Source: Moorena sp. SIO3A2 (lineage in GTDB: Bacteria; Cyanobacteriota; Cyanobacteriia; Cyanobacteriales; Coleofasciculaceae). From it: 64,000 nt of DNA. How positions within the stretch are numbered: the first letter of the stretch is position 1; the number at the start of each line of letters is the position of its first letter. The stretch lies in assembly GCF_010672265.1 (NCBI RefSeq), contig NZ_JAAHHC010000004.1, positions 6,161-70,160 of the forward strand, written 5' to 3'. Below the pieces are notes generated by a model, which worked only from the letters and a program-made list of their open reading frames with translations, made no database searches and had not been told where the DNA came from. Made by a program: the position numbers and the translations under genes. Positions 1-64,000 of this stretch are shown here, in pieces.

Positions 1-229
1 ACAAAAAGATACATTCTGTTTTGGGCGCTCCTTTGGACCTAGTTATAAGGGTTTGAGCTTCCATAAAATGAATTGAGGGTTAATTTGGGACTGTATCTTC
101 CATGAGCCCATTGGCATCAAAGCCTTATAGAGTAAGCTTTTTGGGGCTCATGTCACCCCCTCAGAATAAAATTACTGAAAACTTACTGATAACTGACACT
201 TTGGTAGCAGGCCAAAAACAGATTATTTA

Positions 230-258
230 TTGCAATCATTACTTCCTAATGATTGCAA
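230..258. promoter_or_regulatory. Perfect 11-bp inverted repeat TTGCAATCATT-N7-AATGATTGCAA about 130 nt upstream of the ABC/C39 transporter gene; candidate operator or transcription-factor site
   Basis: Read directly: left arm 230-240, right arm 248-258, exact reverse complements. Confidence 0.3.
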
Positions 259-387
259 ATTAAATCCTAATCAGAGCTAATTCAGTAATATCTCACAGGT
301 AGATTTTAGTCATTCAAAACTTACGGAATGGCATCAATAAATTATACAGAGTTTTATTACTGAATCCAAGCTCTAGGAATGTTTTGA

Positions 388-3300
388 TTGATTGGAGTAA
401 ACTCCATGGTTCAGGATTCATCGTCTCAAGGTGCTTTCAAGCAATATTTTGCTCAACAACTTGCCCAGACCCTGGGACAAGCACTCCCTCAACAAGAACT
501 CGACCGCTGCTTCAAGGGTATTAAAATTCTGGAACCAAGGGCAGGTAAGGGATTCTGGCAAGCAGGTAATGGAAATGTTGGCCTTTACATCGTTATGGCT
601 GGCAAAGTCAGGCTCCTTGATCAGCACAATAACTTACTGGCTTCCCTAGAAGCATCCAGCACCTTCGGCGAGCTGACCTTGTTTCCAGAAGAATCGTTTC
701 AGCCTTACACTGCCAGAGCTTCTGTCAAGCTCAAGCTTTGCTATCTTGCTGGTGAGTTGTTGCAGCCGTTGCTCCGTAACTATCCCAGCATCCGGGATCA
801 CCTCCATAGACAAGCAGTATTGCGGGATCTATTCTTATTGTGTCGTCGCAATGGTTTTTTCGAGAATCTACCCCGAGAAGGGTTACTTAAAACGCTATCG
901 CTATTAAAACCCTATACTCTGGAAGTGGGCACACTCCCAGATTATCTACTAAACAATCAAAGACTTTGGCTGCTCCGACACGGAGAGCTACTCCATGCTT
1001 CTGGCAAAACCCTCAATGCTGGCAGCATCTACACTCCCTCCCAGTTAAAGGAAGGAAACTCTTGGCAGGTGAGGATGCCAACTCAGCTATATAGTCTCAG
1101 CAATGGTGATAGCAAAATTGCCCTACTCCACTTGCCACAACTTAGTGAGCTGATTGAGTCTGATGCTACCCCATCGGCTAATGACCAACCTATTCCAGCA
1201 TTGGCTAAGACCTTGTCAGCTGTCGCAGCTTCTCAACCCTCTCCACAGCGAAAACCAAAGCCCAAGACCCGTCCAGTTTACTTTCCCAACCCCACAGTCA
1301 AAGTTAGCCATTGGTGGCAGCAAGTTACTCAAAGCTATCCGTTCTTTGCCCAACAGAGTTCCTCAGATTGTGGTGCTGCTTGTTTAGTGATGATCGGTCG
1401 CTACTGGGGTAAACGTTTCAGTGTTAATCGTTTGCGGGATGTTGCCAATGTTGACCGCAATGGCACATCACTACGAGGTCTAGCTACAGCAGCAGAAAGC
1501 ATCGGCTTTTCTACCCGACCGGTCAAAGCTAGTCTCGACCGATTGGCAAAAGAGAAACTGCCCGCTATTGCCCATTGGGAGGGGAAACACTACATCGTGG
1601 TCTATAAAGTGACTCGCGATCGCGTAATTGTAGGAGACCCTGCCATTGGTCAAAAAACCTTTAACCATTCCGATTTCAAAGCAAATTGGACTGGCTATGC
1701 CCTTCTGTTGCAACCGACAGCAATGCTCAAGGAAGCCAAGGAGGCGAGTGTTGCCTTCTGGCAGTTCTTTGAATTAATGAAACCTCACGGGCTGGTGCTT
1801 CTAGAGGTATTAATCGCATCTATCTTAGTTCAGATCTTCGGACTAGTTACACCTCTATTCACACAGCTATTGTTAGACCGGGTAATAGTGCAAGGTAGTA
1901 CCCTGACCTTAAACGCTGTTGGCTTAGGCTTGCTGCTGTTTGGCTTATTCCAAGTTGCCATGACTGGCTTGCGGCAATATTTGCTAGACCACACCGCTAA
2001 CAAAGTCGATCTGGCCTTGATTGTCGGCTTTATTCGCCATACCTTCCGATTACCCTTAAACTTCTTTGAGTCTCGTTTTGTCGGTGACATTGTCTCCCGC
2101 GTCCAGGAAAACCAAAAAATTCAAAGCTTCCTCACTGGCGAAGCTATATCAATCTTGCTCGACTTACTCACTGTTTTTGTCTACGTGAGTCTGATGTTTT
2201 GGTACAGCTGGAAACTGGCAGCGCTAGTGTTGTTAATTGTGCCGCCATTTTTCCTGCTGGCATTAATAGCCACCCCCTTCTTACGCCGGATTTCCCGAGA
2301 AATCTTCGATGCTTTAGTTAATCAAGAAAGCTATCTGATCGAAACCCTGACCGGGATTAACACAATTAAATCCATGGCAGTTGAACAAACAGTGCGCTGG
2401 CATTGGGAGGAACTCCTGAATAAGTCGATCAAAACTAGCTTTTCTGGACAAATCATCAGCAACCAGTTACAAATATTCAGTAATACTATCGAAACAGTTG
2501 CTACTACTACTCTGCTGTGGTATGGAGCGTGGCTGGTGATTCAAAACCAACTCACCATCGGTCAATTAGTCGCCTTTGATATGTTGCTAAATAATGTGAT
2601 GGACCCATTCCAGCGCATAACCGTGTTGTGGAATGAATTGCAGGAAGTTCTGATTGCAGTGGAACGCATCAATGATGTGCTGGATGCGGAACCAGAAGAA
2701 GATTTGCAGCAGCAACTTCGTCAATCGTTACCACAACTGAGGGGTCACATTCGCTTTGAGCAAGTCACCTTTCGTTATCACCCTCAAAGCGATATTAATG
2801 TACTCGAAAATCTCAGTTTTGAGGTCAAACCAGGGCAAATGGTAGCTCTAGTCGGTCGCAGTGGTTCAGGGAAAACCACCATTTCCAAATTAGTTTTGGG
2901 GCTTTATATCCCCACCGATGGCAAAGTGTTAATTGATGGTCAAGACATCACCAGTCTTTCCCTGCGCTCATTGCGGGAGCAAATTGGTGTAGTTAACCAA
3001 GATACATTTCTGTTTGGCAAAACCATTCGGGAAAACATTGCCATGGGTGATCCCTCAGCAACCCTAGCAGAAATTATGGAAGCAGCGCGACAGGCTGGTG
3101 CAGATGAGTTTATTAAACAGCTACCCATGGGTTATGAAACTCAGATTGGCGAGGGGGGTGGTATGTTATCTGGTGGTCAACGTCAGCGCCTAGCGATCGC
3201 CCGTGCTTTGGTAGGGAATCCCCGCTTGTTGATTTTAGATGAAGCCACCAGCAACCTCGATGCTGAATCCGAGCGCATCATTCAAACTAACTTCAACTCA

Positions 3301-3486
3301 ATTTTGAAAAGTCGAACCACCTTAGTTATTGCTCATCGCCTCTCTACCGTGCGCCAAGCTGATGTAATTCTAGTACTTGATCGAGGAATCTTGGTCGAAA
3401 GTGGTAACCACGAGGCATTGATGGCTAAGCGTGGTCACTACTTCTATCTCAATCAGCAACAACTGACTATTGCTGTTGCTGATTGA
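388..3486 (+). CDS. Bacteriocin/type I secretion ABC transporter with N-terminal cyclic-nucleotide-binding domain, C39 peptidase domain, six-TM permease and ATPase (HetC-like)
   Basis: 1032-aa ORF; C39 motif QQSSSDCGAACLVMIGRYWGK; Walker A GRSGSGKTT; ABC signature LSGGQRQR; Walker B LILDEATS; N-terminal region resembles a cNMP-binding fold. Confidence 0.9.
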   Translation: MIGVNSMVQDSSSQGAFKQYFAQQLAQTLGQALPQQELDRCFKGIKILEPRAGKGFWQAGNGNVGLYIVMAGKVRLLDQHNNLLASLEASSTFGELTLFPEESFQPYTARASVKLKLCYLAGELLQPLLRNYPSIRDHLHRQAVLRDLFLLCRRNGFFENLPREGLLKTLSLLKPYTLEVGTLPDYLLNNQRLWLLRHGELLHASGKTLNAGSIYTPSQLKEGNSWQVRMPTQLYSLSNGDSKIALLHLPQLSELIESDATPSANDQPIPALAKTLSAVAASQPSPQRKPKPKTRPVYFPNPTVKVSHWWQQVTQSYPFFAQQSSSDCGAACLVMIGRYWGKRFSVNRLRDVANVDRNGTSLRGLATAAESIGFSTRPVKASLDRLAKEKLPAIAHWEGKHYIVVYKVTRDRVIVGDPAIGQKTFNHSDFKANWTGYALLLQPTAMLKEAKEASVAFWQFFELMKPHGLVLLEVLIASILVQIFGLVTPLFTQLLLDRVIVQGSTLTLNAVGLGLLLFGLFQVAMTGLRQYLLDHTANKVDLALIVGFIRHTFRLPLNFFESRFVGDIVSRVQENQKIQSFLTGEAISILLDLLTVFVYVSLMFWYSWKLAALVLLIVPPFFLLALIATPFLRRISREIFDALVNQESYLIETLTGINTIKSMAVEQTVRWHWEELLNKSIKTSFSGQIISNQLQIFSNTIETVATTTLLWYGAWLVIQNQLTIGQLVAFDMLLNNVMDPFQRITVLWNELQEVLIAVERINDVLDAEPEEDLQQQLRQSLPQLRGHIRFEQVTFRYHPQSDINVLENLSFEVKPGQMVALVGRSGSGKTTISKLVLGLYIPTDGKVLIDGQDITSLSLRSLREQIGVVNQDTFLFGKTIRENIAMGDPSATLAEIMEAARQAGADEFIKQLPMGYETQIGEGGGMLSGGQRQRLAIARALVGNPRLLILDEATSNLDAESERIIQTNFNSILKSRTTLVIAHRLSTVRQADVILVLDRGILVESGNHEALMAKRGHYFYLNQQQLTIAVAD

Positions 3487-3499
3487 AATCCTAATTAAA

Positions 3500-3557
3500 G
3501 GGAATAGGGAACAGGGAACAGCGGATCTGGGAATCGGGAATCGGGAATCGGGAATCG
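3500..3557. repeat. Tandem heptamer array GGGAAYMG/GGGAATC; reverse complement of the CCCTACT/CCCGATT array 160 nt downstream
   Basis: Direct repeat reading. Confidence 0.8.
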
Positions 3558-3720
3558 GTAAAAAATACTGTGTAAATTATAGTTATTAAAAATGCTTTTT
3601 TTTTGTTTTATAGTAAACTTAAACTAAAGTAAATAAAATAAAAATAATTGTCGCTAAAAGTTTAAAAACAAGCAAGTATATATAACGGTTTTAATAGTAA
3701 TAATTTACACATATTTTTTT

Positions 3721-3907
3721 TCCCTACTCCCTACTCCCGATTCCCTACTCCCTACTCCCGATTCCCTACTCCCGATTCCCTACTCCCTACTCCCTACTCC
3801 CTACTCCCTACTCCCTACTCCCTACTCCCTACTCCCTACTCCCTACTCCCTACTCCCTACTCCCTACTCCCTGTTCCCTATTCCCTATTCCCTATTCCCT
3901 GTTCCCT
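3721..3907. repeat. Tandem heptamer array CCCTACT (with CCCGATT, CCCTATT and CCCTGTT variants), about 26 copies
   Basis: Direct reading; forms a long imperfect inverted repeat with the 3500-3557 array. Confidence 0.9.
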
Positions 3908-3934
3908 TTTTAAAAATGCTATAGCAATTACCAA

Positions 3935-5548
3935 TTGTGGATTATGCCATACGACCCTAACTCAGGCTTTCCAAACTCAGGCTTTCCGAAAAAGCCAAAC
4001 GATGACTATATAACTCGCAATAGTTTAGTCACCAATCCACCGGACTCGCTAAACACTAATCAGACACCACCACCAACTCAATCAGCCTCATCACCATCAG
4101 CCTCATCACCATCTCTCGGTGATGACTGGTCTGAACTCACCCATGACTTGCTCAATACCTTGCCACGAGCGTGGACTCGGGGATTGCTCTATCTGTTAGT
4201 CATCTTTGCCGGTACCCTCTTACCTTGGTCAATGCTCTCCAAGGTAGATGAGACCGGGAGTGCCAGAGGGCGGATTGAGCCTAAGGGGAAAACCATTAGG
4301 TTGGATGCACCAGTTTCTGGAACGGTGGCTGCCCTGAAAGTCAAAGAGGGGGAGATCGTAAAGGCAGGACAGATTTTACTGAAGTTAGAATCAGATTTAG
4401 TTCGTGCTGAGCTCGAGCAGTTGCTTCAAAAACAGACAGGTCAACAGAATCGGCTGGCGCAGTTAGAACTACTCAAGAATCAATTGATGCTGGGGCTGCA
4501 TACCCAACAGCAACAGAACCAAGCTCAAGAATTGGAAAAACAGGTTCAAGTGGAGCAGGCAAAGTATAATCTTGATTCTCTCAAGAATATCCATAATTTA
4601 CAAAAAGAGGAAAAACTGGCCCAAATCAATCAAGTTCAGCAATCCATTGAGTCGAGCCAAGCAACTTATAAATTAGCATTAATTCGGTTATCAGCTGCCC
4701 AGGAAAGACTCCCACGCTACAAACAAGCGTTTGAGGAAGGTGTCATTTCACAAGACCGCTTCATTGAAGCGGAACAGCTAGTAAAAGAAAACTACCAAAG
4801 CGTTGTCCAAGCCCAGTCCGATATTTTGCAAGCCAAGTCCCGCCTCAAAGAGCAGCAAGGCAGCTACGAGCGGATTATTCATGAAGCTAAGGCTGATATT
4901 CAGCAAGCTGAACTTCGCCTGAAAGAGCAGAAACGTAGCTATCAGAGTCTAGTGCAAGGGAGTAAACTGGCGATGCTAAAAATTGAGGAACAGCTGAAGA
5001 ATCTGGAAACAGAAATTACTACCCTGCAAGCAGAAATTGCCCAGGTAAAAAGCCAGATTAAATCCTTGGAATTTCAGTTAGAGCAACGAGTACTCAAGGC
5101 TCCTGCTACTGGCACAGTTTTTCATTTGCCGATCCAAGGCGCTGGGGATGTTGTCCAACCGGGAGAGGTAATTGTAGAGATTGCACCAGAGAATTCAGCC
5201 CTAGTACTCCGAGCCCAAATAGCGACTACAGAGAGTGGGTCTTTACAGGTAGGAATGCCAGTGAAGATGAAGTTTGATGCCTATCCCTTCCAAAACTATG
5301 GGGTATTGAAAGGTAACTTGAGTTGGATTTCTCCAGACTCGAAGATGACAGAAACCAACCAAGGCAAGCTAGAAAGTTTTGAACTGGAAATCGAGTTAGA
5401 AAAGCCCTATATCGAAGCCCAAAACAAAAAGATTACCTTAACTCCAGGTCAGACTGCAACAGCCGAGGTGATTGTCCGGCAGCGTCGTATTATTGATTTC
5501 ATTCTGGATCCATTTAAGAAGTTGCAAAAAAGTGGTTTGGAGCTTTGA
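3935..5548 (+). CDS. HlyD-family membrane fusion/secretion protein, partner of the upstream ABC exporter
   Basis: 537-aa ORF; N-terminal TM segment; long coiled-coil region; C-terminal beta-barrel-like region typical of HlyD; same strand just downstream of the C39 ABC gene; the N-terminal PNSGFPNSGFP comes from a 15-nt duplication, so the true start is uncertain. Confidence 0.8.
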   Translation: MWIMPYDPNSGFPNSGFPKKPNDDYITRNSLVTNPPDSLNTNQTPPPTQSASSPSASSPSLGDDWSELTHDLLNTLPRAWTRGLLYLLVIFAGTLLPWSMLSKVDETGSARGRIEPKGKTIRLDAPVSGTVAALKVKEGEIVKAGQILLKLESDLVRAELEQLLQKQTGQQNRLAQLELLKNQLMLGLHTQQQQNQAQELEKQVQVEQAKYNLDSLKNIHNLQKEEKLAQINQVQQSIESSQATYKLALIRLSAAQERLPRYKQAFEEGVISQDRFIEAEQLVKENYQSVVQAQSDILQAKSRLKEQQGSYERIIHEAKADIQQAELRLKEQKRSYQSLVQGSKLAMLKIEEQLKNLETEITTLQAEIAQVKSQIKSLEFQLEQRVLKAPATGTVFHLPIQGAGDVVQPGEVIVEIAPENSALVLRAQIATTESGSLQVGMPVKMKFDAYPFQNYGVLKGNLSWISPDSKMTETNQGKLESFELEIELEKPYIEAQNKKITLTPGQTATAEVIVRQRRIIDFILDPFKKLQKSGLEL

Positions 5549-5717
5549 CATCAATTTTTATTACTCATTATTCATGAGTGATTAATCATTTATTATCTGA
5601 ATCATTAAGATTCAGATATTGATAATTTTGTCAACTTTGTTCAGATATTACTTGACTGGATATAATGATGATAATCTAGACTAATAAGTACTACCTACTT
5701 ATTGTACCCTAGCCGCC

Positions 5718-6470
5718 ATGTCTTTGACTCAAGAATTAAAAACGGCAACAGAAACGCCAACAGAAAAGGCAACAACTGTACCGGAAGATGTTATATTTCC
5801 CCCTAGGGATTTATTCAGTGACGAACCACCTTTGGAAACTGATCTACATCGACTACAAATGACCCTACTCATCCAATGCCTAGAGTGGTTGTGGGATGAG
5901 CGTGATGATTTCTATGTCTCGGGAAATCTGACTATTTATTACAGTCCTCGACAACGTAAGTCTGAAGAATTTCGTGGGCCTGACTTTTTTGTGGTGCTGG
6001 GAACTGAGCGCAAACCTCGGAACAGTTGGGTAGTGTGGCAAGAAGAGGGGAAGTATCCGAATGTGATTGTAGAAATTATTTCCCCTACCACAGCAGATAC
6101 GGACCGAGGATTAAAGAAGCAAATCTACCAGGATACATTCCGTACTCCCGACTATTTCTGGTTTGACCCCAACACCCTGGAATTAAAGGGCTTCCACTTG
6201 GTAGATGGTTGTTATCTCGAACTTGAGCCTAATCAAGAAGGTTGGTTGTGGAGTCAACAGTTGGCACTATATTTGGGAATTTATGACTCAAAATTACGTT
6301 GGTTTACTCCAGAAGGACAACTAGTTCCTGCCCCTACTGAAGCAGCCGAACTCGAAAAGCAACGAGCCGAACAAGAATGTCAGCAAAAGCAACAAGCTCA
6401 GGAGCAATTAGCTCAAATGGAGTCATTGTTAGCTCGTTATCGAGAACAGTTCGGTGATTTCCCTCAGTGA
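5718..6470 (+). CDS. Uma2-family (DUF820) putative restriction-endonuclease-like protein with C-terminal coiled-coil tail
   Basis: 250-aa ORF; motifs PDFFVVLG, PNVIVEIISPTT, YFWFDP typical of the cyanobacterial Uma2 family. Confidence 0.75.
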   Translation: MSLTQELKTATETPTEKATTVPEDVIFPPRDLFSDEPPLETDLHRLQMTLLIQCLEWLWDERDDFYVSGNLTIYYSPRQRKSEEFRGPDFFVVLGTERKPRNSWVVWQEEGKYPNVIVEIISPTTADTDRGLKKQIYQDTFRTPDYFWFDPNTLELKGFHLVDGCYLELEPNQEGWLWSQQLALYLGIYDSKLRWFTPEGQLVPAPTEAAELEKQRAEQECQQKQQAQEQLAQMESLLARYREQFGDFPQ

Positions 6471-6511
6471 TATAGCATTTCTCATAGCTATGAGGTACAC
6501 ATAATTTTTAT

Positions 6512-6544
6512 CCTGTTCCCTACTCCCTACTCCCTACTCCCTAA
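6512..6544. repeat. CCCTACT heptamer tandem repeat
   Basis: Direct reading. Confidence 0.8.
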
Positions 6545-6631
6545 AACCCATAATTCTATACCTCACCCCATTGATATAGCATTACACATGAAGGTCAGGA
6601 CATTCCTAAACTCCGAAACTTAGTCATAGCT

Positions 6632-6670
6632 GACTTCTGACTTCTGACTTCTGACTTCTGACTTCTGACT
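6632..6670. repeat. GACTTCT heptamer tandem repeat (6 copies)
   Basis: Direct reading. Confidence 0.8.
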
Positions 6671-6690
6671 TGCGCGTAGCGCCATAACTG

Positions 6691-8496
6691 CTATATCTGT
6701 AATGAATGTAACTGTGTATAGGTTCCATCTTTAGCCAGCAGTTGAGGGTGATTGCCAACTTCTACAATATGCCCTCGTTCCATAACTACAATCCGGTCAG
6801 CTTTCCGAATCGTTGATAGGCGATGAGCTACCACAAACGTTGTGCGATTTTCCATCAAGTGTTCCAACGCTTCCTGAATCAAAGCTTCCGAAGCAGTATC
6901 TAGAGACGATGTTGCTTCATCGAGAACTAACACCCGTGGATTACGAATTAAAGCACGAGCAATCGCTAATCGTTGCCGTTGACCACCAGAAAGTTTTGCC
7001 CCATTTTCCCCAATTAGAGTATCAAGTCCCGAGGGCAATTCCTGAATAAATTCTAAAGCATTGGCATCCTGAATCGCCTTGATTAACTGTTCTTCATCCA
7101 ATTGTTGACTGCCGTAAACAATATTCTCTCGCACGGTACCTTCAAATAAGATAGTCTCCTGGGAAACCACTGATAGGAATTTCCGATAGGTCTGTAGGTC
7201 GAGGCTACTCATATCTGTACCATCTAGTAAAACTCTTCCGGTTGTGGGAGCCATGAAACCAATAATCAGACTTAATAAGGTCGATTTTCCGGCTCCGGAT
7301 GGTCCGACGATGGCAATGGTTTCCCCAGGATTGACCTGTAGACAAAAGTCTTGAATGGCAAACTGTTCCGTATCGGGATACTGATAACTAACGGACTCAA
7401 AGGTGAATTCACCACGCAGCTGTTGCAGAGCTATCTTACCAGGATTGCGCTCTAGGTCAGGACACTCGAGAATTTCACCCACTGAGCGAATGGATTCAAA
7501 ACCTTTGCCAATCTGTGGCAATACCGCTAGAATTTGCACTATCGAGTTAGTCAGGGAATCAAAATAGCCGGTCAGTAACACCACATCCCCCACTGTGATT
7601 GCCCATTGCTTGGTATAGACTAACCAGGCTGAGGTGATCAAGCAAACTAGACTGAATAACCGTAGGGTTACCCAAGAAGAGGAATCAGTGATGGCGTTAA
7701 TCGAGTCAAGTCGCACCGCTGCCTCTTTCACCGTCACTAACTTGCCATCAATCCGTTCCATCTCAGTCTGTTGAGCACCATGAGCTCGTGTGACTGGGAT
7801 TAGCTGAATCATCTCGATTAAGCTAGCTGCCATTTCTTCTAGTTGTTGTCGGAAAGCAGAATTGCGATCGCGAATCGGTCGTCTGAGTACCGAAATCAGA
7901 ATCACAGCTGCTGGAACAGTTCCCAGGAAGAACAGCAAGAACCAAGGAGCACGAATAGCAGTAGCGACAATTGCTACTAAGATAGTTAGCATAGCCGCAG
8001 GGACAAACTGGAACAGGGTTGTTGCCAACCCTTGAATTTGTTCCACATCCCGCAAGAGTTTAGTTTGTAGTGCTCCCTTGCTGTTATTTTTGTAGAACCC
8101 AATCGAAAGCAGTTGCAGCTGCTGGGTGATTACTGAGCGCAGATTCGACTCCATGTTGCGAGTCGCCAGACTCATAAACCGGATGTGTAAGTAATGGGTG
8201 GGGATATTTTGCAGTATAGAAATCCCTAAGATAGCCCCATTAATCCATAACTCCGACAGTGGGTGAGTGCTTGGGTTGGCAATAATATCAATTACATTAG
8301 CAATCACCAATGGTCTGATCCATTCCGGACTGTGTTTGATCACATACACCGCCATCGACAGTCCGATTTTACCTAGGTCTTGGCGGTAGAGATAAAGTAG
8401 TGTCCGGAAGGGGTACTCACTCCGATACTCCTGAGGAGGTGACTCCTTGGGTAGATTAGATGCTGCCGTAACACTTTCCAGTGATAATGCTTTCAT
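6691..8496 (-). CDS. ABC transporter, fused permease and ATP-binding protein (MsbA/exporter type)
   Basis: 601-aa ORF; N-terminal TM domain; Walker A GPSGAGKST; signature LSGGQRQR; Walker B LVLDEATS. Confidence 0.9.
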   Translation of the reverse strand: MKALSLESVTAASNLPKESPPQEYRSEYPFRTLLYLYRQDLGKIGLSMAVYVIKHSPEWIRPLVIANVIDIIANPSTHPLSELWINGAILGISILQNIPTHYLHIRFMSLATRNMESNLRSVITQQLQLLSIGFYKNNSKGALQTKLLRDVEQIQGLATTLFQFVPAAMLTILVAIVATAIRAPWFLLFFLGTVPAAVILISVLRRPIRDRNSAFRQQLEEMAASLIEMIQLIPVTRAHGAQQTEMERIDGKLVTVKEAAVRLDSINAITDSSSWVTLRLFSLVCLITSAWLVYTKQWAITVGDVVLLTGYFDSLTNSIVQILAVLPQIGKGFESIRSVGEILECPDLERNPGKIALQQLRGEFTFESVSYQYPDTEQFAIQDFCLQVNPGETIAIVGPSGAGKSTLLSLIIGFMAPTTGRVLLDGTDMSSLDLQTYRKFLSVVSQETILFEGTVRENIVYGSQQLDEEQLIKAIQDANALEFIQELPSGLDTLIGENGAKLSGGQRQRLAIARALIRNPRVLVLDEATSSLDTASEALIQEALEHLMENRTTFVVAHRLSTIRKADRIVVMERGHIVEVGNHPQLLAKDGTYTQLHSLQI

Positions 8497-8758
8497 GTCC
8501 GCAGTCCCTATGTCTCTTCTAACTGGTACTGTCTTGCCACATGGACTGTAAAGAAACAGACAAGGAATTGTCGATTCTTATAAAGAAACAAAAAATATTT
8601 TTTTTATCAAAACTAGGTCTTTTTTAAAGTCTTTATCGTCGCCAAAACTAGTACTCTGTTAAAATTAATTGGAGCGCAAAATCCTAACAGCAACTAGCCA
8701 GTATTACTATTATTTATAGCACTTCTCATAGCTATGAGGTACAAAATTTCGGGATTTT

Positions 8759-8880
8759 AGGTAATAGGTAATAGGTAATAGGTAATAGGTAATAGGTAAT
8801 AGGTAATAGGTAATAGGTAATAGGTAATAGCTAATAGGTAATAGGTAATAGGTAATAGGTAATAGGTAATAGGTAATAGG
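8759..8880. repeat. GGTAATA heptamer tandem array (about 17 copies)
   Basis: Direct reading; the ORF at 8710-8892 is only its translation. Confidence 0.9.
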
Positions 8881-8896
8881 GATGCGCTGCATCTTC

Positions 8897-8992
8897 AGGT
8901 GCGACCCGAAGGTGCGACCCTAGGCCGGGTTCCCCGGCCTAGGAGGCGCGCACCTTGAGCGAATTTAATAATTAGATGCGGAAAGCGCACCT
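8897..8992. mobile_element. Copy A of a small palindromic MITE-like dispersed element (AGGTGCGAC...GCGCACCT family), composite copy that includes the palindrome CTAGGCCGGG-TT-CCCGGCCTAG
   Basis: Shares the GGTGCGACC / GAATTTAAT / GGAAAGCGCACCT blocks with 5 other loci in this window. Confidence 0.6.
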
Positions 8993-9315
8993 AACAGGTA
9001 ATCAGCTTCAAAGAATACTGTACCTCATAACTGTGATCAACGCTATAATTGCCGTGCTCTTCTTCTTTGCTCTGGATTGGGTTTGTATTTTATATATTAT
9101 TGTCTGAGCCAGTAAGTATTTGATAATGGGTAAACACAGCCACAAAACATTCCATTTCTAATATTATTGTTCCCTGAGATGTTTTGTTAAAACTGAATCC
9201 TTCGGACTATTGTGGTGAGGGCTATAGTTCAAGGGGAGCAAGGTTGATGATTGAACCGAGAAAAAAAGGCTTTTTCCAGACTCGACCGATCCTTCCCCCT
9301 TGAGTATTTCAATAG

Positions 9316-10386
9316 CTAGCGCTGTAAACTTCTGGGATCGAGAGCATCCCGCAAACCATCCCCAAGTAAATTAAACGCCAACACCGTCAGAATAATCAGC
9401 AGTGCTGGCGGCCAAATCAACCAAGGCTGTAGCACGATGATTGAGGCATTGGTTGCCAAAGACAACAAATTTCCCCAGGACGGGTCAGGTTGCTGAATTC
9501 CCAACCCAATCAAACTCAGCACCGACTCGGCCACAATGAAACCAGGAACTGCCAAGGTTGCTGAGATAATCACATAGGAAGCTGTCTGGGGTAGAACGTG
9601 GCGTACAATGATATAAAAGGGATTCGCCCCCATGGTTTTGGCAGCTTGGACAAATTCCCGCTCCTTAATCGATAACACCTGTCCTCGGATCACTCGTGCT
9701 AAGCCAGACCAGCTAATAAACGAGGTTATCAAAACAATTAACAAAAACCGTTGCGCACTAGTTAGACCAGGTGGTAGCACAGCCGCTAAGGCGACGAGTA
9801 GGTAAATACCAGGAATAGTCATCAAAACTTCTACCAGACGCATGATGATCCCATCTACCCAGCCGCCGAAATAGCCGGAAATTCCCCCAATGATTAGACC
9901 AAGGGGAAAGGAGATCGCAATTCCGACTAGACCAATACTAAGACTAATCCGACCCCCATACACCAAGCGACTAAACTGATCACGAGCTTGCTCATCGGTA
10001 CCTAATAGATTAATCTTCCCCTCACCCACCGTACCAAACAGGTGACGGTTGAAGGGAATCGCTCCAAACAACTTATACTCCCGACCTGGAACAAATAGAC
10101 CCACTGGCGACGGCTTTTGCCAGTCTACAATCAGTTTGCGATCGCCTGTCTCTAAATCCGTTGGTCCTTGGGTTGTGGGATATACATGGGGACCAATAAA
10201 CTCTTTGGTTTGCTGGTTACGCCAGTAGATCTTGGTAGGTGGTAGCAGGGAACCATCTGGCTGAGACACATAAGGATCATAGGGAGCAACAACATCTGCT
10301 GCAATGACAATTAGATAAAAAGTCAATAATAGCAATGCCCCAAAACGGGCGAGAGGGTTCTTGGTAAGTTTTTGCCACCAGTTCAT
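9316..10386 (-). CDS. ABC transporter permease, OppC/DppC-like (oligopeptide/dipeptide permease family)
   Basis: 356-aa ORF; N-terminal OppC-type segment; multi-TM permease core. Confidence 0.8.
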   Translation of the reverse strand: MNWWQKLTKNPLARFGALLLLTFYLIVIAADVVAPYDPYVSQPDGSLLPPTKIYWRNQQTKEFIGPHVYPTTQGPTDLETGDRKLIVDWQKPSPVGLFVPGREYKLFGAIPFNRHLFGTVGEGKINLLGTDEQARDQFSRLVYGGRISLSIGLVGIAISFPLGLIIGGISGYFGGWVDGIIMRLVEVLMTIPGIYLLVALAAVLPPGLTSAQRFLLIVLITSFISWSGLARVIRGQVLSIKEREFVQAAKTMGANPFYIIVRHVLPQTASYVIISATLAVPGFIVAESVLSLIGLGIQQPDPSWGNLLSLATNASIIVLQPWLIWPPALLIILTVLAFNLLGDGLRDALDPRSLQR

Positions 10387-10541
10387 AGGATTATTCCGAA
10401 AGCGCGAAAAGCACCTCGTGTTTACTTTGTATGGGCGTATCTTGCATTAGCTATGTTTCACCCATACAAAGATGGTATCGAAATCTGATCCAATCACCCT
10501 TCACTCAACACCCTTCACTCAACACCGTTCATAATTTCTGA

Positions 10542-11417
10542 TTATACATTAACCTTTTGTGTCATTTTCCCCAGTCCATTGTGATTGTGTGAGTGTTCGA
10601 CCACAAAGACATTGGAGAAGAGATTAGCCGTAATTTGTTGACCTTCCTGAGTTAAGGATAGGTAACGCAAGGCATCCTGAATATAAGGGTATACCCCATT
10701 CCAGTAAAACTTAGAGTAGCCTTGCCGCAGATCTCCAGGATGGAGGTACCCAATGGTTTTGTTAAATCCAGTTTCTTCAAACTCATAGAACAAAGCACTA
10801 GTTTTTTTGAGATAGCGTGGGTCACTCAGTTGACCAATCAAGTCAGAGGCGCGAATTAATCCAGGATAGTTACCTGTATCTTGATGATCCCCTTGCTTCG
10901 GCACAGGGAAACGAGTCAGTTCAATGTTGCGCTTGATAAACTCGGCATCAATCAGGTTGTGACCACCAAAGCGCTCATCAATAAATAATTTTGCCCGATC
11001 GACATGATAAGGCGTCAGAGCAGCATCGGTAGAGCCTTGGGGTAAATGAACCATCTCCCCATGTTGACCAGTAGCGTAGAGTCGTTCATTTTCTCGGTCT
11101 TGGCGACATACTCCTTTAACATAGCCAATATCATGACATGCCAAAGAAATGATAAAGTGTAACCAATCATCAGGAGTTACACCACCTTCACGGATATGTT
11201 TGCCTCGCAAAATCTCTTGTCCGACGAGGGTAACTAGGATGGAGTGTTCCACATTGTGATAGAGGGCATCACTGTTGGCAATATTTTCCATTGCCATGCT
11301 GCCAGCCCAAGCAATTATATCTTCGTTGTCAGGGTTGAGTCCCCCGTAAGTTCGGCGGTAGCCTTCCCGGAGTCTTATAACAAAGGCGTTAATTAGAATT
11401 TCAGTGGTGTTAAACAT
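10542..11417 (-). CDS. HD-domain metal-dependent phosphohydrolase-like protein
   Basis: 291-aa ORF; H...HD motif (HNVEHS ... CHDIGY). Confidence 0.55.
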   Translation of the reverse strand: MFNTTEILINAFVIRLREGYRRTYGGLNPDNEDIIAWAGSMAMENIANSDALYHNVEHSILVTLVGQEILRGKHIREGGVTPDDWLHFIISLACHDIGYVKGVCRQDRENERLYATGQHGEMVHLPQGSTDAALTPYHVDRAKLFIDERFGGHNLIDAEFIKRNIELTRFPVPKQGDHQDTGNYPGLIRASDLIGQLSDPRYLKKTSALFYEFEETGFNKTIGYLHPGDLRQGYSKFYWNGVYPYIQDALRYLSLTQEGQQITANLFSNVFVVEHSHNHNGLGKMTQKVNV

Positions 11418-11821
11418 GATTTTTGATTGACTTAAATGCTAAGACAAAGTCCAGTATTCCCATGACACTGGCTTAGTTTTACTAGTTTGGTAGATTTAAA
11501 TTTTTGGTAGTTTAACCTTTTGTATAGCTCGCTTAGGGTTAACACCTCAAAGCATTACTAAGTGATCCTTGGGCGCTATACTAGCAGCAATGGGGAAGGC
11601 TAATCTTTGTCTACAGCTTACCAAAAAGCCAAGCTGAAGGCCCCGATCAGATCCTGTCCGGGTAATTAACCTTAATAAAAATCTGCCCCATCTCCCTATC
11701 AATCTTCTTTATGATGGGTATTCTTGCGCACTTGATCTAGCAATGCTCAATCGGGTGAAGTACCTGACCCAATTAAGAACTGCTATAATACCAATAATAG
11801 TTAAATAATAGTTAAAGGTTT

Positions 11822-11893
11822 GCGGGTGTAATTCAGTGGTAGAATGTCAGCTTCCCAAGCTGAACGTCGTCGGTTCGAGTCCGATCACCCGCT
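11822..11893 (+). tRNA. tRNA-Gly (anticodon CCC)
   Basis: GCGGGTGTAATTCAGTGGTAGAAT...CTTCCCAAG anticodon loop...GGTTCGAGTCCGATCACCCGCT; cloverleaf nearly identical to bacterial tRNA-Gly(CCC). Confidence 0.9.
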
Positions 11894-12126
11894 TGTTGAT
11901 TTGTAAGCATTCAGCGGTCAGCTAATGCGCTACGGGCACGCTGTCTTGATGGGGAGCAGGTCAAATAAGCCTAACAAATGAACTACTTGACAAAACAACA
12001 AAAATCATGTTATTGAGCCGGTCTTAGTTGCAGAACAGATGAACTATTTACCAGATCAGCTTGGCTTTTACCCATGAGGGGGCTATAGATAATGTACAAA
12101 TATTAGGCATTAGTGACATGCTCCCC

Positions 12127-12246
12127 CTATTACCTATTACCTATTACCCATTACCCATTACCCATCACCCATTACCCATTCCCCATTCCCCATTCCCCAT
12201 TCCCCATTCCCCATTCCCCATTCCCCATTCCCCATTCCCCATTCCC
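12127..12246. repeat. TTACCCA / TTCCCCA heptamer tandem array (about 17 copies)
   Basis: Direct reading. Confidence 0.9.
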
Positions 12247-12868
12247 TCTAACTCTAGGCGAATTTTGTTCAGAGATTTGTTAACTAATTTTATGACATGA
12301 AATCTATCTATTCCCAGATTAGCATTTGCGCTACGCGCACGCTACGCGAACGGAAAAACTTCCTTGACAACTTTCTGAAATCCACCCCACATATCTACAC
12401 TGACTTCTTTGATTTTTCCCCTGATTGCAATAGGTTGCTCCTTGAGTACTTCTATAATTTCTTCACTCTTATGAGAGTCAATTACTTATAATAAATAACT
12501 GTTATCAATATCACAAACAACGGTAACAAATTTTATTTTTCCTTTTGCTCGACTAAATTCATCTATATTTAACCGTTGTGGAGTTACCCAGTATTTTTTT
12601 TTGCTTATGGATTATTTTAAAAATTTTTTCGACTTTTTCTTGACTTAATTGTTCATTTTTGCTTACTTGTGCCACTGTTAATTCTTGAACTTTATTATAG
12701 ATATATTATTCATCCATTTTTGTATAATTACGACCCATTTATATAAAGCTTAAAGGTTCAGTTGAGTAGTTTTGACAGTGACAACAATAAAATTGACGAC
12801 GAGGCACTTGTAAGTATACTCCTTGCCCACATATAGCGGTTTTTAATCTAGTAAGGTACAAGTTTTTG

Positions 12869-12914
12869 AGGTGCGACCCGTGGCGAATTTAATTCGCCAA
12901 CGGAAAGCGCACCT
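12869..12914. mobile_element. Copy B of the palindromic MITE-like element (near-consensus copy AGGTGCGACCCGTGGCGAATTTAATTCGCCAACGGAAAGCGCACCT)
   Basis: Terminal inverted repeats AGGTGCG/CGCACCT with an internal palindrome GGCGAATT|TAATTCGCC. Confidence 0.65.
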
Positions 12915-12922
12915 AAGGTTTT

Positions 12923-12971
12923 AGGGAGCAGGGAGCAGGAAGCAGGGAAGAGGGAAGAGGGAAGAGGGAAA
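12923..12971. repeat. GGGAGCA/GGGAAGA heptamer tandem repeat
   Basis: Direct reading. Confidence 0.8.
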
Positions 12972-13186
12972 AAAATATGTGTACCTGATGAGGCTAAAAA
13001 GCGCTATATGGATAAATCTCGCACTAAAATTGGTCGATTTTGATTAATGTCATTCGTATAAATTTGACACTTAGGACAGTTAATTACTTCATTTAATAAA
13101 TCCAAATTCAATATTATAAATTATTCTTTTTTATAAGAAGTGAACACGGTTACATTCGGTAAATTTAACAAAGTATAGCAGAAGTC

Positions 13187-13214
13187 AGAAGTCAGAAGTC
13201 AGAAGTCAGAAGTT
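13187..13214. repeat. CAGAAGT heptamer tandem repeat (reverse complement of the GACTTCT family)
   Basis: Direct reading. Confidence 0.8.
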
Positions 13215-13633
13215 AAACTCTTGCCATACTGTAGTTTGAGACTTTTGTCATGTCCTAATTACCCTGGCGACTGCTATATCTAGATGAAAGTCCATCCGTC
13301 GGTTAACAGCATTTAGTATTACTAGCTACATTTTACACCATATTGCCGGAAGAGCCATTCCGGTCTAAAATTTGTTTTAACATCTTGAAATAGACTTGGT
13401 TGGTTACCTTTTCAAGCAGCTATATAATCCTTGCCACTGTTGACGATAAATTCACAAGTTTTTTTTGGGTATTAATAGCATCATTGGCATTGACAACTCC
13501 TTTTAGAGCCAGTTTCTTGAGCAACTCTGGTAAAGCTTTAATTTCGTTGGTTTTGGCATCAACTTCAAAGGGTTCTAAAATCAAGCCCCGCTCAACAATG
13601 TAAGAACTGACCAACATAATTGCTGGGTTTGAA

Positions 13634-13729
13634 GTTACCGTAAGAGAGGGTCGCCTTTATAGGAACAGGTTATGGGTAATAGTTTTAAGTTATATGAAAT
13701 AAGGCGACCCTCTCTAAGGTTTCGTCTCC
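13634..13729 (+). mobile_element. Hairpin element H1: GTTACCGTAAG-[19-bp stem AGAGGGTCGCCTTTAT...ATAAGGCGACCCTCT]-CTAAGGTTTCGTCTCC; IS200/IS605-like palindromic miniature element
   Basis: Direct reading; the same architecture occurs at 4 more loci, including one inside the tnpB pseudogene. Confidence 0.6.
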
Positions 13730-13885
13730 TTGGGAGTCGGAATTGGGATTATCGTTTTCAATCTGATCTGAACCTTTAAGGACTTTGCCGTCTAAGCCAA
13801 TGGTTTCTCCAGAAGCTGGTTGTACATTCAAGAATGCGCGCAAGGCACATCGAATACTCTTCGTAATTAATATACAATAAAACAC

Positions 13886-13936
13886 GACGTAAGTAGGTGG
13901 GCTTAATAAGGCGACCCTCTCTAAGGTTTCGTCTCC
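13886..13936 (+). mobile_element. Degenerate/partial copy H2 of the hairpin element (right half ATAAGGCGACCCTCTCTAAGGTTTCGTCTCC intact)
   Basis: Direct reading. Confidence 0.45.
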
Positions 13937-13970
13937 GGGAAGGCTTTTGAAACGGCAAGAAGGGTTTGAA

Positions 13971-14068
13971 GTTACCCTAAGATAGGGTAACTTCAAACGT
14001 TGGTAGGTTATGGGTAAAAGGTAACGGCGCTTTTGTAGTAAGGCGACCCTATCTTAGGTTTCGTTTCC
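13971..14068 (+). mobile_element. Degenerate copy H3 of the hairpin element (GTTACCCTAAG...TAAGGCGACCCTATCTTAGGTTTCGTTTCC)
   Basis: Direct reading; loop shares GGTTATGGGTAA with H1. Confidence 0.45.
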
Positions 14069-14310
14069 GGAAATGCACTCCGCAGTGGTCTTACCTTCGG
14101 CGTAGCCGACGCTTCGCGAACAGAGATGGAGATTTGTTGGAAAAGCACCATATAATACCACGCGCACTGGATGGAAATAATTCAGACAAAAATCTCGAAT
14201 TATTACACCTACATTGCCATGATGCCAAACACGGAAGCAAAACCAACTCAAAAGAGTTAGATGAAAATCCGTTCTAGAGGAGCCAATGTCAAGGATTGTA
14301 CTGTAATGAT

Positions 14311-14345
14311 GAGCCGTATGATGCGAAAGTATCACGTACGTTTTT
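14311..14345 (+). ncRNA. Sequence resembling group II intron domain V (GAGCCGTATGATGCGAAAGTATCACGTACGTTTTT), probably a fragment of an intron with no maturase gene
   Basis: GAGC...GAAA tetraloop...ACGUACG pattern with an AC bulge, matching the domain V consensus GAGCCGUAUGCG-GAAA-CGCACGUACGG apart from one mismatch; lies in a non-coding region. Confidence 0.35.
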
Positions 14346-14543
14346 GAAGACGAGTCAGAGGTGACTCACTGGCTTAGTTTAATGAAGCCCGCGCTGTACC
14401 GTGCTTGTCAGCGTCGGGAGTATGTCACTAGAAAACCATTTCATCCCCGCTTTCCCTAAGGTATAGCAGAAGTCATTTGTCAGAAGTCAAACTCTTGCGC
14501 TTCTTGATGCAATAGCGAGTGGGGGAAACCCCCAAGACCGCTT

Positions 14544-14589
14544 AGGTGCGCTTTCCGTTGGCGAATTAAATTCGCCACGGGTCGCACCT
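14544..14589. mobile_element. Copy C of the palindromic MITE-like element (reverse orientation)
   Basis: AGGTGCGCTTTCCGTTGGCGAATTAAATTCGCCACGGGTCGCACCT. Confidence 0.65.
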
Positions 14590-15164
14590 CTGCATCGCTT
14601 ACAAAGGGTGTGAGACTAATGTCGATGTCCTAACTGCCCTGGCGACTGCTATAGCAATAGAGTGGCGGGCTGCTGCTTTCGATATCGATTTTGTAGGAGT
14701 ATGGCTGGTCAGCTCACTCCTGATCAAAAATACTCTTGGCTTTTATATGTTGCAGATGCTCATCTTCCTGTTGCTCTGGCTAGTTACGGTAGTCGTGCTA
14801 TTATACACCAATCCGGCTCAGAGTTTAGGGTAGTGGGCTTTCGGTTATCTTGATTCTTGAGGTTAGATTCGTTACCCTTGCACCGGTTACTGACTCTAAC
14901 TAAACTGGAGAGCATGGTTGGCTTCGCTGCACTAAAGCGCGATGATGATTGGCTTGATTGGTCTAGCTAATCGCATTTCAAGGATACTACTGTGGGCTGC
15001 CCTTGTCAGTGACCAGATTGCCCTGCACGATGATGGTGCCAACAAGGCGTGAGGTTTTTCCCGAGACTTGAGCAATTTTGCATCTACTTGATAGACTGGG
15101 GCATCCCATGAGATAATAGTAAATTGTGTTTAATTGTAATATTTGAGTTCTTAGAAAAAAAACT

Positions 15165-15359
15165 ATGGCAAGTAAGAAAGGTGTCCGAATCGTTATTACT
15201 CTAGAATGTACTGAATGTCGCAGTTACTCCAATAAGCGCTCGGCTGGTGTTTCCCGCTATACCACTAGGAAGAATCGCCGTAACACATCATCACGTCTGG
15301 AACTGAAGAAATTTTGCACCCATTGCAACAAGCACATGATTCACAAAGAAATCAAATAG
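15165..15359 (+). CDS. rpmG: 50S ribosomal protein L33
   Basis: 64 aa; [15 protein letters not shown]...[11 protein letters not shown]...LELKKFC matches L33. Confidence 0.9.
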
Positions 15360-15660
15360 ATTTGGTCCTTGGTCATTTGTGAATTGAATTTGTTAATTGA
15401 AAATGGACTATTGACAAAGAACAAGCAACAAAGAACAAGTATTCAGCTTATGTGCTACGCACACGCGTGCGCGTTCAGCGGTCAGCTATCAGCGGTCAGC
15501 TCAAGTAACTCAGCTTAAACCAATGCTTACCTGTTTTATTGTAAGCATTCAGTGGTCAGCCGTGAACATTGGCCTTTGAGTCACGCTACGCGAATGGCTC
15601 ACTCTACTTCAGGTGCCGTCAGAATAAAAGAAACCTAAGCAGCTTAAGTAGCGTGCTAAT

Positions 15661-15737
15661 AGCTCATAAGCTGATAACTGATAGCCCATAAGCTGATAAC
15701 TGATAACTGATAGCTGATAGCTGATAGCTGATAGCTG
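15661..15737. repeat. GATAGCT/GATAACT heptamer tandem array in the rpmG-rpsR intergenic region
   Basis: Direct reading. Confidence 0.8.
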
Positions 15738-15812
15738 AATACTTACCAAAGAACAAATGACTATAATCAGTAACCAGTAACCTAAATAACCAATCACCAA
15801 TCACAACCAATC

Positions 15813-16028
15813 ATGACTTACTTTCGTAAACGTCTCTCTCCGATCAAACCCGATGAACCGATCGACTATAAAGATGTTGAGTTGCTGCGCAAGTTTATCA
15901 CTGAACGGGGAAAAATCCTACCCCGCCGCATTACTAATCTAACGACTCAACAACAACGAAAGCTAACCACAGCCATTAAGCGAGCAAGGTTCTTGGCTTT
16001 GCTACCCTATATTAATAAAGAAGGTTAA
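15813..16028 (+). CDS. rpsR: 30S ribosomal protein S18
   Basis: 71 aa; [50 protein letters not shown] matches S18. Confidence 0.9.
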
Positions 16029-16089
16029 GGTGAACAATCACGGTCTTCCTCTGGGATATTTCCCGTGTGAAGAATGAAATATCAAATAA

Positions 16090-16121
16090 GAAGGATGAAG
16101 GATGAAGGATGAAGGATGAAA
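16090..16121. repeat. GAAGGAT heptamer tandem repeat
   Basis: Direct reading. Confidence 0.8.
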
Positions 16122-16250
16122 TGGGGTGATCGATGGCTGAGGCGCGCGATGCAGTGGCCTCACGGGGAATTCCCCCACTCGCGCTCTGCATCAAGACATG
16201 GTTAACTAAAAACTTGCGACCCAACCAGGAGTTACACTGACCACTGACAA

Positions 16251-16281
16251 CTTCAGACTTCAGACTTCAGACTTTAGACTT
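16251..16281. repeat. CAGACTT heptamer tandem repeat
   Basis: Direct reading. Confidence 0.8.
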
Positions 16282-16371
16282 GACCCCGTCTGCTGAGTTG
16301 GGTATCTCAACAACACAGGATAGACTGGGGGGAGGTGGATTTGGTAAACGCTACCCGGGTTATCAGAACTG

Positions 16372-18429
16372 GTGGAAAAGGGAACACTAATCGAATTTCG
16401 CTTACAAGGAGAACGCCATCTCGCTGTTGTCGATCGTCCAGAGGGCAAGAACCACTTGATTGCTTTGGATCAACGGGGGAAACTGCACAAGCTCCATCCT
16501 CGACAAGTCACCTACACAGTGGCAGATTCTACTTATGAGCCATCACAAATACCAGAGTTTATTGCTCGAGTACAACCCTATCTAGACCCAGATAGCTTAG
16601 AATTAGCTTGGGAATTACTGGTGGAAGAAGGAGAGGCGGTTACCTGTGCTGACATGGCACAGTTATTATTTTCTGAGCAAAGTCCACCCCAGTGCTATGC
16701 GGCACACTGTATTCTGTTTGAAGACAAAATCTATTTTAAACAAAAAGCACAAACCTATGAACCCCGCTCCGCTAGCATGGTGGCTGAAATCAAGCATCAA
16801 CTGGCAGCGGCTCAATCAAAGCACCAGGAACAAGAAGAATTTTTGAAGCGAGTACAGCAAAAGTTAGGGGGTGAGCAAGTAGAGTGGGTTGATAGCGATC
16901 GCACTCGCTTTGATGCTCTAGAACGGTTCGTTAGTGAACCAGATAAACCATCTCGTGCAGTTCAGGAAACTCTGGAAGCACTAAAACGCCCTCAAAACCC
17001 AGAAAATGCCTTCGATTTATTGATAAATTTGGGTTTGTGGCGTCCTCACCAGAAGTACTTGCTGCGTCATAAAATCCCAACTCAATTTCGTCGTGAGGTA
17101 CTCGAATTGACCCAGCAATACCTGGCAAATCCTCCTACTGACCCAGATTCAGATCGCTTGGATTTAACTCATCTGAAACTCTACACCATAGATGATGAAA
17201 GTACCCAAGAAATAGATGATGGTTTGAGTATAGAAGATCTAGAGGATGGCACTCAGCGTCTGTGGATTCACATCGCTGACCCAACCCGCTTGGTAATGCC
17301 AGGGGATAATCTTGACCTAGAAGCACGACGGCGTAGTACCACCATATATCTACCCACGGGCATGATTCCCATGTTCCCATCGGAACTGGCAACTGGTCCA
17401 ATGAGTTTGGTTCAAGGTCAAGTCTGTGGCGCACTCAGTTTTGGCGTGATCTTGGATCAAGATGGTGCCATCTATGACTATCAGATTCACCCCAGCCTGA
17501 TTAAACCCACCTATCGCCTGACTTATGAAGATGTAGATGAAATGTTGCAGTTAGGGGTACAGGCAGAAACAGAACTGTTTGCGATCGCTAACTTGGCTGT
17601 GCGTCGGCAAAAGTGGCGCAAGTCTCAGGGGGCGATTAGCATCCATATGCCAGAGTCGGTAATCAAGGTGGGAAATGATGACCAAATTACCATTGAGGTG
17701 TTAGAAGATTCACCATCACGGCAAATGGTGGCAGAAATGATGATTCTGGCAGGTGAAGTGGCTGGACGCTATGGTCAAGCGCACCAAATTCCACTACCAT
17801 TCCGAGGACAACCCCAGCCAGAACTTCCATCCCAAGAAGAACTGCTGCTATTGCCAGCCGGTCCAGTGCGGTTCTGTGCCATGCGTCGGTGTATGCCTAG
17901 AAGCGAAATGAGCATTACCCCAACACGCCACGCTAGTTTGGCTTTGGAAACTTACACCCAGGTAACCTCTCCGATCCGCCGCTACACTGACTTAATGACT
18001 CATTTCCAGCTGAAAGCTCATCTACGGGGTGACCCCCTACCCTTTGAAGCTGAAGATTTGCTCGAAACGATGCAGAGTGTAACCAGAACAGCTAAGGATG
18101 CTAGTGAAGTAGAACGTGATACCAACAAATATTGGGGATTGGAATATTTGCGGCGTAACCCGAATCAGGTTTGGCAAGTATTAGTACTCAGTTGGTGGCG
18201 AGAAAACGAGAATAAGGGCAACATTCTCCTAGAAGAGTTAGGTCTAGAATTGCCCATGCGTTTCCAGCGTTCGGTTCAATTAGGCGATCGCTTACACGTC
18301 AAAGTCAGTCATGCTGATCCCCGTAAAGAAGTTATTCATTTTCAAGAACTAGCGAACTCAGAGGCTCAGCTTCCTTTTAACTCAAAGCTAGAAGATGGCT
18401 CAGCTTCTGCTGTGAACAGATTCGCGTAA
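16372..18429 (+). CDS. RNase II/RNase R family 3'-5' exoribonuclease (RNB domain)
   Basis: 685-aa ORF; RNB catalytic region (TIDDESTQEIDDGLSI, TSPIRRYTDL); downstream of rpmG-rpsR as in other cyanobacteria. Confidence 0.85.
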   Translation: MEKGTLIEFRLQGERHLAVVDRPEGKNHLIALDQRGKLHKLHPRQVTYTVADSTYEPSQIPEFIARVQPYLDPDSLELAWELLVEEGEAVTCADMAQLLFSEQSPPQCYAAHCILFEDKIYFKQKAQTYEPRSASMVAEIKHQLAAAQSKHQEQEEFLKRVQQKLGGEQVEWVDSDRTRFDALERFVSEPDKPSRAVQETLEALKRPQNPENAFDLLINLGLWRPHQKYLLRHKIPTQFRREVLELTQQYLANPPTDPDSDRLDLTHLKLYTIDDESTQEIDDGLSIEDLEDGTQRLWIHIADPTRLVMPGDNLDLEARRRSTTIYLPTGMIPMFPSELATGPMSLVQGQVCGALSFGVILDQDGAIYDYQIHPSLIKPTYRLTYEDVDEMLQLGVQAETELFAIANLAVRRQKWRKSQGAISIHMPESVIKVGNDDQITIEVLEDSPSRQMVAEMMILAGEVAGRYGQAHQIPLPFRGQPQPELPSQEELLLLPAGPVRFCAMRRCMPRSEMSITPTRHASLALETYTQVTSPIRRYTDLMTHFQLKAHLRGDPLPFEAEDLLETMQSVTRTAKDASEVERDTNKYWGLEYLRRNPNQVWQVLVLSWWRENENKGNILLEELGLELPMRFQRSVQLGDRLHVKVSHADPRKEVIHFQELANSEAQLPFNSKLEDGSASAVNRFA

Positions 18430-18591
18430 ATCTCTGTCCTTTTATAAAAATCCCCCAAAGCCGAAAACCCCGTGTCTAATGACCGGGGATGAAGGCTCAC
18501 AGCGGCTTGACGCGCCTAGAAAAATATTTCAGGAAAATCCGGAATTTTAGTCTGGATGTTGTAAAATAAGGGAGTGAACAGTTTAGGTCCC

Positions 18592-18687
18592 AGACGAAAC
18601 CTTAGAATAGGGTCGCCTTTATGGTTTGTCGGCTATGGAAAAAGGGTTAAAACTGTTGTTATAAGGCGACCCTATTCTTACGGTAAC
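18592..18687 (-). mobile_element. Hairpin element H4 (reverse orientation) just upstream of tnpB; probable left-end subterminal palindrome of the IS200/IS605-family element
   Basis: GACGAAACCTTAG-[AATAGGGTCGCCTTTAT...ATAAGGCGACCCTATT]-CTTACGGTAAC; loop about 90% identical to the loop of H5. Confidence 0.55.
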
Positions 18688-18705
18688 TTTAAGAAGCTGA
18701 TGATC

Positions 18706-20046
18706 ATTTTAGAGTTCAAGGCGAAAGGAAAAAAACATCAATACTCTGGGATCAACGAGGCTATCCGGACAGTCCAGTTCATCCGTAATAGCTGCCTCAG
18801 GTATTGGATGGAAAATAAAGGGGTCAACAAATTTGACCTTAATAAGTACAGTGCAGTCCTTGCTAAAAACTTTCCTTTTGCTAATGAATTAAACTCTACT
18901 GCTCGTCAGTCTAGTGCTGAAAGAGCATGGTCATCAATTGTTCGATTCTTTGATAACTGCAAGAAAAAAGTACCTGGAAAGAAAGGTTTTCCTAAGTTCC
19001 AGAAAAACTGCCGCTCAGTGGAGTATAAACAGTCTGGATGGAAGTTATCCCCTGACAAGAAGTCAATCACCTTTAGTGATAAAAAGGGTATTGGGAAGCT
19101 TAAGCTTAAAGGTAGATGGGACTTGTGGCGCTTGGATAAAAAGGAAATAAAGCGAGTCCGTATAGTTCGCCGGGCTGATGGTTATTATGTCCAGTTTTGT
19201 GTTTCAGTTGATATCAAAGAGGAACTAGAGCCAAGTGGGACAGCTATCGGCTTGGATGTTGGACTAAAATATTTTTACACTGATTCCGCTGGAAAAACTG
19301 AACCAAATCCCTGCTTTTACAGAACGGGAGAAAAACGCCTTAAGTTCTACCAGCGTCGAGTTTCTCGCAAGAAGAAAGGCTCATCCAATCGAAATAAAGC
19401 AGTTAATAGACTAGGCAGACAGCACCTTAAGATAAGTAGGCAACGTGAAGAGAACGCCAAGAGACTGGGAACGAAGTTACCGTAAGAATAAAGAAGCCTT
19501 TATGGTTAGTCGGCTATGCATAAAAGGGTTAAATCTTTGTTATTAAGGCTTCTTTATTCTAAGGTTTCGTCTCCGGCGCGCTGCGTAATCTGTTCTAACG
19601 ATCTGGTCGCCTAGGTCGACTTAAGAGCCAAGAACCTAGTAAAAAATCACTGCCTCGCTAAGTCTATTAATGATGCAGGTTGGTATCAGTTTAGGAAATG
19701 GATGGAGCACTTTGGCACCAAGTTCGGAAAGGTAACAGTTGCAGTAAATCCTGCATATACCAGCCAAAACTGTTCCAATTGTGGCGAAGAAGTTAAAAAG
19801 TCCCTATCAACTAGGACTCATACGTGCAAGTGTGGTTGTCAGTTAGATAGAGACCACAACGCCGCAATAAACATCCTTAAGAAAGCCTTGGGTACGGTGG
19901 GGCACACCGGAACCTGGATCTTAAAATATCTAAACGCTTCAGGAGAATCGGCCTCTACTGTTCTTGGTTCCGGCCAGGTTCAGCAAGCTGGCTCGTTGAA
20001 TGAAGAATCCCCGCGTATGCGCGACCGGGGAGTGTCAAAAAACTAG
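18706..20046 (+). pseudogene. tnpB: IS200/IS605-family TnpB (OrfB, RNA-guided endonuclease family) gene, disrupted between 19486 and 19700 by a nested hairpin element and local rearrangement
   Basis: N-terminal part (to 19485) and C-terminal part (19702-20046, with the zinc finger CSNCG...CKCGC and a RuvC-III-like NAAINI motif) lie in different frames, separated by element H5 and an in-frame stop. Confidence 0.75.
19476..19574 (+). mobile_element. Hairpin element H5 inserted within tnpB (GTTACCGTAAG-[AATAAAGAAGCCTTTAT...ATTAAGGCTTCTTTATT]-CTAAGGTTTCGTCTCC)
   Basis: Direct reading; same flanks as H1, loop like H4. Confidence 0.55.
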
Positions 20047-20059
20047 AAAGCTTGCTTTG

Positions 20060-21634
20060 ATGTCTCGACATAAGTACAAGAGATTAAAACACCAAATCAT
20101 CCGGGTACCGAGCCGTTGGTACTTCTGCCTATCTTTGGCTATTACCATCCTGCTGGGATGGCTTGGTGTAGCAGTAGCACAAGATAGTAACACGAATAAT
20201 TTCACTAACCTGTCTACTATCTGGTTGTTAGTTTCATCTTTTCTAGTCTTTTTTATGAATGCTGGCTTTGCCATGTTAGAAGCCGGGTTATGTAGACGGA
20301 GAAATGCGACTAATGTCTTGGCTAAAAATTTGATAGTTTTCTGTATATCAGCCTTAGCCTTTTGGCTAGTTGGCTTTGGCTTAATGTTTGGTGATGGCAT
20401 CACTTACAGTTGTGTTCCAGGAGAAAATAATAGTTTAAGTTTAGTGGGTCAAAAGGGGTTGTTTTTTAATCTTCCCTTTCCCCAATTTGGAAATCTTGGT
20501 TTTCCAGAATCAGGATTTAATTGTCTCAATCAAGATTGGTCTAATCGCTCCTTTGCGGCTCTATTTTTATTTCAGTTAGTCTTTGCTGGAACTGCAGCCA
20601 CTATTGTTTCAGGAGCTGTTGCTGAACGGGTAAAATTCTGGGCATTTCTCCTATTTAGTTTTTTCCTGGTTGGTTTTATCTATCCCGTAACCGGTCACTG
20701 GGTTTGGGGACACTATGGTTGGCTAGCCAAGGCGCTAAAATTTCATGATTTTGCGGGTTCAACTGTAGTCCATAGTGTTGGTGGTATGGCTGGCTTGGTA
20801 GGGGCTTGGCTACTAAAGCCACGACAAGGTCGTTTTGGCTACAATTTAAGAACAGATAGATATGAAGGTCTCGAAACTGAAAAGTTCTCTGCCGATAATC
20901 TGGGTTTAGCCACCTTAGGCTGCTTAATTCTTTGGCTGGGCTGGTTTGGTTTTAATGGTGGCTCAGCAAAGGATCTCGATTATGTAGCTAATACCATCAC
21001 AACTACCATGATGGCAGCAGCAGCTGGTGGAATATCCAGCGTATTTTTTAGTCCAATTATCCTGGGAAAACCCAGTCTAGCCTCAATTATCAATGGCATT
21101 TTAGGTGGGTTGGTGGGAATTACAGCCTCAGCTGCTTTTGTAGATATCAAAAGTGCATTTATAATTGGCTCTATCAGCGGTATTTTTGTCCTTTTAGGCG
21201 AATATTTTCTACAAGTTTGGAAAATTGACGACCCCGTAGGTTCGATTCCTGTTCACCTTTTCTGTGGATTTTGGGGAACGATTGCCTTAGGAATCTTTAG
21301 TAGCAATAGTTCTCTGTTGTACTCGGAACTTGATGTATATGACGATCCATTATTACAAGTGTTGTGTCAGTTCTTAGGCTGGCTGATTATTATCATTGTA
21401 ACAGCTCTATTGAGTTTATTAGGTTGGCTATTAGTTAGCCTAATTTTATATTATGCAAGCCATATCAATGAGCGGATTAGCGGCAAACAACGCCATAGGA
21501 AACAATTACGTCAAACCCAATATTTTCAATTGGGAGAATTTATCTTAACTATTTTTGAAATTGCTCGTCGAGGAATTAGGGTATCTTTGGAAGAAGAAAT
21601 CAGTGGTAGCGATGGAGTTTTTTATAATCCTTAG
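20060..21634 (+). CDS. amt: Ammonium transporter (Amt/MEP family)
   Basis: About 524 aa; signal-peptide-like N-terminus; FAMLEAGL motif; about 11 TM segments; the ORF starting upstream at 20000 overlaps the tnpB remnant and is unlikely to be the real start. Confidence 0.85.
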   Translation: MSRHKYKRLKHQIIRVPSRWYFCLSLAITILLGWLGVAVAQDSNTNNFTNLSTIWLLVSSFLVFFMNAGFAMLEAGLCRRRNATNVLAKNLIVFCISALAFWLVGFGLMFGDGITYSCVPGENNSLSLVGQKGLFFNLPFPQFGNLGFPESGFNCLNQDWSNRSFAALFLFQLVFAGTAATIVSGAVAERVKFWAFLLFSFFLVGFIYPVTGHWVWGHYGWLAKALKFHDFAGSTVVHSVGGMAGLVGAWLLKPRQGRFGYNLRTDRYEGLETEKFSADNLGLATLGCLILWLGWFGFNGGSAKDLDYVANTITTTMMAAAAGGISSVFFSPIILGKPSLASIINGILGGLVGITASAAFVDIKSAFIIGSISGIFVLLGEYFLQVWKIDDPVGSIPVHLFCGFWGTIALGIFSSNSSLLYSELDVYDDPLLQVLCQFLGWLIIIIVTALLSLLGWLLVSLILYYASHINERISGKQRHRKQLRQTQYFQLGEFILTIFEIARRGIRVSLEEEISGSDGVFYNP

Positions 21635-21823
21635 AAGAATCTGGCTTATCAGTAAATAGCTAAGTCTTTAAAAGTAGGCAATAAAATAAATTTTTATTGA
21701 CTAAAACCAGTCTATTAAGTTAGATTAATTAGTTAAATTAATTAGTTATTTAGTTAACTGTTTGCTAAAAATCCATGCATGAATTTCCTATTCCCTGTTC
21801 CCTGTTGCCACAACTACTGATTT

Positions 21824-21860
21824 AACAATTTAATTTAACAATTTAACAATTTAACAATTG
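21824..21860. repeat. ACAATTTA octamer tandem repeat
   Basis: Direct reading. Confidence 0.8.
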
Positions 21861-21861
21861 A

Positions 21862-23055
21862 TTACCCCAAATATTTAGCAGCTGGACAATCTAATTTTAT
21901 TAGATAGTTTCTCAACCAATTAGCATAATTCTCATTATTCCTATCCCATCGACGGAAAAAACGTGGAAGAGATTTTTGTTTAAACTGGTAGTAACGCTCT
22001 GATACTTTACAAAGATTTATAGTAGCTTGCTTGAATTCACCTTGACTAGCGAGCTCTTCTATAGCATAGGAAAACTGCAATTGATCTAACATTGACTGAC
22101 ATAGCTTGGGAAAAGCACTATTTTGACTCTTTATCTTTCTAAGTTGCTCTATTTGTTCTTTTCTGGTAGTAAATTGGCGTCTGCATATGTCCTCAGAAGC
22201 AAGGTTTTTTAGTTGATCGTCTGCTCTTCTAGCACTAGTACACTGAAATACACCAAAGGTAATGACTAGAAACAAGGCGATCAAGCCACCCCAAAAACTA
22301 ATGGGTGATGGGATTCTGCTAGCTGATGAGGTAGCCAAGGTTGTGGCTTGGTCTGGCTCTAAAGGTACTACAGTTGATTGGTTGGGCTCGTCAGTTGTTA
22401 GATCTGGGTGTTTGGGTTCATCAGTTGTCAGCTCTGAGTGTTTAGGCTGGTCAGTTGTGAGATCTTGGTCTTGAGTAACTGGGGTGATTGGTAGGTTAGG
22501 AAAAGCAATGGCGATGGCTTGATCAGTAGCATCTGTCGTCAGCTCAGATGCCAACCAATAGTCTGTACTGGTCAACTGTGCTAACTCTTGAGCTACCCAG
22601 CTGTGATTAAAAACAACCTCATAAATACGGTTAGAAACTTTTAAATTTCCCCCCTGGTTAATCACCACACCGGAGTTGAGCAACACTTTTTGTTCCCAAC
22701 TGTCATTTGCCATCATGACTCCCTGCAAAATTTTCTGATATAGCCGCAGGAATTGTTCTTCGAGCAAGAAACTACGAATATCTTGCAGAAGTTCAGCGGC
22801 TTCCTGAGTTTCCCAATTTTCAACGAAGTGAGTTTTGACTAGTTCTTCGACTTTGAGAGCTTCCTCACCAACAGGGATGGGAGATTTAGAGTCAAGGATA
22901 ACTTGACAAAGCTTCTGGGTCAAAAAAGGCTGAGAGCCAGTCCATGCCAGTACCTCGTCTAAGACAACATCAGGGTTACTCAGATGCTCAGCCAATGCGA
23001 GTTTGAATGGTTCGAGGATTTTAGCCACCTCAGGTTTATCCTGCTTAGAGGTCAT
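21862..23055 (-). CDS. Hypothetical single-TM protein; the N-terminal ~180 aa resemble the C-terminal module of AAA-like (PF14516-type) ATPases such as the protein at 58468-59823; acidic HSELTTDEPKH repeats in the middle
   Basis: 397-aa ORF; shared pattern W(E/S)xxEAAExL ... NLKVSNRIYEVVF versus WSNSEAAEKL ... TLCCNLYRQYF; three ~30-nt DNA repeats at 22375-22470. Confidence 0.45.
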   Translation of the reverse strand: MTSKQDKPEVAKILEPFKLALAEHLSNPDVVLDEVLAWTGSQPFLTQKLCQVILDSKSPIPVGEEALKVEELVKTHFVENWETQEAAELLQDIRSFLLEEQFLRLYQKILQGVMMANDSWEQKVLLNSGVVINQGGNLKVSNRIYEVVFNHSWVAQELAQLTSTDYWLASELTTDATDQAIAIAFPNLPITPVTQDQDLTTDQPKHSELTTDEPKHPDLTTDEPNQSTVVPLEPDQATTLATSSASRIPSPISFWGGLIALFLVITFGVFQCTSARRADDQLKNLASEDICRRQFTTRKEQIEQLRKIKSQNSAFPKLCQSMLDQLQFSYAIEELASQGEFKQATINLCKVSERYYQFKQKSLPRFFRRWDRNNENYANWLRNYLIKLDCPAAKYLG

Positions 23056-23197
23056 TTCATTCCTTGTGTATTCCAGACTATTTTTCCTTCAAACATATTT
23101 TGTGATAGTCTTGAATTTTCGATCAAGATTAACAAGGAATTTCTATGATCTACAAGCCAGGTTATGGGTAAGATATGGGGTGTAAACTACATGTCCA

Positions 23198-23542
23198 CTA
23201 CATGTCCATTACATCCAACCCCTCTGATGGCATAATCTTTCCCCCAAACGACTTAACTACATCTTCAAACAAGGGCATATCATCCTGTGGGATTTCCACT
23301 ACTACTACCATTTTGGCATATTCCTCTGCTCCTTCTTCCTTGTATTCTATTTGCTCGAAGGGCAGGTCTGTTGTCCAATCGTCTGAATTGCTATCAATCA
23401 TAGGGACGTTGGGCAACAGTTCTTCAACTGGGATAGCGCGAGGTTTAAAAGGCAGATCGACGCAAAATCGAGGCAGTGCCTGATGAGAAAAATTAACGAA
23501 ATCCACGGGATTGCTAAACACGACTGAAACTTGGACTTTCAT
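23198..23542 (-). CDS. Hypothetical protein
   Basis: 114-aa ORF, no recognisable motif; acidic C-terminus. Confidence 0.3.
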   Translation of the reverse strand: MKVQVSVVFSNPVDFVNFSHQALPRFCVDLPFKPRAIPVEELLPNVPMIDSNSDDWTTDLPFEQIEYKEEGAEEYAKMVVVVEIPQDDMPLFEDVVKSFGGKIMPSEGLDVMDM

Positions 23543-23727
23543 AATCTATGCTATGGTATTAAATCTATTGAGACTAAGTTGAATTAATACATCATAGCAA
23601 AGATGAGCAGTGAGACAGCCTCTGACTTCCAGTCATGGCAAATCTGGGTCTAATACCCCCGTTAACCAAACTGGTAATATGAACATTATATTGTATCGCA
23701 ATGACTCAATTTAGGAATTGATGCCTG

Positions 23728-24123
23728 GTGAATAAAGACCTATCAAGGAGTTTGGTTTACGAGTTCCAGCCTCATCAGATTATTTGTTTAGAGCATGACA
23801 ATACTCGTTTATACGCTGAAGTGATCGAATTTGTGTCATCGCGACAAATGTGTTGGGTGCGTTCTATGATATTGGTCACCTTGCATAGTCAAGAGCCTGT
23901 GCCAGTGGAACTCCCTGAACAGCTTACTCTTTACGACCTACGCTCTGGACCGGATTTACTTTGGCCAGCGAGTTTATTACGACTAGCCTTAGACACTGAA
24001 GTAATTCCCCTCTTGGTTCGGTTAGATGACCCTGATGTCAATGTAGAAAGTGACCCTGATGCTCGCCAGCAACTAAGTTATTTTATCTGTGCAGTTTGGC
24101 AAGCTTATCCTGAAAAGTTTTAA
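23728..24123 (+). CDS. Hypothetical protein
   Basis: 131-aa ORF with coding-like composition. Confidence 0.35.
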   Translation: MNKDLSRSLVYEFQPHQIICLEHDNTRLYAEVIEFVSSRQMCWVRSMILVTLHSQEPVPVELPEQLTLYDLRSGPDLLWPASLLRLALDTEVIPLLVRLDDPDVNVESDPDARQQLSYFICAVWQAYPEKF

Positions 24124-24274
24124 GTTTTTTTAATGGTTAATCGGTAATAGGACTTTGCCAACTCAATGGTGATCTGATCACGACTCAAGCAGTAGCAAGT
24201 CAGACCCCTTAGGAGAGTAAACTAAAGTTGTAGGGGTTTTGCCACATGTAGCTGTCAGAGCTTGCCCCAACCCT

Positions 24275-24311
24275 GAAAGTCATGGCTAAAAGTCATGGCT
24301 AAAAGTCATGG
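24275..24311. repeat. 14-nt tandem repeat AAAGTCATGGCTAA, 3 copies
   Basis: Direct reading. Confidence 0.7.
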
Positions 24312-24363
24312 AGTAGTTACCAAGCCTCCGAGCTGGTCTAGCCTTAGTTTATAACCACTTTTT

Positions 24364-24558
24364 CTAGTGACTCGGAACTAGCTGTACACGACCAGCATCC
24401 ATCTCAGACATTAATAATTCCAGTGCTTCGTAATCCACATCAGAGATGTAACCAGTTTGAGTTAGTTCGTAGTTAATTGCATTTTCTATATCAGGAGTCA
24501 ATTTCCTAATATAGAGGGCTTTTTCTACTAGTTGACGAATAACAAATGTAGTTTTCAC
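24364..24558 (-). CDS. Small hypothetical protein
   Basis: 64-aa ORF. Confidence 0.25.
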   Translation of the reverse strand: MKTTFVIRQLVEKALYIRKLTPDIENAINYELTQTGYISDVDYEALELLMSEMDAGRVQLVPSH

Positions 24559-24783
24559 AATTACTTACCCACAATTCCATATAACTTTATTGTCTTCTGA
24601 AATTACTAGCCACTATAGTGATCTTTATCTTATTGGGATGTGATCTAAATCACTGATGAGGTGGATTGGTACTCTCTGACATATATATTACATATATATT
24701 ATATGCCTTTTGGACTTAACTCAGAAAGCTTAACCTCAACGGAAGAAGCTATGCCGTTTCAAGGGTTAGAGGTATTGAAGTTT

Positions 24784-24905
24784 AGGTGCGACCCGTTCGC
24801 GTAGCGTTGGCAAAGCCAATAGGTGCGACCCAAGGGCGATTTATTCGCCCTTGGAGGCGCGCACCAATAGGTGCGAATTTAATTCTTAATGGGTCAAGCG
24901 CACCT
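24784..24905. mobile_element. Copy D: composite/nested cluster of the palindromic MITE-like element (2-3 units, including the variant palindrome CCAAGGGCGATTTATTCGCCCTTGG)
   Basis: Direct reading. Confidence 0.6.
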
Positions 24906-25334
24906 AAGGCAGTTATAAGGACATACTGCTTAGTACTACTTGCCTCTACACCCTAGTTAACGTTATACTTATCTAAGGCTAAACATTTGGCTCAAGCCTA
25001 TAACAAAAAGTATTATATTTCTATGTCAGGGCAGCTCTATTTAGTTAACGTAACAAAAATTATTAAAATTTAATCCCTACTTATAGGCATCAACTGAGCC
25101 ATGCTCTTAGCAACTTAGACCATCGGAAATGAAAAATAAATTACTTAACTTGAAAAAAAGTAATATATGATACATTTTGATGGTAAGTTTAATGAAGATT
25201 TCAAAAACCATTAGCAATCTGTAAAGATTCGGCAAAGTCTATCAGAAGTGGTATGGAATTAGCGAAATTCCATACTATCTTCAATATATTCTCTATAAAA
25301 TTTTATTGGATTTGACCAAGTGAGGAGTCTACTC

Positions 25335-25667
25335 ATGACACAGGCGACCCTGAGTGCAAAATTAAGAATTATTCAACCTTCCGGTCATATTAACGCTTCT
25401 AATGCAATTGAGTTTAAAAGTCAGTTGACAGAAGCTGTGGTGGCTGCTGAGGATTCGGCTTTGTTGGTTGATATGCATCAGTTAGAGTCTCTCGACAGTG
25501 CTGGCTTAATGGCCTTAATTCATGGTCTGAAGCTAGCAAGAAGTCTAGAGAGGCGCTTTGGTCTTTGCTCCGTAGCTCCTTCAATTCGAATTATGCTGGA
25601 GCTAACTAAATTAGATGGGGTGTTTGAGATTTTTGACAGCCATGAGGCTTTTGCTACAGCCCTCTAG
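25335..25667 (+). CDS. STAS-domain protein (anti-sigma-factor antagonist, SpoIIAA-like)
   Basis: About 110 aa; pattern L.IIQPSGHI ... LVDMHQLESLDSAGLMALI typical of STAS/anti-anti-sigma proteins. Confidence 0.7.
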   Translation: MTQATLSAKLRIIQPSGHINASNAIEFKSQLTEAVVAAEDSALLVDMHQLESLDSAGLMALIHGLKLARSLERRFGLCSVAPSIRIMLELTKLDGVFEIFDSHEAFATAL

Positions 25668-25913
25668 GGGGTTGGAGTAGGTTGGGAAGCTAACTCAATG
25701 GCTCTGAGTGCAGCAAAATCATAGGAAATCTTGGGAAGATTAAGTGCTTACAGCGATGATGATGGGAGGAGATAGGGAAATACCAGTTAAGAAGTATGGT
25801 GGTTATTATCTCCCTCACTTCATCCACCTTCACCCCCTTATCTCTAGCCTGAGTACTGATAAAATCAAAGGTGGATCAGGGTTAACTGCATTGAAAGCAG
25901 TAATAAAGTTTCT

Positions 25914-28814
25914 ATGGCAATCACTGTAGAGGAAATATTAACACCAGACATCAACAGACCAGCCCGTTACTTAGGTAACGAGTTGGGAGCAGTCCATAAA
26001 CCTTGGGAAGAAGCTGAGGTACGCTGGGTATTGACTTATCCAGAAATCTATGAAGTGGGGGCTTCTAACTTAGGCCATATCATCCTCTACAATATATTGA
26101 ATTATCAACCTAGGCAATTATGCGATCGCGCCTATCTACCTGCCCCAGACTTGGCAGCTAAATTACGTTCCACTCAAACCCCTCTGTTTGCTGTCGAGAA
26201 TCGGCGACCTCTGAAAGATTTTGATATTATTGGCTTTAGCCTTAGCTATGAATTAGGGGCAACCAACATCTTGGAAATGTTGGATTTGGGAGGAATTCCC
26301 CTGACCTGGAAAGACCGTGCTCAGTTTGATATATCGGAAATACCCCTAATTTTTGCAGGTGGACAAACGGCGACATCGAATCCTGAACCCTATGCTGATT
26401 TCTTAGATTTTGTTGATCTTGGCGATGGGGAAGAATTGTTGCCAGAGATTGGCTTAGTAATCGAAGAAGGCAAAGCAGCTGGCTTAAGTCGAGAAGCGTT
26501 ACTCCTGGATTTGGCTCAGATACCAGGGGTGTATGTCCCCCAATTCTATGATATGACTGAGGATGGCTCAGTTAAACCCAACCGCCCTGATGTGCCGAAG
26601 CGGATTTTGCGGCGTGTGGCTACACCGATGCCTGCCTATGCTATTGGACTAGTACCCTATATCCAAACGGTTCATGACCGACTCAAGATCGAAGTGCGAC
26701 GGGGCTGTACTCGGGGTTGTCGCTTCTGCCAACCTGGGATGCTGACTCGACCAGCGCGGGATGTGGAACCAGAAAAAGTGGTGGAAGCTATTGAACAAGG
26801 GATGCGTGCTACAGGGTATAACGAGTTTTCCCTTCTATCCCTGAGTTGTTCGGATTACCTGGCTCTACCAGCGGTGGGGATGGAAATCAAAAATCGTCTT
26901 AAGGATCAGAATATTTCCTTGTCCCTACCGAGTCAGCGGGTAGACCGCTTTGATGAGAATATTGCCAATATCCTAGGGGGCAATCGGCAGAGTGGCTTGA
27001 CCTTTGCCCCAGAAGCAGGAACTCAGCGGATGCGGGATATTGTTAATAAGGGACTGACTAATGAAGAACTGCTCAGGGGAGTAAAGACGGCATTTGAGCA
27101 AGGCTGGGAGAAAGTCAAGCTCTATTTTATGATTGGTTTGCCCGGTGAAACGGATATGGATGTGTTGGGGATTGCGGAAACGGTGCGTTGGTTGCAGCAG
27201 GAGTGCCGTGCTAAAGGCAGAAAAACCATTAAGTTTAACATAACTGTTTCTAATTTTACCCCAAAACCTCACACCCCATTCCAGTGGCATTCCGTATCGA
27301 CTTCGGAGTTTGAACGCAAGCAGGAATTACTCAAACAAGTATTTGGTCAGATCAGGGGGGTGAAGGTTAATTACACCGATGTTCGGATTTCGGCCATGGA
27401 AGATTTCGTGGGACGGGGTGACAGACGCTTAAGTGCGGTGGTGCGCCGTGCTTGGGAATTGGGGGCAGGGATGGACTCCTGGATGGAAAGCTTGGATCGG
27501 GCATTTGCTGCTTGGGAAAATGCGATCGCTTCATCAGGTCTGACCTGGAAATATCGCCAAGTAGAAAATGGCGAATGGAACGTGATGGCGGGTGTAGAAG
27601 AGTTGCAAGTTGGAAGGTTGTTCGCGAAGCGTGGCCAAAAGGCCAAGGTTGAAAGTTCAGAGCAACCAGCTAACCTACAACCAGCTAACCTACAACCAAC
27701 TAACCGACAACCAACTAACCGACAACCAACTAACCTTCAACCAGCTAACCTTCAACCAACTAACCTTCAACCAACTAACCTTCAACCTTCTAACCTTCAA
27801 CCTTCTAACCTTCAACCTTCTAACCTTCAACCTTCTAACCTTCAACCAGCTAACCTTCAACCAGCTAACCTTCAACCGTCAACCCTTAACGCCCTTGATG
27901 CTCCCTTGCCTTGGGATCATATTGATACGGGAATTGATAAGAATTGGCTCAAGGAAGATTTACAACGGGCGTTAGATGCAGCAACGGTACCGGATTGTTC
28001 CTTTGATGGGTGTTCTCACTGTGGTGTGTGTGGGATTGATTTTGGTCATAATGTAGTGATTGAGCCGCCACAGATTCCGCAATTTGCTGGTCACTTTAAA
28101 CCCAATACTAATAAGGATCAGCGGCTGCGGGTTTGCTTTGGGAAGTTGGGGGATATGACCTTGTTGGGTCATCTGGATTTGGCAAGTCTGTTTGAGAGAG
28201 CAGTAAGACGGGCGTCACTGCCAATTCGATATAGTGGGGGGTTTCGGGCTAATGCTCGGATTATGATTGCTAATGCGTTGCCCTTGGGAGCGTCTAGCAG
28301 TGGGGAGATTGTGGAGTTTGAGTTAACTGAGAAAATGCCAGTTGAGGAGTTTAGGGAAAGGCTGGTGTCTCAGTTGCCTAAAGAGATTCCGGTGTATGGG
28401 GTTGAAGCAGTGGATTTGAAGGAACCTGCGGGAACTCAGCTGTTGGAGAGAGCTGAGTATTTGATTCGAGTTGAGGTAATATCAGAAGCGTCTTGGGAAG
28501 AGTGGCAGGGTTGGATTGAAGCAATCAAAGGTAGTAAGGAAATTTGGTGGGAGCGGTTTACGAAGTCGGGGAAGAAGCAGTGGGTGAATTTATGCGATCG
28601 CTTATTTGACTTCGAGGTGATCGAACCCCAAAAATCCAAAGATGGTGAAGAGGAGGTTGCGGAGTCTGGGGTGGTTTTGCGGTATGTGGGGAGTTGTTTG
28701 AATGATGGCACGATGTTGCGACCAGAGCACATTATTTATATGTTGGAGCAGGTGGCGCAGCGGGAGTTTCGTTTGTTGCATGTTCATCGGCAACGGTTGA
28801 TTCTGCGCAATTGA
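25914..28814 (+). CDS. Radical SAM protein fusion (TIGR03960-like B12-binding/radical SAM N-domain plus DUF2344/TIGR03936-like C-domain) with a repetitive interdomain linker
   Basis: 966-aa ORF; CxxxCxxC-type radical SAM cluster (RRGCTRGCRFCQ); C-terminal DUF2344-like region; linker made of PANLQ/PTNLQ/PSNLQ repeats. Confidence 0.8.
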   Translation: MAITVEEILTPDINRPARYLGNELGAVHKPWEEAEVRWVLTYPEIYEVGASNLGHIILYNILNYQPRQLCDRAYLPAPDLAAKLRSTQTPLFAVENRRPLKDFDIIGFSLSYELGATNILEMLDLGGIPLTWKDRAQFDISEIPLIFAGGQTATSNPEPYADFLDFVDLGDGEELLPEIGLVIEEGKAAGLSREALLLDLAQIPGVYVPQFYDMTEDGSVKPNRPDVPKRILRRVATPMPAYAIGLVPYIQTVHDRLKIEVRRGCTRGCRFCQPGMLTRPARDVEPEKVVEAIEQGMRATGYNEFSLLSLSCSDYLALPAVGMEIKNRLKDQNISLSLPSQRVDRFDENIANILGGNRQSGLTFAPEAGTQRMRDIVNKGLTNEELLRGVKTAFEQGWEKVKLYFMIGLPGETDMDVLGIAETVRWLQQECRAKGRKTIKFNITVSNFTPKPHTPFQWHSVSTSEFERKQELLKQVFGQIRGVKVNYTDVRISAMEDFVGRGDRRLSAVVRRAWELGAGMDSWMESLDRAFAAWENAIASSGLTWKYRQVENGEWNVMAGVEELQVGRLFAKRGQKAKVESSEQPANLQPANLQPTNRQPTNRQPTNLQPANLQPTNLQPTNLQPSNLQPSNLQPSNLQPSNLQPANLQPANLQPSTLNALDAPLPWDHIDTGIDKNWLKEDLQRALDAATVPDCSFDGCSHCGVCGIDFGHNVVIEPPQIPQFAGHFKPNTNKDQRLRVCFGKLGDMTLLGHLDLASLFERAVRRASLPIRYSGGFRANARIMIANALPLGASSSGEIVEFELTEKMPVEEFRERLVSQLPKEIPVYGVEAVDLKEPAGTQLLERAEYLIRVEVISEASWEEWQGWIEAIKGSKEIWWERFTKSGKKQWVNLCDRLFDFEVIEPQKSKDGEEEVAESGVVLRYVGSCLNDGTMLRPEHIIYMLEQVAQREFRLLHVHRQRLILRN
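27665..27885. repeat. 15-nt tandem repeat (CCAGCTAACCTACAA and variants), about 15 copies, in frame within the radical SAM fusion CDS
   Basis: Direct reading; encodes (P[ATS]N[LR]Q)n. Confidence 0.9.
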
Positions 28815-28921
28815 GAAATTTGGCGTTGCTGAATTAAGGTATGATTGGCTAAAAATGTGGCGTTGCTGAATCAATCAATGAATATGAGTGGGGTGGACAT
28901 CCTGCCTGCCCAAAAAGATCC

Positions 28922-51870: not shown

Positions 51871-52707
51871 ATGATGTCTGACAACGATGCTAAAGCTATC
51901 CAGCGAATTGCCCTGGTTATTCAATACCTGGGTAATAACTTTTATGGCTGGCAGCGACAACCCCAGCATCGCAGTGTTCAGTCAGAAATCGAAACAGTTC
52001 TGTCCAGCGTGCAACAGCGAGCCATAACCCTATATGGTGCTGGTCGTACTGATACAGGGGTTCACGCTGCTGCCCAAGTCGCTCATTTTAATGCCACAGG
52101 TCCCATACCAGCCCATCGCTGGGCAGCGATACTCAATAGTAGACTGCCAGAGGATATCTTAGTCCGAGCATCAGCATTAGTTTCACAAGACTGGCATGCT
52201 CGGTTTAGTGCCATCTGGCGTCGTTATCGATACACAATCTATACCGACGCCTGCCCTAACTTGTTTGTACAACCCTTTTGTTGGCACTATTATCAAGCTC
52301 CCCTTGATGAATCCCTGATCCAGGCAGCCTTAAAACCACTGCTGGGTAAGCATCACTTGGCAGCCTTTCACCGAAGCAACTCGGGGCGATCGCATTCCTG
52401 GGTAAATGTGCAAGCAGCCGAATGTTACCGCAATGGACCATTTATTCATATAGAAATTCAAGCTAACGGATTTCTATATGGTATGGTGCGTCTGTTGGTA
52501 GGAATGCTAGTACAAGTGGGAATAGGGAAGCTAACCCCAGAACAGTTTACTGACATCTGGGTTAACCAACAGCGGGACAAGGTGAAACACGCTTCTCCAG
52601 CCAAAGGCTTGTGCTTGCTAAGGGTTGGCTACCCAGAATGCCCCTTTCTCCCAGAAATATGGTATGATACCCAACCCAAATTTATATTACCTCAATTGAC
52701 GGGTTGA
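51871..52707 (+). CDS. truA: tRNA pseudouridine(38-40) synthase
   Basis: 278 aa; catalytic motif YGAGRTDTGVHA. Confidence 0.9.
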   Translation: MMSDNDAKAIQRIALVIQYLGNNFYGWQRQPQHRSVQSEIETVLSSVQQRAITLYGAGRTDTGVHAAAQVAHFNATGPIPAHRWAAILNSRLPEDILVRASALVSQDWHARFSAIWRRYRYTIYTDACPNLFVQPFCWHYYQAPLDESLIQAALKPLLGKHHLAAFHRSNSGRSHSWVNVQAAECYRNGPFIHIEIQANGFLYGMVRLLVGMLVQVGIGKLTPEQFTDIWVNQQRDKVKHASPAKGLCLLRVGYPECPFLPEIWYDTQPKFILPQLTG

Positions 52708-52921
52708 AGACTACACGTAACAAGATTGAAGAGGGGGTGAAGGTGACAGGTAACAAGCCTGAAGGCTACTTCTAGAGATAAGTAACATTCAATTTAATCT
52801 GTCAACCTACTAACCGACAAGGGCTCCTTGGGCTAGAACAACCTGTGTAGCGTGGGCCTTAAGGCCAAGCTACAAGAGACAACCTTTCAACCCAACCGTA
52901 AACCTGATATTGATTGAACCG

Positions 52922-53371
52922 ATGGAAAAAACCCACATACCAACTAAAGACTCAATTGAAAAAAAGTGGTACGTTGTAGACGCCACCAACCAGCGTCTAG
53001 GACGACTAGCCAGTGAAATAGCCATTATTCTGCGGGGGAAGAACAAACCTACTTACACTCCCCACATGGATACTGGTGACTTCGTGATTGTTGTCAATGC
53101 CGAAAAAGTTATGGTAACTGGCAGAAAACGAGACCAAAAACTATACCGCCGCCATTCCGGTCGTCCTGGCGGTATGAAGACAGAAACCTTTGCCGAATTG
53201 CAAGCACGTATACCCGAAAGAATTATCGAGAAAGCTGTCAAGGGTATGCTACCTAAAAACTCTCTGGGTCGCCAACTTTTCAAGAAGCTGAAAGTTTACA
53301 CTGGTCAGACCCATCCCCATGAAGCACAACAACCCCAAGAACTAACTATTAAAACAATTCCAGGAGGCTAA
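52922..53371 (+). CDS. rplM: 50S ribosomal protein L13
   Basis: 149 aa from the internal ATG ([21 protein letters not shown]...). Confidence 0.9.
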
Positions 53372-53376
53372 AACTA

Positions 53377-53790
53377 ATGCAAGCAGAAGAACAAGCAGGT
53401 CGCGCTGTTTACTGGGGAACTGGTCGTCGTAAGTCATCAGTTGCTAGAGTGCGTTTGGTTCCCGGTAGCGGTCAGTTGATTGTTAATAAACGTCCAGGGG
53501 ACGCTTACTTTAACTTTAACCCCATGTACCTAGCCAGCCTGAAAGCACCTTTGGAAACTTTAGGTTTGGAAAATGAGTACGATATCCTAGTCAATGCCCA
53601 CGGTGGTGGCTTAACGGGACAATCTGATGCTGTGCGTCTAGGGGTGGCTAGAGCCTTGTGCGAACTAGACCCAGAAAACCGCCAACCTCTTAAAATAGAA
53701 GGCTACTTGACTCGTGACCCACGGTCAAAAGAGCGTAAGAAATATGGCTTGAAAAAAGCTCGGAAAGCCCCCCAATACTCGAAGCGATAA
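53377..53790 (+). CDS. rpsI: 30S ribosomal protein S9
   Basis: 137 aa. Confidence 0.95.
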
Positions 53791-54126
53791 ATTATCAGCT
53801 GGCTAATTTAAAATTCAACATGGTAATTAAAAATTTGTAAGCATTCAGACCTTAGCTATCAGCTATCAGCCATTCCGAATAAACTTTTAGCTAAAAGCAA
53901 TAATAAATAAGCTAATAAATTAGCTGATTAAGGGTTGTCCACAATAGCTAATGTCTGGGCAACATTAAGCAACATCCCTAAGTTTGACAGGATTGAAAAG
54001 CTGACTGCTAAGGGGCTGATAGCACCTCAAGTAGGGTGTGCTTAGCGCATATCATTACCATAATTTAACAAATAGGAATGAAAAATTAGCTAAATATATA
54101 GTAAAATAGAAATCAAAGGAGGAACT

Positions 54127-54375
54127 ATGCCAAAACCAGATATTCACCCAGAGTGGTACCCAGAAGCTAAAGTCTATTGCAACGGGGAAGTTGTTATGAC
54201 CGTTGGCTCAACTCAGCCAGAACTTCACGTCGATGTTTGGTCTGGTAATCATCCCTTCTACACAGGAACCCAGAAAATTATTGATACGGAAGGGCGAGTT
54301 GAACGCTTTATGCGGAAATATGGGATGCTGGATGCTGCAGACAATACAGCTAGCTCTGATGAGACAAAGAAATAG
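54127..54375 (+). CDS. rpmE: 50S ribosomal protein L31
   Basis: 82 aa. Confidence 0.9.
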   Translation: MPKPDIHPEWYPEAKVYCNGEVVMTVGSTQPELHVDVWSGNHPFYTGTQKIIDTEGRVERFMRKYGMLDAADNTASSDETKK

Positions 54376-54595
54376 CTCCTGAAGTTCAAGGGTGAAGGAT
54401 GAAGGATAAAAGATGAACCAGGAGGAATGAACCATGAAATGGGTTTAGCGATGGCTAACTTAAGGTTGACTAAAAACTTGATAAACAGTTAGGACTTAAA
54501 CTTCCCACTTAATAGTTCCCACTTCATAATTCATAAATTTATACTTCATCCTTCCTAACTTCTTAGGCTATTTCAAGAGAGCGATCGCATAAACC

Positions 54596-55708
54596 ATGGC
54601 TGAAACCTACCTGCTGGAAAAACTAAACTCTGTCGAGCAAACCTACCATGAATTAACAAGGCGTCTGGCTGATCCAGATATCGCCACTGACCCCAATGAG
54701 TTGCAACGAGTGGCAAAAGCTCGTGCCTCCTTAGAAGAAGTTGTTGCTACTTACGACAACTGGAAGAAAACCCAAGAGGATTTGGCAGGAGCAAGGCAAA
54801 TCCTCAAAGAATCCACTGGTGAGCCAGAAATGCAAGAAATGGCAGCTCTGGAAGTTGAGGAACTCCAGACCAAGGTAGAGCATCTGGAAAGAGAACTTAA
54901 AATATTACTCTTGCCCAAAGACCCAAATGATGAAAAGAATATCATGCTGGAGATTCGGGCAGGAACTGGTGGCGATGAAGCAAGTATCTGGGCAGGGGAC
55001 TTGGTACGGATGTACTCACGCTATTCCGAAAGTCAAAACTGGCGAGTAAAGTTATTGAGTGAGTCTCTGGCGGATATGGGAGGCTTCAAAGAGGCGATAT
55101 TAGAAATTCAGGGAGAGCAAGTTTACAGCAAGCTGAAGTTTGAAGCTGGGGTTCATCGAGTCCAACGAGTACCTGTAACTGAGGCTGGCGGTAGAGTTCA
55201 CACCTCAACAGCAACGGTAGCCGTGATGCCGGAAGTTGATGAGGTGGATGTGGAGATTGACCCCAAGGAGATCGAAATTTCTACAGCCCGTTCGGGTGGT
55301 GCTGGTGGTCAGAACGTAAACAAAGTGGAAACGGCAGTTGATTTATACCACAAGCCTACAGGAATTCGCATTTTCTGTACAGAAGAACGATCTCAGCTGC
55401 AAAACCGAGAGCGAGCTATGCAAATTCTCCGGGCTAAGCTGTACGAGATCAAGTTACAGGAACAGCAAGAAGCGGTGACCTCGATCAGGCGTGCCCAAGT
55501 TGGTACAGGGGCTCGTTCTGAGAAAATCCGTACCTACAACTACAAAGATAATCGGGTTACCGATCACCGACTGGGTCAAAATTATTCCCTCGCTCCTTTG
55601 CTGGAGGGGGACTTGGAGGGATTGATTCAAGCTTGCATTAGCCAAGACCAGCAGGAGCAATTGGAAAAATTGGCATCTTCAACATCCAACGGTCAATCTT
55701 TAAATTGA
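54596..55708 (+). CDS. prfA: Peptide chain release factor 1
   Basis: 370 aa; GGQ motif ([10 protein letters not shown]) and PVT motif. Confidence 0.95.
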
Positions 55709-55727
55709 TACCAAGTTAGGTGACTCT

Positions 55728-55757
55728 CCCACGCTAACACTACGTTTTTAGCGTGGG
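55728..55757 (+). terminator. Candidate stem-loop (CCCACGCTA-N12-TAGCGTGGG) 20 nt after the prfA stop
   Basis: 9-bp perfect stem read directly; no strong U-tract, so the intrinsic-terminator call is tentative. Confidence 0.3.
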
Positions 55758-55896
55758 ATTCTGATGGAATTGATTGCGGTATTAGCCGCATTTGTCACAA
55801 AAAGAGCGTTCGCGTAGCGTGACCTTTGGTCAATCGCGCTTACCTAAAAGCCTTACCTGATCTGGATTTAATCAAAGTGAAGCCCAGACTCGAAGA

Positions 55897-57813
55897 CTAC
55901 AGTTTGTTGTTAGGTTTGTATATTACATCATAATCAAAATTTTGTAAACTAGATTTTAATGGTTGCTTGATTTTAGTCACTCCAGAGAGGCGAGTATGAA
56001 GTTGACATTGTCCAAGATAAATTTGTGCTACACTATCTCCTGGATTCAAGCGTAGACATTCCTGAAACAGAACTGATGCCTTGGAGAAATAACGCAGATT
56101 ATAAAGCACCAAGGCTTGTTCAAATTTGCTGCGAGTAATTAACTTGCCCTCTCGCAATTGCGGTTCATCGGCATCAAAGATTTCATAAACTGTCACCATT
56201 TCGGATTTGCCCTTCACTGGTACCCGATCAATCAAGCGAATGGCATAAGCTAAGGGATTATCTAACTTCCAATAAGTATGGTGAGTGATTAATAATGGCA
56301 CCCCATAAGGTTTCGTTAATTCTTCTAAACGAGACGCTAAATTAACCCCATCGCTGATGACAGTGCTATCCATCCGATTTTTTCCTCCCACTGTTCCTAA
56401 CATCAAGGAACCAGTATTGATGCCAATGCCAACGGTGATGGCTGGGTGTCCTGAGCTTCGCCGAGATTGATTATAGTCAGCTAGGGATGTGAGCATAGCA
56501 ATTCCGGCGTTGACCGCATGATTAGCACTTTCGTTAAACAGAGCCATAATCCCATCCCCCATGTATTTATCAATAAAGCCATGATTTTCAGTGATGACAG
56601 ATTCCATACGAGAAAGATAGGTATTGATAAATTCAAAATTTTCCTCAGGTGTCATACTTTCCGAGAGGGTGCTAAAGGAGCGAATATCGGAAAATAGCAC
56701 CGACATCTCTTGCTGAACATGATCCCCTAATTGAACATCGACAATGCTTGGTTTGTTCAATAACTGGAGAAACTGATGGGGAACAAAGCTTTCATAAGCT
56801 TGATTAACTTGCGAGAATTCCTGCATCAAGCGTAGGTGTTCTGCTTCTGCTTTTTTGCGTTGGGTGATATCATGAAAGGCAACGATAGCATAGGCAATGT
56901 TACCCAATTCATTAAAGATAGGTGTTCCCCAACTTTCTATAGGGAGAATTTTGTCTTCTTGGTGGATTTCAATATCATCGAGGGTGGAGTTTTCACCTTT
57001 TAAGGCCTTTACAGCAACTAATTTTTCAGCAAAGTATAGCTGATTGGTTCCGGCAACATAAAGTTGATAAACCTCTGGCATTTGCTCAACTGTAGTTAAT
57101 GGCACGACTCCCTTTCCGAATAACTGCCGCGCCTTATAATTGAGGAATTCTAGTATCCCCTTATCATTAAACACAGCCACACCCACAGGCATCCTTTCTA
57201 GGAACTGGGTCAATTGATACTGCTTCTCTAGCAGTTCGTCAACTAGGACAGCTTGGTGACGGTTTATAGAACTCAGGTGCTGCCACTCTTGATTAGCTTG
57301 TTCTGGTGCTGTAGTATATTCTGAAATCTGTGCTGCTTGATCACAGATTATTTTTTCCAAGTGCTGATTGAGTTCCTGAAGTTGGCGATTTTGTGCCTTC
57401 AATGTTTCCTCAAGAAGATAACTATGTATGGCTTCTATGACTGTCAATTTAAGGTCTTCAGATGGACAAGGCTTGCCTAGGTAACGATATAACTTTGCAT
57501 ACCGAATTGCCTTGGCTGTCCCTTCCAAATCCAGATCATCCGTCAGCATAATTTTGATAGTTTGGTTAGAGAAAAAATAAGCTATGTTTAATAAGTCATC
57601 CCCTTTTAGATCAGGGATAACAGCACCAGCCAAAACTAAAGCAACTTCAGACTCATCATGGCGCAACTCTTCGACTAACTTGACAACCCCTTTACTCCCT
57701 TCAAAATTTTCAATCAGATGTTCTTTGCCGAGAGTCTTACCTAGAGATGTTTTTAGGCTATTGAGAACTGATGGCTCATTATCAATACAAATAATTATTA
57801 ATGGGTTTGTCAT
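55897..57813 (-). CDS. Multidomain signalling protein: receiver-like domain, coiled coil, PAS domain, class III adenylate/guanylate cyclase (CHD) domain
   Basis: 638 aa; cyclase core VLFSDIRSFSTLSE...GDGIMALF...GINTGSLMLGTVGG; N-terminal CheY-like fold, but the expected phospho-acceptor Asp appears to be replaced (LVLAGAVIPDLKG). Confidence 0.8.
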   Translation of the reverse strand: MTNPLIIICIDNEPSVLNSLKTSLGKTLGKEHLIENFEGSKGVVKLVEELRHDESEVALVLAGAVIPDLKGDDLLNIAYFFSNQTIKIMLTDDLDLEGTAKAIRYAKLYRYLGKPCPSEDLKLTVIEAIHSYLLEETLKAQNRQLQELNQHLEKIICDQAAQISEYTTAPEQANQEWQHLSSINRHQAVLVDELLEKQYQLTQFLERMPVGVAVFNDKGILEFLNYKARQLFGKGVVPLTTVEQMPEVYQLYVAGTNQLYFAEKLVAVKALKGENSTLDDIEIHQEDKILPIESWGTPIFNELGNIAYAIVAFHDITQRKKAEAEHLRLMQEFSQVNQAYESFVPHQFLQLLNKPSIVDVQLGDHVQQEMSVLFSDIRSFSTLSESMTPEENFEFINTYLSRMESVITENHGFIDKYMGDGIMALFNESANHAVNAGIAMLTSLADYNQSRRSSGHPAITVGIGINTGSLMLGTVGGKNRMDSTVISDGVNLASRLEELTKPYGVPLLITHHTYWKLDNPLAYAIRLIDRVPVKGKSEMVTVYEIFDADEPQLREGKLITRSKFEQALVLYNLRYFSKASVLFQECLRLNPGDSVAQIYLGQCQLHTRLSGVTKIKQPLKSSLQNFDYDVIYKPNNKL

Positions 57814-58467
57814 GCCAAATTATCTGCAAAATCATATTGAATTAGTTAAATTAATGCCTGGCGGCAATTAATTATTATATAGTTTTGATAGTCACACCAA
57901 AAGGTTGCCTGCTTATTAATTTATTGAAGTAAATCAGTGGCTGTAGCTGTAATTAAAGATAAACTATTAGTCGCTAAAATATTATTCATTGAGCATTTAT
58001 TACTAAGAGTAATACATCAACAGTAAACCACAAAAAATCTACATATTTCCTTTATTTATAGCAACCGACTTATCTCAACCTATGGATTTAGCAGACAAGC
58101 TCTATTTGTTGGAGCAACATATAGCATTGTGGCGATAGTATCCTCTACCGTCAACACAAAAATGTAGCCAATTGCTTTTAAAATTTGGCTACACTATTGA
58201 CCCAGTCTGCTGGAAATTTATCGGATTAACCCACTCAATTAACCCCGAATCCCTTAGAATATACCTAAAACCGAATTATTCCCCTTAAATAAGTTATTTG
58301 TCAACTATCCCAAGACAACCATTTGATAGGCATGTCAGCACTATACATAATAGTATGTATTTGTCAATTAGCAAGTGTAGCCAGTTTAATCACTGAATCA
58401 ACCTAAATTAATTGTCTGCCTTGTTAGAAAGCGCTAAAGTGTCGTTTGAGATATTGGGGAACTGTTA

Positions 58468-59823
58468 GTGATGACTATTGATCAGGTACTTGACATCCTC
58501 AAAAGTGTTGAGAAAATCAAGTTGACTCCACTTCAGGAATGGATACTGCACCAAGCCTGGGAAGGAAAAACCTATACCGATATGGCGATCGAAGCACACT
58601 ATGGTCCTGAATACCTCAGAAAGACTGCCTATAAGTTGTGGCGATTACTGGGAGATATTTTTGGCAAAGCGATCACCAAGACCAATTTCCGGAACACCCT
58701 GGAGACAACCCCGATTACTCCCTACTATCAAGAGATAATTGAGCAATATTACCGCCGTCAATGCCTACGTCAAATTGCTGAATTTCCCAGTGGAGCACTT
58801 CCCCTACCATCTCAGCTTTATATAAAGCGTCCTCCTATTGAAGAGCTTTGCTATCAAGCCATCCAGCAACCTGGGAGTTTGCTCCGGATTACAGGACCAA
58901 AAGAGACAGGAAAAACCTCTTTGCTGCTGCGAATATTAGACCAGGCAAGAGAAAAACAATATCACAGAGTATACCTCAATTTTGACCAAGCCGAAACCGC
59001 CATTTTAAGTAATTTAGACCGGCTATTGCGCTGGTTATGTGTTAACGTCAGTTACCAACTCCAGCTTCCCCACCAACTGGATGACTATTGGGATAAAGAC
59101 CTAGGCAGTAAGGTCAGCTGTATGAGTTACTTACAAGAACATATCCTAGAAAAAATACACCATCCCCTCGTTTTGGCAATGGATCAAGTTCATCACCTGT
59201 TTGAGCATGCCCAAACTGCTAAAGATTTTTTGCCCTTATTGCGCTCTTGGCATGAGGAAGCTAAACAACTACCGGTGTGGCGAAAGCTGCGGGTGATTGT
59301 GGTTTACTCGACAGAAATTTATGTTGCTCTGGAAACTTCCCAATCTCCGTTTAATGTGGGATTACCGATTAAGTTACCCGAGTTTAACAAACAGCAAATC
59401 CAGCAGTTAGCGCAGCTTTATAGATTACATTGGTCAAATAGTGAAGCTGCTGAGAAACTGATGGCTATGGTGGGAGGACATCCGGGATTAGTGCAGCTTG
59501 CTCTCTATCATTTGGCTTATCATAACATTAGCCTAGAACAATTACTCGCTGAAGCAGCTACTGCTACGGGAATTTATAGTGACTATTTGCGGCAACACTT
59601 GAGTGTACTCAGGGCAAATCCTGATTTAGCTACTACTCTTAAACAGGTGGTTATAGCAGATAGGGGAGTTGAACTAGATCCAATCAGTATCTATAAGTTA
59701 CAGAGTATGGGTTTGGTGAGTGTTCAGAGAAATCAAGTCACACTCTGTTGTAATTTATATCGTCAGTATTTTTTAGAACACCTTGATATGTTGAAGGTTG
59801 AAGGTTTAAGGTTTAAGGTTTAA
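58468..59823 (+). CDS. AAA-like domain (PF14516-type, STAND-like) NTPase with an N-terminal HTH-like domain
   Basis: 451 aa; P-loop GPKETGKTSLL; Walker B-like LVLAMDQV; C-terminal NLYRQYF motif typical of this cyanobacterial family; the stop codon lies inside the AGGTTTA repeat array. Confidence 0.7.
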   Translation: MMTIDQVLDILKSVEKIKLTPLQEWILHQAWEGKTYTDMAIEAHYGPEYLRKTAYKLWRLLGDIFGKAITKTNFRNTLETTPITPYYQEIIEQYYRRQCLRQIAEFPSGALPLPSQLYIKRPPIEELCYQAIQQPGSLLRITGPKETGKTSLLLRILDQAREKQYHRVYLNFDQAETAILSNLDRLLRWLCVNVSYQLQLPHQLDDYWDKDLGSKVSCMSYLQEHILEKIHHPLVLAMDQVHHLFEHAQTAKDFLPLLRSWHEEAKQLPVWRKLRVIVVYSTEIYVALETSQSPFNVGLPIKLPEFNKQQIQQLAQLYRLHWSNSEAAEKLMAMVGGHPGLVQLALYHLAYHNISLEQLLAEAATATGIYSDYLRQHLSVLRANPDLATTLKQVVIADRGVELDPISIYKLQSMGLVSVQRNQVTLCCNLYRQYFLEHLDMLKVEGLRFKV

Positions 59824-59843
59824 GGTTTAAGGTTTAAGGTTAA
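59791..59843. repeat. AGGTTTA heptamer tandem array overlapping the 3' end of the AAA-like gene
   Basis: Direct reading. Confidence 0.85.
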
Positions 59844-59975
59844 TCTATGGCTTACGTTACTAATTACTAATGGCTTGAGTAATAGCTAATCACAAAATTC
59901 CCCTGTTTTGAAACAGGGGTGGTTCGTGGAAAAAACAGTTGTGGGAGCGGACGCTAAATCAACAGGTGATTGAAT

Positions 59976-60401
59976 TTAATCTAAATAACCCATCAGCTGT
60001 GGATCAGCATCAATATCATTTGGGGCGATGGGACGCTTGCCCATGATGTACTCTATTTCGTCAAGATGAAGACTACTAGCAGCAATTGGTCTCTCCCCAG
60101 ACACCTTCATGATACCGAGTACCTCAATGTTGCTAGAAGTGATGGGGCGCTCTCCCATTACAGACATCGTTTCTAATACCTGGAGATTACTGGCATCAAT
60201 TGGTCGATGTCCCATTATGCTGTGTGTTTCACTAATATGAAGCTCACTAGGAGCAATGGGACGGTTTCCAGGTAAAGGGGGAAGTGTATCCAGGGCAGAG
60301 GTTTCCTGTGCTGGAGCTTCTGCTAGCTGAACTGCGGTAGTGTTTTCATTGATTGCAGTGCTATCGCTCACAGTGCTATCGCTCACAGTGCTATCGCTCA
60401 T
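59976..60401 (-). CDS. Hypothetical repeat protein: five ~19-aa repeats with core (I/V)MGxRPI(A/D/T)xSxL, N-terminal (STVSD)3 from a 15-nt DNA tandem repeat
   Basis: 141-aa ORF; internal protein repeats read directly; the 15-mer CAGTGCTATCGCTCA is repeated 3 times at 60356-60400. Confidence 0.45.
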   Translation of the reverse strand: MSDSTVSDSTVSDSTAINENTTAVQLAEAPAQETSALDTLPPLPGNRPIAPSELHISETHSIMGHRPIDASNLQVLETMSVMGERPITSSNIEVLGIMKVSGERPIAASSLHLDEIEYIMGKRPIAPNDIDADPQLMGYLD

Positions 60402-61262
60402 AATAATCGTATACCTAGAAGTTTTTAACCGAGTTTTTTAGCTATTCGGGCAAGATTAGCCCGTTGGTCCTACCCGCTGGCGGAGATGTGGGATTAACTA
60501 TTGGTGTTATTGCCTCGTCTATGGGCGAGCGGGGTGCTTACAAAGTAGGAGAACAAAAAAAGCTCTGGTTGCTGTATTGACCTGGAGTCTTTGCTGTAAC
60601 TGAGTTTAGTAAGGGGTAATCGGTAAATGAGAATCGGTGATACTCATCCCAAAAATCCCATTAATTACGTTACAGACCGCAACTTTAGGTTAATTTTTGT
60701 TCTTGACTAACTTTTACAAGTATTATAAAGCCTTAATTATATTAAGCTACATTTTACGAAAGTAAACAATTAGGTGAAGGATTATAAAGTAGTTCTCAAT
60801 TGGGTCAGGTACTTAGGCTCTGGTTGTTAGGGAATAGGGAGCAGGGAGTAGAGAGTAGGGAGCAGCCCAGCCATTGGGGAGCCAGCGCCTTCATGATGGC
60901 TTCCCCTCCATGAGCGAGTCCATCAAGATTGGATAAGAAAATTGAATGTACTTGATAACTATGACAAATGCTATAAAGGTTGAGACTGGCTTTTGACCCC
61001 TTTAGGTCTACAACTAAAGCCCTACAACCGAGACCTCTGGAGCTAACCAGTTTGAGATACTACATTTGATATACTACAGCTGATTAACCGATAACCAACC
61101 AAATAACCTACCCTGCACTGGACACTAAAGGTGAACAACCGATTAACTTACGCTACACTGGATGTCAATGGGGAATAACCAAATAACCTTAATCCCTAGG
61201 ATCGATTGCTGAGTTCTTCACATTTTGTTACAAATGTAGAAGTAACTCTCGCAGGATGCAAG

Positions 61263-62060
61263 ATGGTTATGTTAGGTGGCTTCACCGGTACAAATAATTC
61301 TGGCACTGACTGGGGTGAACAGCTGCTCAATACTGTTGCCAGCAAGACCATTCGCCACCTGTTTACCACAAGCGAATCGGTAGATGTGTCTGTGCGCTGC
61401 TATCCCTCTAGCAAGTTGCTACAAGGTAGCATCGATAGTTTCAAAATGAGTGGTCGTGGTTTAGTGATTCGTCGGGAATTCCGGACAGAGGAGATGTCCT
61501 TTGAAACCGATGCTGTCTCTCTGGATTTCAGCTCAGTGCTTCAGGGTAAGATTTCTCTGAAACAACCTACTCAAGCGATCGCTCAAGTTATTCTTACTGA
61601 AGCTGACATCAACCAATCCTTTAAAGCACAACTAGTAAGAAAGCGGCTGGAAAACCTTTCTACACCAGCCTTAACCGCACTATCTGGTGGTGCTCCGGTT
61701 TCCTTTACTGAGGTGCAAGTGCAGCTGCAACCGAACAATGGTCTACGGTTATTTGCTAAGGCTGATCTACCGAATTACGGCATAGTACCGATTAGTATGA
61801 CATCTACCATCGGAGTAGAGCGGCGACGGCGGATTTTGTTTAAAGACTCCCAGTTTCAAGCTAATGAAATACCAGAGTCGTTACAAGAAATATCTCAAAC
61901 TTTGACAGTAGCCCTGGATGAGATCTTGAACAATATGGTGGATCTAGACCGCTTCAACCTTGATGGTGTTACTATGCGCATCAATCGTCTAGAGACCCAG
62001 GGTAAAAAGCTAGTTTTCAGTGGCTATGCCCAAATCGATCACATCCCCAATAATCCTTGA
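61263..62060 (+). CDS. DUF2993 (LmeA-like) family protein
   Basis: About 265 aa from the internal ATG (MVMLGGFTGTNN...); two-lobed beta-rich architecture typical of DUF2993; the longer ORF starts at 61206. Confidence 0.5.
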   Translation: MVMLGGFTGTNNSGTDWGEQLLNTVASKTIRHLFTTSESVDVSVRCYPSSKLLQGSIDSFKMSGRGLVIRREFRTEEMSFETDAVSLDFSSVLQGKISLKQPTQAIAQVILTEADINQSFKAQLVRKRLENLSTPALTALSGGAPVSFTEVQVQLQPNNGLRLFAKADLPNYGIVPISMTSTIGVERRRRILFKDSQFQANEIPESLQEISQTLTVALDEILNNMVDLDRFNLDGVTMRINRLETQGKKLVFSGYAQIDHIPNNP

Positions 62061-62149
62061 CCGGTCAGCCGTCAGTGGTCAGCCTTTAGCTGATAGCTGA
62101 TACGCGACACGCTGATAGCTGATAGCTTACAGAAAAACTCAGACAGGGG

Positions 62150-63028
62150 TTAAATTTCATCGGGATTAATACCCATCTGTCGTAACCGTTCTGCTAGTTG
62201 TTGAGCTCGTTGTTGAGCCAGTTCCTTCTGTTGACGTTCTTGTTCAGCTCGTTGGTGTTCCTGTTCAGCTCGTTGGTGTTCCTGTTCAGCTCGTTGGTAT
62301 TCTTGTTCGGCTCGTTGCCGTTCTTGTTCGGCTCGTTGCCGTTCTTGTTCGGTTCGTTCTGCGTTAGTGGCAATCCAATTTCCATCTTGATCATACCAAC
62401 GTAGCCACAACCGATTCAATCCCCGATATTCCCCAAGCCATAGCCCTAAACCCAATTGCAACTCAGGGATCCAAAATTGGGAATTATCTATTGTTTGGGG
62501 TTGATAGCTGCCGCCATCTAAGTGAAAGATTTTTAATTCGTTGGTGACTCGCTCAAAGGTGATATAGTAGGGAATTGCTAAAATCTGCTCGTACACTTCC
62601 CATTTCGTTGGTGGTTCTCCCGTTCGTTCACTGTAACCAAGGTCTTGATCTCTGGTGCTGGCAGAGAGAAACTCTATCGCCACAATTGGTCTGACTTCTT
62701 CTTGCCAGATCACATAACTCATTCTGAGCTCTCGTCCCTGGTAGAATCGGGAAATCCCTACTACCGCAAACCAATCCGGTCGTTTGTACCAAGCGGTATG
62801 GTTGGGGTCATAATATAAATTTAAGTCACTGGCCACAAACACCCTTTCGCTGTCATAATTGGGAGGGCGAAATGTTTCACTACACAGTTGTGGTTGCCAA
62901 AGATGAAATTCGTCAGGCAAACCCGGCTCCTCGGGATCTTCACTGGGTAAATCATACATGGTGGGCAGGGTTTCTTTAGCCGGATGAGGGAGAATAACTT
63001 TTTTAAATGAGGGTTTGGCAAGTGACAT
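62150..63028 (-). CDS. Uma2-family (DUF820) putative restriction-endonuclease-like protein with a C-terminal (ERQRAEQ)n coiled-coil repeat tail
   Basis: 292 aa; motifs NLYYDP, PDWFAVVG, VAIEFLSASTRDQD, YYITFE; 21-nt tandem repeat x5-6 at 62236-62362 encodes the tail. Confidence 0.8.
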   Translation of the reverse strand: MSLAKPSFKKVILPHPAKETLPTMYDLPSEDPEEPGLPDEFHLWQPQLCSETFRPPNYDSERVFVASDLNLYYDPNHTAWYKRPDWFAVVGISRFYQGRELRMSYVIWQEEVRPIVAIEFLSASTRDQDLGYSERTGEPPTKWEVYEQILAIPYYITFERVTNELKIFHLDGGSYQPQTIDNSQFWIPELQLGLGLWLGEYRGLNRLWLRWYDQDGNWIATNAERTEQERQRAEQERQRAEQEYQRAEQEHQRAEQEHQRAEQERQQKELAQQRAQQLAERLRQMGINPDEI

Positions 63029-63093
63029 GAGATGACCTCAATTTTTCCGACTGATGAGTTTGATCTTAGCAACTGCCGGTAAGCATTTAGCCC

Positions 63094-63149
63094 TCAGCTG
63101 TCAGCTGTCAGCTGTCAGCCATCAGCTGTGCTCCCTGTTCCCTGTTCCC
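63094..63149. repeat. CAGCTGT heptamer tandem repeat followed by CCCTGTT repeats
   Basis: Direct reading. Confidence 0.8.
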
Positions 63150-63255
63150 AAAGCGTACCCCCGTTTCCCTTATAAAAGAGGGACTTTGAGCTTGAGAAGC
63201 GTACCTCATACATCCCATAAACGCTATATTGGACTTTCCTGCTCCCGACTCCCTC

Positions 63256-63301
63256 GGTGCGCTTTCCGCATCTAATTATTAAATTCGCCACGGGTCGCAC
63301 C
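63256..63301. mobile_element. Copy F of the palindromic MITE-like element (reverse orientation, centre diverged)
   Basis: GGTGCGCTTTCCG...AAATTCGCCACGGGTCGCACC. Confidence 0.55.
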
Positions 63302-63359
63302 GCTCCCTACTCCTTTTACTTTATAATTATAGATAAACCAAAAAACAACTACCAATATC

Positions 63360-63551
63360 ATGCTAGATTGGTTAGCAGTTTGGGGAATTTCTAGTGCTGG
63401 TGGCTATCTCGCCAAAGAGGTGATTGGTCCGTTGGCCAAAGAAGCTCTAGAAGACTACACCAAAGACTTATTCAAAGTATCCATCAAAGAGTATACCGGA
63501 CTATCGGATCAAAATATCCAGAAAAAACTCTTGGGTAAAGCATTAAAATAA
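63360..63551 (+). CDS. Small hypothetical protein
   Basis: 63-aa ORF, no recognisable motif. Confidence 0.2.
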   Translation: MLDWLAVWGISSAGGYLAKEVIGPLAKEALEDYTKDLFKVSIKEYTGLSDQNIQKKLLGKALK

Positions 63552-63774
63552 TTTATGGCTTTAGTGGAAGAAGAATTGGAAGATGCTGATTTATCTAAGC
63601 AAGAATTAAAACAGTATAGTAAACCTCTCAAGCAGTATATTAAACATAAATCCATTAAAGCTATCCTGGGCAGTGCGTTCAAGTATGGCTGTTAAGGAAT
63701 AGATACCGATATATTAGCGAAGACTTAGATTGAGCTTGACTTATTAGAATTACCGGAAGGATTTGATTGGCACT

Positions 63775-64000
63775 ATGTACTATATTGGTAAAAGCTATCT
63801 CAAGAAAGGAAAAAAAAAGAACAATAAGAAAGTAAAAAATATTATTCGGGAATCAGAGCAGTTACGGCCTATCCGAAATTCCCAAACCTTGGAAGCGATC
63901 GCAGAAAACACTAAACCAGAAATTACCCCAGATGTTGAGTTAAGGAAATATCAGGAAGCACTCCTAGAGAGCTACGGTAATGTTAAATTGGATAGTTTGG
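63775..64000 (+). CDS. Start of an ORF that runs off the end of the window (hypothetical; lysine-rich N-terminus then RKYQEALLESYGNVKLDSL)
   Basis: Open frame from the ATG at 63775 to the window edge; not in the ORF track because no stop codon is reached. Confidence 0.2.
   Translation, partial: MYYIGKSYLKKGKKKNNKKVKNIIRESEQLRPIRNSQTLEAIAENTKPEITPDVELRKYQEALLESYGNVKLDSL

Follow-up and report, generated by a model that had tools for sequence, protein, structure and literature searches.

Single-hairpin repeats of Moorena and other cyanobacteria that may move as folded single-stranded DNA

The hairpin repeats of a 64,000-nt stretch of Moorena sp. SIO3A2 DNA, called the window here, are a 46-nt branch of a larger 51-nt family of filamentous and marine cyanobacteria, and each unit is one asymmetric hairpin. 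The explanation that we favor, with a probability of roughly 0.5, is that these units are nonautonomous, one-hairpin mobile DNA moved as a folded single strand by a trans-acting enzyme. This family of 46- to 51-nt single-hairpin mobile elements is apparently undescribed so far, and it is set apart by description from the SDRs considered below.

Eight GGTGCG...CGCACC hairpin units were located at six intergenic loci of the window. The sequence-only reading had listed these loci as a dispersed palindromic family lying between genes in both orientations, and all six were present and intergenic (6/6), with both orientations represented. The 46-mer that it described occurs exactly twice (12869-12914 on the plus strand and 14544-14589 on the minus strand; 0 matches in 100 shuffles), and AGGTGCGA was observed 7 times versus 1.18 expected. 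The full inner palindrome GGCGAATT/AATTCGCC, which had been attributed to every copy, is limited to these two; the remaining copies have GGTGCGACCC(G)...G(G/A)AA(A/G)GCGCACC in common, with divergent or degenerate apical parts. The terminal repeats AGGTGCG/CGCACCT, likewise attributed to every copy, do not hold for the copies at 28922 and 63256, which are closed by C..G (CGGTGCG/CGCACCG) instead of A..T; the closing pair therefore covaries. Heptamer arrays, described as frequent neighbors, are touched by the loci at 8897, 12869, and 63256 and not by the remaining three. When the sister-type unit at 16146 is included, four loci (8897, 12869, 16146, and 24784) have the plus orientation and three (14544, 28922, and 63256) the minus orientation. 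The ends and target of this 46-nt Moorena form are uncertain by 2 to 3 nt.

Folded as single-stranded DNA, the units reached -12 to -21 kcal/mol, with z scores of -2.8 to -6.9 compared to shuffles, which bears out the stable hairpins expected from the letters. Each unit has a basal stem of 6 to 7 bp (GGTGCG/CGCACC), a 3-bp middle stem, and an apical stem-loop that is free to vary, and unpaired bases are conserved on both the 5' side (AC) and the 3' side (AA(A/C)G). Pairing was retained in 97.7% of the cells of the family alignment, with double changes at seven pairs (166 cells), a result matched by 0 of 500 shuffles, and covariation was strong in the apical stem of the 51-nt unit. A covariance model, R1, for which metagenome copies were the sole training set, recovered the window copies with E values of 1e-9 to 1e-6, with weaker exceptions at 28922 and 16146.

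The canonical unit at 12869-12914 (36.8 bits, E = 1.6e-9; -17.7 kcal/mol, z = -6.2) is an exact match to the 46-mer and adjoins a GGGAGCA/GGGAAGA heptamer array. Its identical copy at 14544-14589 (37.6 bits) is nested within a 98-nt sister-type ("X") unit on the minus strand at 14501-14598, which reads GC-GATGCA-G(46-mer)AAGCGG..GGGGGTTTCCCCC..TGCATC-AAGAA. An intact sister-type unit of 53 nt lies on the plus strand at 16146-16198 (GC-GATGCA-...-TGCATC-AAGACA, with GCGATGCA...TGCATCAAGACA; 15.9 bits, E = 0.009), compared to 52 nt for the 98-nt unit once the 46-mer is subtracted. Both were absent from the earlier list. The sister type has the GC prefix and AAGAnA tail in common with the 51-nt family, and its basal stem differs but is still complementary; GGTCAG/CTGACC and GATGCA/TGCATC are the alternative basal stems of sister types. 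At 8897-8992 (plus strand), an outer unit, A-GGTGCGACCCGA ... TGAGCGAATTTAATAATTAGATGCGGAAAGCGCACC-T, is split by an inner 46-nt unit at 8910-8955 (plus strand) that has a distinct apical hairpin, TAGGCCGGG TTC CCCGGCCTA. The inner unit scored 28.3 bits (E = 9e-7; -21.2 kcal/mol, z = -6.0), the nested hairpin formed by the whole locus reached -29.9 kcal/mol (z = -5.8), and the outer unit without its inner 46 nt equals the uninterrupted 63256 copy, two small junction differences aside. As context outside the hairpin family, a MITE-like block of approximately 300 bp (8731-9031), bounded by inverted TGTACCTCATARC, encloses a TAGGTAA array and the 8897 composite, and Moorena sp. SIOASIH lacks this entire block at its orthologous site.

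Two nested or tandem composites had been proposed, and the one at 8897-8992 is indeed a clean nest; that at 24784-24905 (plus strand; -38.1 kcal/mol, z = -7.0) is a more complex, three-part composite. Read in order, it begins with a unit's 5' part and continues with a small hairpin, TTGGCAAAGCCAA, a whole inner unit (24821-24866, 28.2 bits), and a 3' part that matches the 28922 copy. It also contains a direct repeat of 13 nt, CCAATAGGTGCGA, and recombination of one unit with another may therefore have helped to build it. The variant unit at 28921-28967 (minus strand) is closed by C..G and degenerate in its apical part, lies between convergent genes, and scored weakly (11.8 bits). The unit at 63250-63303 (minus strand; core 63256-63301; 31.7 bits) is 54 nt long with a GC prefix and GAGGGA tail and lies in a GGGAGTx heptamer array. 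In both the window and related loci, the loops and bulges of units host further units.

The 51-nt unit, with the consensus GC-GGTGCG-ACCC-(variable hairpin)-GGGAAC-G-CGCACC-AAGA(G/C)A, was found in Okeania, Dapis, Spirulina, Crocosphaera, Xenococcus, and marine metagenomes; with copies in other Moorena and in relatives, the family is neither confined to the window nor part of a known IS. Units have a GC or NA prefix and an AAGAnA or TAAG tail. The basal stem and tail were preset in the search patterns of this census, so their invariance is no evidence, and the counts are of matches listed and are lower bounds.

Members of the 51-nt family are inserted as exact blocks directly 3' of an A, with AAAAA preferred and no target duplication. 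Among the matches listed, the base at -1 was A in 94 of 111 insertions, and positions -2 to -5 were approximately 62 to 66% A. Removal of the unit recovered the 7-nt phase of arrays at L150, L179, L205, L222, L240, and L242, as did excision of GC...GAGGGA from 63250-63303 of the window (GGAGTAG GGAGTCG GGAGCAG). For tnpB genes of four lineages, deleting exactly 51 nt recovered the Asn codon of GMxKN(H/R)KLAK, and empty paralogs were present alongside. Because removal of the exact unit restores both the heptamer phase and this codon, insertion occurs without target-site duplication. The A target and exact insertion were established on the 51-nt family and are less secure in the 46-nt Moorena form; the check for duplications that had been suggested for the window copies gave none where testable, an ambiguous AAGCG repeat at 14501-14598 aside. 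Preferred sites are those that become single stranded once the DNA folds, namely, unit loops and bulges and the terminal hairpin of the TnpB omegaRNA or right end.

Units are polymorphic between close Moorena strains, for which the presence/absence evidence consists of two cases. The 98-nt block at 14501-14598 is missing from Moorena MAG GCA_010672205.1 (L125), which is otherwise approximately 99.5 to 99.8% identical and in which the empty site reads ..TTTGTAAGCGCAAGAG..; because of the 5-nt AAGCG repeat, this junction is ambiguous and is readable also as a duplication. The 63256 site is filled in the window and in M. producens JHB, and Moorena sp. SIOASIH has an uninterrupted array with no insertion there. 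Other Moorena assemblies carry identical cores at unrelated loci, and the 28922 core recurs unchanged in Moorena sp. SIO3I8 (L114). The suggestion of a miniature transposable element is thus supported as regards mobility, given the identical dispersed copies, nesting, polymorphism, and precise insertions of the family. The term "MITE-like" is nevertheless misleading, because there is no target-site duplication, the units are 46 to 51 nt, the supposed terminal inverted repeats are the basal stem, and the approximately 1.5 Mb of cyanobacterial loci sampled contained no IS whose ends match.

We propose that the mobile form of the unit is a folded single strand, which a structure-specific enzyme would cut and rejoin in trans. 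The likeliest candidate would be a tyrosine transposase of the HUH/Y1 class, either IS200/IS605-TnpA-like or RAYT-like. Such an enzyme would recognize the basal stem together with the conserved unpaired bases, and its cuts would follow a pair of similar purine motifs, ARANA in the target and, at the element's own 3' end, AAGA(N)A. Effects on neighboring genes, through RNA hairpins or 17-residue peptide inserts, would be a by-product, and a secondary RNA effect of the copies is possible. By a size argument, 46 to 51 nt would be too small for a double-stranded transposition complex. A link with IS200/IS605 elements is favored by the tnpB genes at or beside units (24 of 120 metagenome loci among the matches listed) and by Y1 tnpA genes on contigs that carry units; among the cyanobacterial loci sampled (approximately 1.5 Mb), no enzyme was linked to the element, and the TnpB, DDE, and Y1 genes present in the ORF clusters were not bounded by units. 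The mixed orientation in the window conflicts with strict lagging-strand targeting.

Several known systems resemble the units in part. SDR4 to SDR6 of Nostoc punctiforme are reportedly very small, hairpin forming, and mostly intergenic, with no known transposase, and are said to lie within heptamer (STRR) arrays, mini-transposons, and each other, with mobility judged from related genomes. Our units similarly occur in heptamer arrays, in a mini-transposon-like block (8731-9031), and in other units. We know of no mention of recurrent in-frame tnpB insertion or an A-run target in the SDR description. SDRs are reportedly 21 to 27 nt and limited to Nostocaceae (PMC5861425), unlike these 46- to 51-nt units of Moorena, Okeania, Dapis, Spirulina, Crocosphaera, and Xenococcus. 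REPs and REPINs are short, GC-rich imperfect palindromes thought to be moved single stranded by a trans-acting HUH/Y1 enzyme (RAYT) with no target duplication, and the units are likewise short, GC-rich imperfect palindromes of high copy number. A GTAG or CGTC tag defines the tagged REP superfamilies, including cyanobacterial GTAG-12/15/16 (PMC3733652). The units differ in having no such tag, in apparently being singletons rather than inverted doublets, and in also lying inside ORFs. The cyanobacterial loci sampled contained no RAYT gene with flanking units, and the sole inverted unit pair examined (L217) was inside unrelated ORFs.

Insertion 3' of a short target without duplication, asymmetric ends, and co-occurrence with tnpA/tnpB, as well as the hairpin recognition and single-stranded target proposed for the unit, are shared with IS200/IS605 insertion sequences and their miniature derivatives (PATEs). 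However, the unit has one hairpin, whereas IS200/IS605 has distinct left-end and right-end hairpins; its ends differ from those of the resident IS605 copies examined; and its orientation in the window is mixed. The Rickettsia palindromic elements (RPEs), selfish DNA of approximately 100 to 150 bp in Rickettsia only, are said to lie in frame within protein-coding genes that stay open. The 51-nt units also lie in frame within ORFs and keep the frame open, unlike the 46-nt form of the window, whose length is not divisible by three and which lies only between genes.

Long open frames contained 24 of the 122 metagenome-contig units among the matches listed. In-frame units, adding 17 codons (51 nt), were hosted by tnpB, DDE transposases, and PKS/FAAL linkers. 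The sense-strand bias within ORFs arises in part because coding strands contain twice as many A-runs as T-runs. A tnpB gene was at or adjoined the unit in 24 of 120 metagenome loci (20%) among the matches listed, with the unit almost always in the sense orientation of tnpB, and units of L003 and L015 lie approximately 110 nt downstream of the TnpB zinc finger. This proximity to tnpB would suit a derivation of the unit from TnpB elements, as the omegaRNA 3' end or IS605-family right end spread only as a passenger or remnant. This origin is distinctly improbable and largely refuted, with approximately 80% of the listed metagenome copies having no tnpB nearby, at least five different unit positions within tnpB ORFs, and none of the window copies adjoining the window tnpB pseudogene. 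Uninterrupted omegaRNA ends (window at approximately 20030, L078, L103, and L136) contain no unit, and the TnpB-element ends examined there read ..GGGGAGT(G/A)GTCAA versus the AAGAGA of the unit. The loop of a normal omegaRNA terminal hairpin holds the unit of L003 and that of L189, the L189 TnpB element terminating ..GGGAGACAGGATAA; the L015 copy lies within an outer homolog located at the 3' end of tnpB, and the L136 IS605 copy, read at both ends, has hairpins quite unlike the unit. Copying of the hairpin from RNA by a reverse transcriptase of the group II intron, retron, or DGR type, followed by insertion, is extremely unlikely: the group II intron remnant 120 nt from the 14501-14598 block is circumstantial and beside one copy only, no reverse transcriptase was associated with copies in the ORF clusters, and both ends are exact, with no poly-A or priming signature.

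The units could instead be host-kept RNA or DNA structures (an mRNA stabilizer, processing site, terminator, or protein-binding site) whose mobility is incidental or ancient. The strong covariation, the unpaired bases conserved across genera, the stable folds, and the intergenic setting of all window copies are consistent with this, yet we consider it unlikely, as units meet flanking genes in both orientations, nest, occupy strain-specific sites with unconserved flanks, and lie within ORFs and transposase genes. No intrinsic terminator was called at units within 8500-15000; unit flanks that were read directly are TAAGG, TAACAG, GGATCT, and GAGGGA, with no T-tract, and no Rfam family matched any unit at the gathering threshold or at E<=5. 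These results, together with the copies in both orientations relative to genes, do not support regulatory RNA hairpins as the primary nature of the units. A classical MITE, a deletion derivative of a DDE-type IS moved double stranded via AGGTGCG/CGCACCT, would account for the inverted ends of 6 to 7 bp, the many intergenic copies, and the frequent DDE transposases on unit-bearing contigs, and the units share with Nezha, MaeMITE, and Correia a nonautonomous, repeated, fold-back-capable, and strain-polymorphic nature. Bacterial MITEs, however, are at least 100 bp (PMC3184786, Table 1), with a typical size of roughly 100 to 400 bp, target-site duplications, and inverted repeats matching a parent IS, and the units have none of these features. 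Their two ends differ (GC... versus ...AAGAGA), the supposed inverted repeats covary as a basal stem (A..T versus C..G, and the sister-type stems), and no longer element ending GGTGCGACCC.../...GCGCACC was found in approximately 1.5 Mb of cyanobacterial sequence, which leaves the MITE explanation very unlikely.

Beyond the favored reading of mobile DNA moved as a folded single strand, we tentatively raise the possibility that the units are a new minimal class of single-strand transposon that has specialized in colonizing other mobile elements, repeatedly entering lysine/asparagine codons of tnpB in frame (17 codons), with the tnpB frames left open, and the omegaRNA terminal hairpin. Given this repeated entry, the units would parasitize IS200/IS605 elements. 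If this is true, they may alter TnpB/omegaRNA activity, and their spread would have added 17-residue inserts to PKS and other proteins.

A dispersed family of approximately 46-nt nested palindromes had been described at six loci of the window, and all six were recovered when each GGTGCG was paired with a downstream CGCACC. The quoted 46-mer matched the window exactly twice, at 12869-12914 (+ strand) and 14544-14589 (- strand), compared to no matches in shuffled sequence, and AGGTGCGA occurred 7 times versus approximately 1.2 times expected. Once co-oriented, all copies had in common GGTGCG-A-CCC(G) ... G(G/A)AA(A/G)-G-CGCACC. The inner palindrome proposed for the family was present in full (GGCGAATT/AATTCGCC) in two copies only, the rest lacking the full version, and the closing pair was C..G, not A..T, in two window copies. 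Both loci read as nested or tandem composites were confirmed as such: 8897-8992 was nested, with a 46-nt unit at 8910-8955 lying within another unit, and 24784-24905 was a three-part composite. The intergenic location held for all six loci, and the heptamer arrays said to be frequent neighbors were touched by three of the six. The expected stable hairpins were obtained, with single-stranded DNA folds of -12 to -21 kcal/mol (z = -2.8 to -6.9) and, at the composite loci, a predicted fold of nested hairpins. Eight units were present in the 64 kb, in mixed orientation.

Copies were not confined to the window, since units were found at unrelated loci in other Moorena genomes. Among the matches listed in a genome-collection scan, these were M. 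producens 3L and Moorena spp. SIO3I8 and SS36440bin_2, and two of the units listed from other Moorena genomes had cores identical to window cores. The scan pattern fixed 17 bases, and the matches listed were mostly chance ones in high-GC genomes. Window proteins were identical to Moorena producens 3L entries, and window positions 165-14593 were 100% identical to a Moorena metagenome-assembled contig that stops just beyond the 14544 unit. In six loci from other Moorena species (21 kb each; 120 kb), a covariance-model search with default filters gave no unit and a regular expression gave one distant symmetric variant (locus L358); therefore, the unit density of the window is not general. Related units with unrelated flanks were also among the listed matches from Okeania, Dapis, Spirulina, Crocosphaera, Xenococcus, Microcoleaceae, and unclassified cyanobacterial MAGs. 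A tighter metagenome scan gave at least 122 instances, in nearly all of which the fixed ends are separated by exactly 47 nt, and with two bases added per side the unit is 51 nt long: GC-GGTGCG-AC-CC(C/T)-[6-bp stem, 5-nt loop]-NA-(G/A)GG-AACG-CGCACC-AAGA(G/C)A. The metagenome matches listed contained at least 111 nonredundant 51-nt insertions and at least 93 distinct sequences. None of 114 pattern matches in viral contigs had the family architecture, non-cyanobacterial pattern matches scored at most 21 bits with the covariance model, and no Rfam family matched the units, even at E<=5.

In 74 distinct metagenome sequences, 97.7% of the cells expected to pair did so, and both sides had changed at seven pairs (166 cells). 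The covariation score was 0.39 versus 0.09 for shuffled data, was reached in none of 500 shuffles, and collapsed when the partners were slid. The invariance of the basal stem and tail reflects ascertainment, because the search pattern fixed both. Sister-type units with other paired stem sequences were found, one located by covariance model at 16146-16198 (GC-GATGCA...TGCATC-AAGACA) and an additional type ending in GGTCAG/CTGACC; therefore, the basal stem covaries between subfamilies as well. A covariance model built from metagenome sequences alone gave window units 28 to 38 bits (E = 1e-9 to 1e-6). The idea that units are stop-free in all three forward frames was not supported, with frame 0 open in 46 of 93 variants. 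A separate hairpin family with G5/C5 cores (..GGGGGAAACCCCCAAGACCGC..) makes up the 3' half of the window sister-type units, at 14501-14598 and 16146-16198, and is nested twice within the 3' end of a Moorena tnpB (locus L103, approximately 5000-5240, - strand).

Target-site duplications were absent from all testable insertions. In six heptamer arrays, taking out exactly GC...AAGAGA restored the 7-nt phase, as did taking out the window unit at 63250-63303. In four tnpB lineages, removing exactly 51 nt brought back the Asn codon within the GMxKN(H/R)KLAK motif, which is conserved, and the empty state of this site was seen in uninterrupted paralogs. The recovery of array phase and codon by exact removal demonstrates that no target-site duplication is made. 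Among the 111 insertions in the metagenome matches listed, the preceding base was A in 94, and positions -2 to -5 were A in approximately 62 to 66%. Where copies were nested, the host unit carried them at a loop or bulge. A unit lay within the loop of a normal terminal hairpin of a TnpB omegaRNA or right-end region at two loci (L003 and L189), and a copy was nested inside an outer homolog at a tnpB 3' end (L015).

Units also differed in presence among strains. The 98-nt sister-type block at 14501-14598, which holds the 14544 46-mer and within which the identical contig ends, was absent from a MAG (GCA_010672205.1) otherwise approximately 99.5 to 99.8% identical. It was the sole repeat-unit indel among near-identical Moorena MAGs; the other indels of at least 3 nt (window 8804, 12175-12203, 36122, and 36639) were heptamer copy-number changes (7, 14, and 28 nt) and two short ones. 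The short ones, near 36122-36639, are one of 18 nt and one of 15 nt directly downstream of the Na/H-exchanger gene. The empty-site junction of the 98-nt block was ambiguous by a 5-nt AAGCG repeat. The 98-nt unit minus the 46-mer is 52 nt, versus 53 nt in the intact copy at 16146, and therefore the 46-mer is itself an exact insert with the bounds that the sequence-only reading had set. The 63256 insertion was common to the window and M. producens JHB, and the array of Moorena sp. SIOASIH was continuous without it. In four other Moorena genomes, the orthologous site lacked the entire block around 8897. This block, an approximately 300-bp MITE-like unit at 8731-9031 with inverted TGTACCTCATARC at both bounds, is a mini-transposon carrying a TAGGTAA heptamer array and nested hairpin units; window 6487-6499 was listed alongside it. 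At two other loci (L037 and L114), the 46-mer was inserted within a GTACCTCA|TA motif, the same as at the MITE-like unit.

In relatives only, units also lie inside genes. A tnpB homolog overlapped or adjoined the unit at 24 of 120 metagenome loci among the matches listed. Within tnpB frames, units occupied at least five different protein positions, almost always on the sense strand; 51 nt being 17 codons, the frame stays open, and the encoded peptide is mostly RCDPAxxxxARERAPR. Among the metagenome matches listed, 24 of 122 units lay in long open frames, versus 38% of random positions; 21 of the 24 were in sense orientation and 3 in antisense. This strand bias is explained in part by coding strands having twice as many A-runs as T-runs. 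Outside tnpB, units lay in genes for DDE transposases, in linkers of a response regulator and of a PKS (the latter holding nested copies), and in a FAAL loading module. The unit was read in-frame through interdomain linkers at L235 (PKS), where nested copies form an approximately 50-residue insert after the KS domain, L131 (FAAL/acyl-CoA dehydrogenase/ACP), and L139 (response regulator). A protein search with three encoded peptides returned only eight short spurious ORFs.

Taken together, these units are very probably a family of mobile single-hairpin elements (probability approximately 0.85). The unit is a block with exact bounds that forms one hairpin and has asymmetric ends; it targets A-runs, makes no duplication, favors loops and bulges, and is polymorphic between strains. 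The units, earlier labeled MITE-like, do not fit a classical MITE with respect to target-site duplication, size, or a parent IS, no longer element with such ends having been seen in approximately 1.5 Mb of cyanobacterial sequence. An intrinsic terminator was rejected because the T-tract is missing. An initial reading, that the unit is the omegaRNA 3' end or right end of TnpB elements, was rejected on comparison with uninterrupted omegaRNA ends, and the ends of IS605 copies with Y1 tnpA (L136 and L189) had no likeness to the unit. The mobile unit may move in folded single-stranded form through a candidate HUH/Y1-type enzyme supplied in trans, in the manner of IS200/IS605 TnpA or RAYTs. Such an enzyme would cut after two alike purine motifs, which are AAAAA| for the target and AAGA(N)A| for the element 3' end. 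Y1 tnpA genes were present in contigs that also carry units. Against this step, the resident IS605/TnpB ends examined look unlike the unit, the unit has one hairpin only, its orientation in the window is mixed, and no enzyme was tied to the element in the contigs examined. The HUH/Y1 step is a tentative proposal, somewhat doubtful. A RAYT-like gene was not found between inverted copies at L217, where unrelated ORFs lay. Of known elements, the small dispersed repeats of Nostoc come closest and reportedly have the same habits. These are 21 to 27 nt long and reported from Nostocaceae only (PMC5861425), whereas the units are 46 to 51 nt. Next closest are REP/RAYT systems, whose GTAG/CGTC tag (PMC3733652) the units lack, followed by miniatures of IS200/IS605 and lastly by Rickettsia palindromic elements, where the likeness is the in-frame habit. 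A literature search with the unit sequence, encoded peptides, and related elements found no description of the hairpin family.

Several other features were recorded. In several Moorena genomes the octamer GCGGATCT lies exactly at the junction of two heptamer types (GGGAACA | GCGGATCT | GGGAATC), at window 3513-3535, L359 14624 and 17735, L361 11102, and L364 2707. Its start resembles the element prefix (GCGG), its end resembles the GGATCT tail of the copy at 28922, and the octamer could represent either an array center or the footprint of an excision. A tnpB (IS605 OrfB) pseudogene with a frameshift occupies 18574-20046 (+), flanked by the genes for RNase II and an ammonium transporter. Near 20030 its 3' end resembles that of an omegaRNA (..GAAGAATCCCCGCGTATGCGCGACCGGGGAGTGTCAA), and the pseudogene holds no hairpin unit. 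A group II intron domain V/VI lies at 14309-14383 (+; Rfam score of 46.9 bits). Its neighborhood holds an HNH fragment of just 47 residues and lacks an intact reverse-transcriptase ORF, and the feature is probably what remains of an intron. A tRNA maps to 11822-11893. The 879-residue protein encoded at 30687-33326 (+), with Pfam matches to Vault repeat and MVP-shoulder, is a bacterial homolog of eukaryotic major vault protein and is conserved at Moorena loci L121 and L128.

If this reading is right, the units are among the smallest mobile DNA known, and their rules are unusually clean: an exact block, placed after an A-run without duplication, forming a hairpin whose apical stem is free to vary. 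The movement of sub-100-nt repeats, a question posed for the Nostoc repeats, would then be open to direct tests using candidate HUH enzymes on oligonucleotides. Units break assemblies, as in the Moorena contig ending at the 14544 unit; contigs L122 and L124 likewise end at hairpin units. At the end of contig L126 (window approximately 8925-8940), the inner-hairpin loop is inverted (GGGGAACCC for GGGTTCCCC), probably an assembly artifact at the palindrome. Units also give rise to spurious small ORFs, and they add peptides of 17 residues to the PKS/FAAL modules of natural-product pathways and to TnpB nucleases, a group of interest for genome editing. In Moorena, a genus mined for natural products, they account for part of the strain-level intergenic variability.

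Follow-up and report, generated by a model that had tools for sequence, protein, structure and literature searches.

IS607-family insertion sequences encode a serine transposase, TnpA, often together with TnpB. In plastid DNA, hairpin loops flanked by short inverted repeats are described as undergoing flip-flop inversion. Members of the IS607 family have no terminal inverted repeats and generate no target duplication; they show GG termini and an invariant GG target, prefer (G)GG, and move through a circular intermediate, the donor being resealed (PMC6188088; PMC4058570). In cyanobacteria, the MaeMITEa-h elements of Microcystis and the MITEs of Anabaena sp. 90 belong to type II and have no known parent (PMC2779907; PMC3542288). 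No non-autonomous element of the serine-transposase class was found described in the literature searched.

The window analysed here, a 64,000-nt stretch of Moorena sp. SIO3A2 DNA to which all positions refer, contains five hairpin loci (H1 to H5) that are copies of one non-coding, non-autonomous mobile element of about 107 bp, the family being specific to Moorena-type cyanobacteria. The element reads GG-TTWGAA-GTTACCGYAAG, an arm of 11–13 nt, a loop of ~47 nt, the complementary arm, and CTAAGGTTTCGTCTCC-GG, with its left boundary, GGTTWGAA, lying 8 nt beyond the limit first noted and GG present at both junctions in most copies. The repeat is real and not a product of chance, since in the window the right flank CTAAGGTTTCGTCTCC gave five matches at ≤3 mismatches where 0.46 were expected (none of 100 shuffles gave five), and the left flank GTTACCGTAAG gave four where 0.82 were expected. 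The first-pass annotation had described five loci of one layout whose stems always pair exactly; the single repeat with its five copies stands, but a perfect stem is found in three of them only. These are the intact copies H1, H4, and H5, with 15–16 bp around an unpaired loop of 43 nt in the centroid fold and fold z-scores from −3.2 to −5.6.

Copy H1 (13626–13729, + strand) is complete, and its reading from the sequence and the family census gave GGTTTGAA, GTTACCGTAAG, the arm AGAGGGTCGCC, the loop, the complementary arm, and CTAAGGTTTCGTCTCC; its perfect stem has 15 bp (z = −4.7), and the right junction is TT instead of GG. Copy H2 (13886–13938, + strand) is truncated or internally deleted, and all that survives of it is the right arm (GGCGACCCTCT) together with the right flank and junction GG; a search for a left flank match found none, and there is no stem. 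Rearrangement has affected H3 (13963–14070, + strand), where the left end GGTTTGAAGTTACCCTAAGATAGGG precedes its reverse complement and forms a separate palindrome (GTTTGAAGTTACCCTA/TAGGGTAACTTCAAAC); its arms match over 7 nt only, and its right half is intact, with two mismatches in the flank and the junction GG at 14069–14070. Beside H1–H3, group II intron domains V/VI (14309–14383, + strand; Rfam RF00029, 46.9 bits) and an HNH-coding fragment (~14115–14290; Pfam HNH, 2.2e-10) mark a decayed group II intron. The other two complete copies are located at tnpB. Copy H4 (18590–18695, − strand; arm AATAGGGTCGCC) has a flipped loop (R) and degenerate ends, TTCTTAAA on the left and ..GTCTGG on the right, and H5 (19468–19575, + strand; 108 nt; arm AATAAAGAAGCC) carries the loop in the F orientation. 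As had already been noticed, the loops of H4 and H5 are nearly identical on the + strand, although their flanks are oppositely oriented, an example of the loop flip seen across the family.

More than 117 loci matched in an exact 16-mer scan, and the true elements among them come almost entirely from Moorena; the 0.93 Mb of fetched loci contained 89 full-length copies, spread over 49–56 distinct flanking contexts. Copies of this high-copy family share both flanks and structure. The initial proposal of a miniature, MITE-type mobile element is supported, its mechanistic class being different from that proposed. The elements are depleted from ORFs (18% compared with 46% for random points), and some lie antisense within them. 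All the ORF-internal copies whose interrupted gene was identifiable were in mobile-element genes, none being in an identified gene of the host. The element splits many Moorena genes, namely those of tnpB, IS607 tnpA, IS607 tnpB, and group II reverse transcriptases, which will appear as fragments in annotations. Copies would be expected to persist mainly in intergenic DNA and within other mobile elements.

The tnpB gene of the window (18700–20046, + strand; OrfB_IS605 plus Cas12f1-like TNB type, according to its spliced translation and the Pfam match on a paralogue) scored 73.6% by tblastn to the TnpB of locus L042. It is a decayed copy, as it is interrupted by H5 and contains, besides, an in-frame TAG at 19612–19614. 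The insertion of H5 into tnpB, claimed from the beginning, is a precise 108-nt event at the GG of the codons Leu-Ala (..AGACTG^GCG..); the element is missing from the paralogues L001 and L113, and the alignment to the uninterrupted L001 breaks at 19466/19576. After exact removal of the element, seven of eight interrupted tnpB paralogues presented one intact ORF of 385–438 aa. Elements identical over 105 nt were found at the same GG in tnpB genes 61–72% alike (aligned segments that include unrelated flanks), so mobility is recent, and this one GG would be a strongly preferred site, a hot spot. Reuse of particular sites runs counter to an IS607 reading, as the reported target preference of IS607 hardly goes beyond GG.

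Copy H4 lies between the left end of the insertion sequence (IS) and the tnpB ATG (18700), just upstream of the latter as first noted, and it is lacking at that position in the homologous IS copies L133, L032, and L001. It is not, however, the left-end hairpin for which it had been taken. The true left-end subterminal hairpin is located at 18468–18488 (+ strand; CCCCGTGTCTAATGACCGGGG, CCCCG..CGGGG), is kept in the three homologous copies, and has the same stem as the right-end hairpin at 20009–20030, which together with the terminus ..GAGTGTCAA occupies 20009–20038 (+ strand; CCCCGCGTATGCGCGACCGGGG). The similarity of L133 and L032 stops at ..GGGGAGTGTCAA, the IS end.

Comparison of filled and empty sites in unique context (L066/L011, L037/L114, L021/L083, and L114/L112) revealed flank-GG-element-GG-flank in one member of each pair and flank-GG-flank in the other, and in many pairs from repeated contexts the empty site likewise had one GG. 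The IS copies L032 and L133, 98–99% identical, differ by the element, with a GG overlap of 2 nt. Sequence alone does not strictly separate a GG-restricted 2-bp target duplication from a 2-bp crossover. Of 49 distinct contexts, 30 had GG/GG junctions and none had CC/CC; about 40% of the contexts had no GG on one or both sides, with matching dinucleotides on both sides in a single non-GG context (TC/TC), and some nested insertions deviate from clean GG events. The base after GG was G in 27 of 55 contexts. Orientation is fixed relative to GG, all copies at any given recurrent site pointing one way, and the ends are asymmetric (GGTTWGAAGTTACCGYAAG versus CTAAGGTTTCGTCTCCGG), with inverted symmetry at only 7 of 10 positions. 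Judged on these junctions, GG-to-GG insertion at single sites appears to be the signature of IS607-type serine transposition and not of IS200/IS605.

On balance, the family is probably moved by serine-transposase-type recombination at GG. An IS607-family serine transposase acting in trans would supply the chemistry for conservative cut-and-paste across a 2-bp GG overlap. The two ends would be brought together and the element excised as a circle with an RE-GG-LE junction, predicted to be an imperfect dyad with GG at its centre (GGTTTCGTCT-CC-GG-TT-AGAAGTTACC), and the donor would be resealed to a single GG; the precise empty sites agree with such a circle and resealed donor. The circle would then recombine at a new (G)GG, where the asymmetry of the dinucleotide would set the orientation of insertion, and GG would be left on both sides without true duplication. 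Loci L037, L112, and L114 encode serine transposases that combine a MerR-type HTH with a Resolvase domain, ~50 of the 120 clusters listed bear the name “IS607 family transposase” in Moorena, and intact Moorena IS607 copies have GG/GG junctions, as in the L122 copy inside a host ORF, where caccaaaGG precedes CTTGTGACAG...AAAAGTATC and GGtcacact follows. Eight of these copies (L037, L112, L114, L118, L122, L134, L135-137, and L138) share ends of their own, GG-N5-6-GACAGTTAxC ... GGTAGCTAAAAAGTATC-GG, with no significant similarity to the element ends, only a loose likeness (AGTTA; GTMTC beside GG), and the search for an autonomous partner with the same ends gave none among the Moorena IS607 copies examined.

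The GG junctions could also be produced by an ordinary MITE, mobilised by a DDE transposase with a 2-bp GG target duplication, and with AGAAGTTACC and AGACGAAACC (7/10 matching) as terminal inverted repeats. This agrees with the weak inverted symmetry of the ends and with GG on both sides, and it is common for cyanobacterial MITEs to have no known parent (PMC3542288; PMC2779907). However, such a symmetric reaction predicts CC/CC about as often as GG/GG, against the counts of 0 and 30, and duplicated dinucleotides of other sequence are restricted to the TC/TC context; as the terminal bases differ too (TT.. versus GG.., the right end read inwards), we consider an ordinary MITE unlikely. Less probable still is the origin put forward in the first-pass annotation, a palindrome-associated element (PATE) derived from IS200/IS605, which would move as ssDNA through the action of a Y1 TnpA on subterminal hairpins and insert 3' of a 4–5 nt target. 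The element does resemble PATEs in being small, in bearing a (strong) hairpin, in producing no long target duplication, and in its proximity to tnpB, with copies in and beside a tnpB IS whose end hairpins are genuinely of the IS200/IS605 type. But PATEs have conserved left- and right-end hairpins, whereas the element has a single central one with arms that vary freely (35 distinct variants), and its sequence does not resemble the ends of the neighbouring tnpB IS (blastn-short gave 7-mers only, E = 4.6). The flank profiles of 55 contexts, examined for a one-sided conserved motif of four or five nucleotides, gave only GG, on both flanks, and the empty sites have a single GG; moreover, at other loci, the element sits within the stem of the IS left-end hairpin, which it would destroy. 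Derivation from IS200/IS605 is already largely refuted.

Readings based on the fold itself fare even worse. A REPIN-like arrangement, in which two inverted REP sequences are spread as a doublet by a RAYT (HUH) transposase, would match the size of ~100 bp, the high copy number, and the folding of the whole element into one long imperfect hairpin, but it is hard to credit given the intragenic copies, the defined GG junctions with precise empty sites, and the fact that the conserved parts are asymmetric flanks and not two inverted REPs. We give equally little credence to a structured RNA, or to an intron-like sequence excised from tnpB transcripts, with a stem under selection for RNA pairing. The intact ORFs recovered from seven of eight tnpB paralogues would fit this possibility, as would the co-varying stems; the former, however, are explained by recent insertion, since nearly identical IS copies occur in both states, with the element and lacking it. 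Rfam searches (gathering and E-value) on both strands found no family on the elements except a chance miRNA hit far below threshold, and copies are antisense in some ORFs, depleted from ORFs in general, and, when internal to an identifiable gene, in mobile-element genes. Neither did any copy contain a terminator-like site, so that the hairpins did not prove to be ordinary terminators. That the stems differ between copies and yet remain complementary was correctly observed at first, but its interpretation as compensatory change under selection for structure is not supported. The arms are strictly Watson–Crick, G.T pairs not being favoured, and they behave as discrete exchangeable alleles, with A/A, B/B, and A/B chimeras at equivalent sites, while the loop appears in both orientations (36:38). 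These alleles and chimeras, the lack of preference for G.T, and the inversion of the loop in half of the copies point to events at the DNA level, namely inversion and conversion between inverted repeats, and these fit better than a selected RNA fold. The central hairpin would thus be a DNA inverted repeat in which arm recombination or template switching could flip the loop and keep the arms complementary.

If the GG-to-GG serine-transposase mechanism is correct, the element is a miniature member of that class, its scarless excision would make insertions reversible, and the exact reuse of a single GG across tnpB genes that have diverged would be a natural example of site preference among enzymes regarded as nearly preference-free. 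A more tentative possibility, to which we lend limited confidence, is that of a hyperparasite of mobile DNA, i.e., a serine-recombinase-driven mini-element with exact excision and reversible gene shut-off, which would also be the first non-autonomous element described for the IS607 mechanistic class. Its preferred docking sites might then be tnpB (an RNA-guided nuclease gene), the left-end hairpin of other elements, and transposase and reverse-transcriptase genes. The family also provides a warning, as inversion and conversion at the DNA level may produce perfect covariation in a repeat family even when no RNA structure is under selection.

The element resembles the IS607 family in the absence of terminal inverted repeats, GG at both junctions, the single GG of precise empty sites, the preference for (G)GG, and an orientation locked by the dinucleotide, and autonomous copies with the same junctions are abundant in the same genomes. 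In contrast to that family, it has ~107 bp, codes for nothing, differs at its ends from the Moorena IS607 copies examined, has an invertible hairpin at its centre, and reuses particular target sites. Like the cyanobacterial type II MITEs, it is short, high-copy, hairpin-forming, and mostly intergenic, and sometimes disrupts transposase and other genes (PMC2779907; PMC3542288). Those MITEs are defined by terminal inverted repeats, whereas the element has asymmetric conserved ends and GG/GG junctions. Finally, as in plastid flip-flop inversion, its loop occurs at about 1:1 in both orientations with the arms kept perfectly complementary, but here this takes place within a mobile element and is accompanied by the exchange of whole arm alleles between copies.

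The exact 16-mer scan, carried out with one genome per species, yielded at least 117 loci, and 89 full-length copies of the element were counted in 0.93 Mb of fetched DNA. Peptide tails encoded by the element, considered as another route to a census, were rejected as too variable. Among the matches listed, hits with the full layout all belonged to Moorena (M. producens 3L, M. bouillonii PNG, and several SIO assemblies), and those in other phyla lacked the rest of the element. The recurrence in Moorena of this layout with common flanks bears out the first-pass annotation in taking the hairpins as copies of a single repeat. The left end consists of GG, then TTWGAA (or TCAGAA, or GAACGAA), then GTTACCGYAAG, and is followed by an arm of 11–13 nt, a loop of about 47 nt, the complementary arm, and the right end CTAAGGTTTCGTCTCC with a further GG, the whole being bounded by GG-TTWGAAGTTACCG ... 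AGGTTTCGTCTCC-GG. The left flank is nearly invariant across copies; the probe accounts in part for the constancy of the right flank, and variant right ends occur (CTAAGGCGCGCGTCTCT, or ..GGTTTCTATCC). Loop matches carried both flanks in 65 of 77 cases and a variant flank in 10 of 77, the loop being hardly ever found without flanks, so flanks and hairpin make up one unit, as opposed to a hairpin that lies within some separate host sequence. The alternative that genome-wide copies would be devoid of conserved flanks or structure was examined too, and copies showed both flanks and complementary arms.

In the window, the right flank CTAAGGTTTCGTCTCC matched five times with up to 3 mismatches (0.46 expected; none of 100 shuffles reached five), and the left flank GTTACCGTAAG four times (0.82 expected). 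Copies H1 (13626–13729, plus strand), H4 (18590–18695, minus), and H5 (19468–19575, plus) showed perfect stems of 15–16 bp, with 43 unpaired nt in the centroid fold and z from −3.2 to −5.6, thus keeping the stem layout that had been described for all five loci. This layout did not extend to H2 (13886–13938, plus), of which the right arm and right flank are all that remains, nor to H3 (13963–14070, plus), rearranged into a left end followed by its own reverse complement, with arms matching over 7 nt only. Rfam located a tRNA (11822–11893) and group II intron domains V/VI (14309–14383), and no RNA family on the elements at either gathering or permissive thresholds. The possibility that the hairpins are ordinary intrinsic terminators was also considered, and no terminator-like site was detected in any copy.

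The window neighbourhood comprises an RNase II gene (16372–18429), the tnpB insertion sequence (tnpB at 18700–20046, plus strand), and an ammonium-transporter gene, with decayed mobile DNA upstream, including an HNH fragment of a group II intron protein. A mechanical ORF (20000–21634) starts within the right end of the tnpB insertion sequence and the ammonium-transporter domain begins further in; the true start codon of this gene is probably downstream of the IS terminus at 20038. On the minus strand at 13400–13830, H1 splits an ORF remnant (..DGKVLKGSDQIENDNPNSDSQ | ..ERGLILEPFEVDAKTNEIKALPELLKKLALKGVV..) for which Pfam gave no match, and which may resemble ISAs1-type transposases. Heptamer tandem repeats, of a kind common in filamentous cyanobacteria, were present at 12113–12245, 12925–12965, and 13176–13215 (CCCATTA/CCCCATT, GGGAGCA/GGGAAGA, AGAAGTC). 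At 55.7 kb, an orthologous comparison with L087 (L numbers denote fetched loci) revealed a different insert in each genome at that place.

Analysis of the arms revealed 35 distinct 12-nt sequences among 73 distinct copies, with two to four Watson–Crick pair types and 84–99% pairing at each position. The 13-nt arms were perfectly complementary in 73 of 89 copies, and six imperfect copies were exact chimeras of two arm alleles, mostly combining the two common ones (GTGGAGCC in one arm and GGGTCGCC in the opposite arm, with 3 mismatches). Arm combinations A/A (L005), B/B (L041), and A/B (L088) were found with an almost identical loop at equivalent sites, in copies of one host repeat diverged by about 10%. 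The loop itself lay one way in 36 copies and as the exact reverse complement in 38; the loops of H4 and H5 are alike on the plus strand, and their flanks point opposite ways. The exact pairing had been read as compensatory change implying selection for structure, a reading not supported in view of the chimeric alleles, of G.T being no commoner than other mismatches, and of the two loop orientations. Nor do the data favour a processed structured RNA, given the absence of an Rfam family on the elements and a loop reverse-complemented in about half of the copies: such 1:1 complementation would not be tolerated by a functional RNA, which supports a DNA-level view. We infer that template switching, inversion, or conversion acting on inverted DNA repeats, along with exchange between copies, maintains arm complementarity. 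This invertible, allele-swapping hairpin is one of two unexplained features of the element.

A second palindromic repeat, GGTGCGACCCGTGGCGAATTTAATTCGCCAACGGAAAGCGCACC (44 bp), was found in the window at 12870–12913 (plus) and 14545–14588 (minus), as well as in L011, L051, L039, L101, and others. Counted by strand, the fetched DNA contains 40 matches to it and fewer distinct copies, as palindromic ones match both strands. Several loci have this repeat within the loop of the 107-bp element, always at the position TAAAAG^GGTTAAAAC.

Comparison of filled and empty sites in unique contexts (L066/L011, L037/L114, L021/L083, L114/L112) showed flank-GG-element-GG-flank versus flank-GG-flank. Likewise, L032 (strain 3L) and L133 (a metagenome scaffold) carry the same tnpB insertion sequence, 98–99% identical, one with and one without the element, and GG forms a 2-nt overlap where the alignment breaks. 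GG was present on both sides in 30 of 49 distinct contexts and CC in none, a single non-GG context having the same dinucleotide on both sides. The base following GG was G in 27 of 55 contexts, the flanks otherwise carrying little information. The joined ends, read directly from the sequence (GGTTTCGTCT-CC-GG-TT-AGAAGTTACC), form an imperfect dyad (7/10) with GG at its centre. Two automated scans for ortholog pairs gave no result, owing to divergence of about 10% in the flanks at shared sites, and no head-to-tail dimers with one common GG were found. The motif G[AT][AT]ACC followed GG in 5 of 56 contexts against a background of 1.8%; as the test was post hoc and four of the five belong to one repeat family, this extended target is just a lead. 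The commonest landing context (..CATGG^GGGAAACC..) consists of short repeated units in runs, GGGGAAACC(A/C)C..GCAGTCGCTCATGG and GGGGGAACCCCCAAGACCGCGCTGC, seen at about 14520–14545 of the window and at many loci (e.g., L004, L007, L081). A rare sub-variant (L058, 5746; L136, about 3330–3440), ending in ..GTCTTT and starting with TT(T)TAAAG or TTTGAAG, was not inserted at GG, and represents either decayed ends or a lineage with a different overlap dinucleotide.

Regarding genomic location, only 18% of the copies, versus 46% of random points in the same loci, were flanked on both sides by 60 or more codons free of stops, and wherever an ORF-internal copy had an identifiable host gene, this was a mobile-element gene: three kinds of TnpB, IS607 tnpA and tnpB, group II intron reverse transcriptase (two sites), and IS4/IS5-type transposases. 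This distribution is expected if insertions into host genes are removed by purifying selection. The IS607 serine transposase gene is split at ..IEYLV^GLNGG.. and IS607 tnpB at one recurrent site (interruptions in L037, 4222–4716; L112; L114, 2438–2541; and L135–L137, about 3290–3500); L136 has one copy whose loop contains another.

The first-pass annotation had placed H4 as the left-end hairpin of the tnpB insertion sequence. Similarity between L133 and L032 in this IS runs from about 150 nt upstream of tnpB through ..GGGGAGTGTCAA, with a CCCCG..CGGGG hairpin at both ends, as expected for IS200/IS605; in the window, these hairpins are at 18468–18488, the true left-end hairpin, and 20009–20030. 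H4, situated some 100 nt inward of the left end, has no counterpart in L133 and L032, so it is an insertion. In other loci (L001, 766–865; L021, L047, L084, L085, L094), the element sits within the 3' arm of the left-end hairpin (ACCGG^GG; CCCCGCGTTTTTAAACCGG^GG), which should prevent the IS transposase from recognising that end and disable that IS.

The proposed insertion of H5 into tnpB was confirmed, as its 108 nt have no counterpart in the paralogues L001 and L113, uninterrupted at that point. The same GG (..AAGAGACTG^GCACGTTGCG..), in site T1 (..AAGAGACTGGCACGTTGCGTAAT..), is occupied in at least 10 tnpB paralogues with 70–82% nucleotide identity to the window tnpB (coding region, BLAST). 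Exact removal of the element restored one intact ORF of 385–438 aa in 7 of 8 interrupted paralogues; the window tnpB has an extra in-frame TAG at 19612. The elements at this site are much closer to one another than are their host genes: those of L072, L058, and L102 are identical over 105 nt in genes 61–72% alike (aligned segments including unrelated flanks), and those of L042, L032, and L061 differ by 1–2 nt. An ancient insertion inherited by the paralogues is thus rejected, as identical elements reside in such divergent yet still intact genes and the 98–99% identical IS pair differs by the presence of the element. Gene conversion between tnpB paralogues is unlikely, since the flanks of L072, L058, and L102 diverge within 4–7 nt of the junction. 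Recent insertion explains the intact ORFs, RNA-level removal not being required. Uninterrupted paralogues form more than 100 clusters (about 403 aa); the first two sampled had TTG, and 4 of 5 sampled independently keep CTGGCA, so escape through lack of GG is rejected and the site is preferred, not saturated. No cause for this preference was found in our analysis, the hot spot being the other unexplained feature.

An overlap of 2 bp is more in keeping with a serine than with a tyrosine recombinase, and Moorena genomes encode many IS607-type serine transposases. Members of the IS607 family have GG termini and an invariant GG target, without terminal inverted repeats or target duplication, and show (G)GG preference, a circular intermediate, and a resealed donor (PMC6188088; PMC4058570). 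Intact IS607 elements of Moorena have GG junctions like those of the hairpin element. That of M. producens PAL (CP017599; L122, 3460–5250; tnpA 195 aa, tnpB 354 aa) interrupts a hydrolase ORF (caccaaaGG|CTTGTGACAG ... AAAAGTATC|GGtcacact) whose translation continues from one side of the element to the other as ..IPVPGHTKG|HTVLLYNNKF.., and the inferred empty site has one GG. The hairpin element would move in the same manner, through a serine transposase acting across GG and a circle whose junction would read ..GGTTTCGTCTCC-GG-TTWGAAGTTACC.., the donor being resealed to a single GG. The main weakness of this explanation lies in the mobilising enzyme: the ends of the eight IS607 copies inspected are common among themselves and different from those of the element, so that a partner among them was rejected. 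Left and right ends 0.3–4 kb apart, as in a full-length partner, were not found in the fetched DNA, where every solo left end belonged to a copy with a variant right end.

In the literature searched, cyanobacterial MITEs of unknown parentage were found, and no IS607-type miniature element. The proposed derivation from IS200/IS605 is not supported, as the element fails the defining tests of PATEs and has no significant similarity to the ends of the tnpB insertion sequence; it likewise fails those of TIR/DDE-type MITEs. With GG junctions like those of the IS607 family but ends of its own, it appears to work like an IS607 element without being a derivative of the Moorena copies examined.

Follow-up and report, generated by a model that had tools for sequence, protein, structure and literature searches.

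What is a tract of 15 pentapeptides, 14 of them near-identical, doing inside a radical SAM protein of Moorena sp. SIO3A2, and how did it come to be there? The gene lies in a 64,000-nt stretch of DNA that was analysed as a whole (hereafter the window). A sequence-only reading of the locus had proposed that the tract was a slippage-expandable flexible linker that arose where two formerly separate proteins were fused. The host gene encodes a protein in which a TIGR03960 radical SAM part of the B12-binding type is fused to a TIGR03936/DUF2344 part, both above the curated NCBIfam cut-offs (TIGR03960, 597.6 bits against 462.3; TIGR03936, 183.7 bits against 71.9), and Pfam matches were obtained to Radical_SAM_N2, Radical_SAM and DUF2344. 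It is 100% identical to a protein recorded as 'MULTISPECIES [Moorena]'. A sequence search of the PDB with the host protein returned a distant radical SAM core as its sole match (9ccb, aa 257-416), and the literature on DUF2344, TIGR03960 and TIGR03936 yielded incidental mentions only. Stand-alone DUF2344 proteins of 210-260 amino acids were common among more distant relatives, in agreement with the suggestion that other organisms often have the two halves as separate proteins.

The position of the tract did not fit an origin at a fusion point. The NCBIfam match to TIGR03960 was split, with profile positions 3-551 aligned to aa 8-552 and positions 554-600 to aa 661-708, and the tract therefore interrupts the radical SAM family model. 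Rather than lying precisely between the halves, as had been claimed, it is inside the TIGR03960 model and ahead of its conserved Cys-rich tail, with the junction of the two family models approximately 50 residues further downstream (Table 1). Four cysteines of this tail (C695, C700, C703 and C706) were invariant in a 74-sequence alignment and could serve as ligands of a putative auxiliary Fe-S cluster.

Table 1. Coordinates of the host gene, its domains and the parts of the repeat module (positions in the window)
Feature	Position	Strand	Basis
Host gene, fusion radical SAM protein, 966 aa	25914..28814	+	ORF and translation
Left inverted arm, part 1, GTTGCAAGTTGGAAGGTTG, encodes LQVGRL	27602..27620	+	Reverse-complement copy of repeat unit
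24-nt hairpin element, reverse orientation	27621..27644	-	Minus strand reads GGCCTTTTGGCCACGCTTCGCGAA
Left inverted arm, part 2, AAGGTTGAAAGTT, within KVESS	27645..27657	+	Inverted-repeat pairs I13-I16
5-nt spacer CAGAG between left arm and array	27658-27662		
Right arm, tandem array, 14 units of 15 nt and 1 degenerate unit, aa 584-658	27663..27887	+	TRF, unit table, pattern count
C-terminal tail of TIGR03960 model, aa 661-708	27894..28037	+	NCBIfam profile 554-600; downstream of array
True junction of both family models, aa 709-736	28038..28121	+	Gap between TIGR03960 end and TIGR03936 start
TIGR03936/DUF2344 domain, aa 737-962	28122..28799	+	Pfam and NCBIfam matches

The array itself was much as first described, an in-frame 15-nt repeat of about 15 copies that had been placed at 27665-27885, within 2 nt of the limits in Table 1. 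Tandem Repeats Finder reported positions 27663-27877 with a period of 15, 14.3 copies, 95% matches, no indels and a score of 297, and searching the window for CAACCNNCTAACCTT with at most one mismatch gave 12 matches, all inside the array, compared with 0.08 in shuffled sequence. The 15-nt unit splits into 7+8 nt (CAACCTT and CTAACCTT). The encoded peptide, (QP[A/T/S]N[L/R])14-QPSTL, is in frame with the host ORF and is free of stop codons. Its units read QPANL twice, QPTNR twice, QPTNL, QPANL, QPTNL twice, QPSNL four times, QPANL twice and finally the degenerate QPSTL. The A/T/S variants differ, as had been noted, at the first codon position (GCT, ACT and TCT), the QPSNL units additionally carry CCT in place of the Pro codon CCA, and the Leu codon varies in four units (CTA in two, CGA, encoding Arg, in two). 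Written as nucleotide types the series is aabbcdcceeeeddf, in which seven adjacent pairs are identical where 1.87 are expected (P=0.0006); such clustering is typical of units duplicated locally, through slippage or unequal exchange, and supports the description of the array as slippage-expandable. The array has the attributes of an in-frame coding minisatellite (VNTR), namely a unit that is a multiple of 3 nt, high identity between units and copy-number variation. As the unit is a multiple of 3, the frame is kept at any array length; phase variation by frameshift was rejected because a 15-nt unit is unable to shift the frame.

Comparison with orthologues, the check that the sequence-only reading had proposed, revealed 2 units in M. 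producens PAL-8-15-08-1, 14 in JHB, 15 in the window and 16 in SIO1G6, along with other alleles. In four Moorena alleles the loop ranged from 66 to 333 nt, while flanks of 1671 and 912 nt aligned with zero indels at 96-98% identity. About 12 distinct alleles were present at the protein level, with variation seen from approximately 1% protein divergence upward. The expected variation between strains was therefore found among Moorena orthologues (2-16 units) but not between two loci with genes 100% identical to that of the window, which were fetched from different assemblies and had identical tract DNA. This identity means that the tract is no one-off assembly artefact. Where copy numbers derive from short-read MAG assemblies they may be in error; only the PAL and JHB alleles lie on contigs longer than 9.6 Mb, which are probably whole chromosomes. 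Tandem repeats collapse easily in short-read MAG assemblies, which are the source of several alleles, and it might be argued that the array length was mis-assembled or that the tract is absent from the mature protein. We consider this extremely unlikely: the host protein including its tract is on record on five contigs, the two chromosome-sized contigs differ from each other in copy number, and conserved protein sequence flanks the tract in one frame on both sides.

Across cyanobacterial orthologues in general the tract site is a hypervariable loop of 6-111 amino acids with both ends invariant, and a variable low-complexity segment was present at this site in all of them. The shortest loop in other genera has 6 residues. 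Elsewhere the loop was filled by quite different repeats, for instance by about 20 copies of the heptamer GGAGTCA and four of AAATCCA in one cyanobacterium (L120) and by AEGSRQQ-type repeats in Symploca; a related MAG allele reads CAAACCTG followed by CAACCTG. Given that other cyanobacteria close the loop with 6 residues, it is more likely that the tract bulges out from a surface loop than that it spaces domains apart.

The array was found to be one part of a larger module. Upstream of it are two pieces of a left inverted arm, the first forming inverted-repeat pairs of 19-20 nt (I1-I12) that are 70-84% complementary to units of the array, the second a 13-nt segment that is 92% complementary to AACCTTCAACCTT of the array (I13-I16). 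Between them is a 24-nt hairpin element, the + strand of which encodes FAKRGQKA, in frame and in exactly eight codons, and the whole module reads LQVGRL-FAKRGQKA-KVESSE-(QPxNL)15. The tail of this element, ACGCTACGCGAA, occurs seven times in the window against 0.05 expected, indicating a dispersed family. In the DNA searched, 193 of 229 tails were preceded by a perfect hairpin, the elements were 23-24 nt long and their stems covaried (GGCC, CGGC/GCCG, GACC/GGTC, TGGC/GCCA, CTCC/GGAG). Most copies have GTAG on the opposite strand (GTTCGCGTAGCGT), and the copy in the host gene has GAAG. Approximately 100 of 127 type-A elements were located exactly between AACCTT and CAAC.

Alleles of the host gene differ in these accessory parts. 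The hairpin element before the array is absent from JHB and PAL and present in SIO4A1, in which five further forward copies are found within the array, adding 8-residue segments between units and giving a 13-residue period. The PAL allele is without the left arm, and its first unit, read on the opposite strand, is identical to the left arm found in the other strains. Because the left arm and 3-4 units are already present in a MAG that is further removed (L121, flanks 70-78% identical), the sequence comparison favours the view that the PAL allele would be a secondary contraction rather than the ancestral state.

A palindromic build of this kind raised the question of a function at the RNA level, with the mRNA forming a long hairpin that acts on stability, processing or translational pausing and the peptide being a by-product. 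The segment 27590-27900 folds at -57.8 kcal/mol compared with -42.3 +/- 3.9 in shuffled sequences (z = -4.05), the left arm pairing with QPSNL units, and six of the seven hairpin-element copies in the window are outside the listed ORFs of at least 100 amino acids, two of them (36105 and 55809) just past gene ends in the manner of REP elements. However, such a z-score is expected of any palindromic repeat, translating ribosomes would melt the stem, and the left arm is missing altogether from the PAL allele. The only families that Rfam identified at gathering scores in the whole window were a tRNA and a fragment of a group II intron, both outside the repeat region, and hence none within it. We therefore regard an RNA element as very unlikely.

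Beyond the host gene, searches with CTAACCTTCAACCNNCTAACCTT identified the unit in more than 116 stretches of genome contigs among the matches listed, nearly all from Moorena and both intergenic and coding, with a few copies of the family in related filamentous cyanobacteria. Counted in blocks of 8 kb, the unit was present in at least 26 in M. bouillonii PNG and in at least 30 in M. producens 3L; these per-genome counts are lower bounds. Among the matches listed, 37 of 108 arrays of three or more units were in ORFs of at least 300 amino acids, representing 20 distinct host genes, many of them housekeeping genes. These hosts include SMC, Mfd, RecJ, PutA, a CobN-family chelatase, PurL, citramalate synthase and AnmK, as well as AcrB, CheA-like kinases, NFACT and a GFO/IDH/MocA oxidoreductase. 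In each of the 10 host genes for which two or more genomes were sampled, copy number varied from genome to genome, and the loop in Moorena citramalate synthase ranged from 20 to 144 amino acids. The common build was also retained: a left arm of the form LKVxxL stands ahead of the array in RecJ, AcrB, PutA, SMC and citramalate synthase, as in the modules of AcrB (...LKVDPL-FAKRGQLA-KVDKL...KVESWQN-(NLQPN)n) and RecJ (...LHVGRLKVVRE-(QPxNL)17), and the palindrome AAGGTTG-TTCGCGAA-CAACCTT is present in other host genes. The possibility that the unit arose separately at every locus was rejected, since unrelated genes share the unit, the left arm, the central palindrome and the 24-nt hairpin element together with its junction.

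This distribution, with the unit and its accessory parts at more than 116 places, in at least 20 unrelated host genes and at many intergenic sites, is at odds with an origin at the fusion junction of one protein, and it bears equally on the function assigned to the tract. A purpose-built flexible linker, under selection for the spacing or mobility it gives the radical SAM part relative to the C-terminal parts and with its length tuned by slippage, would agree with a tract that is always in frame, with the variable low-complexity segment of all cyanobacterial orthologues and with a peptide rich in Pro, Gln and Asn that is predicted to be coil. Such a role is nevertheless doubtful and we judge it improbable, as the site is within the TIGR03960 model and away from the junction, M. 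producens PAL manages with two units and other genera with six residues, matching DNA is found in those unrelated genes and in intergenic DNA, and the module contains an embedded hairpin element.

The coding copies showed a marked preference for one reading frame: QPxNL was used in 17 of 20 hosts although three of the six frames are open (P=2.8e-6). The peptide [A/T/S]-N-L-Q-P is in register with the pentapeptide consensus A(D/N)LXX and could be aligned to the ANLxx of pentapeptide-repeat proteins in the PDB. Using phmmer, aa 584-659 aligned to pentapeptide-repeat solenoids, both designed and natural, among them 4yei (2e-24, fragment query) and Np275/276 (2j8k, 4e-12), and further to Rfr23 (2o6w) and Alr5209 (6omx), with E-values that are inflated for matches of repeat against repeat; the NCBIfam HetL and Alr5209 models gave weak matches (about 1e-6 to 1e-7). 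On this basis the tract might be a rigid module, an Rfr-type right-handed quadrilateral beta-helix of approximately 3.75 coils for 15 units, with a role in, for example, partner binding or DNA mimicry. In Pfam, however, it scored below the gathering thresholds of Pentapeptide_4 (PF13599, 19.4 against 38) and Pentapeptide (PF00805, 12.7 against 20.2); the pentapeptide families of keratin and extensin gave about equal scores. A single-sequence AlphaFold2 model of the fragment predicted no secondary structure, which is weak evidence and leaves room for a fold, and Foldseek found no match to this model in the PDB. The full-length AlphaFold2 model likewise predicted coil for the tract (pLDDT 22-26), but was poor overall (mean pLDDT 53, pTM 0.35), its 74-sequence alignment being deep enough but insufficiently diverse, and it cannot place the loop in three dimensions. 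The tract thus resembles pentapeptide-repeat proteins (PF00805; Np275/276, Rfr23, HetL) in its five-residue period and its small residue-Asn-Leu pattern, and differs from them in its sub-threshold scores, in the Pro at position i+2 of every unit, in having no predicted beta-helix and in being a loop insertion rather than a domain. Together with a copy number as low as two and the 8-residue segments that break the five-residue register in SIO4A1, these differences make a beta-helix quite unlikely. Even so, the frame bias and the fit to the pentapeptide pattern could mean that the peptide has some structure or role.

The reading that we favour, at a probability of roughly 0.75, is that the tract is selfish DNA, prone to slippage, that is tolerated in a permissive loop and is a member of a repeat family dispersed through Moorena. 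On this reading it is the right arm, in expanded form, of a composite module that is palindromic and readable as protein. Such a module has on its left a few inverted units, read as LKVxxL, in its centre the palindrome TTCGCGAA, the 24-nt hairpin element or both, and on its right direct 15-nt units, read as QPxNL. All of these parts are multiples of 3 nt, and the module can therefore sit in a gene with the frame intact. Here it occupies the hypervariable loop in the C-terminal part of the TIGR03960 region, where its copy number would drift through slipped-strand mispairing or unequal recombination, perhaps with added instability from the hairpin potential of the two arms. The Gln/Pro/Asn-rich product would most likely be disordered at the protein surface, and probably neutral, tolerated rather than needed.

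Precedents exist for several of these features. Rickettsia palindromic elements (RPE) are described as in-frame inserts in many unrelated housekeeping genes that also occur between genes (reports of 2000 and 2002, summarised in PMC10969869). As in the Moorena module, which was found at many unrelated loci, in frame in housekeeping hosts with a recurrent peptide and with inverted arms, those accounts indicate palindromic in-frame repeats with a recurrent peptide at sites apparently tolerated by the fold, and intergenic copies too. According to the same accounts RPE are of approximately 100-150 bp, fixed in length and carried by an alpha-proteobacterial parasite, whereas the Moorena module combines 15-nt tandem units with 24-nt hairpins, varies in length between strains and resides in a free-living cyanobacterium with a large genome. 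The resemblance would be an analogy of behaviour and implies neither sequence relationship nor family membership.

Among cyanobacterial repeats, STRR arrays are known chiefly from genera that form heterocysts, and there for the most part from intergenic DNA. STRR and heptamer arrays share with the Moorena arrays their short tandem units, presence at many loci, lineage specificity and use in fingerprinting (background in PMC4679880), and true heptamer arrays (GGAGTCA, AAATCCA) occupy the matching loop of another cyanobacterium, as shown above. The Moorena unit differs in being 15 nt long and not a heptanucleotide, its 7+8 substructure notwithstanding, and a large share of its arrays is coding (the 37 of 108 among the matches listed). 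SDRs reportedly often lie embedded in tandem heptamer repeats. By description, not by sequence, the 24-nt element is similar to the SDRs of Nostoc (Elhai et al. 2008, Genome Res 18:1484, cited in PMC4390886) in its size (21-27 nt range), covarying stems and fixed junction in tandem repeats; it differs in its host genus, Moorena, and in also being carried in frame within genes. Nostoc SDR5 is stated to insert precisely within HIP1 (PMC4390886). With REP/GTAG repeats (Di Nocera et al. 2013, PMC3733652) the element has in common a stem-loop that is short and GC-rich, an unpaired tail that is conserved, GTAG in the opposite strand of most copies and a location mostly outside the listed ORFs of the window, although the host-gene copy has GAAG for GTAG; its likeness to GTAG repeats, including the cyanobacterial families GTAG-12, -15 and -16, is one of description only.

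The tract is accordingly best viewed as an insertion in a tolerant loop of a radical SAM protein, and neither as a designed linker nor as a marker of domain fusion. To our knowledge, most descriptions of protein-coding palindromes concern Rickettsia. In Moorena, a genus studied for its natural products, at least 20 genes carry repeat modules in frame, and many of these genes belong to the housekeeping core. The modules lengthen proteins and may lead alignment, orthology assignment and domain annotation astray; they also provide ready multi-locus VNTR markers for strain typing and a natural map of tolerance to large insertions in essential enzymes, and the precise pairing of 24-nt hairpins with tandem units offers a route to studying the spread of very small repeats. 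A more speculative idea, on which we would not wager much, is that Moorena and its relatives harbour a still-active, frame-keeping system in which 8-codon hairpins insert at one junction between 5-codon units and palindromes invade loops of essential genes. As [small]-N-L-Q-P already matches the pentapeptide-repeat consensus, selfish minisatellites could seed pentapeptide-repeat families; if this were true, they would be raw material of the unusually large pentapeptide-repeat families of cyanobacteria.

Tandem Repeats Finder recovered the tract as the sole strong array of the region (27663–27877; period 15, 14.3 copies, 95% matches, 0 indels, score 297), and its 15-nt units, counted from 27663, share the frame of the 966-codon radical SAM ORF. 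Allowing one mismatch at most, CAACCNNCTAACCTT matched 12 times across the 64-kb window, every time inside the tract, against 0.08 in shuffles. The host protein, tract included, has the same sequence on five contigs, and two fetched loci from different assemblies were identical in DNA. The in-frame 15-nt tandem repeat proposed in the sequence-only reading was thus borne out by array detection, reading frame and identical DNA in a second assembly, and the tract is a real feature. HIP1, the highly iterated cyanobacterial palindrome, is represented in the same gene by one octamer (GCGATCGC), ~130 nt 5' of the array.

Features of the window discussed in the text (positions in nt)
Feature	Position	Strand	Remarks
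tRNA	11822–11893	+	
Hairpin-element copies (variable stem-loop, then ACGCTACGCGAA)	12339, 14109, 15583, 24796(-), 36105, 55809(-)		Six further copies
Group II intron fragment	14309–14383	+	Rfam RF00029, 46.9 bits
IS605 OrfB/TnpB-like ORF	18574–19485	+	
STAS-domain gene	25320–25667	+	Directly 5' of radical SAM fusion gene
Radical SAM ORF	25914–28814	+	966 codons
HIP1 octamer	27522–27529		
Left arm	27602–27620 and 27645–27657		Inverted copy of unit; left flank of array
24-nt element	27621–27644	-	Splits left arm; encodes FAKRGQKA on the + strand
Tract	27663–27887	+	aa 584–658; QPANL ×2, QPTNR ×2, QPTNL, QPANL, QPTNL ×2, QPSNL ×4, QPANL ×2, degenerate QPSTL
Pentapeptide-repeat protein	29158–30039	-	293 aa; PF00805, 2e-58
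Vault ORF	30687–33326	+	879 aa; Pfam Vault, Vault_2, Vault_3, Vault_4, MVP_shoulder

The host protein, 100% identical to an entry named 'MULTISPECIES [Moorena]', contains the Pfam domains Radical_SAM_N2, Radical_SAM and DUF2344 and passed the curated NCBIfam cut-offs of both TIGR03960 (597.6 bits, cut-off 462.3) and TIGR03936 (183.7 bits, cut-off 71.9). Positions 3–551 of the TIGR03960 profile aligned with amino acids 8–552 and positions 554–600 with amino acids 661–708, past the tract, which therefore interrupts the radical SAM family model. The TIGR03936 match starts at amino acid 737 and the real junction of the two halves is at amino acids 709–736; contrary to the proposal, the tract does not lie at the fusion junction. 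In an alignment of 74 cyanobacterial sequences the loop edges (W555/N556 and L665/P666/W667) were invariant, as were C695, C700, C703 and C706 in the conserved tail downstream of the tract. Loop length ranged from 6 to 111 residues in 120 orthologues; since six residues suffice to close the loop, the tract appears to be an excursion from a surface loop rather than a spacer fixing the inter-domain distance.

Copy number had been predicted to vary between strains, and tract lengths did differ among the Moorena orthologues, from 2 to 16 units with conserved flanks. The window has 15 units in this loop, SIO1G6 has 16, M. producens JHB 14, several MAGs about 6–10 and M. producens PAL-8-15-08-1 (PAL) only 2, and the SIO4A1 loop shows a 39-nt period. 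Aligned with PAL, JHB and SIO4A1, the loop flanks (1671 nt on the 5' side, 912 nt on the 3' side) had 96–98% DNA identity and no indel, while the loop itself measured 66, 279, 318 or 333 nt. Two fetched copies with flanks 100% identical to the window had an identical loop too. Unit types follow the order aabbcdcceeeeddf along the window array, with seven adjacent identical pairs (1.87 expected, P=0.0006), the pattern that local duplication leaves. With copy number polymorphic and identical units adjoining in this way, the earlier claim of slippage holds, slippage itself being the probable process.

The unit is not confined to this gene. A scan of one genome per species with the exact pattern CTAACCTTCAACCNNCTAACCTT returned more than 116 stretches, nearly all of those listed being from Moorena, with at least 26 8-kb blocks containing it in M. 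bouillonii PNG and at least 30 in M. producens 3L. Among the matches listed there were also many in SIO3I8, SIO3H5 and SS36440bin_2, and a few in Allocoleopsis, Stenomitos, Waterburya and other MAGs. These matches included at least 108 arrays of three or more units, at least 37 of them lying in stop-free reading frames that span 300 aa or more, and the coding arrays fell in at least 20 distinct host genes. Hosts identified by Pfam were SMC (14 units), Mfd/TRCF, RecJ (17 units), PutA, a CobN/Mg-chelatase family protein, PurL, citramalate synthase, AnmK, AcrB, two CheA-like kinases, NFACT, a GFO/IDH/MocA oxidoreductase and a GH38 mannosidase. With this distribution over so many stretches and genes, the proposed origin at the fusion junction does not hold. 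Of the unit's six frames, only QPxNL, NLLTF and KVRRL are open; among the matches listed, QPxNL was used in 17 of 20 hosts (P=2.8e-6 for three open frames), and copy number varied between genomes in all 10 hosts sampled at least twice. Citramalate synthase alleles of Moorena measure 555–679 aa, with a loop of 20–144 aa. In several genera (Allocoleopsis, Microcoleus, Coleofasciculaceae) that loop carries a minimal palindrome, …ALKVGRLNVEGSEQPANLQP… (L119, P0271–P0314), which is expanded in Moorena to up to 144 aa; in Symploca its place is taken by NSQSPIP heptad repeats. A histidine-kinase ORF of M. bouillonii PNG (locus L022, 5245–7236) has 14 units, read in a hydrophobic frame (FNLxT), right after a truncated HATPase_c match, and this gene may be disrupted or frameshifted.

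The array is one part of a larger module. The 24-nt element that splits the left arm in the window is present in SIO4A1 and missing in JHB and PAL; the PAL allele is also without the left arm, and the SIO4A1 array has five additional forward copies of the element, read GQKATLRE. Modules built like that of the window were found in RecJ (...LHVGRLKVVRE-(QPxNL)17), AcrB (...LKVDPL-FAKRGQLA-KVDKL...KVESWQN-(NLQPN)n) and citramalate synthase ((ELKVGRLNVDN)n-PYGNAKGE-(QPANL)n), and many copies have a perfect palindrome, AAGGTTG-TTCGCGAA-CAACCTT, where the arms join. The 24-nt element belongs to a separate family. Seven copies of its tail, ACGCTACGCGAA, occur in the window (0.05 expected), and six of them fall in no listed ORF of 100 aa or more. 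In all DNA examined, a perfect hairpin preceded the tail in 193 of 229 copies, with covarying stems (GGCC, CGGC/GCCG, GACC/GGTC, TGGC/GCCA, CTCC/GGAG). About 100 of 127 24-nt copies lie exactly between AACCTT and CAAC, and the equivalent junction also hosts another 24-nt type, CCCTACNNGAACGCCAAAGGCGAA (PYGNAKGE). The 15-nt unit divides evenly into codons, as do the 24-nt elements. The copies at 36105 and 55809 lie just beyond gene ends, like REP sequences. The intron fragment, tRNA and IS605 OrfB/TnpB-like ORF point to further mobile DNA within the window.

The encoded peptide, which contains no Lys and just two Arg, might form a pentapeptide-repeat beta-helix, since [A/T/S]-N-L-Q-P fits the register of the consensus A(D/N)LXX, phmmer aligned the tract with pentapeptide solenoids both designed and natural, and the NCBIfam models HetL and Alr5209 matched it weakly. 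However, the pentapeptide Pfam models remained under their cut-offs, with keratin and extensin pentapeptide families scoring about equally; 8-residue segments in other alleles break the five-residue register, and PAL manages with two units. AlphaFold2 gave coil in a full-length model of poor overall quality (tract pLDDT 22–26) and no secondary structure in a fragment model, for which Foldseek found no match. On the strength of the sub-threshold Pfam scores, the modelled coil, the register breaks and the sufficiency of two units in PAL, a disordered surface loop is favoured, with the beta-helix as a less likely alternative. The RNA (27590–27900) is predicted to fold better than shuffles (z = -4.05), the left arm pairing with the QPSNL units; any palindrome would give such a score, and PAL lacks this arm.

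Other repeats fill the same loop elsewhere. In the orthologue of another cyanobacterium (L120, gene at 1162–3915) it comprises ~20 tandem GGAGTCA heptamers, read ESGVRSQ, followed by four AAATCCA, and the frame is kept solely by a total length divisible by three; Symploca has AEGSRQQ-type repeats, and a MAG (L121, gene flanks 70–78% identical to the window) has the left arm with CAAACCTG/CAACCTG units. The loop is thus a general soft spot, accepting whichever repeat family a lineage has. The STAS gene lies upstream of the radical SAM fusion in all loci examined (window, L001–L003, L120 and L121), distant cyanobacteria included, and this conserved synteny might hint at the enzyme's context. Directly 3' and on the opposite strand is a canonical pentapeptide-repeat protein that clears the Pfam cut-offs, which the QPxNL tract fails. 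The Vault ORF, a bacterial homologue of eukaryotic major vault protein, lies just 3' of the radical SAM gene. The SIO4A1 orthologue (L003) has it as a neighbour too, and a fragment is nearby in JHB (L002).

Because L121 already has the module, we suggest that it entered the radical SAM loop before the Moorena radiation. Its arms would then grow and shrink through slipped-strand mispairing or unequal exchange, perhaps aided by hairpin formation. Selection would purge insertions read in the hydrophobic NLLTF frame or the strongly basic KVRRL frame, as well as those at sites where the protein does not tolerate them, and the peptide that survives is probably tolerated rather than required.

The 24-nt part resembles the small dispersed repeats of Elhai, which are reportedly often embedded in heptamer arrays. 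By description it also resembles GTAG-tagged REPs (PMC3733652). Like cyanobacterial STRR/long-SSR arrays (PMC4679880) the Moorena family is dispersed and lineage-specific, but it differs in having a frame-neutral unit of 15 nt. The nearest behaviour is that of Rickettsia palindromic elements, selfish DNA inserted in frame into numerous unrelated genes (Ogata 2000, 2002, reviewed in PMC10969869), from which the Moorena module differs in build (tandem 15-mers with 24-nt hairpins), variable length and host. Literature searches found no description of the Moorena repeat family. The tract alone is ordinary; its wider context is a protein-coding palindromic repeat that spans the genus and lies in at least 20 genes, many with housekeeping roles.
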